Shown here one piece after another: positions 1 through 64,000 of a stretch of 64,000 bases of DNA (position 1 is the stretch's first letter; each line of letters starts with the position of its first letter). The DNA comes from a virus (Duplodnaviria > Heunggongvirae > Uroviricota > Caudoviricetes): IMG/VR virus record IMGVR_UViG_3300031994_000001, positions 279,799-343,798 of that record; one strand, 5' to 3'. The translations under genes and the position numbers were made by a program. Below the pieces are notes generated by a model. The model did no database searches, was not told the origin of the DNA, and saw nothing but the letters and a program-made list of their open reading frames with translations.

Positions 1-1
1 C

Positions 2-166
2 AACGCTGTTGGCGACACCAAAGCGTTCTATGAGAAAGCGGGCAAAGAGTGGAAATATTTCTTCTCAAAAGAATACACTGAAGTCAAGGATAAATCCGAG
101 AAATCAAACGAATCACGCTACGTTATGTCCTCTGAAGATTTCATTAACGAAAAGTACAACAGATAA
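2..166 (+). CDS. 3' end of a gene truncated by the window edge; ends ...NESRYVMSSEDFINEKYNR
   Basis: Open frame 2 from position 2 to TAA at 164-166, translated by hand; codon usage matches neighbouring genes. Confidence 0.7.
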   Translation, partial: NAVGDTKAFYEKAGKEWKYFFSKEYTEVKDKSEKSNESRYVMSSEDFINEKYNR

Positions 167-169
167 ACT

Positions 170-571
170 ATGCTTAACATACAACCTTTGACAAAACAAG
201 ACTTGACATCCAAATACTTGGATGTCAGTCTTGATTTTTTGACGGGCATTAGGGATAGTATCGTAAAGAAGTTCCAAAAATTCGAGCAGGAACATACCAC
301 AATGGAGGAAAGGTGTTGGGAAAACACATTCACCGTGGATTATGACAGAAAGGCGAAAGCAAATATTCTGACAATAAGGTATGTTACTTGGGATAATACG
401 GACAAAGAGGAATTTATCGAAAAACTGTCGCATTACTTCACTATGAATGTCGCCCATTTTTGGGATATACTTCCGAATGTTGTATTCAAGGTGAAGTCCA
501 AAAAAGAAGATTCCTACGACTTATACGCATACAAAATGATGAGGGGAAACCCAATATTGTTGAAGATATAA
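170..571 (+). CDS. Hypothetical protein starting with the LNIQP motif
   Basis: 133 aa ORF; N-terminus MLNIQPLTKQDL matches motif B shared with other ORFs. Confidence 0.75.
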   Translation: MLNIQPLTKQDLTSKYLDVSLDFLTGIRDSIVKKFQKFEQEHTTMEERCWENTFTVDYDRKAKANILTIRYVTWDNTDKEEFIEKLSHYFTMNVAHFWDILPNVVFKVKSKKEDSYDLYAYKMMRGNPILLKI

Positions 572-598
572 ATAATTGAAATTCTTAAACAAACACAA

Positions 599-853
599 AT
601 GAATTACGAAGAAATCAACGAAGAATTGTACAGTCAGTTGTCCGAGATAATCATTGATAACGGATATGAACTTGACATTAGTGAACTTGACTTCATTTCC
701 TTCGGTATGCCAGTCACAAGCGTAGGCATAGACGAAAACGGAAAACTCTACTTCTATTCAAACGAGACTATTGACGAGATACCCGTTGAAGTCCAACTTG
801 AATCCGATGATTACATTGAATTGGCAAACAAAATAATTGAATACTACGAATGA
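599..853 (+). CDS. Small acidic hypothetical protein
   Basis: 84 aa ORF downstream of TATAAATA at 567-574. Confidence 0.65.
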   Translation: MNYEEINEELYSQLSEIIIDNGYELDISELDFISFGMPVTSVGIDENGKLYFYSNETIDEIPVEVQLESDDYIELANKIIEYYE

Positions 854-1065
854 AAAGAGTGTTAAGATTTTTGAAATCCCTCATACGCTACATATTCACG
901 GGGCATTTCCAAAACGTGTCGTTTGACGAATACGCAAAGAGAATTGAGATATGTTCAAAGTGCGACAAAATCAACCAACACAACTATTCCTGCGGCGTAT
1001 GCGGATGCTATATGGACAAGAAAGCCAAATGGTCAACAGAGTGCTGCGAACTTGAAAAATGGTAG
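850..1065 (+). CDS. Small Cys-rich, probably Zn-binding phage protein
   Basis: RIEICxxC...CxxCGC...C...KW pattern; ATGA overlap with the upstream gene. Confidence 0.7.
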   Translation: MKRVLRFLKSLIRYIFTGHFQNVSFDEYAKRIEICSKCDKINQHNYSCGVCGCYMDKKAKWSTECCELEKW

Positions 1066-1103
1066 CACACCGCCCGTATAAATATATAGAACATTTTATC
1101 AAT

Positions 1104-3113
1104 ATGAACGAAAATCTTTTGAGACTTATCTATTCCCACAAGAAATGCGAATTGTCTGACGAGCAGATATTGAGCGTTCTTTTGGGTATGGGCATTGTAG
1201 ATACCGTTGCCAAGGCGCATCTCGAATACTACAACAAAAACATCGCAAAGAAAAAAGACCCAATGGAAACCGATGAACTGAAACTTGACAGAAGTTTCGA
1301 GGTAAGCGGCGACACCAAAAAGAATATAAATATAAAAGAAAATAATACATCCACTATGAAGAAATTAAATACTATTCAGTTATATGAAAATTTGACCAAC
1401 GCAGCACGCGAACTTCACGAGATGGCTACTGCAAAGTCAAATGCTTCATATTCAGCGGTGACTGCTTATTCAATCATCGAAAAGGCTTTGGCTTCTATGC
1501 CAACGGAGGTTTCATTGATTGTCAGCAGAATGAAAGCAGGTCTGCCTGGCGCGGACGAATCCAAACTCAACCCCGCACTAAAATACGAGGTTGCTGAAAG
1601 CGTTTACAATATGCTCAACAATTCAAGTTACCTCGTTCCCGTCAAGGTTCTCTGCGAGTATATCAGCGAGAGTATGAAAGAGGACAAATGGGGCTATGTC
1701 GCTGCCAAGATGATGAGCATCTGCGGCGCGAAGTCTGCCAACAATATGTACGCTGCCGTTTACGAGCAACTGTCAAACGCTCTCAACGGTGACAACATCT
1801 ACGAGGATTTGAAGAAAATCGCTTCCGAATCCGAGTTTTGGTGCAGCGAATCAAAGCAGGTTATCGCCCTTATGGAATCAGAGGAATACAGCAAGACCAA
1901 CGAAATCAACAAGACTGTCGTTGAAAACAGCGGATTCTCTATGGTCGCTATGTTCTCACCGATTCTCGAAAACGAGGATTCTGTCTGCTTCAACCTCTAC
2001 GGAAAGAACTATATGATGAAAGACGGGAAGGTCAACGAGTGCCAAGTTTCCGACAAACGCTACAATGACGTTGTGAACGGTCTCTGCCTTATGAGTTACA
2101 ATCAGAAGGACGACACCTTGGAATACTACGGTGCAAACGGCAAGGTTCTCGAATATCACTTGAACGAAGGCAAAATCACTATCGGAAAGAACGACCTTAC
2201 CGAGAACTCATCTCTTGATTTGAGAAACAGTCTCGCTATCAGCGGTCTTTTCAACAACTCAACAATCGGTGATGCCGACATTCTTACCAAGATGTTCGAG
2301 AGCAAGGATATGATTGGCAGACTTGACAGTTGTATCAATCTGAAATCCGAAATCGAAGCAGGTTTGTTCCTTACCCTCATTTCAGTTGAGGAAGGCTACT
2401 ATGTGAACACAGTCAACTACAATACCTTGGTGAACGAAATGAAGTATTTCAAGACAGCAACCGCTACCAAGAACTTTATCAAGGAATCATTCAACTATGA
2501 CGCTACTGCAATCCTCAAGGAAGCCCTTAAAGCCGAGGGTGACAAGTTCGCTGCCATTATGGAGCAACGCAACACCATCCAAGACAGAATCAACTTCCTC
2601 AAAGGAAAACGCGGTGAGATTATGGCGAAGATTGAGGCTCTGCCATCAAATGTTGATTCGGCAAACCTCGTTGAAGCCCTCAACTTGCTTGAATGCGAAA
2701 TCAAGGACAACGAATGCTCTCTCGCCGACACATACAAGAACTTCGACCTCGGCAACAACGTACCCGTCAAAGTGTGCAATGTTGTGGGAACTTTGAACCC
2801 AGGCGATGTGGTGTATGTTGACGCTGCCGTATTCACAGCAACTCCCGAATGCACAACAATCAGCGTGACCGACCCCAAAACGGGTTCAGCAATCGTTCTT
2901 AACAAATCAGACATCGTGTTTGATTTGAACCACCCGTCACCCGAAGCACCTGCAACTCCCGAAGGTGAAGGCGGTTGCGAGGGAGGCTGCAAAGGCTGCG
3001 ATTGTAAAGGCGGCTGCGAGGGCGGCTGCGAGGGCGGCTGCAAAGAAAAACCTGCCGTAGCACCAACAAGCGGCGTTGACGGCGAGCAGGTTTTGATTGG
3101 TGAAAACGAATAA
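1104..3113 (+). CDS. Large late protein, probably head core or scaffold-associated, with a coiled coil and a C-terminal (GGCE)n tract
   Basis: Late promoter at 1077-1084 favours ATG 1104; internal promoter at 1325 and ATG 1356; many L/I-x-E sites. Confidence 0.6.
   Translation: MNENLLRLIYSHKKCELSDEQILSVLLGMGIVDTVAKAHLEYYNKNIAKKKDPMETDELKLDRSFEVSGDTKKNINIKENNTSTMKKLNTIQLYENLTNAARELHEMATAKSNASYSAVTAYSIIEKALASMPTEVSLIVSRMKAGLPGADESKLNPALKYEVAESVYNMLNNSSYLVPVKVLCEYISESMKEDKWGYVAAKMMSICGAKSANNMYAAVYEQLSNALNGDNIYEDLKKIASESEFWCSESKQVIALMESEEYSKTNEINKTVVENSGFSMVAMFSPILENEDSVCFNLYGKNYMMKDGKVNECQVSDKRYNDVVNGLCLMSYNQKDDTLEYYGANGKVLEYHLNEGKITIGKNDLTENSSLDLRNSLAISGLFNNSTIGDADILTKMFESKDMIGRLDSCINLKSEIEAGLFLTLISVEEGYYVNTVNYNTLVNEMKYFKTATATKNFIKESFNYDATAILKEALKAEGDKFAAIMEQRNTIQDRINFLKGKRGEIMAKIEALPSNVDSANLVEALNLLECEIKDNECSLADTYKNFDLGNNVPVKVCNVVGTLNPGDVVYVDAAVFTATPECTTISVTDPKTGSAIVLNKSDIVFDLNHPSPEAPATPEGEGGCEGGCKGCDCKGGCEGGCEGGCKEKPAVAPTSGVDGEQVLIGENE
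2969..3042 (+). repeat. 12-bp coding repeat ggcggctgcgag (GGCE) in a Cys/Gly-rich tail
   Basis: GGCEGGCKGCDCKGGCEGGCEGGCK is read directly from the translation. Confidence 0.8.
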
Positions 3114-3137
3114 CCACGAACACCTTTCTATATAAAC

Positions 3138-3171
3138 GAAGAAGCCCGATGAGATTTCATCGGGCTTCTTC
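3138..3171. terminator. Hairpin between convergent genes, probably a bidirectional terminator
   Basis: gaagaagcccgatga-gatt-tcatcgggcttcttc perfect stem. Confidence 0.8.
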
Positions 3172-3202
3172 ATTATCCAATCAATGAAAATATCGTTCAA
3201 TT

Positions 3203-3748
3203 CTATGACCCAAACAATGTGTCGTTTATAGTATTAATTACATTAAGAGTATTGTTGAGACTTATTGATGAAGTATCACTTGCGTACATTTTCATAGTCA
3301 TATTATCTTTGTCAATCATACAATCATAATTCATTGAAGCAGGCAATCTTTTGTCAAAACCCCAACTATAATATATTTTGTTGCCATCTACTGTCTTAAA
3401 CAAATCTTCGCCGTCATCCCCTATATTGTTAACGTGATTTTCAATGTATTTACAAACACTATCAGCATCAAGTTTTCCATCCACCTTTTTGAACATCATT
3501 TCTGGAACATCGTCTTGAATGTCTCTGCTTACGATTTCTTTATAAATCGCATTCGCTTCCATCACATATCCTTTATCTAAACAAATCATATAATATGCTT
3601 TAAGTTTTTCATCAGAACACGCTTTTACATTTTGCCTTCGCTGTCCTTTATGCCATTGCTCCATTTTGTTAATTTTTGTACTTTCATTTGAAGCACTTGA
3701 CATTTCATAAATTTTTGATATATATTGTTCCGAATTAAATATATCCAT
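3203..3748 (-). CDS. Hypothetical protein with a leader-like start (MDIFNSEQYISKIYE)
   Basis: ORF 3203-3823; ATG 3748 avoids overlap with the upstream gene; AT-rich codon usage. Confidence 0.6.
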   Translation of the reverse strand: MDIFNSEQYISKIYEMSSASNESTKINKMEQWHKGQRRQNVKACSDEKLKAYYMICLDKGYVMEANAIYKEIVSRDIQDDVPEMMFKKVDGKLDADSVCKYIENHVNNIGDDGEDLFKTVDGNKIYYSWGFDKRLPASMNYDCMIDKDNMTMKMYASDTSSISLNNTLNVINTINDTLFGS

Positions 3749-3753
3749 AACCG

Positions 3754-4344
3754 TTATATATCTTTCACAAAGCGCACGGAGAATCCGTTTTGCGCATTCA
3801 TTCTGACAAGTGGCATTTTCCAATATCCGTCATATATGATGTCAATGAAATACGATTCGTCAACCCTGCCTGCATCAATAATGTCGTCAATCAGTATGCA
3901 AGCCTCCTTACCTACACCAACAGTATCAACGGTGTAGTATGAAAAATAGCCGACCATTTTTGCATCGAAACCGAACTCGTTAGTACAGCCGTCATAGTCG
4001 GTTGAAACGAGTTTGCTTATATTGTCATAACCAACTGTATCGTACAAGTTGTCATAATCGCTCTTTGTCGGAATACGCCAACCGTTAGGCACGATTTTTC
4101 TCGCCCCTACGAGTGTGTAGTAAATTTCCTTGCCTTTCTTGAAATAATCAACATTAGGCTGCAAATAAGAACCGTTTGCCGCGTATAATGTTTTCACATT
4201 CTCGGCACACCATTCAAGGTTGCCGATAACAACACTTTTCATTTTCAAACCGTTTGCAGTGTTGTAAAGCCTTTCCTTTGTGATTGGCTTTATATCCAAT
4301 TTCTCATTGAATTGTTCTATACTTAATACTTTCATAGTTGTCAT
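3754..4344 (-). CDS. FISUMP (Fibrobacter succinogenes major paralogous) domain protein with the two-part leader
   Basis: IGNLEWCAENV, PNGWRIPT, GF..., FSVRFVKD motifs; N-terminus MKVLSIEQFNEKLDIKPITKERL. Confidence 0.75.
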   Translation of the reverse strand: MTTMKVLSIEQFNEKLDIKPITKERLYNTANGLKMKSVVIGNLEWCAENVKTLYAANGSYLQPNVDYFKKGKEIYYTLVGARKIVPNGWRIPTKSDYDNLYDTVGYDNISKLVSTDYDGCTNEFGFDAKMVGYFSYYTVDTVGVGKEACILIDDIIDAGRVDESYFIDIIYDGYWKMPLVRMNAQNGFSVRFVKDI

Positions 4345-4748
4345 AATTTTTGAAAATCAGAGGCATCAAACAAAATGTCTTCCATAACGAATGATTCGTG
4401 TCTTATTGCAAGCCCCAAGCACCTTAAAAACAAATAGTGACCGTCAGCATTGCCGATTGAATCCAAATATTTTATAGCCTCGTCCGCCGTATAGTATTTT
4501 CCACTCCTATCATAAGCAAAAACACAATGTTCATCCAACGCCATTTGGAACACTTCCATATCATCGTCATCGTAATTGCAAGACTCCTTCAAAAACGATT
4601 TGTCGTAATCATTCAGCGTATATTCCAACGCCATATTGGAACTTTGCTTTTCCGCAGCCGCTTTCGCAAATTCAGACAGCCTCGCTTTTGACACGGGTTG
4701 AATGTTCAGTTTCTCCGCAACGTATGTCTCATATCCGAGTATTTTCAT
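4341..4748 (-). CDS. Hypothetical protein with the two-part leader
   Basis: MKILGYETYVAEKLNIQPVSKARL; CATAAATA late-promoter variant at 4755-4762. Confidence 0.75.
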   Translation of the reverse strand: MKILGYETYVAEKLNIQPVSKARLSEFAKAAAEKQSSNMALEYTLNDYDKSFLKESCNYDDDDMEVFQMALDEHCVFAYDRSGKYYTADEAIKYLDSIGNADGHYLFLRCLGLAIRHESFVMEDILFDASDFQKL

Positions 4749-4787
4749 AAGTCGTATTTATGAGTTATATATAAGTCAAACCACAAC

Positions 4788-6194
4788 TTACTGTATCTTG
4801 TCGGTGACGAGATATGTGTTGTTCGGGTCTATGCTCACCATATTTCCGAGCAATGAAAGAAATGCGTTGCCGAGAACAATCTTCGTATCCTCGTCACGGT
4901 TCACCTTGACCTTGAACATAATGTTCTTATATGAGGCATCGTTGAAATCCAATCTTGCACTGATGAGGTAACTGCGGTTCATATCGGGTTCAAGCAATGT
5001 TCCTATCACGTTCCTTATGATAGTCTTATCGCCCACACAGAATGAAACCTTGTTGCCGTCCTCATTGTATGCTGCGGATTTGGTTGAAATGACATTGATG
5101 TCAGTGTTCATATCGAACATAATGTCGGTGTCGCAGTCAATATCGTCAAACACAAGTTTAGCCGATTCAACGCTACCGATTGTGGTCACGTTGTTGTTGA
5201 TATACTTAAACTTCTTTAAGAAGTCGAATATGTAGTTCACGGGGGAAACTTCCGAAACGGAAGAAATACCCTTAACACCTGGCGATGCGTTCACCTCAAT
5301 AATGTAGTTCTCGCCCGTGTTCTTGTCAACAATCATATCAACGCCGCACCAACGACATTTGACTGCGGCAGCGGTCTTGATTGCAAGTTCCTTCTGCTCG
5401 TCACTCAACTCGAACTTTTCGATAGTTCCACCGAGGCTGAAATTGGTTCTGAAGTCACCGTCAATCTTGTTACGGCGCATAACGCCGATAATCTCGAATG
5501 ATTCAGTGTTGTTTGAAATCCTGCTGTATGACTTGTTGAACACGTGGATACGGAGGTCGTAATCGGATTCGATTTTGTTTTGCAACAGAATCTCCGCATT
5601 CGGAACGAGTTTGAATATGGTTTCGAGTGTTGACTTCAGACTCATATAGGAATCTATGATGAACACGCCTATACCTTTCTTTCCGTCAAGAAGTTTGCAC
5701 ACCACAGGAAAGTTGCCGCCAATAAATTTCACCTTCTTTTCAAGTCTGTCAATGTCGTCAGCAGTCACAACTGTTGTGGCGGGTGTCGGGATATTCTCCG
5801 CAGACAGCACTTTGTATGTCGTGTACTTGTTCTCACAGTTCTCGTAACTGTCAAGGCTGTTTATGACGAAGAAACCTCTGTTCTCGAACTCCTTTAAGAA
5901 GTTCTTTGTGCGTGAGTTTTTGAGAATGGTAAGACGCGGCAGGATAATTGTGTTGTTCGTGCTGATTGCCACGGATTTGTCTGTGTCGTTGAGAATGTAG
6001 TTTTTCTCGTCCTTTCTCTCCAACGAAGCCGTCTCTGGGTTCGCATACAAGAACGTAATCCCGTATTCCGCACACTTCTCTTTCAACATTTTACAGAATG
6101 TTGAGTTGGTTATTGAACTCAAATAAAGCAACTGAACGGTGTCAATTTTTTTGGACTCCGTTATCAAACTATATGTTTGTGATAAAGTTTTCAT
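4788..6194 (-). CDS. rimK: RimK-family ATP-grasp glutamate ligase with a degenerate C-terminal retropepsin-like domain
   Basis: FPVVCK..GKKGIGV, DLRIHV, MRR..DFRTNFSLGG, GVDMI and IEVNASPG motifs. Confidence 0.85.
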   Translation of the reverse strand: MKTLSQTYSLITESKKIDTVQLLYLSSITNSTFCKMLKEKCAEYGITFLYANPETASLERKDEKNYILNDTDKSVAISTNNTIILPRLTILKNSRTKNFLKEFENRGFFVINSLDSYENCENKYTTYKVLSAENIPTPATTVVTADDIDRLEKKVKFIGGNFPVVCKLLDGKKGIGVFIIDSYMSLKSTLETIFKLVPNAEILLQNKIESDYDLRIHVFNKSYSRISNNTESFEIIGVMRRNKIDGDFRTNFSLGGTIEKFELSDEQKELAIKTAAAVKCRWCGVDMIVDKNTGENYIIEVNASPGVKGISSVSEVSPVNYIFDFLKKFKYINNNVTTIGSVESAKLVFDDIDCDTDIMFDMNTDINVISTKSAAYNEDGNKVSFCVGDKTIIRNVIGTLLEPDMNRSYLISARLDFNDASYKNIMFKVKVNRDEDTKIVLGNAFLSLLGNMVSIDPNNTYLVTDKIQ

Positions 6195-6255
6195 ACAAAA
6201 ATTCTTTCTTTTTATTATTTATAAGTGATAGATTTGAACTAATACAAAAAGCAAT

Positions 6256-7050
6256 ATGGAACAATTCAACTTAAATTATCACGTAATAGACAGATGCAAC
6301 AAGAATTGCATTGCCTGCGGTCACTATGCCCCGCTTGCCAAACCGACAGACGAGGGAGTGAGTGTTGAGGATTTCCGCAAAGACCTTGAACTTTGCAGTT
6401 TTCTGAAACCATACATCAACACCTTTTACTTGACGGGCGGCGAGCCTACGCTTCACAAGAATCTGAAGGAAATCATTGAAATCGCCGCGCAATGGCACGA
6501 CAATGTGGTGCTTATCACAAACGGTCTGAACATTGACCTTCTTCGGGAAAACGCAGAGTTCATCAAAAAGAACAACATTCTGCTGTCTGTAACCAATTAC
6601 AGTCAAAAACGGGTGCAGGAAATCGCGGACATTTTCGGCTATATCGAAAGTATGCACATTCCGAATCTTGACAAAGACGGAAACCGTGTCAAATTCAACA
6701 CAAAGCAACTTTCGATAAAAGAGGTCAACCCGCAGGTGGAATACTGCGACAGAGGGCTGTGTGTGCAATACAGATACGGAAAACTGTATATGTGCCAAGT
6801 AGCAGCAAACCTGCATTTGTTCAAAGCACACTTCGGCGATGCCGTGTCAATGTTCACAGACGAAGGAACTTATGTTGACTTGAACGAGACGCAGGATTTG
6901 AATGTAATCGAAAACCTGCTGTTCAAGAAATTCCCTAAACTTTGCAGGCACTGCAACGAGGCGTTCTACCAACACGATTTGAAAGACAATTCCCAACCGA
7001 TTTGTGCAAGCAGGCAAAGTCTGTCCGAATGGGTTGAGGATGTACAATAG
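6256..7050 (+). CDS. Radical SAM protein
   Basis: CNKNCIAC (CxxxCxxC), TGGEPTLH, LITNG; C-terminal Cys cluster. Confidence 0.85.
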   Translation: MEQFNLNYHVIDRCNKNCIACGHYAPLAKPTDEGVSVEDFRKDLELCSFLKPYINTFYLTGGEPTLHKNLKEIIEIAAQWHDNVVLITNGLNIDLLRENAEFIKKNNILLSVTNYSQKRVQEIADIFGYIESMHIPNLDKDGNRVKFNTKQLSIKEVNPQVEYCDRGLCVQYRYGKLYMCQVAANLHLFKAHFGDAVSMFTDEGTYVDLNETQDLNVIENLLFKKFPKLCRHCNEAFYQHDLKDNSQPICASRQSLSEWVEDVQ

Positions 7051-7086
7051 AAAATCACAATATGTTTAATTAAAAATTTGTATGAA

Positions 7087-8400
7087 ATGACAGATGAAGT
7101 AATTAAAAAAATCAATGAAAAGAGGGCAGAATTAGATGCCATCTACACAAAGTACCACAATTGGGAACAAGGTACGAAGATTATGATTAACTCATTCTAC
7201 GGGGGATTGGCAAACCCGTATATGTACTTTTTCGACCCCGCGTTGGCAGAGTGCATTACGAAGCAGGGAAAGAACGCCATTCTCTACGCGGAAGCGAACA
7301 TCAACGACTACTTCCACAACTATTGGTACGATGACAAAGAGACCCACGAAAAAATGGGCATAACAGTATCAAAACCCGTCAAAAAGCAGGTGACGGTTTA
7401 CATTGACACCGATTCGGTGTACTCGCAACTTGACGAGGTAATCTCAACTACGGATTGGTGTATGAATCCAGAAAAGAATTGGATTATCAGCGCGAAGTAC
7501 ACAGACGGCAAGACATTCACACGGACATTCTGCGGAAAGAAGTCAAAGGAATACATTATAGACTATTTCAAGTTAAACAGCCCCGAAGTCGAATCATACG
7601 AAATAAAGCCCATAAACGGCGAACCAAAGGACTTTGCCCTGCTGCTTGACGAAGTGTTCCTCGCAGACTATTTCAAGCGTATTTTCGAGCGTTACGCGAA
7701 AGGAATCAACGCCGACAACTACCTCAACTTTGAACTTGAAACCTATTCCGATGCGGGAATTTGGCTCTCGAAGAAAAAGTATATGCAGAACATACGTTGG
7801 ACTGATTCTATGCCGAGACACGACATTCTTGACAATTTCAGCAAAATCAAGTCAAAGGGTGTCGAACTCATACAAGCGTCAAGCCCGACATTCGCAAGAA
7901 AGAAACTCTCATACCTTGTGAAATGGATTTTCGAGAGGGAAAAATTCGACTTGAAATTGTTTGTCGCCGAACTGAAGAAAATCAAAAAGGAATTGGAACT
8001 CTCCAACATTGACGACATCTGTTGGAACAAAAAAGCAACTGGTTATATGAAGTGGGTCATTGACGACACGAAAGAACTCGTTATGAAGAAAGGCACGCCA
8101 ATCACCACCAAGGGAATCGCATACTACAACTATCTGTTGGAACACAACAGACAGTACAAAAAGAAATATTCGAGGCTCACGGAGGGCAACAAGTGCAAAT
8201 ACTACTACTGCAAGGGACAGACTTCAGAGATGTTTGCATACGACCCAGGCAACTACCCGATTGAGTTCGCACCGAAAGTTGACACGGACACTATGTTCGC
8301 CAAGACAATACTCAACCCAATCAACAGAGTCGTAAAGGCTTTGGGCTATGACGAGATTCCAAACGACTTGGTTATTTTAAGTAAATCGGCACTATTCTAA
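7087..8400 (+). CDS. gp43: Family B DNA polymerase, C-terminal subunit (fingers, palm, thumb)
   Basis: KIMINSFYG (region III), YIDTDS (region I), KKKY and KGVE motifs. Confidence 0.9.
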   Translation: MTDEVIKKINEKRAELDAIYTKYHNWEQGTKIMINSFYGGLANPYMYFFDPALAECITKQGKNAILYAEANINDYFHNYWYDDKETHEKMGITVSKPVKKQVTVYIDTDSVYSQLDEVISTTDWCMNPEKNWIISAKYTDGKTFTRTFCGKKSKEYIIDYFKLNSPEVESYEIKPINGEPKDFALLLDEVFLADYFKRIFERYAKGINADNYLNFELETYSDAGIWLSKKKYMQNIRWTDSMPRHDILDNFSKIKSKGVELIQASSPTFARKKLSYLVKWIFEREKFDLKLFVAELKKIKKELELSNIDDICWNKKATGYMKWVIDDTKELVMKKGTPITTKGIAYYNYLLEHNRQYKKKYSRLTEGNKCKYYYCKGQTSEMFAYDPGNYPIEFAPKVDTDTMFAKTILNPINRVVKALGYDEIPNDLVILSKSALF

Positions 8401-8413
8401 AAAGGAGGTCACT

Positions 8414-9895
8414 ATGTTAATGGATTATATGCAAGTGGGAGACACAATCAGCGTTTCGTATTTTGACAAAAACGGAAAAACGCAAATTAAGGATATTCCT
8501 TTAAGCGAGGAACAGATGTTCAATTGGGAATACTGCAAGCCATACAACTTAAAGAATGCCGACAAGAAATACACAAGTTGGGACGGCAAGCCCGTTGTGA
8601 AAGTCAAGCCGAAGGACGGCAAACTTTCACCGTTCAGATTGGCTGAAATCATTGACGACCTGCCTAAAGAAACGTATGACGAGATTTTTGAATACAACCT
8701 GCCGCAGACATACTTCGTTGATATTGAGACGAAAATTGACCCGACTTTGACTGTCAAGGAATCTGCGGAAGTCGCTCGCCAACCGATAACCCTTATCGGT
8801 ATCGCCACGCCAAACAGAGGAATCATCGTATTGAGTTCGGGCAAAGACCTAACACCATACGAGCAGAAGCAAATACAAGCGGACATAACAAGGCACACCA
8901 AACCGTTTGGCGTGAACTTCAAATTCCAATTCAAATGCTTCCCCGATGAGACCTCTATGCTGAAGCAGTTTATGCACCATATGGTAAAGAAATTCCCCGT
9001 TATGAGCGGGTGGAACTTCGTTGACTTCGACTGGAAATACATAACCAACCGCTGCAAGAAATTCGGCATTTCAATCGCAAAGGCTTCACGCATCGAAAAG
9101 GTTATAGGCAAAGACAAAAATATGCCTGCACACGCCTGCATATTGGATTATATGCAATGCTATTCCAAATGGGACACTTCCGTATCACAGAAAGAGAATT
9201 TGAAATTAGACCAAGCGGGTGAAGACGTACTCGGTATCAAGAAAGTTCACCACGATGGCACGCTTGACGATTTGTATAACAACAATTTCAAGGACTATGT
9301 GTACTACAACGCCATTGACTGCGCATTGGTTGAAATGCTGCACGAAAAACTTGGCGTATCGTCAATCGGAAACACTCTGACATACATCGCCCAATGCCCG
9401 ACTACAAGAATGTTCTCACCCGTGTCATTGACCGAGAGTATCCTTGCACGCAACTACTACAAGATAAACAGAGTGCTGCCCGTTGTCAAAAAGGACAACA
9501 AACAAGAGGGATATGACGGCGCATACGTCAAAGCACCTATTGTCGGATTGCACAGATTCTGCATATGCAACGACTTTGCGTCTCTGTACCCGAACATTAT
9601 TAGGGAATTGAATTTAAGCCCAGAGACATTTTTGATGAAACTCGAAGAGACCGACCTCGAAGCAAAACGGCAGAAACTCGCAGAGGGATTCATTGTTTCC
9701 GAAAGCGGTTGCGTGTTCTCGAAGGATGCGGGTGTATTCAGCACTCTTGTCGGAGAGGTTTATAACAAGAGAAAGTCATACAAAAAAACCGCAGTCAACG
9801 CGGCAATCAAGTCAAGGTTGCTTGAAGATTTGCTAAAACGCACAGATTTGAGTGACGAGGAGGCGTTGCGGGAATATGAAAAAATTGTCGCGTAA
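8414..9895 (+). CDS. gp43: Family B DNA polymerase, N-terminal subunit (3'-5' exonuclease plus region II)
   Basis: DIET (ExoI), GWNFVDFD (ExoII), YNAID (ExoIII), YDGAYV and DFASLYPNII motifs. Confidence 0.9.
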   Translation: MLMDYMQVGDTISVSYFDKNGKTQIKDIPLSEEQMFNWEYCKPYNLKNADKKYTSWDGKPVVKVKPKDGKLSPFRLAEIIDDLPKETYDEIFEYNLPQTYFVDIETKIDPTLTVKESAEVARQPITLIGIATPNRGIIVLSSGKDLTPYEQKQIQADITRHTKPFGVNFKFQFKCFPDETSMLKQFMHHMVKKFPVMSGWNFVDFDWKYITNRCKKFGISIAKASRIEKVIGKDKNMPAHACILDYMQCYSKWDTSVSQKENLKLDQAGEDVLGIKKVHHDGTLDDLYNNNFKDYVYYNAIDCALVEMLHEKLGVSSIGNTLTYIAQCPTTRMFSPVSLTESILARNYYKINRVLPVVKKDNKQEGYDGAYVKAPIVGLHRFCICNDFASLYPNIIRELNLSPETFLMKLEETDLEAKRQKLAEGFIVSESGCVFSKDAGVFSTLVGEVYNKRKSYKKTAVNAAIKSRLLEDLLKRTDLSDEEALREYEKIVA

Positions 9896-9919
9896 CCGAT
9901 TGATTTAGCAATACAAACA

Positions 9920-9948
9920 GAAAAGGGGTTGAATTTCAACCCCTTTTC
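9920..9948. terminator. Bidirectional intrinsic terminator
   Basis: gaaaaggggttgaa-t-ttcaaccccttttc between convergent genes. Confidence 0.8.
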
Positions 9949-10563
9949 TTATGAAAACCATTGTTTCAGATATGATATGATACAGCAAATGTCTTTCTGT
10001 TTCTTCGGCGGCGTTCCGTTGCTGTCAACCTTTGTTTCAGCGGTCTGCTGTGTAGGTTTCGTTTCCGCCTGCGTTTGTTGAACAGTCGCCTGCTGCCTGT
10101 CGTCTATGTCAATCGAATCAATCCACTCTTTTACATTGAAGCAAGGGCAAGCCTTGTTGTCAAATTCATAGTGACCGTGGAATGTAGCCTGCGGATATTT
10201 CTTGTGCAGGTACTTGCATAGTTCAGCCATTGCAGCCAACTGTTTCGGGTTTCTCGTGTCTTTCGCTTTCTTGTTCTTATCAAGCCCACCGACATAGCAT
10301 ACACCGATGGATTTTGAGTTATGCCCCGAAACGTGCGCACCAACGCAATCTTCGGGTCTGCATTCCCATATAACACCGTTTATGTCAATCACGTAATTGT
10401 AACCTATGCCCGCCCAACCTTTGCTTAAATGAAGCGAGTGTATGGCAGGTATTGTGTAGTCAACGCCCTCAACTGAAGCCGTGCAATGGAGTATGATTTC
10501 CGTTGTCACTTTCCTTTTTGAAAGCGTGTTCTTGAATTTGAGGTTAGCCTTGCGTATTTCCAT
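9949..10563 (-). CDS. N-acetylmuramoyl-L-alanine amidase (T7 lysozyme-like endolysin)
   Basis: IILHCTA, IGYNYVI, GAHVSGHN, GHYEF and KACPCF Zn-ligand motifs. Confidence 0.9.
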   Translation of the reverse strand: MEIRKANLKFKNTLSKRKVTTEIILHCTASVEGVDYTIPAIHSLHLSKGWAGIGYNYVIDINGVIWECRPEDCVGAHVSGHNSKSIGVCYVGGLDKNKKAKDTRNPKQLAAMAELCKYLHKKYPQATFHGHYEFDNKACPCFNVKEWIDSIDIDDRQQATVQQTQAETKPTQQTAETKVDSNGTPPKKQKDICCIISYLKQWFS

Positions 10564-10565
10564 AA

Positions 10566-11069
10566 CTAATCTTCACAAGATTCTCTGAAATGGTGCGGAT
10601 GTATAGGTCTTTGGACATCGGGAATGCCGTCACCGTCAACGTCAGCAAAATCGTAAGCAGCCCTTTCGGTCACAACCTCGTTGTGCATACTTTCAATCTG
10701 TTTCAGTTTTTCCTCCAAGTCTCTCGGCGGTTTTCTATGCGGACATTCGTTGACAACGCATTTAGTCCAAGTCAAGTCGTTTATGGCAAGTCTCTGCTGT
10801 CCCTCTATTTCGATAGCCACTTGTAATTTGTTCTGCAAAGTATTGATTTTCTCCCTTGCTGCCGTAAGTTCGCTTTTAGTCTCGTTATAGATACGAATCC
10901 ATTCGTCATTGGTTGATTTTTGATTCTCCAAGTCTTTCGTCAGAACATCTTTTTCCATAGCAGCCGCTTCAGCAGCACGAAGTCTCTTGTTTTGCTTGTA
11001 GAACAATATACCACCACCACCAAGTAATGCGGCTATAAGCCCCGTTAATGCTATAATTATTTCAGTCAT
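10566..11069 (-). CDS. Membrane-anchored coiled-coil protein next to the endolysin (holin-like)
   Basis: One N-terminal TM helix, coiled coil, and a CxxxxCxxRxPP motif of the kind seen beside amidases in Bacteroidota. Confidence 0.55.
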   Translation of the reverse strand: MTEIIIALTGLIAALLGGGGILFYKQNKRLRAAEAAAMEKDVLTKDLENQKSTNDEWIRIYNETKSELTAAREKINTLQNKLQVAIEIEGQQRLAINDLTWTKCVVNECPHRKPPRDLEEKLKQIESMHNEVVTERAAYDFADVDGDGIPDVQRPIHPHHFRESCED

Positions 11070-11117
11070 TTTCAGTAATATATTGTTTACTGCGCAACAG
11101 CGCAAAGGTATGAGGGA

Positions 11118-13061
11118 TTAGAAACCTCTCATACCTTTCTTTGTGCGACCCAAAACGCTTGAAATATGGTCTTCCTGCGCCTTGATGTCTTGATTCCAAG
11201 TCTTTGCGGAATCGGTGTCAACTCTTTCAACAACCAAGGTTGCTTCGCGGAGGTCGCGAGTAGCCCAGAAGTGATTGATTTCGTTTGTGGTCTTGAGGTT
11301 GTAGAATTTAGCCTCGTTAAGAATTTCCTCTTTTCTCTTGTCGGAAAGAGCAGCCCATTTTTCCTTGCAGATTTCTGGCATATTCTCAACAATGTCAAGT
11401 CCTTTCTTTGACTCATAGACATTCTTCCAAACCATATTGGCTTGTGCCTCGTTCTTGACATTGGCTAACTTCATAGCCTCGGCAATCATATCTTGTGTCT
11501 CGCTTGGCAGAGTGTTGAACTCGTTTTGACGGTTCTCTGAAAGGAGAGACAAGAAATTGTTTTCGGGAATCTGCTCCTCTTGTTTCTTAATGAGGGCATC
11601 AAGTTTCTCGGTGATTGCTGACTTGTAAGCATCGTTGGAGACATTCTTCTCAACAACGGAAGCAGCCTTGCCGCCGTTGTTCTGCTTGCTGCCTGCACCT
11701 GCACCTGCATTCTCGAACAGTTGTTCGGTCTTGTTGGTGTTGACTTCGAGTTGTTCAGCGAGATAGTCGTTGTGAGCGAAGTTTTGGTTCAGTTTTTCAG
11801 CCAAGTAGTCATTATGGTCGAAATTCTTTTGCAGTTGCTCTGCAAGGTAGTCATTGTGTTCGAAGTTCTGTTGGAGTTTTTCAGCCAAGTAATCGTTATG
11901 GTCGAAATTCTTTTGCAGTTGTTCAGCAAGGTAATCATTGTATTTTGAAATGACTGACATTTTCTCTGCCAAGTAATCATTATGAGCGAAGTTCTGCTCA
12001 AGTTTCTCGGCGAGATAATCGTTATGCTTGTAATTCTCTTCGAGTTTTTCTGCGAGATAATCGCTGTGGTCGGCAGTCTTTTGTAACTGCTCTGCGAGAT
12101 AATCGCTGTGCTTGATGGTCTTATCAACCTGCTCTGCGATGTACTCGCTGTAATTGATAGCGTTTTCAACGTGTTCAGCGAGATAGTCACTATGGTCGGC
12201 GGTCTTTTGCAACTGCTCTGCGAGGTAATCGCTATGGTCGGCAGTCTTTTGAATTTGACCAGCAAGATAATTCATATAGGCTTTCATATTGCCAATCTCT
12301 GACAAATCGAAACCTTGTGCCGCACCCTCATTGACACCGCCGAGACGGGTTTCAATGTTAGTGATGGTTTTTTTCATACCTTCAAGAATACCCGCGATAT
12401 ACTCGGTGTACTTTTGAAAATCGGCAACATTGACATTTTGCTTTTCATTTACATTTACTGTATCCATATTGTCTTTAGTATTTTTTTCTTTATTTGTTGA
12501 ATCGTATTCAAAAATGTAAACATTGTCATCATCTCCAAAGCCATAAGCCTCGTTCACGCGCCTCAATTCAGCGTTCTCGAAGCCTGGGTCTGCAACCAAG
12601 TCATAGGTAAACAGTTTTTCCAAGGTCACTTGACCCGTATTCGGGTTGATTTGACCTGCCGCACGGGAAGAGATGTGCAACGGAATACCATCACGAACAA
12701 GGGCTTGGGCTTGTTTGCCTGCGTCCGTGTTGAGAAGGCGTATCTTACCGATGATACGGTTGTTCTCCTTGTCGTATTCGAGTTTTTCTATAACGTGTGA
12801 AGCGTTCTTCAAAGAAACATCGAAATTTGTCGGATGGTCAAGTTCGCCGAGAAGTGTGTGGTTCTGCACTTTCGGCAACAGTTCATTCATCTTCGGGATG
12901 AAGTCAGAAGCCTCATAGATACGCCCGTTGCGGTTTCTTACCTTAAACTCCGTAAAGATACCTTCAAGGTAGATGCTGTCGCTTGCTGATGGGTTTTCAT
13001 TTTCGCAAATCCTCACCTCGCCCGCACGCTCTATGATAAGAAGTTTTTTATTTGATTCCAT
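11118..13061 (-). CDS. gp21: Prohead protease (T4 gp21-like) fused to a scaffold or core domain
   Basis: NRNGRIY, GELDHP, ISSRAAG and TYDLVADPGF motifs, followed by 14-aa repeats; late promoters upstream. Confidence 0.9.
   Translation of the reverse strand: MESNKKLLIIERAGEVRICENENPSASDSIYLEGIFTEFKVRNRNGRIYEASDFIPKMNELLPKVQNHTLLGELDHPTNFDVSLKNASHVIEKLEYDKENNRIIGKIRLLNTDAGKQAQALVRDGIPLHISSRAAGQINPNTGQVTLEKLFTYDLVADPGFENAELRRVNEAYGFGDDDNVYIFEYDSTNKEKNTKDNMDTVNVNEKQNVNVADFQKYTEYIAGILEGMKKTITNIETRLGGVNEGAAQGFDLSEIGNMKAYMNYLAGQIQKTADHSDYLAEQLQKTADHSDYLAEHVENAINYSEYIAEQVDKTIKHSDYLAEQLQKTADHSDYLAEKLEENYKHNDYLAEKLEQNFAHNDYLAEKMSVISKYNDYLAEQLQKNFDHNDYLAEKLQQNFEHNDYLAEQLQKNFDHNDYLAEKLNQNFAHNDYLAEQLEVNTNKTEQLFENAGAGAGSKQNNGGKAASVVEKNVSNDAYKSAITEKLDALIKKQEEQIPENNFLSLLSENRQNEFNTLPSETQDMIAEAMKLANVKNEAQANMVWKNVYESKKGLDIVENMPEICKEKWAALSDKRKEEILNEAKFYNLKTTNEINHFWATRDLREATLVVERVDTDSAKTWNQDIKAQEDHISSVLGRTKKGMRGF
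11746..12249 (-). repeat. About 12 tandem 42-bp coding repeats (HNDYLAEKLQQNF-type)
   Basis: Visible in both DNA and translation; in-frame with no spacers. Confidence 0.9.
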
Positions 13062-13211
13062 ATTTGTAAAATATTATCGGCAAGTTTTTATTATATATTT
13101 ATATGGTCGGTATTTCGCAAAAACGACACCGAACCGAGACGGATTCATTGACCCGCAATGCTCCGTGATTATATTATTTATAACAAGATAAATTAAAAAA
13201 ATAAACACTAT

Positions 13212-13748
13212 ATGGCAATAGAAATAACAAAGCAAGGAAGAACGGAAAACAAATGGAAAGTTGAAGTCGTCTGCGAAAGATGCGAATGCGAGTTCAAATG
13301 TGACAACACGGATTTCCAACACGGCAGAATAAAATGTCCAAACTGCGGAAACGAGATAGAGTATGCAAATACAATCACTGCAAAAAAAGCATCGCAAGAA
13401 CATTCGCTCACCGAAATGAGAATTGACACCATAACAGACCTTTCCTTTAACGAAATTGATTTTGAAAAAATACACAAGTATATGAAATGGTCAAAATGGA
13501 AATGGGCTACATCAAAATCAGACGATGGCGTTCCAACAATAGACGAACTGAAAAGCCAAGTCAGAGATTTGATTGCCGATGCAATCAAAAGAAAAACCAC
13601 AATATCAACTGGGGGGTTCACCGTAGAATACAGAGAATACGAGGAAAACGAAGAAGACCCGTCAACAATAGGTGTTATTGTTTCATTCAACTGCGGACGT
13701 GTTACAGTTGACATAAACAAAGACACATTGGAAGCTGTGTATTTTTAA
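13212..13748 (+). CDS. Zn-ribbon hypothetical protein
   Basis: CERC...CPNCG pattern. Confidence 0.7.
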   Translation: MAIEITKQGRTENKWKVEVVCERCECEFKCDNTDFQHGRIKCPNCGNEIEYANTITAKKASQEHSLTEMRIDTITDLSFNEIDFEKIHKYMKWSKWKWATSKSDDGVPTIDELKSQVRDLIADAIKRKTTISTGGFTVEYREYEENEEDPSTIGVIVSFNCGRVTVDINKDTLEAVYF

Positions 13749-13827
13749 TACGGATTCATTTTTCAGTCTTGCGCATTTGTAATTTGCGAATTTTTTATTA
13801 TATTCAATTATAACAAATAAAACAAAA

Positions 13828-14136
13828 ATGACAAGACGAGAATTGGAAAATATGCCGTGTGTCCAAAAGACAATGCAATTCGGCAAATACAAAGGAATGC
13901 GCGTTCTTGACGTGATTGACAAAGACGCATCATATATTGTATGGTGCATAAAAAATGTGAACGGGTTTGAACTTGACGAAAAATTAGACAAAGAAATTGT
14001 AGCACAATACAAACGTCACCAACAGAATCTGCACAATGACACGAATCAAACGCTGCACTTGATAAAAGTACACGGTATGCACGCATCCGAAGCAATTGAC
14101 TACATTGAAAACGATGAAATGCCAAAACCATTCTGA
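13828..14136 (+). CDS. Small protein with an FGKYKG motif (exonuclease X C-terminal / DUF3820-like)
   Basis: MQFGKYKG...D.SYIVW pattern. Confidence 0.65.
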   Translation: MTRRELENMPCVQKTMQFGKYKGMRVLDVIDKDASYIVWCIKNVNGFELDEKLDKEIVAQYKRHQQNLHNDTNQTLHLIKVHGMHASEAIDYIENDEMPKPF

Positions 14137-14138
14137 CT

Positions 14139-14525
14139 ATGGAAAATGTAAAACCTATAAACGCCAAGAGCAAAGACACGGCTAACAAATTGAGCAAAGC
14201 CTTGTGGAAAATCGGCATTGAGAACTTTGTCGGTATCAATATAAGAAAATACGATAGATGGAGATGGATGTGCCAATATGTAGTGCGTATAAAAATAAAC
14301 AGTTTCGGCGGGGCATACGCAGAGTTCAGACATAATTGGGAAACATACGACACGGCTTTCGACCTTGCCGTAATATACGAGGTTGGCAAAACAAAGATTG
14401 ACCCTAACAAACTGTTCTCAATAAAAGATGAACTGAACAGCATAATAAACAAGGCAAACAAAGTGTCGGACAATACACTGTTCGACCGCTCATTGTGTTT
14501 CAGATACAAGGAAACGCAGTTTTGA
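14139..14525 (+). CDS. Hypothetical protein
   Basis: 128 aa ORF in operon spacing. Confidence 0.6.
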   Translation: MENVKPINAKSKDTANKLSKALWKIGIENFVGINIRKYDRWRWMCQYVVRIKINSFGGAYAEFRHNWETYDTAFDLAVIYEVGKTKIDPNKLFSIKDELNSIINKANKVSDNTLFDRSLCFRYKETQF

Positions 14526-14544
14526 CTGTCGAAGCAGTTTTTTG

Positions 14545-14612
14545 TGTTGATAACTTTGTTGATAACTTTTTCCGAAAAAAATACTGCAAGTATAAAAATT
14601 TTGTATTTTTGC
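14545..14612 (+). promoter_or_regulatory. Bacteroidota-type early promoter (TAnnTTTG) with tandem TGTTGATAA boxes
   Basis: Boxes at 14545 and 14557; TATTTTTG at 14604-14611; same layout at 36809 and 38994. Confidence 0.75.
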
Positions 14613-14640
14613 AGCGTAATAAAGAATAAAACAATAGTGT

Positions 14641-15231
14641 ATGAAAAACATTCTAATCATAGTTGACGCGCAAAACGACTTCTGCCACGAAAAAGGCGCG
14701 TTGAGCAACAAGGAAGCCTGCGAAGCGGCAGACAACATTATCAAAATGCTGAACAAAACGGCGTTTGACAAAATCATCTGCACGATGGATACGCACGGCG
14801 ACAATTACAGCGAAACTTCCGAGGGCAAACATCTGCCGATTCCGCATTGCAAGAAAAACACTTGGGGATGGAAGATACGCGAGGACTTGTACCAAGAACT
14901 TTACAACCAACAGAACGTATCGTTCTTGGAGAAAGACAAATTCTCACCGTACCCAACGCAACTGTGGACGAAAGTCGGAATCGTTGACAAGCACGACAAG
15001 ATTTATGTGTGCGGTCTTTGTACCGACATCTGTGTCATAAGCACGGCATTCGCGGTGAAGAACAGTATGGAGCCAGAGGTTTATCTGATTGAGAACTGCT
15101 GCGCGGGAAGCACCCCCGAAAACCATTTCTTCGCCGTCAGCGTTATGAAGTCCTGCCACATCAACATCATCAAGGGCGAACTGCCGCCAATCGGAATCAC
15201 AGACGAAAACAACAAAACCCAAACAGTATAA
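14641..15231 (+). CDS. pncA: Nicotinamidase
   Basis: VDAQNDF, DTH, HC, K and GLCTDICV isochorismatase-family catalytic motifs; adjacent to pncB. Confidence 0.9.
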   Translation: MKNILIIVDAQNDFCHEKGALSNKEACEAADNIIKMLNKTAFDKIICTMDTHGDNYSETSEGKHLPIPHCKKNTWGWKIREDLYQELYNQQNVSFLEKDKFSPYPTQLWTKVGIVDKHDKIYVCGLCTDICVISTAFAVKNSMEPEVYLIENCCAGSTPENHFFAVSVMKSCHINIIKGELPPIGITDENNKTQTV

Positions 15232-15251
15232 CAATCAAAACCCAATCAGTT

Positions 15252-16442
15252 ATGTTACAGCACATTTTAGACACGGACTTATACAAGTTCAGCACGAGTT
15301 ACGCCTATTTCAAACTCTATCCGAATGCGGAAGGCACTTTCGAGTTCAAAGACCGCAACAAGGAACTGTGGAACGACCAAAAGGACTTGTTCCTCGAAGA
15401 GTTTGGAAAAGCGTTGAAAAACGCCGAGTTATGCACCTTGGGAAAGGCTGCAAAGAATTGGTGCATCAAGAACATCCCCTACATCCCACGCACCTATTGG
15501 GAATGGCTCACCACGTTCAAATTCGACAAGAACAAGGTCGAATACTACTTCGACACCGAGGGTGTGTTCCATTGCACGGTGACGGACAAACTCTACAAGG
15601 TCACGTTCTACGAGATTCTGATTCTCTCAACATTCTCCGAAATCAGAAACAAAATCTTCGAGTACCATTTCGGCTGCGTCCCGAAGCAGGAGGACATTAT
15701 CGCACGAATCAACGAGAAAATCAACTACGCCAACAAGAACGGCATTGTGTTCAGCGAGTTCGGCACACGCAGAAGATACAGCAGCGATGTGCAGGAAATC
15801 ATCATCAGCGAACTGTGCGAAAATTCCAAGACCTGCGCAGGCACTTCAAATGTGTTCTTCGCTATGAAATACGGTATGAAGCCTATCGGCACATTCCCGC
15901 ACGAATGGGTTATGTTCCACGGCGCAATCTTCGGCTACAAGCGTGCCAACTATTTGAGTTTGGAGGATTGGATTGACGTGTACCAAGGAGACCTCGGCAC
16001 GGCACTCATTGACACCTACACGACCGATTCGTTCCTCAATACGCTCACCAAGAAGCAGGCTCACCTGCTGTCGGGATTCAGACAAGACAGCGGCGATGAG
16101 TTTGAGGTCGGCGATAAAATCCTGCAACGGGTGAAGTCATTCGGCATTGACCCGAAGTCGAAACTCATTGTATTCAGCAATGCGCTTGATTTCCCGAAGG
16201 CTAAACTCGTCAACGACCACTTCAAAGACAAGTGCAAAGTCAGTTTCGGCATCGGAACTAACCTCACAAACGACACTGGTGTTCCGTGGAATCCCGCCAA
16301 TATCGTTATGAAACTCTTGAAATGCCGCCTTGACGAAAACAGCGAATGGGAGGATTGCATCAAAATCAGCGATGACAAGGGCAAATTTATCGGCAACCAA
16401 GAGGAAGTCGAAATCGCAAGAAAGCAACTCAAACTGAAATAG
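15252..16442 (+). CDS. pncB: Nicotinate phosphoribosyltransferase
   Basis: LDTDLYKF, EFGTRRR, GTSNV, GTFPHEW, DTY and RQDSGD motifs. Confidence 0.95.
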   Translation: MLQHILDTDLYKFSTSYAYFKLYPNAEGTFEFKDRNKELWNDQKDLFLEEFGKALKNAELCTLGKAAKNWCIKNIPYIPRTYWEWLTTFKFDKNKVEYYFDTEGVFHCTVTDKLYKVTFYEILILSTFSEIRNKIFEYHFGCVPKQEDIIARINEKINYANKNGIVFSEFGTRRRYSSDVQEIIISELCENSKTCAGTSNVFFAMKYGMKPIGTFPHEWVMFHGAIFGYKRANYLSLEDWIDVYQGDLGTALIDTYTTDSFLNTLTKKQAHLLSGFRQDSGDEFEVGDKILQRVKSFGIDPKSKLIVFSNALDFPKAKLVNDHFKDKCKVSFGIGTNLTNDTGVPWNPANIVMKLLKCRLDENSEWEDCIKISDDKGKFIGNQEEVEIARKQLKLK

Positions 16443-16443
16443 T

Positions 16444-16635
16444 ATGAAACTGCGCGATATAGACGACAGAATTTGGTGGAGACACATACGCCTTGACAGT
16501 ATCAACAAGCGCAGGAGACTAAAACTCCTGCGCACGGGCAAGGGTACTGACGAGCAACTGCAACTCGCCGCCGTCTGCATCAAGTTAGACAATTCACTTA
16601 TGAAATATGCAACAAAACAAATCAAATCAAAGTAA
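16444..16635 (+). CDS. Small basic hypothetical protein
   Basis: Fills the gap between pncB and the Nudix gene exactly. Confidence 0.55.
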   Translation: MKLRDIDDRIWWRHIRLDSINKRRRLKLLRTGKGTDEQLQLAAVCIKLDNSLMKYATKQIKSK

Positions 16636-16636
16636 T

Positions 16637-17152
16637 ATGAAAAACTGCGAATGTTACGACAAAAACGGTAACTTCCTCGGTTGGTTCAGCAGGTCTGTCG
16701 CCGTGGTAGCGATTACCGTTCTCAAAGAAAACGACAAAATCTATGTTCTCGCCTCGCAGAGAGGAACGGGTACACCCGACAAGGAACTTATCGGCAAATG
16801 GAATCTCACCTGCGGATACCTTGACTTCAACGAAACGGGTATGGAAGCCGTAGCCCGCGAAACCTTTGAGGAAACGGGTGTTGACATCAAGAACGAAATC
16901 ACGAAACTTCTGTTCGTCAACACAGACCCGAACAGAGACAAACGTCAAAACGTCACACTCCGCTACGGTGTACTGCTGAAAGGCAGAAAAGAGTTCTACG
17001 AGAAACAGTTCTCGCACGAACACAACGAGACCGATGAGGTCGGTGAAATCCGTTTCATTGACATCAACGACCTTGACAAATACGATTGGGCGTTCAACCA
17101 CAACGAAATCCTGCGTAGTATGTTGGACACCATTCTCAAATTTGACGAATAA
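16637..17152 (+). CDS. Nudix hydrolase (possibly ADP-ribose pyrophosphatase)
   Basis: Nudix box GYLDFNETGMEAVARETFEETGV. Confidence 0.9.
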   Translation: MKNCECYDKNGNFLGWFSRSVAVVAITVLKENDKIYVLASQRGTGTPDKELIGKWNLTCGYLDFNETGMEAVARETFEETGVDIKNEITKLLFVNTDPNRDKRQNVTLRYGVLLKGRKEFYEKQFSHEHNETDEVGEIRFIDINDLDKYDWAFNHNEILRSMLDTILKFDE

Positions 17153-17169
17153 CATCAAAAACAAAAGTT

Positions 17170-17772
17170 ATGGTTGACAATTTTGAAAGACTGAACAGTC
17201 TGCTCACATTTGAAAGTGAGGACGACTTCTATATGCTTCAAATTATGAAGCGCAGAAAGGAGAATCCCGAAATGGACAAAAACTCAATCGCCATCAAAAC
17301 GGTGTATCTCCACAGAAAAGACCAACTGCTTGACTTGAAGGAGGATTTGATTTTCCTCGCCAACAGAGACAACGCGAGAATCTATCTTAATCCGAACCGC
17401 AAGTCATTCAAGAACTGCACGCTCGCCTCCCTCAAAGAGTTTGCCGACAGAATCGCAAAAGAGGACTACTACAAGCCGTACAAGATTTTCGATTCCGTTG
17501 CAGGCTCGGCAGGCTCGAAGAAAGCCGTTTGGGTCATTGACCTTGATTGGGACGAAATCGGCGACTGCGACCGTCTGAAATTCGTTACCGAAATGTGCGA
17601 CTTCGTGAACTCGCTGCAACCGATTGACGTTGCCGAAAAGGTACTCCTCGTAAACGAGACCAAGAACGGCACTCACATTCTCACCACCTCGTTCAACAAG
17701 CAGGCATTCGGCGACAAATACCCCAAAATCCAAGTACACAAGAACAATCCTACATTAGTTTACTGCAAATAA
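17170..17772 (+). CDS. Conserved phage protein, possibly of the AEP primase-like fold
   Basis: WVIDLD and TKNGTH motifs resemble AEP motifs I and II. Confidence 0.5.
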   Translation: MVDNFERLNSLLTFESEDDFYMLQIMKRRKENPEMDKNSIAIKTVYLHRKDQLLDLKEDLIFLANRDNARIYLNPNRKSFKNCTLASLKEFADRIAKEDYYKPYKIFDSVAGSAGSKKAVWVIDLDWDEIGDCDRLKFVTEMCDFVNSLQPIDVAEKVLLVNETKNGTHILTTSFNKQAFGDKYPKIQVHKNNPTLVYCK

Positions 17773-17773
17773 T

Positions 17774-19198
17774 ATGAGTTACTTATTCACTTCGGAATCC
17801 GTATCAGAAGGGCATCCCGACAAAATGTGCGACCAAATATCGGACGCTTTATTGGATGCTTATCTAACCCAAGACCCCGATTCAAGGGTCGCTTGCGAAA
17901 CGCTCGTCACACGCGGTCTTGTTGTGTGCGCGGGAGAAGTAAGCAACAATGAACTCGAACCCATACACATTGACGATATAGTCAGAAACACCATTGCTGA
18001 AATCGGCTACACGAAAAGCGAGTATGAGTTCGACAGCAAATCCTGCGGCGTAATCACAGCAATACACCAACAGTCTCCCGACATCGCACGCGGTGTCGTT
18101 GGACGCATATGCACCGAATTGCAAGGCGCAGGAGACCAAGGCATTATGTTCGGATATGCTTGCAATGAGACGGAAAACTATATGCCTATCACGTTGGAAC
18201 TCGCCAATATGCTTATGCGTGAATTGGCTGCAATCCGAAAGGAAGGCAAGGAAATGACCTACCTGCGACCCGATTCAAAAGCGCAGGTGACAGTAATGTA
18301 TTCCGATGACGGAAAGCCGCTGTGTATAAACACCATTGTTCTGTCAACGCAGCACGACCCATTCAGCGATGGTGACAACGCTATGCAGGAACAAATTGAG
18401 AACGATGTACGCGAAATACTGATACCGAGAGTTGTCAGCAAACTCCCCGAAAAGTCACAGAAACTGTTTGACGAAGATTTCAAACTGTTAGTGAATCCAA
18501 CGGGGAGGTTTGTCCTTGGCGGGCCGAGCGGGGACACGGGACTCACGGGTCGCAAGATAATCGTTGACACCTACGGCGGACACGGTGCGCACGGGGGCGG
18601 CGCGTTCAGCGGAAAAGACCCGTCAAAGGTTGACCGTTCCGCAGCATACGCGGCACGCTATATCGCCAAGAATATCGTTGCGGCAGGACTGTGTGACCGC
18701 TGCCTTGTGCAAATTGCATACGCAATTGGATGTACGTACCCAGTCGGTTTCTATATCAACACATTCGGCACTCTGAAATTTAAAATGAGTGACGGAGAGT
18801 TCGCCAAAAGAATACGGGAATTGGTACATTTGAGACCATATGACATCATTGAGAAATTCCAACTCAAAAACCCGATTTACAAAGCGACTGCCACATACGG
18901 ACACTTCGGCAGGACACCGTATAAAAAAACCGTTGAGGTTCACTATCGTGACAAGTTCACATACAAAGACCCGAAAAGCGGAAAGTATGTCAAGGAAATA
19001 ACGTTCTTCCCGTGGGAGGAACTTGACCTAATCCCCGAACTGCAAAAGGTGTTCTGCTGTGACAACTGCGAAAAGTTCAAAGTTGTAGTTCCAGACAGTG
19101 CAAAGGATATACATATACGCCACTGCTCCGAACTGCGAATCAATCTATGTGAAAGGACAAAACCCTGCAAATACTTCAAGATAAAAGATGTGTTTTAA
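17774..19198 (+). CDS. metK: S-adenosylmethionine synthetase with a Cys-rich C-terminal extension
   Basis: FTSESVSEGHPDK, GAGDQG, GRKIIVDTYGG and GGGAFSGKDPSKVDRS motifs. Confidence 0.97.
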   Translation: MSYLFTSESVSEGHPDKMCDQISDALLDAYLTQDPDSRVACETLVTRGLVVCAGEVSNNELEPIHIDDIVRNTIAEIGYTKSEYEFDSKSCGVITAIHQQSPDIARGVVGRICTELQGAGDQGIMFGYACNETENYMPITLELANMLMRELAAIRKEGKEMTYLRPDSKAQVTVMYSDDGKPLCINTIVLSTQHDPFSDGDNAMQEQIENDVREILIPRVVSKLPEKSQKLFDEDFKLLVNPTGRFVLGGPSGDTGLTGRKIIVDTYGGHGAHGGGAFSGKDPSKVDRSAAYAARYIAKNIVAAGLCDRCLVQIAYAIGCTYPVGFYINTFGTLKFKMSDGEFAKRIRELVHLRPYDIIEKFQLKNPIYKATATYGHFGRTPYKKTVEVHYRDKFTYKDPKSGKYVKEITFFPWEELDLIPELQKVFCCDNCEKFKVVVPDSAKDIHIRHCSELRINLCERTKPCKYFKIKDVF

Positions 19199-19227
19199 CG
19201 CATCGATTGTTTTTCCATAATAATGCG

Positions 19228-19255
19228 AAAGCCGTGCCAAAAGCACGGCTTTTTT
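19228..19255 (+). terminator. Intrinsic terminator after metK
   Basis: aaagccgtgc-caaaa-gcacggcttt followed by a T tract. Confidence 0.8.
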
Positions 19256-19330
19256 AGTCTCATATATAAGTTATACATAACAAAAGCAAAGGGAGCGTTA
19301 AAAAACGCCCCCTTTGCACTACGTTCAACT

Positions 19331-20521
19331 TTACCAAAGGTTGTGTTCAACCTCGTTCATATTTTCCTCCGTATTCGGTCTTATACCCGCGTTAGGTCGG
19401 AGATGCCTCATACCCAACCTTGAATCCACATCGGCAAGTTCAATAGCCTCATCGGAGTTCTCTCGGTATATTCTGAATGCGTCCTTTATGCGCATTTTCT
19501 TGTACTCAATATCCATTTCCATTTTCGTATTCTTGCCTTCGCCGTCCCTTATCTTCAGAATCTTCAACAGATATTTGTCGTTGGTACGCATATCGGAGTT
19601 CTGTATGATACCGAACATTGTGTCGCAGGTGTGCAGCAAGCCCGAAGATTCGGCAATATTGCCTATTGTTATGTCATCGCTGTCAAACGCGCCTCTGTTG
19701 GTCTGTGTGGCTGTCACGATAAGGCATTCCTGCCGCACGGCGATTGCACGCAAATCCTCTGAAATCTGCTTTATCTTGTTATACAAATCCTCGGAGTTGA
19801 GATTTCGGTAGTTCGCCATAATATTGATATAGTCAATCACCACCACGTCAACCTTGAACCCAAGGACTTCTTGGATTGTCTTGATATAGTTTTCAACATC
19901 AATGGTCGTACAGCAGGAAGTAGGGTATTCCTTGATAAACAGCCTGCCCATAGGGATATGCTGATTCCTGCGAGCCTCCGCCAACCGCTCGCCTATGAAA
20001 TTGGCATCCTTTGAAAGTTTGTCGTATTCGTCAATGCTTATGTCAAGCAGGTTAGCACCCATACGCTTGATTACCTTCTTGGCACTCATCTCGCAAGTTA
20101 TGAACAGCACGTTCTTTCCGTTCCTAACGAAGTTCACAGCATCATTACAAAGGAATATACTGTTGTGGCAGAGGAATCCGTTTACATAGTATCTGTGTTC
20201 GTCAGTACCGACTTCAATGTCATACATATTTTCGCATTCACCCGTCTGTTCAACATCAACAACAAGTTCAACACCGTCCTCCGTCTGTATATGGTCGGGG
20301 CGACTGTCTTTGTTGAGGTCTTTGGCAAACACCTCATCGTATTCAGTATCGAAGAAAATATGCGTGTCAGCGCAGCGTATGCTCTTGCCTCTGTCGGTCT
20401 TTACATTGTAAACATCGTATGGTACTGTCTTTCCTATCGCTTTGATTGGAGCATATCCTTTGTCAGTAAGCACTTCCCAATCCTCAAGGTCAAAAACTTT
20501 TTCAAATTTCTTTTCATTCAT
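19331..20521 (-). CDS. gp41: C-terminal half of the gp41/DnaB replicative helicase preceded by a split-intein C fragment
   Basis: IntC ends CHN/S; then VLFITCEMS, IKEYPT, VVVIDYINIM, TATQTNR and AESSGL; Walker A GK and the N-terminal domain are absent. Confidence 0.9.
   Translation of the reverse strand: MNEKKFEKVFDLEDWEVLTDKGYAPIKAIGKTVPYDVYNVKTDRGKSIRCADTHIFFDTEYDEVFAKDLNKDSRPDHIQTEDGVELVVDVEQTGECENMYDIEVGTDEHRYYVNGFLCHNSIFLCNDAVNFVRNGKNVLFITCEMSAKKVIKRMGANLLDISIDEYDKLSKDANFIGERLAEARRNQHIPMGRLFIKEYPTSCCTTIDVENYIKTIQEVLGFKVDVVVIDYINIMANYRNLNSEDLYNKIKQISEDLRAIAVRQECLIVTATQTNRGAFDSDDITIGNIAESSGLLHTCDTMFGIIQNSDMRTNDKYLLKILKIRDGEGKNTKMEMDIEYKKMRIKDAFRIYRENSDEAIELADVDSRLGMRHLRPNAGIRPNTEENMNEVEHNLW
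20162..20521 (-). mobile_element. Atypically split intein, large C fragment (about 120 aa)
   Basis: Block B-like CADTH, block F MYDIEV, block G YYVNGFLCHN and +1 Ser; no block A and no homing endonuclease. Confidence 0.85.
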
Positions 20522-20581
20522 ATTAGTCGTATTGCTATTGTGATAGTTCATTTTTATAAATATAATAAATTTTGGAAAAAA

Positions 20582-20701
20582 ATGTTTGCCGAAGACGAAT
20601 ATGGTGAATGCAGCGAGTGCGAGTGCGGCGGTTGCCCGTACTATCCGAACTGCGATGGTTGCCCCGTAAGAACGGCAAGCGATTCAGATTCAAACAACTA
20701 A
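20582..20701 (+). CDS. 39-aa Cys-rich peptide
   Basis: MFAEDEYGECSECECGGCPYYPNCDGCPVRTASDSDSNN; TATAAATA at 20555-20562. Confidence 0.55.
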   Translation: MFAEDEYGECSECECGGCPYYPNCDGCPVRTASDSDSNN

Positions 20702-20712
20702 AACCGAACAAT

Positions 20713-21279
20713 ATGTCAAAAAAACTGAAAGCGTACAAACTGAAAGACACCCTTCCGTACAACTTGAAAAACGAGAAGGCTTTAAGTAACTATGTATCAG
20801 AACTTGCAGACAATATGTCTGCGTGCAAGGACAAATTCATAGCCCTTGCCATATCAGTACCGAATGACATCTGCCCCAAAACAACAAACGACCCGATTTC
20901 CTATGTCGCTAATATGGCAGACACATACCTCAACAATTTCAACTCGAACATAGACTGCTATTCCCAATGTGTCATAATCAACGAATGCACTACACGGGAA
21001 TACACACCCACAAACATTGAATTTGTCGTATCAAGCGAAATCGAAACATACAAAGAGGCTGAAAAGGCATTGGCTGAACTTGTTATGCGTGAAAGCGACA
21101 CGATAAACAAACTGAAGGCTCTGTTCTATGCCACGCCCAACACCATAGTCGGCGGCAACATAAGCCCGTTTGAATACGTCATAGGAAAAACGGCAGAATA
21201 TTTTGACGAACTGCTTGACATCCACGAGCAGATAACCTCCATATCGCTTCTTGTTGACAACCTATGCCTGCAAGAATAA
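20713..21279 (+). CDS. Hypothetical protein with an internal duplication
   Basis: Two similar segments: KFIALAISVPN..PISYV and KLKALFYATPN..PFEYV. Confidence 0.6.
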   Translation: MSKKLKAYKLKDTLPYNLKNEKALSNYVSELADNMSACKDKFIALAISVPNDICPKTTNDPISYVANMADTYLNNFNSNIDCYSQCVIINECTTREYTPTNIEFVVSSEIETYKEAEKALAELVMRESDTINKLKALFYATPNTIVGGNISPFEYVIGKTAEYFDELLDIHEQITSISLLVDNLCLQE

Positions 21280-21318
21280 AAGAGAATAAAGGAGAATAAA
21301 GAAGAATAAAAGACAACA

Positions 21319-21861
21319 ATGAAAATCCTATCATTCGATGAGTTCAAGTCAATAAACGAATCAATCACCCTCAAAGCAATAGAAGAGGGTATGGTTGTCG
21401 TGTACTCCAAGAACGGCAAGGAGACCAACTACCAATATTGGATTTGCCTCACGGACAAAGAAAACATAAAGAAATATGTGGATTCCTTGAAATGGAACAA
21501 CGACATAACCGATGCCGACAGAAAGAGAATGAAAGGTATGTCGAAAATACTCGTTGCCCACTACAACGGAAGTTGCGACTACATAGAAATTGATGATGTT
21601 CTCATAAACAACATATCCTACATCTACAATCCGAAACTCAAACCGAAGGATATGCTTGACAAAAACACGCTCAAAGACCTGCGTGACGAATGTTCGGACA
21701 AGAATCTTGTTTACTCGAAAGACGTTGACTTGAAGAATATGGTGTTGAGCAAACCCGATGTTCCGTTTATGAACTACGGTCTGCGGCTAAACGACTATAT
21801 GGGCGTTTCAAGAGGCGAGATGACCTACGACTTGGGCGGCGTTTACGGAGTAAGATATTAA
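21319..21861 (+). CDS. Hypothetical protein with a capsid-targeting-like leader
   Basis: N-terminus MKILSFDEFKSINE/S. Confidence 0.7.
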   Translation: MKILSFDEFKSINESITLKAIEEGMVVVYSKNGKETNYQYWICLTDKENIKKYVDSLKWNNDITDADRKRMKGMSKILVAHYNGSCDYIEIDDVLINNISYIYNPKLKPKDMLDKNTLKDLRDECSDKNLVYSKDVDLKNMVLSKPDVPFMNYGLRLNDYMGVSRGEMTYDLGGVYGVRY

Positions 21862-21919
21862 ATGTTATTCATTTGATTCAACCTTGAAATAGCATAAACT
21901 AACCAAAGAAAACAAAATA

Positions 21920-21946
21920 AAAAGGCTCAATGATTTGAGCCTTTTT
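21920..21946. terminator. Bidirectional terminator
   Basis: aaaaggctcaa-tgat-ttgagcctttt with flanking A and T tracts. Confidence 0.8.
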
Positions 21947-21959
21947 TGTTGTTTGCTGA

Positions 21960-22211
21960 TTACGGGCGAAGCACAGTCAAACTTCCGTCAACACCAACCT
22001 CTTCAAGTCGAAGATTCGGATATTTCGTGCCGTCAATGTCTTTGCTGTGGTATTCATCATAGATAAGTTTCGCTTGATTGACGGTTTCCCTTGATATGCT
22101 GACCCTGCCTTCGCCATCATCATAAGAGACTTGGTAATAAACTCTGTTGCTCCAAAAACCGTCACTTCTTTTTACGGTTTCCATTTCGTCAATTTTCATT
22201 ATGTGTGTCAT
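21960..22211 (-). CDS. Small hypothetical protein; leader nearly identical to that of the 23286 gene
   Basis: N-terminus MTHIMKIDEME. Confidence 0.65.
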   Translation of the reverse strand: MTHIMKIDEMETVKRSDGFWSNRVYYQVSYDDGEGRVSISRETVNQAKLIYDEYHSKDIDGTKYPNLRLEEVGVDGSLTVLRP

Positions 22212-22229
22212 ATACAATACAATATTTTC

Positions 22230-22727
22230 TTATTTGACTTCACCCTTGAAGTCCTCCCATTTCAAATCGGAAGGCTTGAACACGTCCTGCCCGTATTTGA
22301 TTATCTTGTTTCCGTTCTCACCGATTGAGATGACATTCAAAGACATTTTGGAACTCTTGTCCTTATTAGCCTTGAATATACTCTCAAAAAACGGAGCAGC
22401 CTTTTCTTTTAAGTCATAATTGTTGAACGGAGTAACTGACTTATACTCGAAGCGAAGATTCAGATAATCGGATGCTTTCTCGTCATATACAAATGGCTCA
22501 AAATTGTCAAGGGCTGTTTTTGTAAGACTTTTAAGATAGTTCTCAATATCCTTTCCGAGTTTTTTTGTCAGATTCTCGGCGGATTTGTAATCGCCGTTAA
22601 GTTTGAACTTCATATAATCGGATTCAAGCCCAGGGCTGATAAAGATGTTCATAACAGTCTTTATGCTTTTGTCAAGTGCCTCGTTCACGGGATTGCCTTC
22701 AAACTCGTTAAATTTCAAAATGTTCAT
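22230..22727 (-). CDS. Hypothetical protein with a capsid-targeting-like leader
   Basis: MNILKFNEFEGNPVNE/A; late promoter at 22742-22749 supports this start. Confidence 0.7.
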   Translation of the reverse strand: MNILKFNEFEGNPVNEALDKSIKTVMNIFISPGLESDYMKFKLNGDYKSAENLTKKLGKDIENYLKSLTKTALDNFEPFVYDEKASDYLNLRFEYKSVTPFNNYDLKEKAAPFFESIFKANKDKSSKMSLNVISIGENGNKIIKYGQDVFKPSDLKWEDFKGEVK

Positions 22728-22752
22728 AACAGTTATTTTATTATTTATACGG

Positions 22753-23286
22753 TTAGTCGTTATTCTCACCATTGAAAAAGGCGAATACCTCTTGTATCTG
22801 CTCATCACCCCAATTCTTTATGAATCCCTTTGAATCAATAGTAATGGCAAAATAATCACCATATCCGTTTTCGTCAATCTGAAGGAATTTAGGAACATAC
22901 TCGTACTTTTTAGTTTCAACAACCTTGTTACCTTTCAAAAGTGAATATACACCGCTGTCAACAACCTTGAAGTAAATCTCAACGGGTCTGTCATCCCAAC
23001 CCTTTATACATCCTTGTTTAATATCCAAGTCCCAAACAATTTCGGAATCACCGCCTTTGAACACGTCAACCGTCTTGCCAAATATGTATTCATTGGTCTC
23101 AAAAAGCGATTGTGATTCCTCACCTTCAAACTTGCACATATACGAACCCGAAGAAATTTCTATACGAACAGTGTCTCCGCTTTTGTCGCGCATATTCATT
23201 TGTTCAAGTCGTTCCTTTGTAACGGGCTGTATGTTAAGTCTCTCGTTACATTCTTCCATTTCGTCAATTCTCTTAATGTGTGTCAT
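22753..23286 (-). CDS. Hypothetical protein with the two-part leader
   Basis: N-terminus MTHIKRIDEMEECNERLNIQPVTKERL. Confidence 0.75.
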   Translation of the reverse strand: MTHIKRIDEMEECNERLNIQPVTKERLEQMNMRDKSGDTVRIEISSGSYMCKFEGEESQSLFETNEYIFGKTVDVFKGGDSEIVWDLDIKQGCIKGWDDRPVEIYFKVVDSGVYSLLKGNKVVETKKYEYVPKFLQIDENGYGDYFAITIDSKGFIKNWGDEQIQEVFAFFNGENND

Positions 23287-23288
23287 AA

Positions 23289-24905
23289 TTATAATATTGT
23301 GTTTTTCGTTATCGTTATAATCGTTCCGTCATTGAGTTTTATTGTGTCACCCACATTGGCGAGATAATCAATAACTATCGTTCTGCCGTCAGCGAGTTTG
23401 AGTGTTGTATTACCCGTGTCAATGTCGTATTCAGTACCGCTGTCAATATCGTATTCAGTACCCCAATCAATATCGCTTTCTTCCGCGTCTTTCATAAATT
23501 CGGCGATAAGTTCGTCATCGTCATAGCCCGAATCTTCAACTATATCCTCTTCTTTTAGATAATAGTAGTGTTTGCCCGAACTGTCCGTATATGAACCTCC
23601 GTTCTTTTCATAGCCGCCAACCCAATAACTTTTCTTTGTCTGACCATCCTCAACGTATGTCCTGCCGTAACCTTTCCTGCAATAACACTTATATCCTTTG
23701 ACCTTGACCTCATAATTAACATAGTCAACGTCAAGGTCGGCATACATATAGCCCGCAAGTTTGGTCTCGCCCTCGGTTTTCGGCTTGATATGTTCGAGAT
23801 ACCATTTCTGCCGTCTGCGCAAACTCTTGACCGCTTTCTTGAACTGTTTGTCGGCTTCGCCTTTCTGCGCCTCGAATTTGTCAACCATATTCTTAAACGC
23901 GGAAATGAGGTCTTTTATTGAAAATCCGATTGCTGTCGCTATGGCGATTATCTCCTTTATGTAATTGGCGATTTTCATAATATCGCTCATCACCTTTTTG
24001 AAATCCTCCATAAACACCGTCACCTTGTAGCCTGGGTTCGGTATCCCCGCAGCAGCACCCGTGACTATGACATCGGGATTCGGTATCTTCGCCACCAAGG
24101 TAGCCATATCAACAACAAGTTCCTTGAAAGATTCGGTAAAGTTGTCAAACACTCTGTCTATCTTATCACATTCAGCCTCAACAAACTTGTCACCCTCACC
24201 CGTTGTGAAATAATCCTTGACCGCCTGCCAAGCGTCCTTTACCATCTTAACGGTATCTTTGAACAACTTGACTGTATCGTCAACGAATTTGCGCAATTTG
24301 GCGACTTCCTTATTCACATAATCCGTGTATTGCTTAACCAAACCAAGTTTCTGCGCTTCCATCATAACGGATTTCATTTTAGCCTTTTTAGACTCCGTTG
24401 CATCTTCCGCTTCCTTGCTGACCTTTGCCTTCATATCGGCATCAATCTTCTTGAACTTCTGTTTCACGGTATCAATGCCCGATTCTTCTTTGGCATCGGC
24501 AAGGACTGTATGGTATTCTTCTTCAAGCGAATGCTTCTCGTGTATCATTTCAGACAATTCCTCATTGTCGGAATTATAGTCAAGTTTTCCGACACGGGCT
24601 TCCGCTATCTTTGTATTGAGTTCATCTATCTGCGGTTGATATTTCTCACGAGCCTTTGTAACGAGGTCATTGTATTTTGTCAACGCCTCGGTGTATTCAT
24701 CTGTGTATAAACTGTTGCTTCCGACCTTGCCCGATTTCTCCTTCAGTTTGTACAACTCCTCGGCAAGTGCCTGCGTATCGGGCATAGGAGGCATCTCAAA
24801 ATTAGGCAACTGCGGCATCTGCGGCAGTTTCAATCCCAATTTATCAATGTATTTTACTATAAGCAAACCCTTTATCGCAGGTCTGAACGGTGTAGTTAGT
24901 GCCAT
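23289..24905 (-). CDS. Large coiled-coil protein, possibly virion-associated
   Basis: 538 aa, mostly helical; tandem GTEYDID repeat near the C-terminus. Confidence 0.6.
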   Translation of the reverse strand: MALTTPFRPAIKGLLIVKYIDKLGLKLPQMPQLPNFEMPPMPDTQALAEELYKLKEKSGKVGSNSLYTDEYTEALTKYNDLVTKAREKYQPQIDELNTKIAEARVGKLDYNSDNEELSEMIHEKHSLEEEYHTVLADAKEESGIDTVKQKFKKIDADMKAKVSKEAEDATESKKAKMKSVMMEAQKLGLVKQYTDYVNKEVAKLRKFVDDTVKLFKDTVKMVKDAWQAVKDYFTTGEGDKFVEAECDKIDRVFDNFTESFKELVVDMATLVAKIPNPDVIVTGAAAGIPNPGYKVTVFMEDFKKVMSDIMKIANYIKEIIAIATAIGFSIKDLISAFKNMVDKFEAQKGEADKQFKKAVKSLRRRQKWYLEHIKPKTEGETKLAGYMYADLDVDYVNYEVKVKGYKCYCRKGYGRTYVEDGQTKKSYWVGGYEKNGGSYTDSSGKHYYYLKEEDIVEDSGYDDDELIAEFMKDAEESDIDWGTEYDIDSGTEYDIDTGNTTLKLADGRTIVIDYLANVGDTIKLNDGTIITITKNTIL

Positions 24906-24929
24906 ATTGTGTAAAGTTTATGGATTATA

Positions 24930-26687
24930 TTACAGTTTTCCAAGTGTTTTTACTGGTCCGCTCGGTGAATTTTTCGGATTCTGTTCCAATCTACCAAGTG
25001 TCTTTGTGGGTTGTTGCGGTGCGCCTTGGTTCAATTCCAAACCGCCGAGTGTCTTGGTCGGTGCTTGGTTTCCACCCGCATTGAGTTCAACGCCCCCAAG
25101 CGTCTTTGTGGAAGAATTGCTCTTTTTCTCAACCAACTCAACACCACCGAGATTCTTCGCAGGCGTTTGATTTCCGCCTGCATTCAACTCAACGCCGCCG
25201 AGTGTCTTTGTGGAAGAATTGTCTTTCCGTTCATTCAGTTCAACGTTACCGAGAGAACCGCTGTTCGCAGGCTGCGGCGGACGCTCCCCGCGAGTTGTCG
25301 GATTCAAATCCGTGTTTCCGAGAACTTTTGTCTCGCCGCCGTTGTTGTCACCAAAACGCTCCCTTGCATAGTCGTCAATCTTTTCCATAACATATTCCTT
25401 GCCGCGTGAGATATACGGGCTTGCGAGCGCGTGGAGACCTCCGTTTGATATTGACGAAACCATATTGGCAACCATACCCGCCCAACTTTCGTCATAGACG
25501 TTTCCCATTTGTGTGCCAGAGGTGAGGTAGTTGAACACCATAGCACCCGCCTTTTTCAAGAATCCGCCTATGTTAAGCGTATCTTCGTATGCGTTACCGA
25601 ACACCTCATCCTCGGAATATGTAAATTCAGCCCCCGCATTGTCTATATAATTATCGTAATCAGCATCACTTTCACTCTTCCCGACACCGTTCAACGCACT
25701 TATGTCAAGGGTGTCGTAATATGCTCGATGAGCGTTTTCAGCGTCATATTCAAGGAAGTCGGCAAGTGAAGCGACCGATATCTGCAAGTCGGCATAGTTG
25801 AATGTGAAATCAAACTTTGTCTCGTTCACCTCATTGTTGACCGTTGTCGAAAACGATTGACCGCACTCGTCAATGTCAATGGTACAATCCTTGAAAACGA
25901 ACAGCACAGTTGACATATTGGCAACAACATCGCTGTTGGCAGCGGCGTTCATTTTTTCCTCCGTTGTCAGACCTGGGGGTATGATATTCCTCAAATCGTG
26001 CAAAAGAATGTAACAGTTGAACCTTATGAGATTATGCGGTATGTTCATTCTTCTGTACTTGTGGCTGAACACAGCGTTGTAATATGCGTCAAACAACGCG
26101 GTCATACGCAAATCCATAGATTCAAGGCAGGTAATCTTTATCTTGTTGTCTGTCGCGCCGAGAAAAGAATCCTTCTTGTTTGTATAGTATTTCTTATAGG
26201 CATCTTGCAAACCTTCAACCGTTTGGAATGTATATTGGTGAGCCTTGCAGATTTCCCAAAAGCCGTAAACGAAACTGTAAAGATTTGCGTATTCTTCGGG
26301 AAACAACATATTGGTGGCGGTGACATTGTTGTACTTTTCCGTAAATGCGTTTTTGTTCAACTTAACGTCCTCGTCAGTCATACCGCCGCCGTCCATACTT
26401 GAATCACCCTTTACGCAAGATTCAAGGTAATTCAACGCGCCATACTGTCTGTCAGTCTCAAAGTCATAGTAATTGTAACCGTCACTCTCTTTCGTGGCGA
26501 ACAAACCCGATGGTTCGGGAACAATACCGAACACGAATGCCAAATGGCTTGGGTCATCCATTCCATTGACAATCTTGTTGTATCCCTTTAATGCAGAAAC
26601 ATATCTTCCACCCAAAAGGAATTTAGACACACTTGTCTTATATGTGTTCCTTCCACTCTGACGATATTTGTTCGATTCCACTAACAT
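24930..26687 (-). CDS. Putative tail or baseplate structural protein with C-terminal 17-aa repeats
   Basis: The ITCLESMDLR..IPHNL segment resembles tube-like proteins of large myophages (weak). Confidence 0.5.
   Translation of the reverse strand: MLVESNKYRQSGRNTYKTSVSKFLLGGRYVSALKGYNKIVNGMDDPSHLAFVFGIVPEPSGLFATKESDGYNYYDFETDRQYGALNYLESCVKGDSSMDGGGMTDEDVKLNKNAFTEKYNNVTATNMLFPEEYANLYSFVYGFWEICKAHQYTFQTVEGLQDAYKKYYTNKKDSFLGATDNKIKITCLESMDLRMTALFDAYYNAVFSHKYRRMNIPHNLIRFNCYILLHDLRNIIPPGLTTEEKMNAAANSDVVANMSTVLFVFKDCTIDIDECGQSFSTTVNNEVNETKFDFTFNYADLQISVASLADFLEYDAENAHRAYYDTLDISALNGVGKSESDADYDNYIDNAGAEFTYSEDEVFGNAYEDTLNIGGFLKKAGAMVFNYLTSGTQMGNVYDESWAGMVANMVSSISNGGLHALASPYISRGKEYVMEKIDDYARERFGDNNGGETKVLGNTDLNPTTRGERPPQPANSGSLGNVELNERKDNSSTKTLGGVELNAGGNQTPAKNLGGVELVEKKSNSSTKTLGGVELNAGGNQAPTKTLGGLELNQGAPQQPTKTLGRLEQNPKNSPSGPVKTLGKL
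24933..25330 (-). repeat. About 8 degenerate 51-bp coding repeats (KTLGGVELNxxxxxxxx)
   Basis: Visible in both translation and DNA. Confidence 0.85.
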
Positions 26688-28146
26688 TCTTGATGGCGTT
26701 GTTTTTCATAAATGCCTCAACCGCATTGTTGTCAAATACATCGTGTATGCGTTTGAGCATTTCATTTTCTTTATCTTTGTATTTATATTCTTTATATTTG
26801 CCATCAAGTGACATATTGTTGTAAGTCATACCCAAAGAGCAACAATATTTGTAGTAGTCGTAAAAACCGTCAATGAGAGGCTTCAGATTCCTGCGCTTCA
26901 CTTCGCAGGTCGTTTTCTCTATACCAAGTTTTCTTTTGTAATTGGAAACGCTTTGCGGGGTAACACCGATAACATCGGCAATAACACGATTGAACTTCGC
27001 CGTGTTTCTCACATAAATCGGATTGTCGTGGATAAAATTCGCCATAATGAGCATATTCTTGAACTCCTTGTATTTGCGCTGCGCTATTGAGTTGTCAAGT
27101 TGCTGCTGTGTGTATGGTTGGTATGTGAGGTCGGGGTCATAGGTTTCGACCGCATTGTCGTATGCCGACTTGAAGTCACGCTCAAATTCCTCATCGGTAT
27201 ATGGCTCTGATTTGTTCAGTTTCTTTCTGTACTCGTCCAAACGCGCATAAGCAATCTCCCTGCATTTGTCATAGGATATTTCACCGTTGTACTCACGCAA
27301 AATCGTGTATGCGCACTCCCTTGTGAATTTGTTTCGGCTCTTGCACATAAGCAAGTCGTCCTCTATGTTCACGGAAGAACGGGAATCGGCTATCTTACCC
27401 AACTCCGTTTTCTTCCTTTTACGAAGTTTCAAGTCTGAAATGAATGTGCCAATGTCATTGTATTGCCTGCACAAATTACCCAAATCATACAGTTCGGCAA
27501 TTTCGCTATCTGAACATCTGTTGATTACGGTCGTCAAATTATTGTATATGTCCTCGAACCCGTATGACAGTACTTTCGGGGGCATAGTATCAACCCAACC
27601 GTTGCCGACACTCCAATATGACTTGAAGTCGGAACTGTTGTAAAAGACATTCTTGATATGCCAACCCGTAAACTGCGAATCCCCGTTCATAAGAATCCGA
27701 AGCAATTTTATTGCGTTGAGGTACATTCTGTGAAACTCTGTCGGTTTCATTTTCACATCGCTGCCGCGACCCTCTCGTTTCTTCACAATAACGCCCTCTT
27801 TCAAAAACCAATACAATTGGATATGGTTGTTCGCCCTATGCACTTGATAAGCACTCGGCAACGGAAGCCCGATTATAATGCAGATGTCGGCTACATTGTC
27901 AATAATCTCACTCGGAGACGCATTCGGACAGTTGTCAACGTCAACGACAAGAACATCCCGTATGTAGTGATTCCTCCCCGTTGTGACTTGCAGATAATCC
28001 CTCAAATCGGAACGCAATATGTCAACATAGGATTTGTTTGAATCCTTGACAACATAATAAGTGCGCTTGTCGTTCTTTCCACGAGCGACATCCATACACC
28101 TGCTGTATAAGCCGTACCTGCGGCTCTTTGACAATTTAGCACCCAT
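26638..28146 (-). CDS. Plasmid-type replication initiator (ColE2-like replicase/AEP domain, helical domain and HTH)
   Basis: VLVVDVD, NNHIQLYWFL, GDSQFTG..KN and SRN motifs; C-terminal IADVIGVTPQSVSNY HTH. Confidence 0.6.
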   Translation of the reverse strand: MGAKLSKSRRYGLYSRCMDVARGKNDKRTYYVVKDSNKSYVDILRSDLRDYLQVTTGRNHYIRDVLVVDVDNCPNASPSEIIDNVADICIIIGLPLPSAYQVHRANNHIQLYWFLKEGVIVKKREGRGSDVKMKPTEFHRMYLNAIKLLRILMNGDSQFTGWHIKNVFYNSSDFKSYWSVGNGWVDTMPPKVLSYGFEDIYNNLTTVINRCSDSEIAELYDLGNLCRQYNDIGTFISDLKLRKRKKTELGKIADSRSSVNIEDDLLMCKSRNKFTRECAYTILREYNGEISYDKCREIAYARLDEYRKKLNKSEPYTDEEFERDFKSAYDNAVETYDPDLTYQPYTQQQLDNSIAQRKYKEFKNMLIMANFIHDNPIYVRNTAKFNRVIADVIGVTPQSVSNYKRKLGIEKTTCEVKRRNLKPLIDGFYDYYKYCCSLGMTYNNMSLDGKYKEYKYKDKENEMLKRIHDVFDNNAVEAFMKNNAIKNVSGIEQISSEWKEHI

Positions 28147-28388
28147 TACACTTGATTTATGTAAACCCCCGTCTCTTTTGTTTTAAGTATATACGCAGTC
28201 TCCGTCATAGGAAACGCGCCGAAGGTTTCCTCGGTCGCAAGACTTGTGATTACATAACGGTTATTGTCGGCATCACATTGGACAACACAGTTCTCGAATG
28301 TGAAACGCAACACCATATTGTAGGTGTAAACCTTGACAATGCTCCGCATATTGGCATCGCCCGTATTTCTATCTTCAAATAATACCAT
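28146..28388 (-). CDS. Hypothetical protein
   Basis: 80 aa ORF; its stop overlaps the next start. Confidence 0.6.
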   Translation of the reverse strand: MVLFEDRNTGDANMRSIVKVYTYNMVLRFTFENCVVQCDADNNRYVITSLATEETFGAFPMTETAYILKTKETGVYINQV

Positions 28389-28395
28389 ATCCTAT

Positions 28396-29052
28396 TTATA
28401 TTTTTCTAATGACATAATTGATGTCGAACCTAATGAGTTTCATTATGGTTTCAGCATCCTTGTTCAAATGTATAGTGACATTCCCTTCGTCATCAATCGA
28501 AGACGTGACTGAAGGTTTCAACGCAGGAACGTCAATGTCGTATGCAGGGTGATAATATTTGTTGTCATCGTCAAATGTGAATATATCTTTGTAACCACAC
28601 AGTTCACTATGAACAACTTGCATTTCCTGCATAACATAAGTTTCGAGTTCGGCAGCGTTGTACTGCGAATGAATATAATCGTATATTCTTTCGAACATAC
28701 GAAGCGAAAGCCTGCTTGCAAATTCCTCGTATGCCGTACTTCTGCGATACAGTTCAGCCAACTGCGTCTGCATCTCCACAAGTCTCCTATCGGTCAACTT
28801 AAATTGCTTTACAAACGCCATTTCGGGCATCATTTCCCCATAGCAATATAGGCAATATGACTTGGTTTCATTTGTGACGCGGGCAGTAAGCCAACCGTCA
28901 CCTGCGCAAACGCCTTCGAGATTCTTTAACGGAATTGTCTTATATGTGATTGCGTGAGGAACATTCTGCTCGTCAAGATAGTAAAAGACACTCCAATCGG
29001 CATAGCGACCTTCGTTAATACCATAATCGAAAAAAACCAAATTTGATTCCAT
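28396..29052 (-). CDS. Hypothetical protein
   Basis: 218 aa ORF in the operon. Confidence 0.65.
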   Translation of the reverse strand: MESNLVFFDYGINEGRYADWSVFYYLDEQNVPHAITYKTIPLKNLEGVCAGDGWLTARVTNETKSYCLYCYGEMMPEMAFVKQFKLTDRRLVEMQTQLAELYRRSTAYEEFASRLSLRMFERIYDYIHSQYNAAELETYVMQEMQVVHSELCGYKDIFTFDDDNKYYHPAYDIDVPALKPSVTSSIDDEGNVTIHLNKDAETIMKLIRFDINYVIRKI

Positions 29053-29135
29053 TATAAATAAATTACTTTTTTGGTGTTAGTTAAGATTTTTCTTTTCTAT
29101 TCTTCCATTTTTCTACAATCCGCAAGGTGAGTCAG

Positions 29136-29224
29136 AAAAAAGACCGAGCAACGCCCGCGTCCCCGAAACCCCCTCAAATTGTTGTTTCAACTTCGGTTGT
29201 CACGGCAGAGGGGGTGGGGCGGTC
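29136..29224. ncRNA. Candidate structured RNA (long GC-rich stem-loop)
   Basis: Nested pairings gaccg/cggtc, cccc/gggg and ccccctc/gaggggg in a non-coding gap. Confidence 0.35.
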
Positions 29225-29399
29225 AAACTGTCAAAATCACTTCTGACGCGCTTTTTTCCGCCAAATGCCTTTCGACTTTACTTTTACACAAAGCCTTACG
29301 TATTTGTTCATTGGCTTTTTCCAATGCTTTCGGGTCAACCTCCCTAACCTTATCCTTATGTTCAGCAGCATATTGCCTCAATGATTTTATGTGTTTCAT
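29223..29399 (-). CDS. 58-aa ORF below the track cutoff, with a leader-like start
   Basis: [20 protein letters not shown]...; ATGA overlap with the gp46 stop. Confidence 0.6.
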   Translation of the reverse strand: MKHIKSLRQYAAEHKDKVREVDPKALEKANEQIRKALCKSKVERHLAEKSASEVILTV

Positions 29400-31036
29400 A
29401 TTTCTACAAAATGTGAAAAACCGTTGCTCTTTTCAATCTCTATCGTTTTGTCAACAAAGGACGAATCCAACACGGCGTGGTGGACTATATACATATTGAT
29501 TCCGTTGTCCTTTGAAAACCCGTTAAATATCTTCAGCAATTCATTGCAACTCGCAACATCAATTCCCGACAGCACCTCGTCCAAGAACAGAACATTTATG
29601 TCCGAAATTTTGGTCTTGATTATGTGCAGGAAAGCAAGTGTGACGGCAATGTCAATTTTCTTACGCTCACCCGTTGAAAGACACTTGTACTTAACGACCT
29701 CGCCGAGATAGAAAATGGTACAGTCGTATGTGTTGTCAAACACGATTCGGTAGTTGATTCCGACTTTCTCACAGATGTCAATTATACTGCTGTTTATATA
29801 AGGGACATATATATCAGATATGTACTGTTTCAGCCCCTTTTCCGAAAAGATGTTCAGCACTATTTCAAGCAACTGCTTCTTTCCGCCGAGGGTTCTCAAA
29901 TTTTCAAGAAGCGGACGTTTCTTTTCCTCAATATCGGAAATGAGTTTGCGCATATCTGCGGCAACCTCATCGTTCTTATTTTTCTCCGCGTTGATTTTGG
30001 TTTCCAACGAACCTTTCCTCACTTTGAGATTGGTTATCTCCGTCACCTGCCTGCTTTTTGTCCTATTGACATCCTGCCATTTCTTGACAGCCTCGTCTTT
30101 CTTCGCGGACACTTCCCTTTCCGCCTTGACCGCCTCATTCAGTTTTTTCTCCAAGTCGTCCATCTCGTGAACGTGTTTGTCGTCCGTCAAGTCAGAACCG
30201 CAAGTGGGGCATTTGCCTTTTTTCAGAAGGTCTATCTTTTTGCGGAGCGCGGGCATATCGCTCGTAACATTCGCATACTCAACACTGTATTCGTTGACTT
30301 CCTTGTTATACTGTTCGACCAACGCGCTATTTTCCTTGTACGACTTGGCTGTCTCAACAAGGAGTTTATTGGTTTCCTCAAGTTCAGCCTCCATAGCAGA
30401 AGTGTCAACCTGCTCGTTTTCCAACTTTGAGATTTTGCCTTTGATTGACTCTATCGAAGTGTCATATCCGTCAATGGTTGTGTTGGCATCCAATATAGCA
30501 GTCTTGACCTCTTTCAGTTTTTCCTTTACCTTGAATGCCGCCGAGTTGATTACCGTGTAACCGAATATGCGGTCTATAATTTCCCTCTTTTCGGCAGGCG
30601 TAAGTTTTACAAACGACTTGAACACATTGACTGACAATATGATAGAGTTCTTGAAGATATTGTATTGCATTTTGAACACCTCATCTTCAAGATATTTCTG
30701 CACATTGCTTTTGCCCGCCGTGTTGAGTTCCTTTCCGTCAACAAACGCCTCGAACAGATTGGGTGACAACCCTCTGTGTATGAACACGTGTTTGCCGTCA
30801 CAATCCAAATCAATCTCACCCTCAAAGTGCTTGTTCACTCGGTTCGGTATATCACTCTGCGTGAAGTCGTCAAGTTGACCGTAGAGCATATAGATAATAA
30901 AATTGGCAATGCTCGTCTTGCCAGCCCCGTTCTGACCGCAGATGAGGTTCAATCCGCTGTCGGTATCAAAGGACATTTCATTCCAAGCATTGCCCCAACT
31001 TGTAAAGTTGCGCCACCTAATTCTGTTAATCTTCAT
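29396..31036 (-). CDS. gp46: Rad50/SbcC-like recombination ATPase
   Basis: [12 protein letters not shown] Zn hook, LSTGE signature and LFLDE motifs. Confidence 0.95.
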
Positions 31037-31262
31037 TGTTCACAACGACCTTTTTTCTGTAAACGATTCTTCCGTTGGTCAAGTCGTACACGCTCATTTC
31101 CACCGTCACCTCGTCACCGACCAAAATCCGTATGTTATGGCTTCGGATTTTGCCGCCGAGGTAAGCAGTGATTTCGTGTCCGTTGTCAAGGGCAACCTTG
31201 TACTTGCCGTTGCTCAAATCCTGCAAGACAACACCTTCGGACTTAATCAATCCTTGTTTCAT
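31026..31262 (-). CDS. infA: Translation initiation factor IF-1
   Basis: EGVV...V.LDNGH...AYLGGKIR...IRILVGD.V.VEMS.YDLT.GRIVYR pattern. Confidence 0.95.
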
Positions 31263-31900
31263 ATTTTCCTTATATTTTCCTTATTTTTCTTCAATTTGTC
31301 ACGCCACTCATAAAGGTTGAGCGCGTGTTTCAGCAACATAACGACAGCCTCATTGTCCGCGTGCAACCCAGCCTTTAGGTTTGATTCAAACGCTTCCAAC
31401 GCCTCGTCAATCGTACAATTTAATGTATCGGGGCAGGTTCTTACCGCCATTGGAACTGAATCATCACAATCGGCTGCATCGTCTTCCGTGTAAACACATT
31501 CGGGGACATACATATTCGCCTCCCAACGGGTGATGAGTTCCTTAATATATATGAATATGTGCGGACTGCTGTTTCCGAACCTATTCATAACATAGGTTAT
31601 GGAATTTTCAAGGTGCGGGCTATTCATCCTGCAAATAGGAATCCAAATGCGGTGTCCGTCTTTGTCAAATGTACCCCTGCGGATTGAAGTGCGTATCTCT
31701 GCAAACGGGCTGTCCGTATAGACGCACATATCCTTCATTTTCTCCTTGTTGTCAGAGATTCTGATATACTCATTGCCGCCGTCAACAAAATAGTCGTCAC
31801 CGTTCTTATCCGTATGCTGCACGTAGTCGTGCGTGTAGTACGAAGTCAGAACCGTGCCATCGGGGGTCTGCCATCTGTTGAGCAAAAGTTTTCTTTCCAT
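31259..31900 (-). CDS. Conserved phage hypothetical protein
   Basis: TPDGT.L.S..HDY...YFVDGG..YIR motif. Confidence 0.65.
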
Positions 31901-32247
31901 TATTCTTCCTCCACTTGTTCATATTGGACATCGCCGTATGCCATATCCTTGATACGCAGGTTTTCCGACACGGCTATCGAATCCATATCCTCGTCATTTA
32001 CCGCACAAGTCCACTTTTGAACACCATTGCCGTCAAGCATAAGCGGGTCGAAAACGTCATAAATTGCCTTAATGACATTTTCCTCAAACTCAATGGCGTA
32101 AAGATATTCGCCTTTCTCCCCCTTGTTCCAAACAGCCTGCGCGGTGTGACCGTTGTGGGCGAGAACCCCGTTCAGTTCATTTATCGCAAATCCGTTTGCG
32201 AGGAAATCGTCCTTCGTGATTTCCGTAATCAAAAAAATTGTGTTCAT
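31900..32247 (-). CDS. Hypothetical acidic protein
   Basis: 115 aa ORF in the operon. Confidence 0.6.
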   Translation of the reverse strand: MNTIFLITEITKDDFLANGFAINELNGVLAHNGHTAQAVWNKGEKGEYLYAIEFEENVIKAIYDVFDPLMLDGNGVQKWTCAVNDEDMDSIAVSENLRIKDMAYGDVQYEQVEEE

Positions 32248-32267
32248 ATTCGTTATAATGTTTTTCG

Positions 32268-32609
32268 CTATTTTCTTCCTATACTGTGGTTGTAAAAATT
32301 GCCGTCAGACCATATATAAGGTACGTTGGCGTGTTGGTGTGAATCCCAAGTGTCGTCATAAAACGCATCCCACATCTTGTTTTCAATGTATGAATTGGCG
32401 TTGCCATCGTGATAGAACACAAAATGTATCACGGGTACATTGCCTTTCGGGTCGGCTTTCTCGTTCATTCTCTCCATAAGCGAGACGAACTCGTTTACCG
32501 ACTTGCCGTGGAAGTTCGATATTATGTTCTCGTGTTCCCTAACCGAAGCGAACCAAGCGAGTATTTCGGGTACTTCCTTCATCTCATTTTTAATTTCTTC
32601 AAGTGTCAT
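32268..32609 (-). CDS. Hypothetical protein
   Basis: 113 aa ORF after a TTTTTTATTATA element. Confidence 0.6.
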   Translation of the reverse strand: MTLEEIKNEMKEVPEILAWFASVREHENIISNFHGKSVNEFVSLMERMNEKADPKGNVPVIHFVFYHDGNANSYIENKMWDAFYDDTWDSHQHANVPYIWSDGNFYNHSIGRK

Positions 32610-32719
32610 ACAGATTCAGTTTATCACTATAATATAATAAAAAAATCAAAATTCGTGTGTGTTGTTCAAAAATAATTTATATGCGCGTCCGAGATTGGAA
32701 AAATGCCAATTTCAACCAT

Positions 32720-32727
32720 TATAAATA
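32720..32727 (+). promoter_or_regulatory. T4-type late promoter TATAAATA (representative copy; about 20 in the window)
   Basis: Upstream of the tail sheath gene. Other + copies: 567, 1077, 1325, 20555, 29053, 36254, 41862, 44679, 59513. Other - copies: 6216, 13096, 13175, 22742, 38944, 40588, 41844, 48023, 50171, 54641, 59391. Confidence 0.85.
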
Positions 32728-32748
32728 ATATAAAATATTTTAATCAAT

Positions 32749-35700
32749 ATGGCACTATCAACAGAACTTTACGGTCTCAAATCAGCAGGTACATACAGAT
32801 TTGAAAGAGACCAGTCCGTGACAATGGACACCGCCACTCCGTTGGAAAATGTCAGAATGTTGGTCGGATTCTCAAAGGTCGGCCCCTTTAACACACCCGT
32901 GTTTATCCAAAACACTCGTGAGTTCATCAACACATTCGGTGACATTGACCGCACGTTGGAAAAAAGAGGTTCATACTTCCACAGAAGTTGTCTCGCCGCT
33001 TTGAGTGCTGGACCAATCTACGCGCTCAATCTTCTTAAACTCACCGATGAAGACAAGGTGGACGCTATGCGTTTCTCAACCTCTGTCGCTTCAGAGGCGC
33101 AGGACGAGAACCCGCAAGCGGAAGGCAACCTTTTCGACTACCGTGGAATGTATAACATCGAAAACTTCTACACTCCTTCAGAGGAGTCTTTCCTCTACAC
33201 TATCGGCAGAAAGAACTACTATGAGGAAAACAGCACCAACTGCATCCTCAACTTCACCAACATCGGCAAGTCACCCGTTTCAGTCATCGTGACAAGGGCT
33301 AACGAGTACAACTCAACCAACTTCAAGGTAACTGCACAAGAATGGTACGGCAAGGGCAATGTTCCCGAATACCTCCACGAGACCTCTTATATGAGCGACT
33401 ATATGGTTGACGTTTATGTTCTCGCAGGAAATTGGGGCGGCGACTTCAATGACGAGGAAGGTCATCCTTACAGAAGATTCGCTTCCGACATCAAGTTCGG
33501 CAAGTATTTCGACAAAGACAAGGGCTTCATCAGACGCAAGAACGCCGATGACACAACCGACACTATGCTGACACAGTTCCTCAACGAACCCGATGTCAAG
33601 TTGATTGGGAAGTACACGGGTTCTCTTATCCCAGGCTTGGTTGACAAGAACGGTCGCAACATCTATATTGAATATATGATTAACAGCGACACCGCAACCA
33701 ACGGTCTTATGTGTTCTGTGAACGAGCAAATTTTTGACGGCGATGTGAAATTGGACGGCGCACGCTACGGTATTGATATGGTGGGTCACTCACTCTATGA
33801 CGCTATCCAAAACGAAAACTACTCAAATGTTAGGTTCTTGAGTTACAGCGGCAATGTCAGCGGAAAACTCGAAGACGACATTTTGGGCGGCGCAAGCCTC
33901 TCATTGGGAACGGGTACTGACGCTCCTTATTCACTCACTATTGACACAAACATTCCGAAAGACCTCGAACTCGCTTCAAACGCAACCCCACGCAACGGTG
34001 CTGCTGTTGACGAATTTAGAGGCGGTATCGCAGTCATCAACACAAAAGAAGGCAACGGCACTATCAGAAAGTATGTTTACTACTATATGGAAAAAATCGG
34101 CGAAGATGCCGACCATAACCCAACCTACGAATATGTAGAGCCATCCGCTTCTGCAACCAATACAGAAGACGAGCAAAGGGACGCTGCCGCTTACGAAACC
34201 ATTTTCGCACAAGTGGCAAAGAACGACAAGGTGTATATGGAGTACAACAACAACTTCTGGCCTATCACCAACATCACCAAAACAACGCTCAACGGTGTGA
34301 CCGACAATTCAGCAATCCCGCAAGAGGTCGCTAACATAATCAACGGCAACGCCGCACAGCAAACCGACAAATTCTTCAACAACATTGACACCGAGACAAG
34401 AATCGCTCACCCAATCGTGAAATACGTCATCACGCTCAAGGCTGACGCAAACCACCAACTGTCCGATTCAAGCGACATCTCAAATGACGGCGGTTCATAT
34501 CTGATTTCAGAAGACTTTAACGGCGGATTCATTTTCAACGGAAATCCTTTGCCAAACTTTGTGTTCTTGGAAGGCTCTAATGTTTACGCAAACAGAAAGA
34601 ACCTCTCAACCCACGACAAGATTGACAAAGACGGTGGAATTGACATCGATTGGTACGACAACATCCATCCTATCACAACCGTAAACGGAACTGAAATCGC
34701 AAACGCCGCATACGCTCCCGACTATGTTGCCGCATACCTCACCGAAGGCGAGGAAGACGCTCAACAGCAAATCACAAACTTCTCATTCAACGACAACAAA
34801 GTGACTGTTCTTCTTGGTGCAGGACACTACGAAATGACAATCACAGTCAAGAGAAGCGTGTACGGAATCGAAGCAAAAGAAAACGAGTTCTTCATCCCCG
34901 CAGAGAGCAACGATGAATCATACGACTATGTTAAAATCGGAAACTTCATTCTCTCAAAGGACGGAGACAACCACCGTTTGACAAGAATCGCGGAAATCAC
35001 GGGTGTCAGCGACCCCGAAAGCGGTATCGTCACTTGGAGAAAAGTCGCCTGCCAAGACAAGGTTGTTCTGAACAACTTCTTCCTTGATTCAACCGACAAC
35101 ACCGAATGGTGTTCAACCGAGTGCTTCTGCGACATTACCGAATACTTCACACACTACAATGTGTTCACTTTGGGTGGCTTCACCTTGAAGAAATCACATA
35201 TGCCCGATGGCACAAACGAGCGTCAACACGAAATCCTTGACCTCTTGGCAGAGGACTCAAAGGACAGCAACTTGTTCAACGCTCTGATTGACCGCGAACT
35301 TATCCAATTCCGTTATTTGGTTGACACCTTCGGATTTGGTATCGAAGAATCCTGCAAAGACCAATACACAAAACTTTGCAAGGAAAGAAAGAGTGCATTC
35401 GCCATCATCAACGCTCCGTCAAGCAACGACTTCAAGATTTCGGAGAATCCGTCATTCATTGACAAGAACAAATCCGTATCAGCAGAGTTCATCGCAAAGG
35501 GCGGCGACCCCGACAAGAACCCTACATTCTTGTTCTCACTTCCCGATGTGGCACACGGCGCAACTTGGGGCGCATACTACTACCCATACCTCAAAGTGTA
35601 CAGCAACTACACAACAATCAATGTTCCGCCTGCCGCTTACGTTTCCAACTTGTATGTTGCGAAGTACGAAACGGGTCAACCTTGGAACGCTGTCGCAGGA

Positions 35701-36201
35701 CAGAACAGAGGTGTAATCAGCGGTAACAATGTTGTTGGCGTTGAGTCAACACTCGTAAGAGACAACCGCGATTGGTTAGAACCTGCGGGTATCAACTCAA
35801 TCATCTACCAAAACGGCGTTGGCTGCGTAATCTACGCTAACAAGACTGCAAAGCAAACTCCGAAGTCCGCTTTGAGCGAAATCAACTGCCGTGAGGCTTG
35901 TATCTACATCCAAGACGGTGTTGAAAAGATACTCCGTAACTACTTGTTCGAAGTGAACAACGCACAAACAAGACTTGAAATCAAGACTTTGGTTGACAAC
36001 TTCATTGATATGGTGAAGAACAACGGCGGCGTTTACGACTTCAAGACCGTTATGGATAAATCAAACAACACCAACGAGGTCATTGACCACAATATGGGTG
36101 TGATTGACATCTTCATCGAACCTGCCCGCGCAATGGACATCCTCGTTCAAAAACTCACAATTTTGAGAACGGGTGTTATCGAAAGCGGTACGTTTGAATA
36201 A
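32749..36201 (+). CDS. gp18: Contractile tail sheath protein with a large central insertion
   Basis: SAGTYRFERD, GFSKVGPFNTP, YYPY..VPPA, AG..RG, INSI, KSALS.IN.R, FE.N and DIFIEP sheath motifs. Confidence 0.92.
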   Translation: MALSTELYGLKSAGTYRFERDQSVTMDTATPLENVRMLVGFSKVGPFNTPVFIQNTREFINTFGDIDRTLEKRGSYFHRSCLAALSAGPIYALNLLKLTDEDKVDAMRFSTSVASEAQDENPQAEGNLFDYRGMYNIENFYTPSEESFLYTIGRKNYYEENSTNCILNFTNIGKSPVSVIVTRANEYNSTNFKVTAQEWYGKGNVPEYLHETSYMSDYMVDVYVLAGNWGGDFNDEEGHPYRRFASDIKFGKYFDKDKGFIRRKNADDTTDTMLTQFLNEPDVKLIGKYTGSLIPGLVDKNGRNIYIEYMINSDTATNGLMCSVNEQIFDGDVKLDGARYGIDMVGHSLYDAIQNENYSNVRFLSYSGNVSGKLEDDILGGASLSLGTGTDAPYSLTIDTNIPKDLELASNATPRNGAAVDEFRGGIAVINTKEGNGTIRKYVYYYMEKIGEDADHNPTYEYVEPSASATNTEDEQRDAAAYETIFAQVAKNDKVYMEYNNNFWPITNITKTTLNGVTDNSAIPQEVANIINGNAAQQTDKFFNNIDTETRIAHPIVKYVITLKADANHQLSDSSDISNDGGSYLISEDFNGGFIFNGNPLPNFVFLEGSNVYANRKNLSTHDKIDKDGGIDIDWYDNIHPITTVNGTEIANAAYAPDYVAAYLTEGEEDAQQQITNFSFNDNKVTVLLGAGHYEMTITVKRSVYGIEAKENEFFIPAESNDESYDYVKIGNFILSKDGDNHRLTRIAEITGVSDPESGIVTWRKVACQDKVVLNNFFLDSTDNTEWCSTECFCDITEYFTHYNVFTLGGFTLKKSHMPDGTNERQHEILDLLAEDSKDSNLFNALIDRELIQFRYLVDTFGFGIEESCKDQYTKLCKERKSAFAIINAPSSNDFKISENPSFIDKNKSVSAEFIAKGGDPDKNPTFLFSLPDVAHGATWGAYYYPYLKVYSNYTTINVPPAAYVSNLYVAKYETGQPWNAVAGQNRGVISGNNVVGVESTLVRDNRDWLEPAGINSIIYQNGVGCVIYANKTAKQTPKSALSEINCREACIYIQDGVEKILRNYLFEVNNAQTRLEIKTLVDNFIDMVKNNGGVYDFKTVMDKSNNTNEVIDHNMGVIDIFIEPARAMDILVQKLTILRTGVIESGTFE

Positions 36202-36220
36202 ACCACACGATTATAAACCA

Positions 36221-36251
36221 AAGAGGGACGTTAAAAACGCCCTTCTTTTTT
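36221..36251 (+). terminator. Terminator after the sheath gene
   Basis: Imperfect stem aagagggacgtt/aacgcccttctt followed by a T tract. Confidence 0.6.
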
Positions 36252-36278
36252 GTTATAAATATTACAATAAAATAGATT

Positions 36279-36776
36279 ATGAAAATATATTCAATAGACG
36301 AATTTGTAAACGAGAAATTGGATATACAACCAATCTCGAAAAAGAGACTGCAAGACCTGCAAATAGAAAGCCTGCCTGGGTGGAGCGACCACAAACTCAA
36401 GCAAGAGGCTATGAAGTGGGCGGAAGAATCCGCGCAATGGCTTGTTGACAACAAGGAAAATGGCGGATGCTGCTTCTTCAAACTCGGCGCGTCAAAATGC
36501 AAGACGGGTGAAATGTATATCGTTATGGGTTGGAGCGGCGGCTTTGACGAAGACGACACGCAGAACCCCTATGCCGATGGCGAATACAGAATCTGTACCA
36601 AACTCGCGTACAATGAAAGTTCAATGCAAAGCGACTATGAGTTTGATTGGGAAATGCCATACGATGAGAACACGGGTGACGTTGACGACACCGACACGGA
36701 GTACAGCGAACCCAATGATGTCTTGTGGCAGATAGAGCATTGGCAGGAACTTTACAAAGAAAACGATGACGAATAG
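36279..36776 (+). CDS. Acidic hypothetical protein with the two-part leader
   Basis: MKIYSIDEFVNEKLDIQPISKKRL; late promoter at 36254. Confidence 0.75.
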   Translation: MKIYSIDEFVNEKLDIQPISKKRLQDLQIESLPGWSDHKLKQEAMKWAEESAQWLVDNKENGGCCFFKLGASKCKTGEMYIVMGWSGGFDEDDTQNPYADGEYRICTKLAYNESSMQSDYEFDWEMPYDENTGDVDDTDTEYSEPNDVLWQIEHWQELYKENDDE

Positions 36777-36780
36777 TCAG

Positions 36781-36807
36781 AGGCTCGCAGACGCGAGCCT
36801 TTTTTTT
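36781..36807 (+). terminator. Intrinsic terminator
   Basis: aggctcgc...gcgagcct followed by a T tract. Confidence 0.85.
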
Positions 36808-36808
36808 G

Positions 36809-36877
36809 TGTTGATAAGATTGTTGATAACTTTTCTGAAAAAAATGATGCGCGTATAAAAACATTTTGTATTTTTGC
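36809..36877 (+). promoter_or_regulatory. Early promoter with tandem TGTTGATAA boxes
   Basis: Boxes at 36809 and 36821; TATTTTTG at 36869-36876. Confidence 0.75.
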
Positions 36878-36943
36878 GGCGTAATCTGTTTATAAGCAAA
36901 ATCGCTTATAAAACACATATATAAGTCATATAACTTATAAAGT

Positions 36944-37504
36944 ATGAAGATAAAGAATCTGAAATCAACAATCACCCTAATCAAGAAGCACTTGATTGAC
37001 TGCGGGTGCGAGTTCGACCACAGCAGCGACAAGTCGAACTCCGTATATCTGAAACTGCTGAAAAAGACAATCCGCATTTCAGACCACTTCGGCCCGCTTG
37101 CCTGCAAGGACATCAACATCGTTGTCTCCGTGAACGGCAAATACTCCGTTGTCATAAACGGAGGTCTGCTTATTTACGACAAAATCAGCGAACTGAAATC
37201 CTTTATGAAGAATTACTGCGAACTCCAAATCTGCAACAACACCGTTGATATGAACCTCGTAAGCGAGAAAATCGTGTTACAAAAGGAAAAACTTGCCAAA
37301 ATCAACAGCGACCTTGCCGATTCAAACAGCAAACTTATGCAGTTGCAAAGCAAGGTGAACAAGGCAAACATACAAATATCGCAAGTGTCACACCTCAAAT
37401 TCAGTGATGACAGAACCGTTGACGTGTCAACACTCACGAGCAAACAAAAAGCGAAACTGTTTCAAGTTGCAAACAGTTTCGCGAAGCAGTTGTCACAGAA
37501 TTAG
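36944..37504 (+). CDS. Early hypothetical protein (IRISDH motif plus coiled coil)
   Basis: 186 aa ORF behind the early promoter. Confidence 0.65.
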   Translation: MKIKNLKSTITLIKKHLIDCGCEFDHSSDKSNSVYLKLLKKTIRISDHFGPLACKDINIVVSVNGKYSVVINGGLLIYDKISELKSFMKNYCELQICNNTVDMNLVSEKIVLQKEKLAKINSDLADSNSKLMQLQSKVNKANIQISQVSHLKFSDDRTVDVSTLTSKQKAKLFQVANSFAKQLSQN

Positions 37505-37869
37505 TTTGAATCCTCGAAGCATTGAATAGGAATCTTGACAATGCCCAAGTCCGATTCGACTTTCGGATGCAGGGTGTTCCACCCCTGCGCAAGACCCGTC
37601 CACGCATAACTCGTGAAGTAGTTGAACGGGTTTTTGTATTTTTCGGGGTCGAAGTTGCGCCAATACCGCAGTATGTTCATCATAGCGTGAGCCTTGCAGT
37701 CCTCCGCATCTTCCTTTGAGTCGTAGTGGTTGCAACGGCTCACACGCTCAATAAGCATCTGACAATAGTTGATTGCGTTGTTCGTCAACTCGTCTTTTTC
37801 CAATGATATGAGCATTTCATTATAAAAGTCGGTCGGGTCAATATAATTCTTTCCTCTCTTGCGTCCCAT
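37501..37869 (-). CDS. gp55: Late-transcription sigma factor (gp55-like)
   Basis: NYID...F, NFDPEK..NPFNYFT motifs; consistent with TATAAATA promoters. Confidence 0.8.
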   Translation of the reverse strand: MGRKRGKNYIDPTDFYNEMLISLEKDELTNNAINYCQMLIERVSRCNHYDSKEDAEDCKAHAMMNILRYWRNFDPEKYKNPFNYFTSYAWTGLAQGWNTLHPKVESDLGIVKIPIQCFEDSN

Positions 37870-37945
37870 ATTGAATATTATGTTTATTACTATATAATAA
37901 AAAACACGAATGTTTGTTCGTGTTTTCGTATTTGATTAGTCCGAT

Positions 37946-38374
37946 TTACTTATTGTGCTTTCTTCTTTTCGGCGGGTATGTCACCTTCAGTTTCTTGTAT
38001 ATCGGATATTTCGGTTTGCGCTTTTTCTTTTCCAATTCGGGATACGCACTGACCAACCTGCTGTAACTCGAATAGGTCTCCACAATGTTCACACCCTTTT
38101 TCTTCACTCTGAACTGACGGAAGTTGTTTCTCTCCAAATCCCAATACTGTATGTAACCCATAGCCTTCAGCACCTCAATCGAATAGCAGTACACCCCTTT
38201 CGGTTTCCAATATTGTAGTATGTAACTGCCCATAAGCGTGCCGAATGCCTTTCTGTGAGAGCCGTCCTTCTTCGTGTACTCGAACACGACAAACCCCCTG
38301 CGCAGTGCATCCTTGATTGTCTTGCGCTTATAGGTCATTGATTCAAACAGTTCCTCGAATGTGTAGATTTCCAT
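37946..38374 (-). CDS. SH3/WYL-like domain protein with a basic tail and a leader
   Basis: VFEYTKKDGSHRKAFGTL and YWDLE.N.FR.F motifs; N-terminus MEIYTFEELFE/S. Confidence 0.75.
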   Translation of the reverse strand: MEIYTFEELFESMTYKRKTIKDALRRGFVVFEYTKKDGSHRKAFGTLMGSYILQYWKPKGVYCYSIEVLKAMGYIQYWDLERNNFRQFRVKKKGVNIVETYSSYSRLVSAYPELEKKKRKPKYPIYKKLKVTYPPKRRKHNK

Positions 38375-38376
38375 TG

Positions 38377-38925
38377 TTAGTCTTTGTTGAAGTATATACC
38401 GTTGTACTTGGAATCAGAACCCTTGTTGATTCTCACATAGCCTTTCGGCTTCTTTGTAACCAAGAATGTGACGGAAGTGTCAACCATAACGTGAGCGGTG
38501 TTCATAAACAGTCTGTTCACGAGCATCTTCACATAGTTCTTTGAACGGTCAACGAGAGCAAACGGAATCTTGTAGTCCTTGCCTCTGAAAGCGATGTCAA
38601 GCATAACACTAACCCTTTCCTCATCGTTTCTGTTTCTCACAACGGACTTGCCGCATTTTTTGGAGCGCATCTTGATTCCATTGATTTCCCAATTCACATA
38701 GTCGCCGTCAACCTCGTATTTGTCGCACATAATGGACGACACCGTTCCGTTGCCGCTGTCGAACTTGGCAACGAAATCACCGATTTCGGGAACGCTTATC
38801 ATTTCAAGATAGCCAACCCTCGTTAGTTCATCGGAGGACTTGTGGCGTTTCACACGCTTCTTTTCGCCACCGTTCTCATAAACAAGTTTCTCGCAGATAA
38901 AATTATCGTATGTCTTTATTTCCAT
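38377..38925 (-). CDS. RimB-like retropepsin-type aspartic protease with a leader
   Basis: VGYLE, AKFDSGNG, ER..V.LDI and F.LVDRS...ML motifs; N-terminus MEIKTYDNFICE/K; late promoter at 38944. Confidence 0.75.
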   Translation of the reverse strand: MEIKTYDNFICEKLVYENGGEKKRVKRHKSSDELTRVGYLEMISVPEIGDFVAKFDSGNGTVSSIMCDKYEVDGDYVNWEINGIKMRSKKCGKSVVRNRNDEERVSVMLDIAFRGKDYKIPFALVDRSKNYVKMLVNRLFMNTAHVMVDTSVTFLVTKKPKGYVRINKGSDSKYNGIYFNKD

Positions 38926-38993
38926 AATTCAAATATGTCATAATATTTATATCGGCTAACTTGCCGCCATTGAGACATTACCGACAATCTCGG

Positions 38994-39063
38994 TGTTGAT
39001 AACTTTGTTGATAACTTATTTCAAAAACCCGTTTTTCCGTATCTCATTTTTTTGTATTTTTGC
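38994..39063 (+). promoter_or_regulatory. Early promoter with tandem TGTTGATAA boxes
   Basis: Boxes at 38994 and 39006; TATTTTTG at 39055-39062. Confidence 0.75.
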
Positions 39064-39173
39064 GGCATTGATTCAAACAACGTTATTATGGTTAAAACAA
39101 GCCCAATTATGAAACAGATAACCCTTTCGGCAGCAATAAACAATATTAAAACGCAAATCTAAAACCTACGATT

Positions 39174-39914
39174 ATGAAAAATGTAGTATTCATTAACGAG
39201 GTGTTCGACAATGTGAACGGATACCTAAAATCACCAAATTTCCAAAAGTATGTGAGCGCAATAGCAAGACGACTATCGGTAAATGAAAACAGCGAGTTCT
39301 ATGACGACATCTCGCAAGAGTGTGCAATCGCCGTGATTGAGGCATTCAACACATTCGACCCGCAGAAGTGCGGTGGATTCAACTTCTTTTGGGGTCACGC
39401 CTACCCCCGTATGTACGAGTACGCAAAAAAGGAGTTGAACAAGCAAATCAATGTGGTGCATATCCCAATCAACAGAGCCAACTCCGCGTTCTCAAACGAG
39501 AAAAGGAAGTACGCTTACGAGCAGATAAAGCACACCTACGTGCGCGGTCTTATGTTCGAGAAAGTCACCGATTTGAACTGCGACATAGAGACCATTGAGG
39601 ATAACGAATCAGCATCGCACAACTTCCGTGCGTTAGTGCCAGAGAACAGAGATGTTTCCGATTTCAACGCATACCAAATTGCTATGTCATCAGACAACGA
39701 TGCCATAATTGACATTGCCGAAGCATTCAAACTGCTGCCAAACGATTGCAGGGATGTCGTGGGTATGAGGGTCGGAAGCATTCCAACGAACAACGGCAAG
39801 AACGACTACGATAGCATAGCGAAAACGCTTGGCATATCAAAGCGCAACGCCCAATACCTATACGCAAAGGGACGGGATTTCCTAAAAGAGAAACTGTCCT
39901 GCTACACAAAATGA
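39174..39914 (+). CDS. Sigma70-family RNA polymerase sigma factor
   Basis: DDISQE.. (region 2.2), FDPQK...F..HA and VVHIP; region 4 HTH IAKTLGIS. Confidence 0.85.
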   Translation: MKNVVFINEVFDNVNGYLKSPNFQKYVSAIARRLSVNENSEFYDDISQECAIAVIEAFNTFDPQKCGGFNFFWGHAYPRMYEYAKKELNKQINVVHIPINRANSAFSNEKRKYAYEQIKHTYVRGLMFEKVTDLNCDIETIEDNESASHNFRALVPENRDVSDFNAYQIAMSSDNDAIIDIAEAFKLLPNDCRDVVGMRVGSIPTNNGKNDYDSIAKTLGISKRNAQYLYAKGRDFLKEKLSCYTK

Positions 39915-39927
39915 CAATTCGACAAAG

Positions 39928-39962
39928 CAAAGACCGCAACGGGAATCCATTGCGGTCTTTTT
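39928..39962. terminator. Terminator between convergent genes
   Basis: aaagaccgcaa...ttgcggtcttt stem. Confidence 0.8.
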
Positions 39963-39993
39963 ACATATCGTCAAAGCCGTTGGCTACAAATCC

Positions 39994-40566
39994 TCAAAGG
40001 AACACAACCGAATCGTATCGGTCTTCAACTTCAACCGTATTTGCGGGGAACAGCATATTGCGGTAACTTTGCAGGATTGTCGTGTGTGTAGTCCAACCTG
40101 GCTCCGCGTAGCAAACGCTGTAAACCCCGTGGAGGTAAATGTCGTACAGTTCACGGAAATAAACGTGATAGCGGCTAACGGTATCGTCCAAGTAACCCCA
40201 TTGGCGTTCCTTTGATGTAGCCCAAACGGAGTTGCGTTGGTTGTCAAACTCGGATATGTCCCTCAAATAGTGGTTGCCCGAAACGTCATACGCGCCGAAT
40301 GCCATAGTGTAAGTCGGGTCAAGTTCGCTGTCAACCGTGAACCAATTGACACCCCAAATGTCGCCGAACACCCTACACAAGTCAAACGGGGCATATCTGT
40401 TGACATAAAAGTCGTACAGAGCGTCATATCCGTCAAACGTGAAATACTGATATTGGCGTGTTTGCTTTTTCCAAAGGAAAACCTGCACCTCTTTGAGTTC
40501 CATCTTGTAAACCCGAAGGGTGTCGAATAGGTCAATAATCAGTTTGAATGTAAGCAGTTCTATCAT
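39994..40566 (-). CDS. Hypothetical protein
   Basis: 190 aa ORF; late promoter at 40588. Confidence 0.6.
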   Translation of the reverse strand: MIELLTFKLIIDLFDTLRVYKMELKEVQVFLWKKQTRQYQYFTFDGYDALYDFYVNRYAPFDLCRVFGDIWGVNWFTVDSELDPTYTMAFGAYDVSGNHYLRDISEFDNQRNSVWATSKERQWGYLDDTVSRYHVYFRELYDIYLHGVYSVCYAEPGWTTHTTILQSYRNMLFPANTVEVEDRYDSVVFL

Positions 40567-40615
40567 ATATCGCTGTAATATACGATATATTTATAAGACC
40601 GCCGCCGTCAACGAG

Positions 40616-40867
40616 TTAGAATCGTGCGAAAATCCTATCCTCCTTCAGACACTCGTAATCCTTATTTCCTATCCTTACGGGGGTGGTATGACCTATCGGT
40701 TTAAGTATCTTATCACCGACCTTGAAGTGAGAGCCTTCGCATACCGCAACAACCACGGCTACCCTTTGGTAGTTCTGCTTCGGCAATATGATTCCGCTTT
40801 CAGTTTTTTCTTCCATAATAGGCTCGTCCTTAATCATAACGTAGCCGTTTTTCATATCAATCTTCAT
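40616..40867 (-). CDS. groES: GroES-like co-chaperonin
   Basis: EEKTESGIILP mobile loop, VVAV and VGD motifs. Confidence 0.85.
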   Translation of the reverse strand: MKIDMKNGYVMIKDEPIMEEKTESGIILPKQNYQRVAVVVAVCEGSHFKVGDKILKPIGHTTPVRIGNKDYECLKEDRIFARF

Positions 40868-40878
40868 ATATGTTCGTG

Positions 40879-41529
40879 TTAAAACAATTTCGGTTCTTTC
40901 GGTTCTTCCGCCACTTCGCCGTTCTGCATTTCAGCCTTTACCTTTGAAGCGGCAGCGTCTATCAGTTTCATCAAATCCCTCGAACTGCGGGTCTTTGCAC
41001 TTATGGCATCGGCATCTTCCGCAGTCTCCACCTCAACAGCAGCGGTCATTTCGACATCAGAGGTGATTTGCTTGAACGATTCCTCTATCGAAGTGAGGTA
41101 CATATTTTTCGTTTTGAGGAGTTCGACCTCCGTTTTCTGCAAGTCGGTAAAGCATTTAACAAGGTTCGGGTTTATGAACCCGACCAATATGCTGTTGGCG
41201 ACTGCCTTGATTACGTCCTCGGTCAGTTCGACTTGGTAGATTATCTTGCCAAGACTGTCGGCATCCGCTTTCGCCTTGAACTGAACATAGTCAATGTCGT
41301 TTGAATTTTTGCTGTAAAGGTTCTTTGCCGATGACACAATCTCATCAGCAGCCTTTTTTGCTGTAATGGCACGCTCTATCATTTCCTTGTCGCGTTCCTC
41401 ACGCGCCCTGCGCAGGGTTTCCTCGTCATTTTCCTCGAACACAAGCGTATTGTCTTCGAGCAAATTGTCAACCGTGCCGTCATTGAAATCGTCAAGGATT
41501 TCCTTTATTTCATCTGCGTTACTGCTCAT
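40879..41529 (-). CDS. Hypothetical helical acidic protein
   Basis: 216 aa ORF. Confidence 0.65.
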   Translation of the reverse strand: MSSNADEIKEILDDFNDGTVDNLLEDNTLVFEENDEETLRRAREERDKEMIERAITAKKAADEIVSSAKNLYSKNSNDIDYVQFKAKADADSLGKIIYQVELTEDVIKAVANSILVGFINPNLVKCFTDLQKTEVELLKTKNMYLTSIEESFKQITSDVEMTAAVEVETAEDADAISAKTRSSRDLMKLIDAAASKVKAEMQNGEVAEEPKEPKLF

Positions 41530-41836
41530 TTTCGTTTATCAATGTTGTATTGCCTCCCGTTGAGGTTGACCAACCGCCGCTACCATATCCACGCAACGGG
41601 CAGTTGATACAATCCCTGCAAGGATTAGGACAGTGCGCCCAATCGGTACAATTCTGATTGTCTTGTGTGGGAACGGGAACATAAATTGGATTCCTGCTGC
41701 CCAACAACGCCGCATCAAGCGCGTCATTGCAGGCAATAAGCATATCAATCAACTCGGCTTTTGATTTCTTCGAGTAGATTTTCCTCGCTTCCTCACGGGT
41801 AAGTTGTCTTATTGTTACAATATCTGAATTTTCCAT
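41519..41836 (-). CDS. Hypothetical protein with a Cys cluster
   Basis: CxxxxxCxNPxxDCINCP pattern. Confidence 0.6.
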   Translation of the reverse strand: MENSDIVTIRQLTREEARKIYSKKSKAELIDMLIACNDALDAALLGSRNPIYVPVPTQDNQNCTDWAHCPNPCRDCINCPLRGYGSGGWSTSTGGNTTLINENEQ

Positions 41837-41898
41837 ATCCTTTTATTTATATCAACAACCTTATAAATATATAATAAAAATCTCAAAAAAGTGAATAT

Positions 41899-43794
41899 AT
41901 GAAAACTTTTCAAGAAACCATACAATCAAACGGGCTTGAATTTGTAAGAGACCTTATGAACGGCTACACGATGGTGTACGAGAAAATCAACGCATCAACC
42001 CTATCGTTCAAACGAATTGACGACACCCTCTATTTCTACAAGGGTCGCAACAACGAGGAAATCAACAGCATCAATTCTATGCTGTACTCCTACTTCCAAA
42101 ACGGAATAGACCACGTTAAGAGAACAAGCCTCATTTGGTACAAGGAACTCCCAGAGAATTGGCTGTTCAGAATGCAATATGTCATTCAGAACGACAACAA
42201 TATGATTAACTACAACAATATGCCGCAGAACAATCTGATTCTGTCCTGCATAGACACGGGCAACACGATTATCGAAGACCCCAATGTGCTGAAGAAATGG
42301 GCTGACCGATTGCAGATTGACTACACGCAACCCGTGTTCAACGGATTCCTTTCGGAGTTCCAAAAGGAGAGATTGGTCGAATACCTGCAAAACGGAGACC
42401 TCAACGGAATATCGTTCTCGCAGTATGTCATCAGCCTGCTCAACCCGAATCTCACGCACAGCGCGTTAAGCGATGAGTTTATGGGCGGCATTGACAGTTT
42501 CATATTCAAGTTCTACAAGCCAGGCGCGAAGAAATCAACAACACTTAAACTCATTGACCCGTATATGTCCGCACTCATCAAGCAAAACAAGCACGAGTTC
42601 GGAAAGATAGACGGCACTGAATCCGAGGTCATTCTTGCCAACTTCATAGCATACTTGCAAACGGTGAATCTCAACGACATAAAGGCTGACGGCGAAACCG
42701 AGGACGAAAGGTACATTGACGTTATCTGCAAACTCTTCAACAACTACATCAAGAAAGAGCAGGAACTTATCAAGGGTATGAAAGGCGGCGTGAACGAATC
42801 CTATTCGGTGAACCTTGACAAAATCAAGAACGAGGAAACCGTTGAACTTCTGCGCAGCAACCCAAGCCTAACCACCGTGTTCCAAATCATAACGGGTATG
42901 TTTATGAACAAAAAAAGCGAGAACAATCCGAACTCCCTAATCAGCGGCAGCGTTATGGACGCATTCAACAAAGAGGTGAGCGATATTTGGAATCACGTTG
43001 CGGACAAAACCACATCAGTTCAATCGTTCAAAGAACTTATGGGCGGTGACAAAACAGAGGAAACACCCGAAAAGGTGCTGACATTCTCCGAGTTTATGAC
43101 GAGCATCGGCAAGGCTGACGAATACTCTGATGACGACAACGGCGGCAAGGAAACCGAACACAAGGAATCCAAACCAAAAGAGACCGAACATCACGAGGAA
43201 GCCCACACCGAACCCGACAAATCCGAAAATACCGACAACGGTGACGGAGGTAAATCCGAACCAAGCAAAACGGAATCTGACGGCGGTGAAAAATCAGAAC
43301 CCGAACAAAAAACAGAACCCGAACACACGGAAAAGACAGAACCCGAAAAGGAAGAAAAAACCGAAGACGGAGAAAAGAAAGACGATGGTGAATCCGAGAG
43401 CAACAAAGAAAACAATGACGGAGAAACAAAGGACAACAAAGACAACAAAGAGGAATCTGACAAAGGAGAGTCCGATAAAGGAGAATCCGACAAAAAAGAA
43501 AACGAACACAAGGGTTGGGGTGACGAAGGAGACGGAAAAAAATCAGAAAAGGATTCCGACAAAGGCGAAGGAGAATCCGACAAAGGAGAATCCGATAAAT
43601 CCGACAAATCCGATGAAGGAAAGTCCAATGACGAGCCAAAGGAAGAAAAAGAACCAAAGACCGAAAAGGACGATACATCAAAAAAGGACAATACATCCAA
43701 AAAGGACGATACATCCGAAAAGAAAGAGAAACCCGAAAAGAATGATAAACCAAGCAAAGACGACAAATCAGATGACGGAGGAATAACATTGTAA
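41899..43794 (+). CDS. Late protein with a ligase-like N-terminal domain (weak) and a long disordered charged tail
   Basis: MKTFQE start; YEKINA resembles nucleotidyltransferase motif I; about 220 aa of E/K/D/S/G-rich tail. Confidence 0.6.
   Translation: MKTFQETIQSNGLEFVRDLMNGYTMVYEKINASTLSFKRIDDTLYFYKGRNNEEINSINSMLYSYFQNGIDHVKRTSLIWYKELPENWLFRMQYVIQNDNNMINYNNMPQNNLILSCIDTGNTIIEDPNVLKKWADRLQIDYTQPVFNGFLSEFQKERLVEYLQNGDLNGISFSQYVISLLNPNLTHSALSDEFMGGIDSFIFKFYKPGAKKSTTLKLIDPYMSALIKQNKHEFGKIDGTESEVILANFIAYLQTVNLNDIKADGETEDERYIDVICKLFNNYIKKEQELIKGMKGGVNESYSVNLDKIKNEETVELLRSNPSLTTVFQIITGMFMNKKSENNPNSLISGSVMDAFNKEVSDIWNHVADKTTSVQSFKELMGGDKTEETPEKVLTFSEFMTSIGKADEYSDDDNGGKETEHKESKPKETEHHEEAHTEPDKSENTDNGDGGKSEPSKTESDGGEKSEPEQKTEPEHTEKTEPEKEEKTEDGEKKDDGESESNKENNDGETKDNKDNKEESDKGESDKGESDKKENEHKGWGDEGDGKKSEKDSDKGEGESDKGESDKSDKSDEGKSNDEPKEEKEPKTEKDDTSKKDNTSKKDDTSEKKEKPEKNDKPSKDDKSDDGGITL
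43130..43785 (+). repeat. Low-complexity coding repeats (GESDK, KTEPE, KKDDTS)
   Basis: 15- and 18-bp imperfect tandem units, for example ggagaatccgacaaa. Confidence 0.8.
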
Positions 43795-43800
43795 TCCGCT

Positions 43801-44676
43801 ATGGAAATAATGCGTTCAAACGAGTTAAACGAAAAACTTAACATTCAGCCAAGGTCAAAGTCGGACATTGGCAAATGCTTGGATAGGGCTAAAAAGGATG
43901 CCTACGCCAAACAGAAGTTCATAGAAGATAACCGTCTCGTTTATAACAAAAAAGAGAATGTCTATGACTGTCACGGCGATGTCACCGTAGAAGAAGAGCA
44001 TTTGACACAAAACGGCATTATTCCAGTGAAACTCGGACAGGTTCTCGGCAATTTTTTCTGTTACAATACATCCATCAAATCTCTGACAAATTCCCCTGCA
44101 AGGGTAAACGGCGGATTCAACTGTCACGAATGTAAAAATCTGAAATCGCTGAAAGGCGCACCCATATATGTAGGCAAGGATTTCGACTGCGTTAAATGCG
44201 AAAACCTCGAATCACTCGAAGGCGCACCCGAATATGTCGGTCTCGCATTTATGTGCCACAGTTGCACAAGTCTGAAAAACCTTATAGGCGCACCCGAATA
44301 TGTTGGCGGAACATTCACTTGCGGCGGTTGCACAAATCTTGAAACTCTTGAAGGCGCACCGAAAAAAGTCGGCGGCGATTTCGCCTGCCACGAATGCGGA
44401 AAATTAACATCGCTCAAAGGCGCACCAGAATATGTCGGCAAAGACTTGTTCGTAAGGGACTGTAAAAATCTCGAAACACTTGAAGGCGCACCCGAATATG
44501 TCTCCGAAACATTTTACTGCCTATTCTGCAAAAAACTCACAATAGATACCGAACACTTCTATTCAAAAATGCCTAAACACATAAAAGACATTCGCATAAA
44601 GGGCATAGGGTTCGGCAGATTTGTCACAAGAATAGCCAAAAGGTATTCACAGTTTAACAGTGTGTACGAGCGTTAA
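43801..44676 (+). CDS. LRR-like protein (LxSLEGAPxYVG repeats of about 23 aa) with the two-part leader
   Basis: About 7 repeats; N-terminus MEIMRSNELNEKLNIQPRSK. Confidence 0.8.
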   Translation: MEIMRSNELNEKLNIQPRSKSDIGKCLDRAKKDAYAKQKFIEDNRLVYNKKENVYDCHGDVTVEEEHLTQNGIIPVKLGQVLGNFFCYNTSIKSLTNSPARVNGGFNCHECKNLKSLKGAPIYVGKDFDCVKCENLESLEGAPEYVGLAFMCHSCTSLKNLIGAPEYVGGTFTCGGCTNLETLEGAPKKVGGDFACHECGKLTSLKGAPEYVGKDLFVRDCKNLETLEGAPEYVSETFYCLFCKKLTIDTEHFYSKMPKHIKDIRIKGIGFGRFVTRIAKRYSQFNSVYER

Positions 44677-44704
44677 AATATAAATATATAAACAAATAAC
44701 AATT

Positions 44705-45331
44705 ATGAAAATATTACTCACCGAACAATATTCGGAACTTATAACCGAAATGGCGGCTATCAAAAAAGTCGCGCAGGAAATTGACGACTTCTTTGAAATG
44801 CTTAAAGCACACAAAAACACATTCGCCTACGTATATACGGCTAACACTATGGACGGCAAACTCAAAAAGAAATTCGTGAACGCCGAGGGATTGACTGTTG
44901 AAAACCCTATGCTTGGCAAACTGTTCAAGGTCACTACATACAAGTTCAACTTCGGTCGCACATACAGAGAGGCTGTCAACAGAAAGAACCCCCAATGGCA
45001 GGTTCAGAACAGACGCGAGTGGAATGCCAAACTGCAAGGGTTCAGAATGACGGAGTTCAACGAGAAAGGTGACTTGTTCTTCACTATTGCCGACTTCACA
45101 TCAAAAACAAGGTATTTTATGCTTGACGACAACAGCATTCCGTATGAAGTGACAATGAACGATATTGACGGGTATTTGAAACCATCGTCAAAAACAACAA
45201 AAGTGAGCGGGTCTGGCGTTAATTTCCGCAAATTAAATGTGAATAAAATATACCGTTTCAACGCGGGTGGTAAAACTTGGAACAACAAGATTTTCCTCTA
45301 TCCGATTCTTGACCCAATTTTACGGAAATAA
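44705..45331 (+). CDS. Basic hypothetical protein with a leader
   Basis: MKILLTEQYSELITE/M; late promoter at 44679. Confidence 0.7.
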   Translation: MKILLTEQYSELITEMAAIKKVAQEIDDFFEMLKAHKNTFAYVYTANTMDGKLKKKFVNAEGLTVENPMLGKLFKVTTYKFNFGRTYREAVNRKNPQWQVQNRREWNAKLQGFRMTEFNEKGDLFFTIADFTSKTRYFMLDDNSIPYEVTMNDIDGYLKPSSKTTKVSGSGVNFRKLNVNKIYRFNAGGKTWNNKIFLYPILDPILRK

Positions 45332-45366
45332 CAAACATATTCAATAACCAACCAAATCAAAACACT

Positions 45367-45669
45367 ATGGGAATCATATCAAGACTGTTCCACAAATGCG
45401 GCGAACACCTTGAATACATTGAAGGAACGCGCTTCCCCGAAAAAGGAACAACGGGCTTGGGCAAAGTATGGAAAAACTACCGTTGCAATGTATGCGGCAA
45501 AATGTATATGTCTTGTGGAAACAAGTTGCATAGAATCCAATTCCAAGATGCGAAACCTATCAAAATGACGATAGGCGGCTGCACGGTGACAAAACAAATA
45601 AAATTTGACAAAACAGTATATGAAAAAGTTGTCGGACTACACCAAAAAGAAGGAACAACAACCGATTGA
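45367..45669 (+). CDS. Small Zn-finger-like hypothetical protein
   Basis: CxxH...CxxCGK pattern. Confidence 0.55.
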   Translation: MGIISRLFHKCGEHLEYIEGTRFPEKGTTGLGKVWKNYRCNVCGKMYMSCGNKLHRIQFQDAKPIKMTIGGCTVTKQIKFDKTVYEKVVGLHQKEGTTTD

Positions 45670-46087
45670 CGTATCACTCGGAAAATGCTTCGGCGATGGC
45701 GGGTACTGCTGCACCAATGTAAGTGCGGCAGATTTGTTTCTGCGTATAATGCCGCAACTGAACAGTCTGTTCAAATCCGAACTTCTGCAACTGAAGGATA
45801 ACCCGAAATTCTCCAACGAACTGTCACCCGCCGCCGTGAACTACTACGGAAGCGACAACAAAATCATAGCGACATACAAGCGCGAGGTTATGCGCAAGAT
45901 ACCGACACGATTGACACCATTCGCAAAATCTGCGACATACGTGCCTACGGTCACACACAATGTCATAAGTTTCGGCGACAGTTGCGACAGAGACAAGTTC
46001 ATTGAGAAATGCAAGGAACTGTCAAACGGTGTGATTGACTTCGACAAGTACATAGCGCAATCAATACAGAACAAAGAACAACAATAG
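45620..46087 (+). CDS. Hypothetical protein
   Basis: ORF with typical codon usage; start uncertain. Confidence 0.55.
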   Translation: MKKLSDYTKKKEQQPIDVSLGKCFGDGGYCCTNVSAADLFLRIMPQLNSLFKSELLQLKDNPKFSNELSPAAVNYYGSDNKIIATYKREVMRKIPTRLTPFAKSATYVPTVTHNVISFGDSCDRDKFIEKCKELSNGVIDFDKYIAQSIQNKEQQ

Positions 46088-46093
46088 GCAAAA

Positions 46094-47101
46094 ATGGAAA
46101 TACTCAAATCAGAACAATACATAAACGAGAAACTGAACATCAAGCCCGTCACGAAAGATAGGATTGATAGCATATATGCTGAAATGTATAAAGACCTTGC
46201 TAAAAAATACAACCTTGTTTGGAACAAAAGTACAAAAAGGTTTGACTGTGACGGTGACGTGGAAATTGATGCAGACGATATTGTTGACGGAAAATTACCT
46301 TTGCCATTCGGCGTAATAAAAGGCAACTTCTACTGTTCTGGACGCACTGACAAAAAAGTATTCGATGACCCACTTGCATACACGGGCAAAGAACTTACAA
46401 CACTCGAAAACGCGCCAACAGAAGTTGGAAAAACATTTGATTGTTCATATAATAAACTGACAACACTTGAAGGCGCACCAAAGAAAGTTGGTATGGATTT
46501 TTATTGCCCATATAATTTACTAACATCTCTTAAAGGTTCTTCAGAATATGTCGGACACGATTTTAGTTGCTATGGGAATAAACTGACAACACTTGAAGGC
46601 GCACCAAAGAAAGTAGAATACAGTTTTTATTGTAGTAATAACAAACTAACATCGCTAAAAGGCGCACCTCAAAGATTAAAAGTTGATTTTGATTGCAGTC
46701 ACAACAATCTGACAACACTCGAAGGCGCACCGTCAAAAATAGGATGTATGGAAGATTGCACATTTGATTGCAGTTATAACCAACTAACATCACTTGAACA
46801 CGCACCTTGGGGCGGTAATGGTGGAATAAGATATTTTATTTGTGACAACAACAAATTAACAACACTCGAAGGAGCGTGTAATTACATAGAACGTGATTTC
46901 AGTTGCAAAAACAATGAACTCAAATCCCTTGAAGGCGCACCACAAACAGTTGGAAGAAATTTTGATTGTTCAAATAACAACCTAAAAACACTTGACATAC
47001 ATCCCGAAATTGTTGAAGGCTCATTCACTTGTAAAAACAACAAAGATTTAGTGTTGCCGAAAAGAAAACCGAGATGGATAAAAGACAAATTTATAAAATA
47101 A
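46094..47101 (+). CDS. LRR-like protein (22-aa NKLTTLEGAP repeats) with the two-part leader
   Basis: About 9 repeats; N-terminus MEILKSEQYINEKLNIKPVTKDRI. Confidence 0.8.
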   Translation: MEILKSEQYINEKLNIKPVTKDRIDSIYAEMYKDLAKKYNLVWNKSTKRFDCDGDVEIDADDIVDGKLPLPFGVIKGNFYCSGRTDKKVFDDPLAYTGKELTTLENAPTEVGKTFDCSYNKLTTLEGAPKKVGMDFYCPYNLLTSLKGSSEYVGHDFSCYGNKLTTLEGAPKKVEYSFYCSNNKLTSLKGAPQRLKVDFDCSHNNLTTLEGAPSKIGCMEDCTFDCSYNQLTSLEHAPWGGNGGIRYFICDNNKLTTLEGACNYIERDFSCKNNELKSLEGAPQTVGRNFDCSNNNLKTLDIHPEIVEGSFTCKNNKDLVLPKRKPRWIKDKFIK

Positions 47102-47104
47102 GTT

Positions 47105-47515
47105 ATGGAAATACAAAAATCTGACAGATACATAAACGAGAAAATCGGCATACAACCCGTCACAAAAGACCGACTTTCAACAAATATGGAATCAATTTCG
47201 CAGAATTATTCCATAATGGTTTGGCTTGACTTCGAAGAGGTCAAAAAGAAATTCCACGAAATCGTGGAAAAAGACAACGAGTTGTTGATACAGTCGGAAT
47301 TGGCGGGGAACAGCGTAAACAATTTCTATTCTTTCTTGGTAATCTGCCAAGAAATCAAAGACAAACTCGGTGCTGAAATAAAACTCGAACATTCAACCTA
47401 TGCGGACACCCCCGTAGGAACGATGTATATGAACAATGAGGAAATCGGCTCTTTTGTCATATCGAACAACAGCGATGTGAAACGACTACTCAAATCAACA
47501 AATATGTCAGTATAA
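47105..47515 (+). CDS. Hypothetical protein with the two-part leader
   Basis: N-terminus MEIQKSDRYINEKIGIQPVTKDRL. Confidence 0.75.
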   Translation: MEIQKSDRYINEKIGIQPVTKDRLSTNMESISQNYSIMVWLDFEEVKKKFHEIVEKDNELLIQSELAGNSVNNFYSFLVICQEIKDKLGAEIKLEHSTYADTPVGTMYMNNEEIGSFVISNNSDVKRLLKSTNMSV

Positions 47516-47517
47516 AA

Positions 47518-47546
47518 CAACAGCCGTCAGATTTGACGGCTGTTTT
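47518..47546. terminator. Bidirectional terminator
   Basis: aacagccgtca-gatt-tgacggctgtt stem. Confidence 0.8.
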
Positions 47547-47550
47547 ATTA

Positions 47551-48006
47551 TTACCAATGTTGGTAGATTATATCAAATCCACCGTCCTTTCTCTGCGTCA
47601 CGCCGATAGCCCGATTCATAATGTCGGCTGAACCGTCACTTCGATTATACCAAGCGTCAAGATACATTTCGGGATTGCCGTCATCATTGTTCTCGAACTT
47701 GCCTTTCTTGAACCCGCTAACTATGTCATTCCACAAATTTCTGATATCGCTTTCGCTTTTAGGCAAGTTGTATATTTCATTGTTCCACGGAAAACGCAAG
47801 TCCAAATTTTCCATTTTCCTGCGCTCACCCCTGCTGTTACCGCCATCAATGTCATCTTCCAAATCAGCAAGCAATTCTTCAAGGTTTTTCTTGAACGTCA
47901 TATATGGTATGTCGTCTTTCAGACTTTCCAACCTATCCTTGCCTATCGGTTGAATACCAAGCCTCTCGCAAACACCGAACTCCGAAAATTTCTTTATACG
48001 AACCAT
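47551..48006 (-). CDS. Hypothetical protein with the two-part leader
   Basis: MVRIKKFSEFGVCERLGIQPIGKDRL; late promoter at 48023. Confidence 0.75.
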   Translation of the reverse strand: MVRIKKFSEFGVCERLGIQPIGKDRLESLKDDIPYMTFKKNLEELLADLEDDIDGGNSRGERRKMENLDLRFPWNNEIYNLPKSESDIRNLWNDIVSGFKKGKFENNDDGNPEMYLDAWYNRSDGSADIMNRAIGVTQRKDGGFDIIYQHW

Positions 48007-48137
48007 AGTGAATTATTTTGAGTATTTATAAAGCAAGAGCCGCCAAAAACTGACGGCTCGGTAACTTTTTCAACAACTTGGTTGATAAGATTAAGTATTC
48101 ACAACGGTCGGTTTAATCTCCATCGCTTATAAATGAC

Positions 48138-48878
48138 TTATATATAAACATTCTGACTTACCACATCGGGATTCATAGACGGGTTGGGCGGCTCACTCTC
48201 CATACCATTAACCATATGCGTATGCTTGTTGAAATACTTTAAGAATGTGTCGCCTTTAAGCAGACCCTCAACAGCGTCCTGCCCAAGTTTAACACAAGGG
48301 GCGTTTATCTTTATCTCCTTATCGGAGTTTATCGTTATGTCGCCGTTCTTCAACGAAACGCTGTCACCGTTTGAGTTATACATAGTGATTTCACCCTCTG
48401 GTGTAAGGTTGAATGTGGCTGAACCGTATGCGTTCTTGAAGTCTATGACGAATCCTTTTTCCTCCGTGAAAAAAACCTTTATGTACTCGCCCTTTCTGAA
48501 ATTGTCGGCATCATTTGCAAGGTTGGTGTCATATATGAGAACGTGAGCATTGGGATAGTAGTCCGTGCCTATCTCGGCAGAAACCTCATCCGACACATAC
48601 ATATTGCCGCCCCATTCGGGAGTGTTGATAGTGCCGCCGACCTTTACGATAGAACCTATCTTCGGAACGGAGAAACTGCCCGCGCCGCTCGAACTTCCGC
48701 TCTGCGGCAGGCAGGTAGGCATAGCCCACGGAAGCATCTCCGCAGGAATCACATAAGAACCGTCAGCGTTCTTTTGGTCGGTAACGCCGAATATTCTGAC
48801 GCGCACCCTTCCCTTGAATGTGGGGTCGTAATTGTCTTCTACTCTTCCTATCATATTGTTTGGCTTCTCATTATCCAA
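48138..48878 (-). CDS. gp5: Baseplate hub/central spike protein (gp5/gpV-like)
   Basis: GRVEDNYDP..GRVRVRIFG, LPWA and FSVPKIG OB fold; terminal HTH metal-binding motif. Confidence 0.85.
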   Translation of the reverse strand: MDNEKPNNMIGRVEDNYDPTFKGRVRVRIFGVTDQKNADGSYVIPAEMLPWAMPTCLPQSGSSSGAGSFSVPKIGSIVKVGGTINTPEWGGNMYVSDEVSAEIGTDYYPNAHVLIYDTNLANDADNFRKGEYIKVFFTEEKGFVIDFKNAYGSATFNLTPEGEITMYNSNGDSVSLKNGDITINSDKEIKINAPCVKLGQDAVEGLLKGDTFLKYFNKHTHMVNGMESEPPNPSMNPDVVSQNVYI

Positions 48879-49486
48879 TAGGCATCAATCAAGTCGTCTA
48901 TCGGCTTTATATTATTATAGTCAAGTTCATTTTCCGTGACATATTTATACAAAGCGGTCTTTGCAAGCATTTCGTCATTGAGTTTGTTGTCAATGAAAGC
49001 CTTTATCATATACTCCTTGTTTGCGTTGCCCTTTCCCGCAAGTTTCTTCGCGGAAGTCGGGGCGACAATCATAAGTCTGTCATAGCCGAACATTCTGATA
49101 ATATCCTTACGAAGAAACGAGTTGAACATAATGAGGTCAATAAAAGCCGCGCCCTTGCTTTGGAATGCGAAGCCTTCAAGTGAAATCATACTCTCGCCGC
49201 TCATATAACGGGTAAGCCGTTCCGTGATGATGCTGTTCATAATCGAAGCGTCACGCATTTTCGACATCTGCTCCGTCTGATATGACGATTTGTCAGTCTC
49301 CCTATTGTAAGGTATGACTTCGATTATGTTTGAGAGAATGTTGTGATAATGGAATTTTTTAAGCGGTTTCTCACGTTTCCATTCAGCACCCTCGGCATTG
49401 AAAAAAGAAATGAAGTTGATTTCCTCGCCATTGTCTATGCAGACGGCGGGTGAGTTAAGTGAATAGTCTATACCAATTCTTATCAT
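48851..49486 (-). CDS. RuvC-like Holliday junction resolvase
   Basis: IGIDYS, LEGFAF, KKLAGKGNANK and DDLIDAY motifs. Confidence 0.85.
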   Translation of the reverse strand: MIRIGIDYSLNSPAVCIDNGEEINFISFFNAEGAEWKREKPLKKFHYHNILSNIIEVIPYNRETDKSSYQTEQMSKMRDASIMNSIITERLTRYMSGESMISLEGFAFQSKGAAFIDLIMFNSFLRKDIIRMFGYDRLMIVAPTSAKKLAGKGNANKEYMIKAFIDNKLNDEMLAKTALYKYVTENELDYNNIKPIDDLIDAYWIMRSQTI

Positions 49487-49488
49487 TG

Positions 49489-50160
49489 TTATTGATTTTG
49501 CTTGTTTTTGAGGTATTCGTTATATGTTAAAAGACCTTCACGCCACTTGTTCTTGCAGGCGGCGTACTCGCTCCTTGCGGAATCCCGCAGATTTCTGCCG
49601 TGCCTTTTCGACAACACCGTGCCGTCCTTTGCTATGACGGTATTGCCGTCTTCCGTGACGGTGCATCCATTGGAAGCGACAAACGGTTTTACGGAATCGA
49701 ATTTGTCGTGTTCCTTTCTATACTGTTCAACATACTTGTTGTATTCTTTCAGACTGTCATCAAGTTCCTTTCTTTCCCTCTCCATTTTTTCATTGTAGGA
49801 TTCGATATAGTCCTCGAACAACTGCTGAACGCCAAGTATGTTGTTCTTACGGAAAAGTGCTTTTATTTCATTCGACTTATCCTCCCAACAGTATCGGCAG
49901 GCATCGTCCAAAAAGGAATAGAACGGCGTTTTGTTACCGAACTTCGATGTATGATGCCATTCGTTATTTGTCACATAACCGAGTGTAATCAGCAAATTCA
50001 AAACACTGTCGCTTATGCCATAATTGCTCTTGAACTCTGTTTTCGGAAACCTGCCGTTGTCTTTCGCCTTTGCCGCACGGACGCTAATAGAGTAACCTAT
50101 GTAACCCGAATTTCCGCCAAATGATTCCGATACAAACTCGTTGAAAGATAGCATATTCAT
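49489..50160 (-). CDS. Hypothetical protein (EWHHTSK motif) with a leader
   Basis: MNMLSFNEFVSE/S; late promoter at 50171. Confidence 0.7.
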   Translation of the reverse strand: MNMLSFNEFVSESFGGNSGYIGYSISVRAAKAKDNGRFPKTEFKSNYGISDSVLNLLITLGYVTNNEWHHTSKFGNKTPFYSFLDDACRYCWEDKSNEIKALFRKNNILGVQQLFEDYIESYNEKMERERKELDDSLKEYNKYVEQYRKEHDKFDSVKPFVASNGCTVTEDGNTVIAKDGTVLSKRHGRNLRDSARSEYAACKNKWREGLLTYNEYLKNKQNQ

Positions 50161-50173
50161 AGTTTTTCTTTAT

Positions 50174-51751
50174 TTATACATTCTCAAAATCAACACGCAT
50201 AAGAACTTCCTTTGTTATCATACGCTTGGAATCCTTGAATGTTATGCTTTTCAGAAAGTCAGCGACACAATCCGTGTTCAGCATTTTCCAAGCGCGGACA
50301 GCCTCTTCCAACGTGTCAAATCCAATATAATAGCAAGTGTCGTCAAGCATAACGGGCTTGCAGTCCTGCGGCTTCACCAAACAGAAATGATAGGTCTTAT
50401 ACAAACCCGATATGGCAACCTTGTACGGCTTGAACGCATAGTCGCCTATACCGAATATGGAAAAGTCACACTTGTCACGATATATTTTCGACTTCCTTCC
50501 ACGGAACATACCTATATGGTCGTTGAGATAACTGAAAGTGTTTGGATAATCCGTTATGTATGAAGTGTCCTGCCCGACATACCGTTGCGTTACTATGGTG
50601 CGCCTATCTGTATCACGGGCGACATCGTGTTTCAAGTCGGAACTTTTCAGCAGCGGATATACCATATCGCGTTCAAGCACAAACCGCTCGCCCAATTTGT
50701 TGCGATACATATCGCCGTCACGGACAAACTCCATAACTTTAGAACAGTCGTGCTTCATACCCTGCCGCCACTCATAAGGGCAAACCCCGTCAACCCTGCT
50801 TTTACCGAAAGACAAATCCGAAACAAATCTGCCGTCACTATAACCGAATGTCCGTTTCTCTTTCAACGTGTACAAGTCAAACTCTCGGCAAGACAGTTCG
50901 CAACCGCTGTTAAGTCTGCAAAGGAACAATGATGCGTCCGCACTTATACCGAACTCCGACTTCGCGTCAAAATCATACTTGCGCATATCCGACACGCGGA
51001 GACCGCTGCGTTTCAAGTCACGGACAACCGCCCGTATGACAGACCCCTTTACAAGAAACGCCATACGACCGTCACAATCGCAGAAATTGGCGAGCAAATC
51101 GGTTGTTATATATTCCGCTATGTCGAAGTTTCCTTTGCCCGTCATAGCCTCAATTCCTCGAACACATTTTTCGTTGCTCTTGGCGGGAACATTGTCTGAA
51201 CCAATCGAACACAACTTTGTATTAGTCACCCAAGGCGGATTGCCTATAATCAGAAGCCTGCCGCCCACTGCGGATTCCCTTATCGGCGAAAAGTCGAATC
51301 CGAATATGCTTGACCGCAGTATGTGTATGCGTGGCTTTTTCCTTTCGGGTCTGTTTAAGAAATAATCCAAAATTCTGAACTTCGCCTGCCAAACATATCC
51401 GTCTTGTATCTCAACGCCAAACACCTCATCCACATTCGGAAAAGCGTCCAACGCGGCGATTATGAAATCGCCCCTCCCGCAAGTAGGCTCGAACACAACG
51501 CTCGGCTCAAACCCGCTTCCCGATACAAGGAAGACCACACGTTCAGCCAAATTGTCGCCCGTCTGATAGTCACCATATTCGGTTCTGTCATAACCGTCCG
51601 AAGAATGGCATACAGAGCCAAGTTCCGAATCACTGCCGAAGAATCCGACAATGCCGCAGGCATTTTCAATCATAATGTTCGCCGATTCATAAGAATTGCA
51701 AGACGACAAAACAGAGGAAATAAAATTTCGTGACAATTCAAATGCGTTCAT
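50174..51751 (-). CDS. N6-adenine DNA methyltransferase (gamma class)
   Basis: GDYQT, FEPTCGRG (motif I), GVEI and IIGNPPW (motif IV), followed by a target-recognition region. Confidence 0.9.
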   Translation of the reverse strand: MNAFELSRNFISSVLSSCNSYESANIMIENACGIVGFFGSDSELGSVCHSSDGYDRTEYGDYQTGDNLAERVVFLVSGSGFEPSVVFEPTCGRGDFIIAALDAFPNVDEVFGVEIQDGYVWQAKFRILDYFLNRPERKKPRIHILRSSIFGFDFSPIRESAVGGRLLIIGNPPWVTNTKLCSIGSDNVPAKSNEKCVRGIEAMTGKGNFDIAEYITTDLLANFCDCDGRMAFLVKGSVIRAVVRDLKRSGLRVSDMRKYDFDAKSEFGISADASLFLCRLNSGCELSCREFDLYTLKEKRTFGYSDGRFVSDLSFGKSRVDGVCPYEWRQGMKHDCSKVMEFVRDGDMYRNKLGERFVLERDMVYPLLKSSDLKHDVARDTDRRTIVTQRYVGQDTSYITDYPNTFSYLNDHIGMFRGRKSKIYRDKCDFSIFGIGDYAFKPYKVAISGLYKTYHFCLVKPQDCKPVMLDDTCYYIGFDTLEEAVRAWKMLNTDCVADFLKSITFKDSKRMITKEVLMRVDFENV

Positions 51752-51762
51752 ATTGTGAAATT

Positions 51763-51821
51763 AAAAAAGATATGCCGAATACCCGTATTTGCCCCCTATG
51801 GTCTGGTATTTCGGCATATCT
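51763..51821 (-). terminator. Long hairpin plus U tract immediately upstream of the methyltransferase start
   Basis: agatatgccgaa(a)tacc pairs with ggtattcggcatatct, followed by tttttt on the minus strand. Confidence 0.6.
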
Positions 51822-51852
51822 CCGTTATTGTGGTACAATCTGTCGTGCGGCA

Positions 51853-52626
51853 TTAAAAAACCGATTTAATGGAGTTTTTTGATTCCTTTGAATCGCCAAA
51901 AACAGACTTCAAATTGGAAACCTCCATCCTGCTTGCGAGATTTTCAAGGTTCATATCCGTCTCGTTACCGCTGTTCTCTTTCGGTATGGTTCTGTCCTCA
52001 ATAATGTTCGCCTCAATGTATTCCTGCGAACTCACAAGTGATTCCAATTCGGTGAGTTTCGCACTCAAAGCAGCCTTTTCCGCTTCAAGTGAATCAATCT
52101 TGTTTTGCATATCGGCGACCTTTTCGTCATATTCCGCGACAGTTGAGGTCAGTTGCGCACGCAGACTGTTGACCGTGTTGTTAAGTGTAGTGATTGTTTC
52201 GGTAAGTGAAGTCTCCATCACATTGGCATAGTCGCCCCAACGACCACTGTACAAAACGGTTTCATCGGAAGATGTCCTGCCGTCCTCTATCACGGTTGAT
52301 ATGTAAAACGTCTTGTCGGAGAGGTTCAATATCCTCTCGGCTTCCGATTCGCTTATGCGGAACACAACCTCGCCGTTAGCCATATCCACATTCTCCGCAT
52401 CCTTGTAGTGGGGGATACGGATTTTGGTGTCGCCAGAGACAAAGGAGAGATACACAGTTCCGAGATTCGTCAGATTCAACGGGACGTGGTTGTCAACCTC
52501 CTTATCCTCGCTTTCACGGTATATGGTGAAGAGGTAGTAGTTCGTGAACGGGGAAATCTCCATACAAATATCCCCGCGATAGTACATAGTTGCATTGGAC
52601 GCTAACTGCTGTATGCGTGTTGACAT
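51853..52626 (-). CDS. Putative structural protein with a C-terminal coiled coil
   Basis: 257 aa; beta-rich N-terminal half. Confidence 0.55.
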   Translation of the reverse strand: MSTRIQQLASNATMYYRGDICMEISPFTNYYLFTIYRESEDKEVDNHVPLNLTNLGTVYLSFVSGDTKIRIPHYKDAENVDMANGEVVFRISESEAERILNLSDKTFYISTVIEDGRTSSDETVLYSGRWGDYANVMETSLTETITTLNNTVNSLRAQLTSTVAEYDEKVADMQNKIDSLEAEKAALSAKLTELESLVSSQEYIEANIIEDRTIPKENSGNETDMNLENLASRMEVSNLKSVFGDSKESKNSIKSVF

Positions 52627-52955
52627 TACCTTTTCTTTTGTTCTTCAAGTTTTTGCAACTCGGCATCAATCTGCTTTTCACGCTCCAAGTCGAAACGCTT
52701 TCTGTCGGTTGACTGAATCATACGCTTCTCGCTTTTCAAGCCTTCAATGCGCAGGTCGGTGTCGGTTATCTGATATTTGTTTATACTGTCAATTCGGTCG
52801 TTGATTACCGCAATCTGCTCGGTCTGACGCTTGTCAAACTTTTTAATCTTCTTGTTGGTTGAGCAAGTTTTCAGCATAACGACAGCCATAAGGCACATAA
52901 TGATTATGATGCCGTATTTGTTCAGAAAGTCAAGTATCTTTTTCATAGTATTCAA
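52626..52955 (-). CDS. Small membrane-anchored protein
   Basis: N-terminal hydrophobic helix followed by KTCS and a coiled coil. Confidence 0.65.
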   Translation of the reverse strand: MNTMKKILDFLNKYGIIIIMCLMAVVMLKTCSTNKKIKKFDKRQTEQIAVINDRIDSINKYQITDTDLRIEGLKSEKRMIQSTDRKRFDLEREKQIDAELQKLEEQKKR

Positions 52956-53843
52956 TTAAAATTGTTCGTTGTCAAGCGGAATGTAGGAGTTGATTTTCTC
53001 ACGGAGTGTGACTTCCTTGATTTCCTTTCCGTCTTTGTCATACACTTTGACCTTTTCTTTCATAAGGTCTTCATAGTCGCGGTAGTCCTTACCCGCTTCC
53101 TTGCACTTGATAGCGCAGAAGTCAGAAACATACTTTCCGCCGTTTGGCGAAGACATTTGTTTGGCATCACCCGTGTAGGTACTGCCGAAGTAAATCCAAA
53201 CATCGCCGCCGACAATATCGTGACCCTTTCCGTATTTGAGAATTCCGAGCATTTGTTCGGCGCAACCCTTGTGGGTCTTTTCAAGGATTTTGTCGGCTAC
53301 CTTACGGCTGCGCATTTGGTTCTGTTTCTTCGCGGTGTCGAAGTTGTTGAGAACCCAAACGAGGTGGATGTTGTTAATGTCGTATCCGCCTATACCCGCA
53401 AGAACGGCAATATCTTCGAGTTTAGGATAACTCTTGAGGGTGACATCGAACATAACATTCTGTTTGTCCTTTCTTGTTGACTGCTGTCTGAACAGAGTGT
53501 TGTTCACTTTCTTGGCAAGTCTGTTGGTGTCGGAAAACTCGTGGAGGTTTGAAACGTCAGTCGGATTGGTCATATCAACCTCACCGAGAAACTTTCCATA
53601 TTTCTCCTTGTATTGCTTGCTCAACGGCTCGTCATCTTTCATCTTGACAAGTGTTTCCTTGATGTCGTCAACATTGAGAACCTTGCAGTCAATGCCGAGT
53701 ACGTTATTGGCAACGAATCCCTTCCCGCTGCCGCCACCACCGCAGAGAATGACAATCTGCCCGCTCTTCGGATAAGCCTTCTTGTTGAATGTTATGAGTT
53801 TTTCATTGATTTGTGAAAACTCGTTGTAAAGCATTATTTTCAT
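52956..53843 (-). CDS. P-loop kinase (zeta-toxin/AAA_33-like) with a leader
   Basis: GGGGSGKG, LNVDD, MFDVT and NQMRSRKV motifs; N-terminus MKIMLYNEFSQINE/K. Confidence 0.75.
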   Translation of the reverse strand: MKIMLYNEFSQINEKLITFNKKAYPKSGQIVILCGGGGSGKGFVANNVLGIDCKVLNVDDIKETLVKMKDDEPLSKQYKEKYGKFLGEVDMTNPTDVSNLHEFSDTNRLAKKVNNTLFRQQSTRKDKQNVMFDVTLKSYPKLEDIAVLAGIGGYDINNIHLVWVLNNFDTAKKQNQMRSRKVADKILEKTHKGCAEQMLGILKYGKGHDIVGGDVWIYFGSTYTGDAKQMSSPNGGKYVSDFCAIKCKEAGKDYRDYEDLMKEKVKVYDKDGKEIKEVTLREKINSYIPLDNEQF

Positions 53844-54148
53844 TTCAGTTCATTTATTTTTTCCATAATCTGTTGTTCGGTTTGGAGACCCGCAGCAATA
53901 CCCATAACCTCGCCGTCTTTGAAATAAACAAGCAACGGTATGTTGCGCACACCGAATTTTTCCGCGAGTTCCTTGTTGTCCTCAATGTCGCATTTCGCTA
54001 TTTTGAACTCATTGTGTTCCTCTGATATTTTGTCAAGGGTTTTACCCAACACCCTGCAAGGGGAACACCATTCGGCGTAAAAGTCAACAATCGCAATACC
54101 ATCAGCGATGGTTTCGGGTAAATTTTCTTCGTTTACTGTTGTAATCAT
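53840..54148 (-). CDS. trxA: Thioredoxin
   Basis: DFYAEWCSPC and IP..FKDG motifs. Confidence 0.92.
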   Translation of the reverse strand: MITTVNEENLPETIADGIAIVDFYAEWCSPCRVLGKTLDKISEEHNEFKIAKCDIEDNKELAEKFGVRNIPLLVYFKDGEVMGIAAGLQTEQQIMEKINELK

Positions 54149-54166
54149 ATCAATATGTTTTAGTTG

Positions 54167-54622
54167 TTATATTTTTCCAAAATAGATTTTTTCCAACTGT
54201 TTGTCATCCAAATCAAAATCCTCTTTTACACGGGCAATGTAATCTTCAATTACCGTTTCATATTTCGGGTCACTTTTGTAATACACAAACGCCTCCCAAA
54301 GCGTAGCGAACACCTTGACTTTCGTGAGTTTCTGTTTCGAACGGGTCTTGTGCTTTTTCAATTGTTCAGCCATAGACAATTTATCCCACGAGTCAAACCT
54401 CTTGCTTGTGTCATCGCAAGCCTTTGTGAAATTAAGCCAGCACTCCTTTGAAAAACCGAGTTTCATTATATTGAAGACCACCTGCTCCTCACCGACAGTC
54501 CTTTTTCCCGTCCAAAAATGTTTTTTACCCAAAACATCGCCCATCTTGTTAAGCCTATCCTTGGACACGGGCTGTATGTTCAGTTTCTCCGAAACAAATC
54601 CTCTGTATGATAACACTTTCAT
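54167..54622 (-). CDS. Hypothetical protein with the two-part leader; paralog of the next gene
   Basis: MKVLSYRGFVSEKLNIQPVSKDRL; late promoter at 54641. Confidence 0.75.
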   Translation of the reverse strand: MKVLSYRGFVSEKLNIQPVSKDRLNKMGDVLGKKHFWTGKRTVGEEQVVFNIMKLGFSKECWLNFTKACDDTSKRFDSWDKLSMAEQLKKHKTRSKQKLTKVKVFATLWEAFVYYKSDPKYETVIEDYIARVKEDFDLDDKQLEKIYFGKI

Positions 54623-54653
54623 AATTTCCGTTATTTGTTATATTTATATCGGA

Positions 54654-55127
54654 TTAGAACGGGAGTTTGAAGAAAATCTGTATTATTTTCTCGAATGTCA
54701 TAAACTTCACGTCTGTCATAAGACGCTTCACATACCAAAATATGACAGACTTGTAATCATCGTCATTCCCATACATTTTGAAAGCCGCCCAAAGAGAAGT
54801 GTACAATTCGGTCTCGGTCATATTTTTGTTGACGCGAACGGCGTGTTTATTCAGTTGGATGCGAAGTGGAAGCGAATGCCATTTCTTGAACAACGCCAAC
54901 ACTTCGTCAGATGTTTTCTTCATTTTCTCGCTGTTCCAAGCGATGAAACTGTTAGTCCACATATTCCTTCCGAGTTGGTCAAGGTCAACCAACACATCAA
55001 TCGGGTAGTTGTAACCAAACAACTTGTTTTTCATATCGGAAAGCCGTTCAACAGTCCGTTTCAACCTATCCGCAGTAACGGGCTGTATGTTCAGTTTTTT
55101 CTTCTGTTCATTGGGATTTGCCTGCAT
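54654..55127 (-). CDS. Hypothetical protein with motif B only; paralog of 54167-54622
   Basis: KLNIQPVTADRL; SLWAAF..Y.....YKSVI is similar to TLWEAF..Y.....YETVI. Confidence 0.7.
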   Translation of the reverse strand: MQANPNEQKKKLNIQPVTADRLKRTVERLSDMKNKLFGYNYPIDVLVDLDQLGRNMWTNSFIAWNSEKMKKTSDEVLALFKKWHSLPLRIQLNKHAVRVNKNMTETELYTSLWAAFKMYGNDDDYKSVIFWYVKRLMTDVKFMTFEKIIQIFFKLPF

Positions 55128-55139
55128 ACCAACGGAATA

Positions 55140-55988
55140 TTAAAGTGAAAGCATATCGCCGAACATTCTGTCAATGTCGGGGTTAGTCCATTTTATGAAC
55201 CCCGTGTTCGGTGTGAATGTCATCTCTCCGAGATACACACGACCGTTCACCTCGTAGAAGTCAACCCTAACGAATCTGAAGTCGGCAGACAGAATCTCCG
55301 CATATTCCTTCATAGTGTGAAAGCACAACGGCTTGCTGTCAAGCATAGCGGGATTGTTTGGAAAGTCGGTACGGCAGATGTCAACGAACTTGAAATCCAT
55401 ATCGTAATAGTTGAGACGCTTGGTTTTCTTGTGTCTGTCGTTGATTATCTGAACGAATGTCGGCTTTCCGTTGAAACAGATGAACTTGTAATCCGTCACA
55501 TCAGCCTTGCCACGATTCTCTATGAATTTCTCGGCGAAACACTTTCTCGGTATGTTGAGGTAGTGCGGCTCTATTGTTTCGAGTCCGAATGGTATGTTTA
55601 ACCATTCTTTCAGTTTGCTGACACAAGTCAGTCTGTTCAGAGTCGTCTTGCTTCTGCATATTATGTTATACCCGTAACCGTGGTTGCATTTCAGAACGAA
55701 CCTGCTCGGCAGTTCCTTGAAGTCAAGCCTTTCGGGAAAATCATAGATTTTGAGCAGAGGCACACATATATCGCTGCCAAGTTTAGACCTGCAATAATGG
55801 TGAACCTTTATTTTGTCGGCGCAAACCGATTTCAATGGATTCTTGTCATCGTAGATTTGCAGCCATTGCATTTTCTCACACCAAGTCTTCGGATTGTCTA
55901 TGTCGAAGTCTTGAAATTCTTTTAGGCGGGCGCGTTCAATGATAGCCTGCTTCAGTTGTTCGCTGTCGCCGAATGGTTTATTGTCCAT
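55140..55988 (-). CDS. TupA-like ATP-grasp protein of polysaccharide loci
   Basis: NPKTWCEKMQW, ADK..V, FVLKCNHG, DYKFICFNG, VRVDFY and GEMTFTP motifs. Confidence 0.88.
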   Translation of the reverse strand: MDNKPFGDSEQLKQAIIERARLKEFQDFDIDNPKTWCEKMQWLQIYDDKNPLKSVCADKIKVHHYCRSKLGSDICVPLLKIYDFPERLDFKELPSRFVLKCNHGYGYNIICRSKTTLNRLTCVSKLKEWLNIPFGLETIEPHYLNIPRKCFAEKFIENRGKADVTDYKFICFNGKPTFVQIINDRHKKTKRLNYYDMDFKFVDICRTDFPNNPAMLDSKPLCFHTMKEYAEILSADFRFVRVDFYEVNGRVYLGEMTFTPNTGFIKWTNPDIDRMFGDMLSL

Positions 55989-56009
55989 AACTTGTTTAGT
56001 TTGAGATTA

Positions 56010-59000
56010 CTATTTTGTTATACGGTATTTGTCAATCCCGATAAGGGGCCAAATCCTCTTGCACACTTCCTCCGTGTGCGTTATCTTGATTGCATTATAG
56101 AAATTTCTCTCTTTGTCGCGCATACCGTTTGCAACAACCCTCTTGTTGAGATTCCAAAGCGAATCGTTCTGTGAATCCTCCAATGTCGGATAGAACCTGC
56201 TGTTGAAAACCTCCATACCGTTGACCTTGATATTGTGCTTGATGAAATGCGGTCTGTACCAACTCTCGTCACAGTTCAGCACGTACTCATTGCGCATCGT
56301 TTCATTATTGTATGAATCAAACGGGAATATGAAAGGAGGGAAGCAGGAACATCCTGCCATAAACATATTCTTGTGTGACGGTTCTTCGGACAGCGGTATT
56401 TCGACAAACCTATTGCCTCTGTAATCGCCGCCCCTTGAAGAATACACACTCAAACAATCTTGATGACGCTTCGCCTCATTGTAAAGTTCCTCAATGAATG
56501 TAGGCTTGTAGAGAATGTCATCGTCAAGCAGGAAGTTGTAGCAGTTCGGAAAATACTTGAAACAGTTGTAACGCTTGTGACCCTTTGTGTTCTTTTCAAC
56601 CCACATAATGTCGGTGAGCAGATTCTCTTCGATGCACCTGCGTATGTTTTTCGGCAGGTTCTTGTCGTTGTATTCCTCCCTGCAAAGCCAAAGCACAATC
56701 CTGCTCGGATAAAGCGTCTGCTTTTTGAGATTTTTCAACATAGGATACAAACACCAATCGCGCTTAATCCAAGTTGTGATGTTCACGACAATCTCGCCGT
56801 CAAGCAAGTCGGAATAAGTCTTTCCGAATCTCTCATATATGTACTCTCTGAAAAGTTCGTGGCAGCGTTGCAGGTTCGGGGCGTAAACCTCCGAATATGC
56901 GTGCATCTTGTTGATGTCGCTGTTGTCACGCCTATCCTGCATATCAAGACCGTCAAGACCGAATGTGTAACGCTTGCCGTTAAGCAATGCGGCATAGGTA
57001 TAAAGCAAATCGTCATTGCCGAAAAAGTCTATGCCGTATTTGAGAACCACATTCTCGTATAGGTCTTGCAGATAGTCCCCGAAAAACTCCTTTTTCACCA
57101 AAGAGAACGCCCCGTGGTGGGAATACAATCCGCACTCCCATCTGCAATTCTCACCGCCGCCCGTAACGGGTGCGTGCTTGCCGTTGTATTGGTAACGCTC
57201 GTACATTTTCTCAACGAAATTGTTGGGGTATTCAATGTCGTCATCAATACTGATGATAACGTCATTCGGATAGCGTTCAAGCGTTGGGATAATCTTCTTG
57301 TATGTCTTTGTGTTTTCAGCAACCCAATGAATTTCGAACACGCTGTTCTGCTTGCGCACGAGTTCGTATGGCAATTCCTTTTCCTTGCGGGGGAACTCTT
57401 CTGACGAAAGGTTAAGGACAATCTTGTTTGGTCTGATTGTCTGCCGCATCATCAAATCAACAATGTGTGCGCAATTCCAAATACGCTTTTTCCAAGAGGT
57501 GAACGATACCACAATCCTATCGTTTCTGTTGAGCCACTTGGACGGCAAGTCCTCGCAAAGAAACACCTCTTTGCAGGAAGTCGTCACCATTTCGTCAAGT
57601 ATAGGCTTTGATTCCGAAACCGTGTCAATGTAATGTTTATGCTCGGCACGTTTCTGCGACTTTAACCCAAGGTCTTTCGACAGCGTGAGTTTGTTACAGT
57701 TGTCAACCCTCAAATTGTAAAGAGCCTTTTTGATTGTGAATATCTTTATGACTTTGCGAAGCCTTGTGCGCAATTCAGTATCGCCACTCATACGCCAAGG
57801 CATATAGCCACCGTATTTAAGCAACACGCTTTTCTTTATGCAAACACTGCCCTCGGCAAAACAGTTAGTTCCAACAACAGTGTTTTCATCACTGAATCTG
57901 TCCTGCGCATACTTAATCATATCGGCATTCTCCTTCTCGGCGGCGAGCATAACTTCGGAAACCATATCCTCGTACATTCTGTCATCGCTGTCAAAACGGA
58001 GAATCCAATCATACTGCGCTTTTTTCATAATGGTATTGCAGGTGATATATGTACCCACATTTTCGTCCATCATAAAGACGCGCAGGTTTTTGTATTTGTA
58101 CATTATGCCCTTGATTTTGGCAAGCGTGGTCTCGCAGCCGTCAATGCCAATCAAAACCTCCCAATTATCGTTTTCTTTGAGCCAAGACTGCGCGTACACA
58201 GAATCCAAGCATTCTCCAATGTATTTTTCCGTATGCCAAGCGGAAATGCAAATGCTGACACCGAATGTTGAAGACTGTTTCTTTATGACGGGAATTGCCG
58301 TCTGCTTAACAGCCTTGACCGCTTCGGGCGGCGTGTGTTTTATTGCAGGGTTTGAAATGCGTTTAGCACCAGGGCAGATGGCGCGTTCCTGCGGTGTTGA
58401 AAAACTTGCGTTGCCAAGGCTTTTCTTCGGCTCAACAACGGGAATCTCAACCTTTGGCGTTTCAACTGAAACATCTTTCTTTTCCGTTACTGCGGGTTTC
58501 GGCGTTGGCGCGTTCTGTATATTCGGGACGTTCTTTATGATTGGTGTTGTCGGAGGGAAATTCGGTTTTTTCTTGTTTGTTTCAAGAGCCTTGAAATAAG
58601 CATCGAAATACCTTGACTTATCCTCGGTCATCATATTGTACTTGAAATAGAACGCCTTGTTTAGACGAGTCTTTGAACTGCCGTTGCTTCTGCGCTTGTA
58701 CTTTATGTCAATGAACTCCTCCATTGACTTCGTTACATAGTGACGGATATAGCCGACATCGTGCCGTATGTTGGAATCCGTTGTCTGCAACATATACTTC
58801 GCCTCGCTCCCATCGGGATAGCGTATGCCCATCATATAGTCGCAATAATGGACATTCAACATTCTGAATCTGTTGATATTTGTTCTGTAAATCTGCTTGT
58901 AGTATTTGTTGACCTCTCTGTTTTGGCACAGTTCAGTGAACCTCTCCAACACGGGGGCATCCTCGTAACGAAGTTGCTCCGAATCGGAATAGCACAGCCA

Positions 59001-59372
59001 ATGGAAACGGACGGCATTAGCCTTCCTGCACCAATCCTGCGCCAAGAAATCCTTTATCGTGTCGTGGTCATTCAGCGTAAGGAACTCATCAATGTCAAGG
59101 AACATTATCCAATCGTATTCCTTGCCATAAGTCTTGTAACACTCGTTGTACGCCTTGACCTGCATTTCACACGACAACTGATGCCTGCCGCGATAATTGA
59201 CTATCGTGACACGCTCGTCTTTGATGACATCGGAGATTCGTTCCCCGTCAACCTCGTTGTTGTCGTAAATGTAGATATGGTCGAAACCCAATTTGAGGTG
59301 GTAGTCCACCCACTCTTTAATGTATAAATTTTCACACTTCGCAATAGCGCATAAAGAAACTCTCATTTTCAA
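56010..59372 (-). CDS. Multidomain glycosyltransferase (GT92/GT2-like, GT2 and two further GT-A domains)
   Basis: Four DxD-type motifs (DIDE, FDSDD, IDDD, LDDD); Pro/Lys-rich linker; duplicated IVV..T.W.KR..P..IVL.L..EE domain. Confidence 0.85.
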   Translation of the reverse strand: MKMRVSLCAIAKCENLYIKEWVDYHLKLGFDHIYIYDNNEVDGERISDVIKDERVTIVNYRGRHQLSCEMQVKAYNECYKTYGKEYDWIMFLDIDEFLTLNDHDTIKDFLAQDWCRKANAVRFHWLCYSDSEQLRYEDAPVLERFTELCQNREVNKYYKQIYRTNINRFRMLNVHYCDYMMGIRYPDGSEAKYMLQTTDSNIRHDVGYIRHYVTKSMEEFIDIKYKRRSNGSSKTRLNKAFYFKYNMMTEDKSRYFDAYFKALETNKKKPNFPPTTPIIKNVPNIQNAPTPKPAVTEKKDVSVETPKVEIPVVEPKKSLGNASFSTPQERAICPGAKRISNPAIKHTPPEAVKAVKQTAIPVIKKQSSTFGVSICISAWHTEKYIGECLDSVYAQSWLKENDNWEVLIGIDGCETTLAKIKGIMYKYKNLRVFMMDENVGTYITCNTIMKKAQYDWILRFDSDDRMYEDMVSEVMLAAEKENADMIKYAQDRFSDENTVVGTNCFAEGSVCIKKSVLLKYGGYMPWRMSGDTELRTRLRKVIKIFTIKKALYNLRVDNCNKLTLSKDLGLKSQKRAEHKHYIDTVSESKPILDEMVTTSCKEVFLCEDLPSKWLNRNDRIVVSFTSWKKRIWNCAHIVDLMMRQTIRPNKIVLNLSSEEFPRKEKELPYELVRKQNSVFEIHWVAENTKTYKKIIPTLERYPNDVIISIDDDIEYPNNFVEKMYERYQYNGKHAPVTGGGENCRWECGLYSHHGAFSLVKKEFFGDYLQDLYENVVLKYGIDFFGNDDLLYTYAALLNGKRYTFGLDGLDMQDRRDNSDINKMHAYSEVYAPNLQRCHELFREYIYERFGKTYSDLLDGEIVVNITTWIKRDWCLYPMLKNLKKQTLYPSRIVLWLCREEYNDKNLPKNIRRCIEENLLTDIMWVEKNTKGHKRYNCFKYFPNCYNFLLDDDILYKPTFIEELYNEAKRHQDCLSVYSSRGGDYRGNRFVEIPLSEEPSHKNMFMAGCSCFPPFIFPFDSYNNETMRNEYVLNCDESWYRPHFIKHNIKVNGMEVFNSRFYPTLEDSQNDSLWNLNKRVVANGMRDKERNFYNAIKITHTEEVCKRIWPLIGIDKYRITK

Positions 59373-59535
59373 ATGCTTTTAGTACAGAAATATTTATAAA
59401 AAAGCAAAATTGTGGTGGTCTGCAAAAGAGCAGGTTTTATGGATTTAACAAAAGCACGCCATATTCTACCGATTTTTATTGAATCCCTAAATATTGAATT
59501 AAACAAACAGCGTATAAATACCAAAAATTTTAGTA

Positions 59536-60135
59536 ATGAACATAATATGCAACAACTGTGTGGGGGCAAGGCTATATGAGACTACGGGCGTTCAATTCAA
59601 CAACCCGTTTATGTGGTCAATAACAGAACACAAGCATTACATAAACCTCGTGAAAAAATTTGAAAGCATTAACTTCTCAAACGTAAAATTCAGCCTTGAA
59701 TATTACAAGTACAAAGACAGACAAAATGTATTTTGCAACATAGATGATACCATACAAACTCATTTCACCCATTACATATACGACACCAATTTGTCAGAGC
59801 CTACAAAAAGAGGGCTGGACATTATGTACGAAAACATACTGAAATATACAAATGAAAAATACTTCAGCAGACTGTCAAGAATGAATGAAAGTCCAATCTT
59901 TGTGTATTCATTCAACGGGTTCAAATTCAGTGACGAAGAATACGCAAAACGATTCAATGACATACTCAAAATAAAAGACAAACCGATACACATATTGGCA
60001 TACAAATCAAAAGGCGAAAGAGACAACATATCAAACAACATAAAAGTGATTTATCTTGACGATGCCATTCTAAACGGAACAACGGGCAGCGTTGCAAAAA
60101 ATTCATACAAACAAATAATTAACTATGAAGAATAG
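59536..60135 (+). CDS. DUF1919-like polysaccharide-locus protein
   Basis: IICNNCVG..Y......NNPF, HF.HY and RL.RM motifs. Confidence 0.7.
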   Translation: MNIICNNCVGARLYETTGVQFNNPFMWSITEHKHYINLVKKFESINFSNVKFSLEYYKYKDRQNVFCNIDDTIQTHFTHYIYDTNLSEPTKRGLDIMYENILKYTNEKYFSRLSRMNESPIFVYSFNGFKFSDEEYAKRFNDILKIKDKPIHILAYKSKGERDNISNNIKVIYLDDAILNGTTGSVAKNSYKQIINYEE

Positions 60136-61747
60136 CAAGTTAAATGAATACTTTTTCGTATTCGATTCAGACAACTTTGACAAAATCGAACCAAAGGTGT
60201 ACGGATTCACATTAAGCGAAACCGATGGAAAACTGTTTGTTTCAAACAAAACGGAAAACGTAATCGGCGGTTGCTACATATCCGTAGAGAGAAAAAACGA
60301 TGAGGTCTGCATAAAGCAGGACGAACTTTCGTCACTATATATCTATTACTATAATAAAGACGGATATTGGGCAATAAGTAACTCATTCTATGAATTATGC
60401 AAACTGCTCACCGAAAAAGGAAAAAAACTAACGGTCAGAAACCTTTACATAGACCAATATATTCAACAATCTTTGCAAATTCACTCACGAACAAAAAGTA
60501 TGGTTGAAGAAATCAAAATAATGGAATGCTTCCGCGAAATGCACCTTACAAAAAACGGAATATCCATATCAAAAAAAGACGAAAACTTCAACACCATTGA
60601 CCTTTTATCAGAGGAAGGCATCACACTTATTGACGAATGGATTGACAAATGGTCAAGTATAATGAAAGCGTTATGTAACAGTGGAGTCAATGTCCGCATT
60701 GATTTATCTGGCGGTTTCGACAGCAGGGCAATATTCACCCTTTCCCACTATGCGGGTATCAATCTTATGTCAGATAACATAAACGTGTTCTCAAAAATAG
60801 GCAATTCAAAAGGTATGGTAAAACATTTGGATAACGACTATCAAATAGCAGAACAAATTTCAAAACGGCTTGGATTCAAATTAAATGCACAAAATAAAAA
60901 AAATATACCACAAACAATAGATAATAAAGGTGAAACACAATATGAAATTATGCGTAATTTGTTTATGTTTACACATAAAGAGGGATACCATTGTATTGGT
61001 GTAAAAAAATCACCAATAATAACATTTGGAGGAACAAACGGTGAATTAGTAAGACGTAAATTCGATTGGATAACAGATGTAAAAAAACATACAACTGACC
61101 CATTTAGAATATCACAAGATGTAATAGATGAACAAAATAAAGATATAGAGGAATTAAAAAACATATATAAAACAGAAAAAGAAATATTTATAAAAATTTC
61201 TTTAGAAACTGAAGCAAAATCTCATTTTGGTTCATCTATATACAACAACTTTATAGCAAACACATTAGCCATATCACCATTTAGTGACAAAAATCTGTTA
61301 AAATTAAATATTAAAGATGGTATTAATACAAACATTATATTTGCTATAATTATATATAGAACAACACCAGAAATATTTGACATACCATTTTCAAGCAACA
61401 GAAGTTTTGACGATGAAGTAAAGCAACTCGCCGTTGAATTATGCAGCAAATACCCGAAGCAAAAGCATACACGCGATTATGTATGTGAGTTTGACACAAA
61501 CCTCGTCAAACAATTAGATGAAATTGGTGACGGTAAAAAAGGTGAAGATATTATGTACGAGGTATTTTCAAACAACAGAGAATTGTTTGTAAACTACATA
61601 AGCGGCGTTTGGGGCGAACAATATGCCAATGATATATACGACTATGCGGATAAATTCTATCTAAATAAAGACAATTTTTTTCCAAACAAATGGATAACAC
61701 CTTTAACATCCGTAATTGAACTACTGAAACTGATTGAAAACAAATAA
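60125..61747 (+). CDS. Asparagine-synthetase-like adenylating protein (PP-loop)
   Basis: DLSGGFDSR, GGTNGE..R and SPF.D motifs. Confidence 0.65.
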   Translation: MKNSKLNEYFFVFDSDNFDKIEPKVYGFTLSETDGKLFVSNKTENVIGGCYISVERKNDEVCIKQDELSSLYIYYYNKDGYWAISNSFYELCKLLTEKGKKLTVRNLYIDQYIQQSLQIHSRTKSMVEEIKIMECFREMHLTKNGISISKKDENFNTIDLLSEEGITLIDEWIDKWSSIMKALCNSGVNVRIDLSGGFDSRAIFTLSHYAGINLMSDNINVFSKIGNSKGMVKHLDNDYQIAEQISKRLGFKLNAQNKKNIPQTIDNKGETQYEIMRNLFMFTHKEGYHCIGVKKSPIITFGGTNGELVRRKFDWITDVKKHTTDPFRISQDVIDEQNKDIEELKNIYKTEKEIFIKISLETEAKSHFGSSIYNNFIANTLAISPFSDKNLLKLNIKDGINTNIIFAIIIYRTTPEIFDIPFSSNRSFDDEVKQLAVELCSKYPKQKHTRDYVCEFDTNLVKQLDEIGDGKKGEDIMYEVFSNNRELFVNYISGVWGEQYANDIYDYADKFYLNKDNFFPNKWITPLTSVIELLKLIENK

Positions 61748-61778
61748 ACGAAAGACGAAGCATTTGCTTCGCCTTTTC

Positions 61779-63623
61779 TTATCTTATCAATGCCATTATC
61801 TTGTCTATCTGACCGTTCAGTTTGTTTTGAACTTTCTTTCCCTTTTCGTTTCTATCCCTATAACTGCCTTTAGGTTTTGACGGTGTTGACGAATCCGTCT
61901 CATTCGGGTCTTTGACACCGCCCTTAACGTGCATAGGTATATTCTTCCTGCCTTCGGCAATCTGTTTGTAATACTGCTCCAATTCCGCTGTGTTCGGATT
62001 GTCTTTGTCAACATTGCCGAGATACGGAGTGTGGAAGTAACGACCCCTGCCCGCATTGAACATTGATTCAATGTCACCCGCGTCACGGGGCTTTCCGTGT
62101 TTGAGTTGGCAGGTGAACGCAACATTAACGGGGAAGTCGTCATATCCAAGACCCTCGCCCATTTGCATTTCGATTTGGTTGCAGACCATATTGCCCATCA
62201 TAGCGATTGGGTTGAGCGGGTTTCCGATTGTAACGTGCCACATACCCGTAGGCTCGCCCGAAAGCAATGCGTTTGCAGGTTGGGTGACACCGAGTTTACC
62301 GAGTTTTCCGTTGATAAGACCGCCGATAATGTTCTGCAACCCCCCCTTGATGACATTCTTCGCCAAGTTAGCCCATTCCTCAAGGCTCTGCGGGAACTCA
62401 CCGCCGTTCCAACTCTCAATCTGACCCATAACGTGGTCAACAAGACTCTTGCCGTATGCGGCGTAGTCTCCACGGGCGAAAGCGGCAAGGTCGCCAGGCT
62501 GCTTGCCGTAGCCACCGCCGTTGCCATAGTAACGTGTAGCACCGCCCCACCAAGTACCCGTGTTAGTACCCATAAGAATCATATTGCCGATAATGTCAAG
62601 CATAGCGATTTTAGGGTTCACATATTGGAGAGACTTCAACTCGTACTCGAATTTGAGATTGAAGTTCTGCTCAAAGTTCAGACCAATGTCACGGATGTTG
62701 GTTTTCATCACCGTATCAACAGGTCCCTGCGTGTACTTGGAGTATTTGTCCCACGGGTTTATCTGCGCAGCCTGCGCAGCAATGCTCATTTGTTGGGGTG
62801 AATAGTTGTGACCCGAAAGCATACTGAAGAACGTAGCACCCATACCCGCAGCAACCGCGCTGTCGCCTTGTGAATCGTTATGCCATTTAGCACCGATACC
62901 GAAACTTGACGCACCTGGCGTACCGCCCGTAATGGTCTGAATCTCCGAGGTCTGCTCTTTCCAATTCGTACCCCAAGTGAATTTGAGTATATCTTCCATC
63001 TTATTACCCGCAAACTCCGACATATATGTCGTTGCCGTTGCGATAGGAAGTATTGCTGAACGCACATCCATATCGGCGTGTACGTCTTCGGGATAGGCGA
63101 GAACAAACGGAATGTCCGTACAAGGCATACCATAACGCCTCAATGTGATAAGGTAGTTGGGCGGGATATGCTTGTAGTATTTGTTGTAAATGAAGTCTTG
63201 TATCTTGTATCTGCCTGCCTTTATGTTCTCGAAAGCGTCAATGATATTCTTGTATGTGGGTTCTGCGTTAGACCACATAACACCGCCACGGGCAAGACCC
63301 GTATCGAAATTCTTGGTGAGTACGGTTTCGTCACACACACGCATAACGCCGAGCATACCCATATAATCCATAAGCATATGCCTTGCGAATATGCTGAACG
63401 GGGCATAGAGGCGGTCAGTCCTTATGTCATAAAAATCCTTTGAAACGACCTTGCCGTTCTCGTCCTTTGTGTCCATTGTGGTATATGTGTCACCCACAAC
63501 AACACCGCCGTCAGCACCCTTTGACACCATCCAAGTCCAAGTAGGCGCAGACGTACCCGAAACCTCCCACACTTCTGAATAGGGGTTGAACATATCAGCA
63601 TAGGCTTTATCAATGGTACTCAT
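61779..63623 (-). CDS. Putative virion structural (baseplate or tail) protein
   Basis: IPPNYLITLRRY, WHVTIGNPLNPIAMMGN and GYDDFP motifs; lies next to the head completion gene. Confidence 0.55.
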   Translation of the reverse strand: MSTIDKAYADMFNPYSEVWEVSGTSAPTWTWMVSKGADGGVVVGDTYTTMDTKDENGKVVSKDFYDIRTDRLYAPFSIFARHMLMDYMGMLGVMRVCDETVLTKNFDTGLARGGVMWSNAEPTYKNIIDAFENIKAGRYKIQDFIYNKYYKHIPPNYLITLRRYGMPCTDIPFVLAYPEDVHADMDVRSAILPIATATTYMSEFAGNKMEDILKFTWGTNWKEQTSEIQTITGGTPGASSFGIGAKWHNDSQGDSAVAAGMGATFFSMLSGHNYSPQQMSIAAQAAQINPWDKYSKYTQGPVDTVMKTNIRDIGLNFEQNFNLKFEYELKSLQYVNPKIAMLDIIGNMILMGTNTGTWWGGATRYYGNGGGYGKQPGDLAAFARGDYAAYGKSLVDHVMGQIESWNGGEFPQSLEEWANLAKNVIKGGLQNIIGGLINGKLGKLGVTQPANALLSGEPTGMWHVTIGNPLNPIAMMGNMVCNQIEMQMGEGLGYDDFPVNVAFTCQLKHGKPRDAGDIESMFNAGRGRYFHTPYLGNVDKDNPNTAELEQYYKQIAEGRKNIPMHVKGGVKDPNETDSSTPSKPKGSYRDRNEKGKKVQNKLNGQIDKIMALIR

Positions 63624-63639
63624 TCTCTCTCAATATATT

Positions 63640-63999
63640 CTAAAACGACAGTTTGGAATCCTCCGTTATGAACTTGTATTCCATACCGTGCAAATCGCAA
63701 TAGTTGCGGCAAGCCTTCGCCTTCTCCATATTCTTTATGTAGGTCTTGGCTTGGTATCTGTAATTCTCCAACGCTTTCTCGGTTTCGCGTTTCGGTTTCT
63801 TCGGCTCGGTCAAATCCTTCTTCGGCTTGACCTCCGCGATTATCTTCCTAATGCCGTTTTTCGTCTTGTACTCAAAATAGAAGTCGGGAAAATACTCGTG
63901 GTACTTTTCATCGGTGATACTGAAATACGAAATCCGTATGCACTCGCTGCCCCATCTGACAACGGTGGCACACTCATCGAGGAACTTACAAACCTTGTA
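63640..63999 (-). CDS. gp4: Head completion nuclease (gp4/TnsA-like), 5' end outside the window
   Basis: Translated by hand: FLD..VVRWGSE..ISY..YFPDFY..IAEVKP..KFITE. Confidence 0.88.
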   Translation of the reverse strand, partial: YKVCKFLDECATVVRWGSECIRISYFSITDEKYHEYFPDFYFEYKTKNGIRKIIAEVKPKKDLTEPKKPKRETEKALENYRYQAKTYIKNMEKAKACRNYCDLHGMEYKFITEDSKLSF

Positions 64000-64000
64000 C

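Follow-up and report, generated by a model that had tools for sequence, protein, structure and literature searches.

Dozens of unrelated, fast-evolving small proteins encoded by a clade of giant uncultured phages share an N-terminal tag. Its first part, motif A, appears to be a leader similar to the T4 capsid-targeting sequence (CTS), complete with a protease cut site, and its second part, motif B, is an undescribed block of 12 residues. Judged from the sequences, the tag most likely marks proteins for loading into the phage head; the retained second block would be the new component, while this type of loading leader is known from T4.

Sequence and distribution of the tag

The two parts mostly occur as a single 24-residue unit, M[KRE]IL[KD][ST]xxYI[NS]E/KLxI[KQ]P[VI]TKxRL, in which the slash, here and below, marks the predicted scissile bond. 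Within the window, by which is meant the whole 64,000-nucleotide stretch of DNA that was analysed, the following features carry motif B or bear on it:

125..169, plus strand: leftover of motif A (MSSEDFINEK) closing an upstream 564-aa ORF that is in frame with the gene at 170
170..571, plus strand: gene with motif B only, 133 aa, Met in place of the P1' Lys (MLNIQPLTKQDL)
3754..4344, minus strand: gene with A and B, 196 aa, FISUMP (Fib_succ_major) cargo (PF09603, E 1.7e-12); the likely start is the Met of MKVLS at 4335
4341..4748, minus strand: gene with A and B, 135 aa, orphan cargo (tag MKILGYETYVAE/KLNIQPVSKARL)
22753..23286, minus strand: gene with A and B, 177 aa, orphan cargo, longer leader (MTHIKRIDEMEECNE/RLNIQPVTKERL)
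36279..36776, plus strand: gene with A and B, 165 aa, orphan cargo, directly behind TATAAATA
43801..44676, plus strand: gene with A and B, 291 aa, cargo clustering with the LRR family
46094..47101, plus strand: gene with A and B, 335 aa, leucine-rich repeat cargo (LRR_4, E 1.9e-8)
47105..47515, plus strand: gene with A and B, 136 aa, orphan cargo
47551..48006, minus strand: gene with A and B, 151 aa, orphan cargo, behind TATAAATA
54167..54622, minus strand: gene with A and B, 151 aa, behind TATAAATA, with a weak sub-threshold APOBEC-like match
54654..55127, minus strand: gene with motif B behind an unrelated 10-residue leader lacking a cut site (MQANPNEQKK/KLNIQPVTADRL)

All nine starts at which the initial annotation had placed the complete tag (4344-, 4748-, 23286-, 36279+, 43801+, 46094+, 47105+, 48006- and 54622-) translate as described, as do the two said to carry motif B alone (170+ and 55127-). 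Both a six-frame regular expression search and a hidden Markov model of motif B recover these 11 copies and no others in the window; in the 144-kb record they recover 23. No true copy scores below 19 bits apart from the truncated one at 170 (11.8 bits), and the best noise lies below 7 bits. As the reversed pattern, used as a control, gave no matches against 10 for the forward pattern, and given this gap in scores, the tag is not attributable to chance.

Three related IMG/VR contigs contain 92 (in a 192-kb relative), 26 and 19 copies of motif B; a peptide pattern was needed to find all three, a strict degenerate DNA pattern having returned one. An exhaustive search of 1.84 billion representative proteins identified at least 214 protein clusters matching the tag profile, almost all at residues 1-30. 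None of the names attached to members of these clusters goes further than 'hypothetical protein'. No match was returned by a word-indexed protein search with residues 1-40 or by a blastn comparison of 3.2 kb with deposited phages, nor a usable one by the ESM Atlas with a 151-aa tagged protein as the query. No described domain covers residues 1-30 of ten tagged proteins in Pfam or PHROGs and the tag profile has no significant match in the PDB (best E 0.33), in keeping with the original remark that motif B is not recognised from any described system. A full-text literature search found no publication describing the tag, and N-terminal motifs go unmentioned in the Jug-phage paper.

Selection on the peptide

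The invariant Leu, Pro and Arg residues of the tag are encoded by six, four and six different codons, respectively, and the nucleotide identity between tags on unrelated cargo has a median of 67% and a maximum of 86%. Because synonymous codons vary this freely, selection is seen to act at the level of the peptide, and on the same figures a recombination or regulatory cassette operating at the DNA level was rejected. A signal peptide or lipoprotein signal was likewise rejected, as the tag is hydrophilic and contains no Cys.

In an AlphaFold model of a tagged protein, residues 1-40 have a pLDDT of 55-66, against 84-95 over most of the cargo, which shows two short dips. This indicates that the tag lies outside the fold of the cargo. 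Motif B as an integral strand of that fold, or as a donor strand for polymerisation, was rejected, since the cargo folds are unrelated and the tag is of low confidence and detached in the model. Motif B is taken to be a flexible, cargo-independent peptide that every mature unit would keep.

Predicted cleavage and late expression

The window encodes one candidate for the enzyme that would remove the leader:

11118..13061, minus strand: prohead protease of the gp21 family with an N-terminal Peptidase_S77 domain (PF03420, E 1.4e-12; phrog_207, E 6.8e-34), behind TATAAATA

After this domain the protein continues for about 500 aa with only sub-threshold Pfam matches, partly of coiled-coil type. Its catalytic His (ELDHP) and Ser (ISSR) motifs align to those of T4 gp21 (PDB 5JBL), so the homologue reported previously is present and intact, and it is probably the enzyme that cuts the tags after the Glu. 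A Lon-like protease is encoded outside the window.

The predicted cut site follows positional rules. The sequence [VIL]xE directly precedes motif B in 99 of the 104 copies with at least 11 upstream residues, and in one of the 11 copies with ten or fewer. Glu occupies position P1 in 87 of the 89 N-terminal copies and in 15 of the 17 internal ones. At P3, 80 of the N-terminal copies have I, V or L, and 15 of the internal ones have V, I, L or M. The internal copies come from 12 ORFs holding two to four units; they lack the MKIL...Y part but retain [VIL]xE and motif B. Assembly artefacts are ruled out as the origin of these ORFs, since the same multi-unit proteins are found on several independent contigs. 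Similar sites (INE/S, IKE/S and LNE/S) lie within the N-terminal 52 residues of the gp23-family capsid protein of the relative G001.

Genes with motif B only begin M-L-x-I-x-P, with the Met exactly at the predicted P1' position, and have arisen at least twice independently. In the case of the gene starting at 170, a former tag has been divided between P1' and P2' by 18 nt (YNR-stop-T-M). As [VIL]xE is kept only where there is a peptide to remove, motif B would become the mature N-terminus, and the M-L-x-I-x-P starts agree with the earlier prediction that it does.

Of 46 TATAAATA sites, 37 are followed within 50 nt by an ORF starting with ATG; among these ORFs are those of the protease, the tail sheath and the baseplate wedge, along with many tagged genes. 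An exact TATAAATA within 45 nt upstream is found for three of the 11 genes bearing motif B in the window and for seven of the 13 listed as having motif A alone, so that the proposed placement of tagged genes directly behind this sequence applies to these, the rest lying mostly in same-strand runs behind a tagged gene. Over the whole set, TATAAATA precedes 19 of 89 genes with the complete tag, and others of them lie in same-strand runs. The promoter consensus thus suggests that tagged genes are expressed late, alongside virion genes.

Several observations support a T4-type leader cut after Glu: the encoded intact S77 protease, the way in which [VIL]xE tracks the presence of an upstream peptide, the internal copies reduced to cut site and motif B, the genes that start at the predicted P1', the sites in the capsid protein propeptide of the relative, and the late promoters common to structural and many tagged genes.

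The leader and genes that carry it alone

The resemblance of motif A to the T4 CTS is limited to the initial MK and the C-terminal half (aromatic-I-x-E). Against a profile of motif A built from the set defined by motif B, T4 MKTYQEFIAE scores a weak 4.9-7.6 bits, aligning at profile positions 6-12 (YQEFIAE against SeeYINE); among internal Met peptides, which served as the control, four of 977 reach 6 bits. Of the 13 genes originally listed as carrying motif A alone, five pass this control:

3203..3748, minus strand: gene with A only, profile-supported at 16.1 bits (MDIFNSEQYISKIYE/M)
21319..21861, plus strand: gene with A only, profile-supported at 9.3 bits (MKILSFDEFKSINE/S)
22230..22727, minus strand: gene with A only, profile-supported at 9.0 bits, behind TATAAATA
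44705..45331, plus strand: gene with A only, profile-supported at 10.6 bits, behind TATAAATA
49489..50160, minus strand: gene with A only, borderline at 6.6 bits, behind TATAAATA

The remaining eight (1356+, 6194-, 22211-, 29399-, 38374-, 38925-, 41899+ and 53843-) score below 2.5 bits or fall outside the listed scores, and are for this reason indistinguishable from N-termini of the ordinary MK(I/T) type. Starts of the AT-rich MKI type are frequent in the genome. The idea that A and B are freely combinable modules is not supported: in the 192-kb relative, about 71 genes carry both and four convincingly carry motif A alone.

Cargo

The cargo falls into about 28 BLAST clusters. It includes an orphan 'KTGDIV' module for which no convincing fold relative was found (Foldseek best E 0.1 with TM at most 0.3; VIA-align best Z 4.9). 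The FISUMP and LRR domains named in the initial annotation were found again; the ligase proved to be of the RimK ATP-grasp type and the kinase a sub-threshold AAA_33/zeta-toxin match, both on weak genes with motif A only, and the protease was not found. The suggestion that enzymes are linked to motif B is not supported; binder modules (DUF285/BspA, LRR and FISUMP) and orphans make up this cargo. In best-hit comparisons between G000 and G001, tagged proteins reach a median identity of 37% and untagged ones 61%, which suggests that the cargo set turns over fast.

The nature of this cargo raises the alternative that the tag docks interchangeable binder modules (BspA/DUF285, LRR and FISUMP) onto a single site on the outside of the virion, such as fibres, whiskers or a capsid decoration, giving a mosaic coat of adhesins, and is not cut by the head protease. 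Phage fibres usually combine a conserved N-terminal anchor with a variable C-terminal binding part, which counts in favour of such display, as do the adhesin or binder type of all Pfam-recognisable cargo bearing motif B, the predicted late expression, and the position of tagged genes among tail and baseplate genes (for instance the sheath at 32749-36201 and the hub at 48138-48878). Nevertheless it is considered unlikely. The tag is absent from all annotated tail and baseplate proteins, small orphans without adhesin features account for many of the cargo modules, and external display leaves unexplained why [VIL]xE tracks the upstream peptide, why cut site and motif B recur at each junction of the multi-unit proteins, and why the leader resembles the T4 CTS.

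Relationship to known systems

The T4 leader is cleaved once and loads any protein fused to it (PMC8442874), and in the internal proteins of T-even phages, which are diverse anti-restriction proteins, it is the sole common part (PMC3012670). T4 IPI, IPII, IPIII and Alt, from which gp21 removes the CTS, share with the tagged proteins a short N-terminal leader with an MK start and an aromatic-I-x-E end, an encoded S77 protease and a late TATAAATA promoter, and in both cases the leader is found on diverse, fast-evolving small proteins. The differences are considerable. The leader has 12 residues here and ten in T4, with weak similarity between them; an invariant retained block of 12 residues follows it here but not in T4; tens to about 80 genes per genome are tagged, compared with three to five; multi-unit proteins with repeated cut sites are a feature of the present system only; and the cargo consists of binder repeats rather than small basic proteins.

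In phiKZ, 201phi2-1 and SPN3US, many ejection and inner-body proteins of the head, belonging to paralogous families, have N-terminal propeptides cut after Glu, as predicted here, and the SPN3US paralogues gp53 and gp54 have identical N-termini (PMC5694885). However, P3 of the cut motif is S, A or G in phiKZ-like phages ((S/A/G)-x-E) and I, V or L here, the protease is of the S80 rather than the S77 type, the propeptides are long and family-specific instead of one short universal tag across unrelated families, and motif B has no counterpart. For motif B only, an analogy may be drawn with the cargo-loading peptides of encapsulins, which are also short, flexible and transferable, and found on unrelated cargo destined for the interior of an HK97-fold shell; unlike motif B, these are usually C-terminal, are uncoupled from proteolysis and have another sequence. 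The Dar proteins of phage P1, which counter host defences, are reported to be loaded into the head and ejected (PMC12810830, PMC9024508); they are few, are not known to share a universal tag, and differ in protease and sequences.

Possible functions of the tag

The reading adopted here, with moderate confidence, is that the tag joins a T4-type prohead-loading propeptide to a new, retained N-terminal block. Tagged proteins would be made late in infection, together with virion proteins, and the 12-residue leader (M-K/R/E-I-L-x-x-x-x-Y-I-N/S-E) would bring the cargo into the assembling prohead core, as the CTS does in T4. The gp21-family protease would then cleave after the Glu of [V/I/L]-x-E, and likewise at each internal junction of proteins with two to four units, so that every mature unit would begin KLxI[KQ]P[VI]TKxRL. 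Motif B would most likely bind a single partner shared by all cargo, located in the head or along the exit route, acting as an address for docking, retention or ejection, in principle comparable to an encapsulin cargo-loading peptide. Binder-type cargo (BspA/DUF285, LRR, lectin-like FISUMP and 'KTGDIV') would be delivered with the DNA, and by analogy with T-even internal proteins it could plausibly form a pre-made arsenal against host defences or for host takeover. Directly observed are the motif and its positional rules, selection on the peptide, the protease, the late promoters and the diversity of the cargo; loading, cleavage and the binding of motif B are inferences from these.

A bolder version, which is possible but doubtful, sees in motif B a new N-terminal address peptide that can be transferred between proteins and is laid bare by the head protease, and that docks around 100 binder-type proteins, including units freed from multi-unit proteins, to one receptor inside the giant phage head. 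A pre-loaded, rapidly diversifying library of LRR, BspA and lectin-like binders would thereby be injected with the DNA to neutralise host defences, amounting to a cargo system of the encapsulin kind added to the loading pathway of T4.

Some observations count against loading. We know of no precedent for about 80 different gene products being loaded into one head, and the similarity between motif A and the T4 CTS is as slight as the scores above indicate. The recognisable cargo domains are typical of cell-surface adhesins, not cytoplasmic effectors, and would suit display on the virion exterior. The genes with motif B only imply either that motif A is dispensable for loading or that their products are not loaded, and the complete tag is missing from related huge phages whose protease is of the same type (LR7565xx and Lak-A1).

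Motif B might instead be the loading peptide itself, binding the capsid interior or core as in encapsulins, with motif A a disposable pro-sequence that masks it or sets its timing. Near-identical copies of motif B retained without motif A in diverged paralogues (39-58% identity overall) would fit this, as would the presence of motif B in every unit of multi-unit proteins that have motif A on the first only, and the excess of complete tags over A-only genes. It is rendered improbable by the strong-scoring A-only genes behind late promoters, by one related huge phage in which an A-like leader occurs without motif B, and by T4, where the leader alone suffices (PMC8442874); internal units of a multi-unit protein, moreover, would need no loading signal of their own.

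It is very unlikely that motif B merely provides the primed-side (P1'-P12') recognition element of a standardised cleavage cassette and is functionless after cutting. Its position directly after the predicted scissile bond in every case, including all internal junctions, is what such a cassette would predict, but motif B is also conserved in genes that start at P1' and lack a cut site, and the predicted sites in the capsid propeptide, which are followed by Ser and not by motif B, indicate that the protease can do without it. Finally, a tag unrelated to the virion, whether for intracellular sorting, degradation (e.g. by a phage Lon-like protease), translation initiation or the shuffling of cargo at the DNA level, is hardly credible despite the Lon-like gene and the frequency of MKI-type starts, given that codon diversity and the ceiling on nucleotide identity speak against a DNA element or recent conversion, that internal copies cannot be translation-start elements, and that a tag hydrophilic by inspection is not a signal peptide.

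Implications

Even without loading, a conserved 24-residue tag demands an explanation when about 28 cargo families unrelated to one another share it and protein clusters with it number at least 214. If the loading interpretation is true, this clade would spend up to a third of its genes on proteins carried in the particle and delivered at infection, far above any phage studied. The tag used for this would be defined by its sequence and made of two parts, the second without a described counterpart. With it, the injected proteins of uncultured giant phages could be listed by a simple rule on sequence, and its compact cassette of leader, cut site and retained address would be a candidate for the programmable loading of proteins into T4-like capsids. 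The cargo would represent a large, naturally occurring collection of possible anti-defence binders on LRR, BspA and lectin-like scaffolds.

Distribution of the tag

The shared N-terminal tag of otherwise unrelated proteins is confirmed, and its occurrence is highly non-random. Its consensus is M-[KRE]-I-L-[KD]-[ST]-x-x-Y-I-[NS]-E / K-L-x-I-[KQ]-P-[VI]-[TS]-K-x-R-L, the slash here and below marking the predicted cut between the leader (A) and the 12-residue block (B); the leader is exactly 12 residues long in 68 of 89 A+B genes. All 11 starts at which the initial annotation had placed motif B translate as claimed, and an HMM built on B and the four residues before it recovers the same 11 copies in the window and no others. 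True copies score 19 bits or more, apart from the truncated one at 170 (11.8), while noise stays below 7 bits. With a six-frame regular expression, this model gives 23 copies in the 144-kb IMG/VR record (G000), 20 N-terminal and three internal, the latter in two ORFs holding three and two copies. With a profile built from nine window tags, this record yields 26 matches and three further IMG/VR contigs yield 96, 26 and 19, and direct scanning of the related 192-kb contig G001 finds 92 copies of B (71 A+B, seven B-only and 14 internal). When 1.84 billion representative proteins were searched with a 70-sequence profile, at least 214 clusters matched at E ≤ 0.001, almost all within residues 1-30 and many of the proteins having two to four copies; the weakest among the matches listed are still canonical tags. 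No name beyond 'hypothetical protein' is attached to the tag-bearing cluster proteins, and the tag was not found in four deposited huge phages or Lak-A1.

The window spans bases 8864-72863 of the 144,158-base record, for which CheckV estimates 48% completeness; a member of one tagged protein's cluster is carried by a 413,021-base contig. Genes for a tail sheath, baseplate hub, amidase endolysin and head maturation protease lie in the window, and those for a tail sheath stabiliser and baseplate wedge elsewhere in the record. Judged by the head maturation protease, the closest deposited relatives are huge uncultured phages, 462-735 kb in size (LR756500-LR756504, LR745206; 32-38% identity), the Prevotella Lak phages being more distant. 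A metabolic-looking ORF run at 14641-19198 (isochorismatase/nicotinamidase-like, nicotinamide phosphoribosyltransferase-like and SAM synthetase-like, by N-terminal sequences only) recalls the NAD+ modules reported for gut jumbo phages (PMC11662467).

Predicted cut site and prohead protease

The residues ahead of B follow the T4 protease motif. Among the 89 N-terminal copies, 87 have Glu at P1 and 80 have I, V or L at P3; of the 17 internal copies, 15 have Glu at P1 and 15 have V, I, L or M at P3. Glu at P1 is common to cuts by all these phage head proteases (PMC5694885). Internal copies, which cannot be separate genes because no Met is nearby, no longer have the MKIL...Y portion of A but retain [VIL]xE and B. 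Of 104 copies with at least 11 upstream residues, 99 have the predicted cut site, against one of 11 with ten or fewer; it is retained only where an upstream peptide could be removed. In B-only genes, which begin M-L-x-I-x-P, the start Met occupies precisely the predicted P1' position. One such lineage, of BspA-type paralogues, has 39-58% identity overall and near-identical B; a second, independent origin is the gene at 170, where an 18-nt in-frame stretch (YNR-stop-T-M, window 125-187) has broken up an earlier tag at the P1'/P2' boundary (...EDFINEK and LNIQP), the remnant of A ending a 564-aa ORF in frame with the B-only gene. A TupA-like ATP-grasp enzyme (55140-55988, E 1.1e-40) adjoins the B-bearing gene at 55127.

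The expected gp21 homologue is a 647-aa protein at 11118-13061 with an N-terminal Peptidase_S77 domain, in which the His of ELDHP and the Ser of ISSR line up with T4 gp21 (PDB 5JBL). Its C-terminal extension of about 500 aa (11118-12460), with sub-threshold Pfam matches only, some of coiled-coil type (DUF7603, Med10, BORCS7), is possibly a fused scaffold. Two further ORFs of the record were noted (window coordinates):

107811-109808, Lon-like ATP-dependent protease (phrog_4871)
~113700-114813, minus strand, ORF with HLMEH near the N-terminus by sequence reading only, which fits HxxEH, a motif characteristic of M16 processing peptidases

In G001, the gp23-family major capsid protein (G001:42367-44169; 1213-3015 of stretch L053) has INE/S, IKE/S and LNE/S in its first 52 residues, the same N-terminal region as T4 gp23 propeptide removal (PMC5694885). 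Tagged genes lie on both flanks of this capsid gene.

A putative late-promoter sequence, TATAAATA, is found at 46 places in 144 kb, 37 of them followed within 50 nt by an ATG ORF; among these are the protease, sheath, baseplate wedge and many tagged genes. It lies within 60 nt of 19 of the 89 A+B genes, with others sitting in same-strand runs behind.

Cargo and location of the tagged proteins

G000 and G001 together have 115 units, whose cargo forms about 28 BLAST clusters. In the largest of these, 12 of the 30 members scanned have DUF285/BspA-type repeats. LRR and FISUMP domains are also recognisable, as is a single APOBEC-like match below threshold, the remainder being orphans. The commonest orphan, a ~135-aa module with consensus ...PK..L.TGD.V... 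(3142-3636 of L032, a stretch of G000, and its family; alignment A4), has a confident predicted fold (mean pLDDT 81), for which no convincing PDB relative was found (best Z 4.9, a cysteine peptidase and an NlpC/P60-like chain). Except for the weak APOBEC-like match, no enzymes were found among B-tagged cargo, and neither the ligase nor the kinase proposed initially is upheld as such cargo: the former, a RimK-type ATP-grasp (4788-6194, E 7.1e-33), has a weak A-like start, and the latter has sub-threshold AAA_33 and zeta-toxin matches in a gene whose A-only status is weak. Best matches of tagged proteins in G001 have a median identity of 37%, none reaching 70%, against 61% for untagged proteins, which points to fast turnover.

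The best-supported reading, with slightly better than even chances, is that tagged proteins are loaded into the head and their leader cleaved. This proposal of the initial annotation agrees with the cut-site rules and the gp21-family protease, both loading and cleavage being deduced from sequence throughout. The main rival, adhesin-like modules displayed on the virion exterior, would account for the kinds of cargo, though not for the cut-site rules. Loading and cleavage would also recall T4, whose capsid-targeting sequence is MKTYQEFIAE (PMC8442874); the likeness of A to it is modest (4.9-7.6 bits) and lies in the C-terminal half.

Nature of motif B

Motif B had initially not been recognised from any described system, and searches of Pfam, PHROGs and PDB sequences gave no match for it. 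Its position is always the primary or predicted mature N-terminus or no more than 10 residues away; it is found on every unit of multi-unit proteins and persists even without A and without a cut site, while the predicted capsid-protein cut sites of G001 lack it. This implies that B is not required by the protease and is needed on each mature unit; B without cut sites and capsid sites without B argue against a mere primed-side recognition element. With its alternating hydrophobics (L, I, P, V) followed by K-x-R-L, B is taken to be a binding peptide for what would be a common partner, and may serve retention, ordered ejection or a role inside the host. A 673-aa late gene is immediately preceded by the gene for a 259-aa protein (window coordinates 80911-81690; L032 16911-17690, minus strand) that has a short leader and then a B-like block (MESVS/KLKISPVTKARL). 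This protein is one of a five-member tagged family and may be part of the head or core.

Modularity and level of selection

A profile of A, trained on the B-defined set with internal Met peptides as control, supports five of the 13 genes listed initially as carrying A alone (3748-, 21319+, 22727-, 44705+ and 50160-), the remaining eight being indistinguishable from generic AT-rich MK-starts; in G001 it backs about four, e.g. MRILRSSQFIAE/GAGAG. Since so few pass, A and B are mostly one unit rather than the freely combining modules first envisaged. The leader may be older than B, because an A-like leader occurs without B in a related huge phage: in LR756502.1 (deposited, 642 kb), a 407-aa protein (316-1539 of stretch L051, minus strand) starts MNIKKYDDYISE/K.

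Conservation is at the peptide level, because the invariant Leu, Pro and Arg use six, four and six synonymous codons and nucleotide identity between tags on different-family cargo is limited (median 67%, maximum 86%); this speaks against both a DNA element and spread by recent gene conversion. A 165-aa tagged protein was modelled with AlphaFold on an 18-sequence family alignment. From residue 40 onward its cargo domain is confident, most pLDDT values being 84-95 apart from two short dips; residues 1-40 have 55-66, the tag being predicted, with low confidence, as mostly unstructured.

The retained block B, the multi-unit proteins and the scale of tagging, up to about one third of the genes of G001, go beyond T4- and phiKZ-like phages as described.
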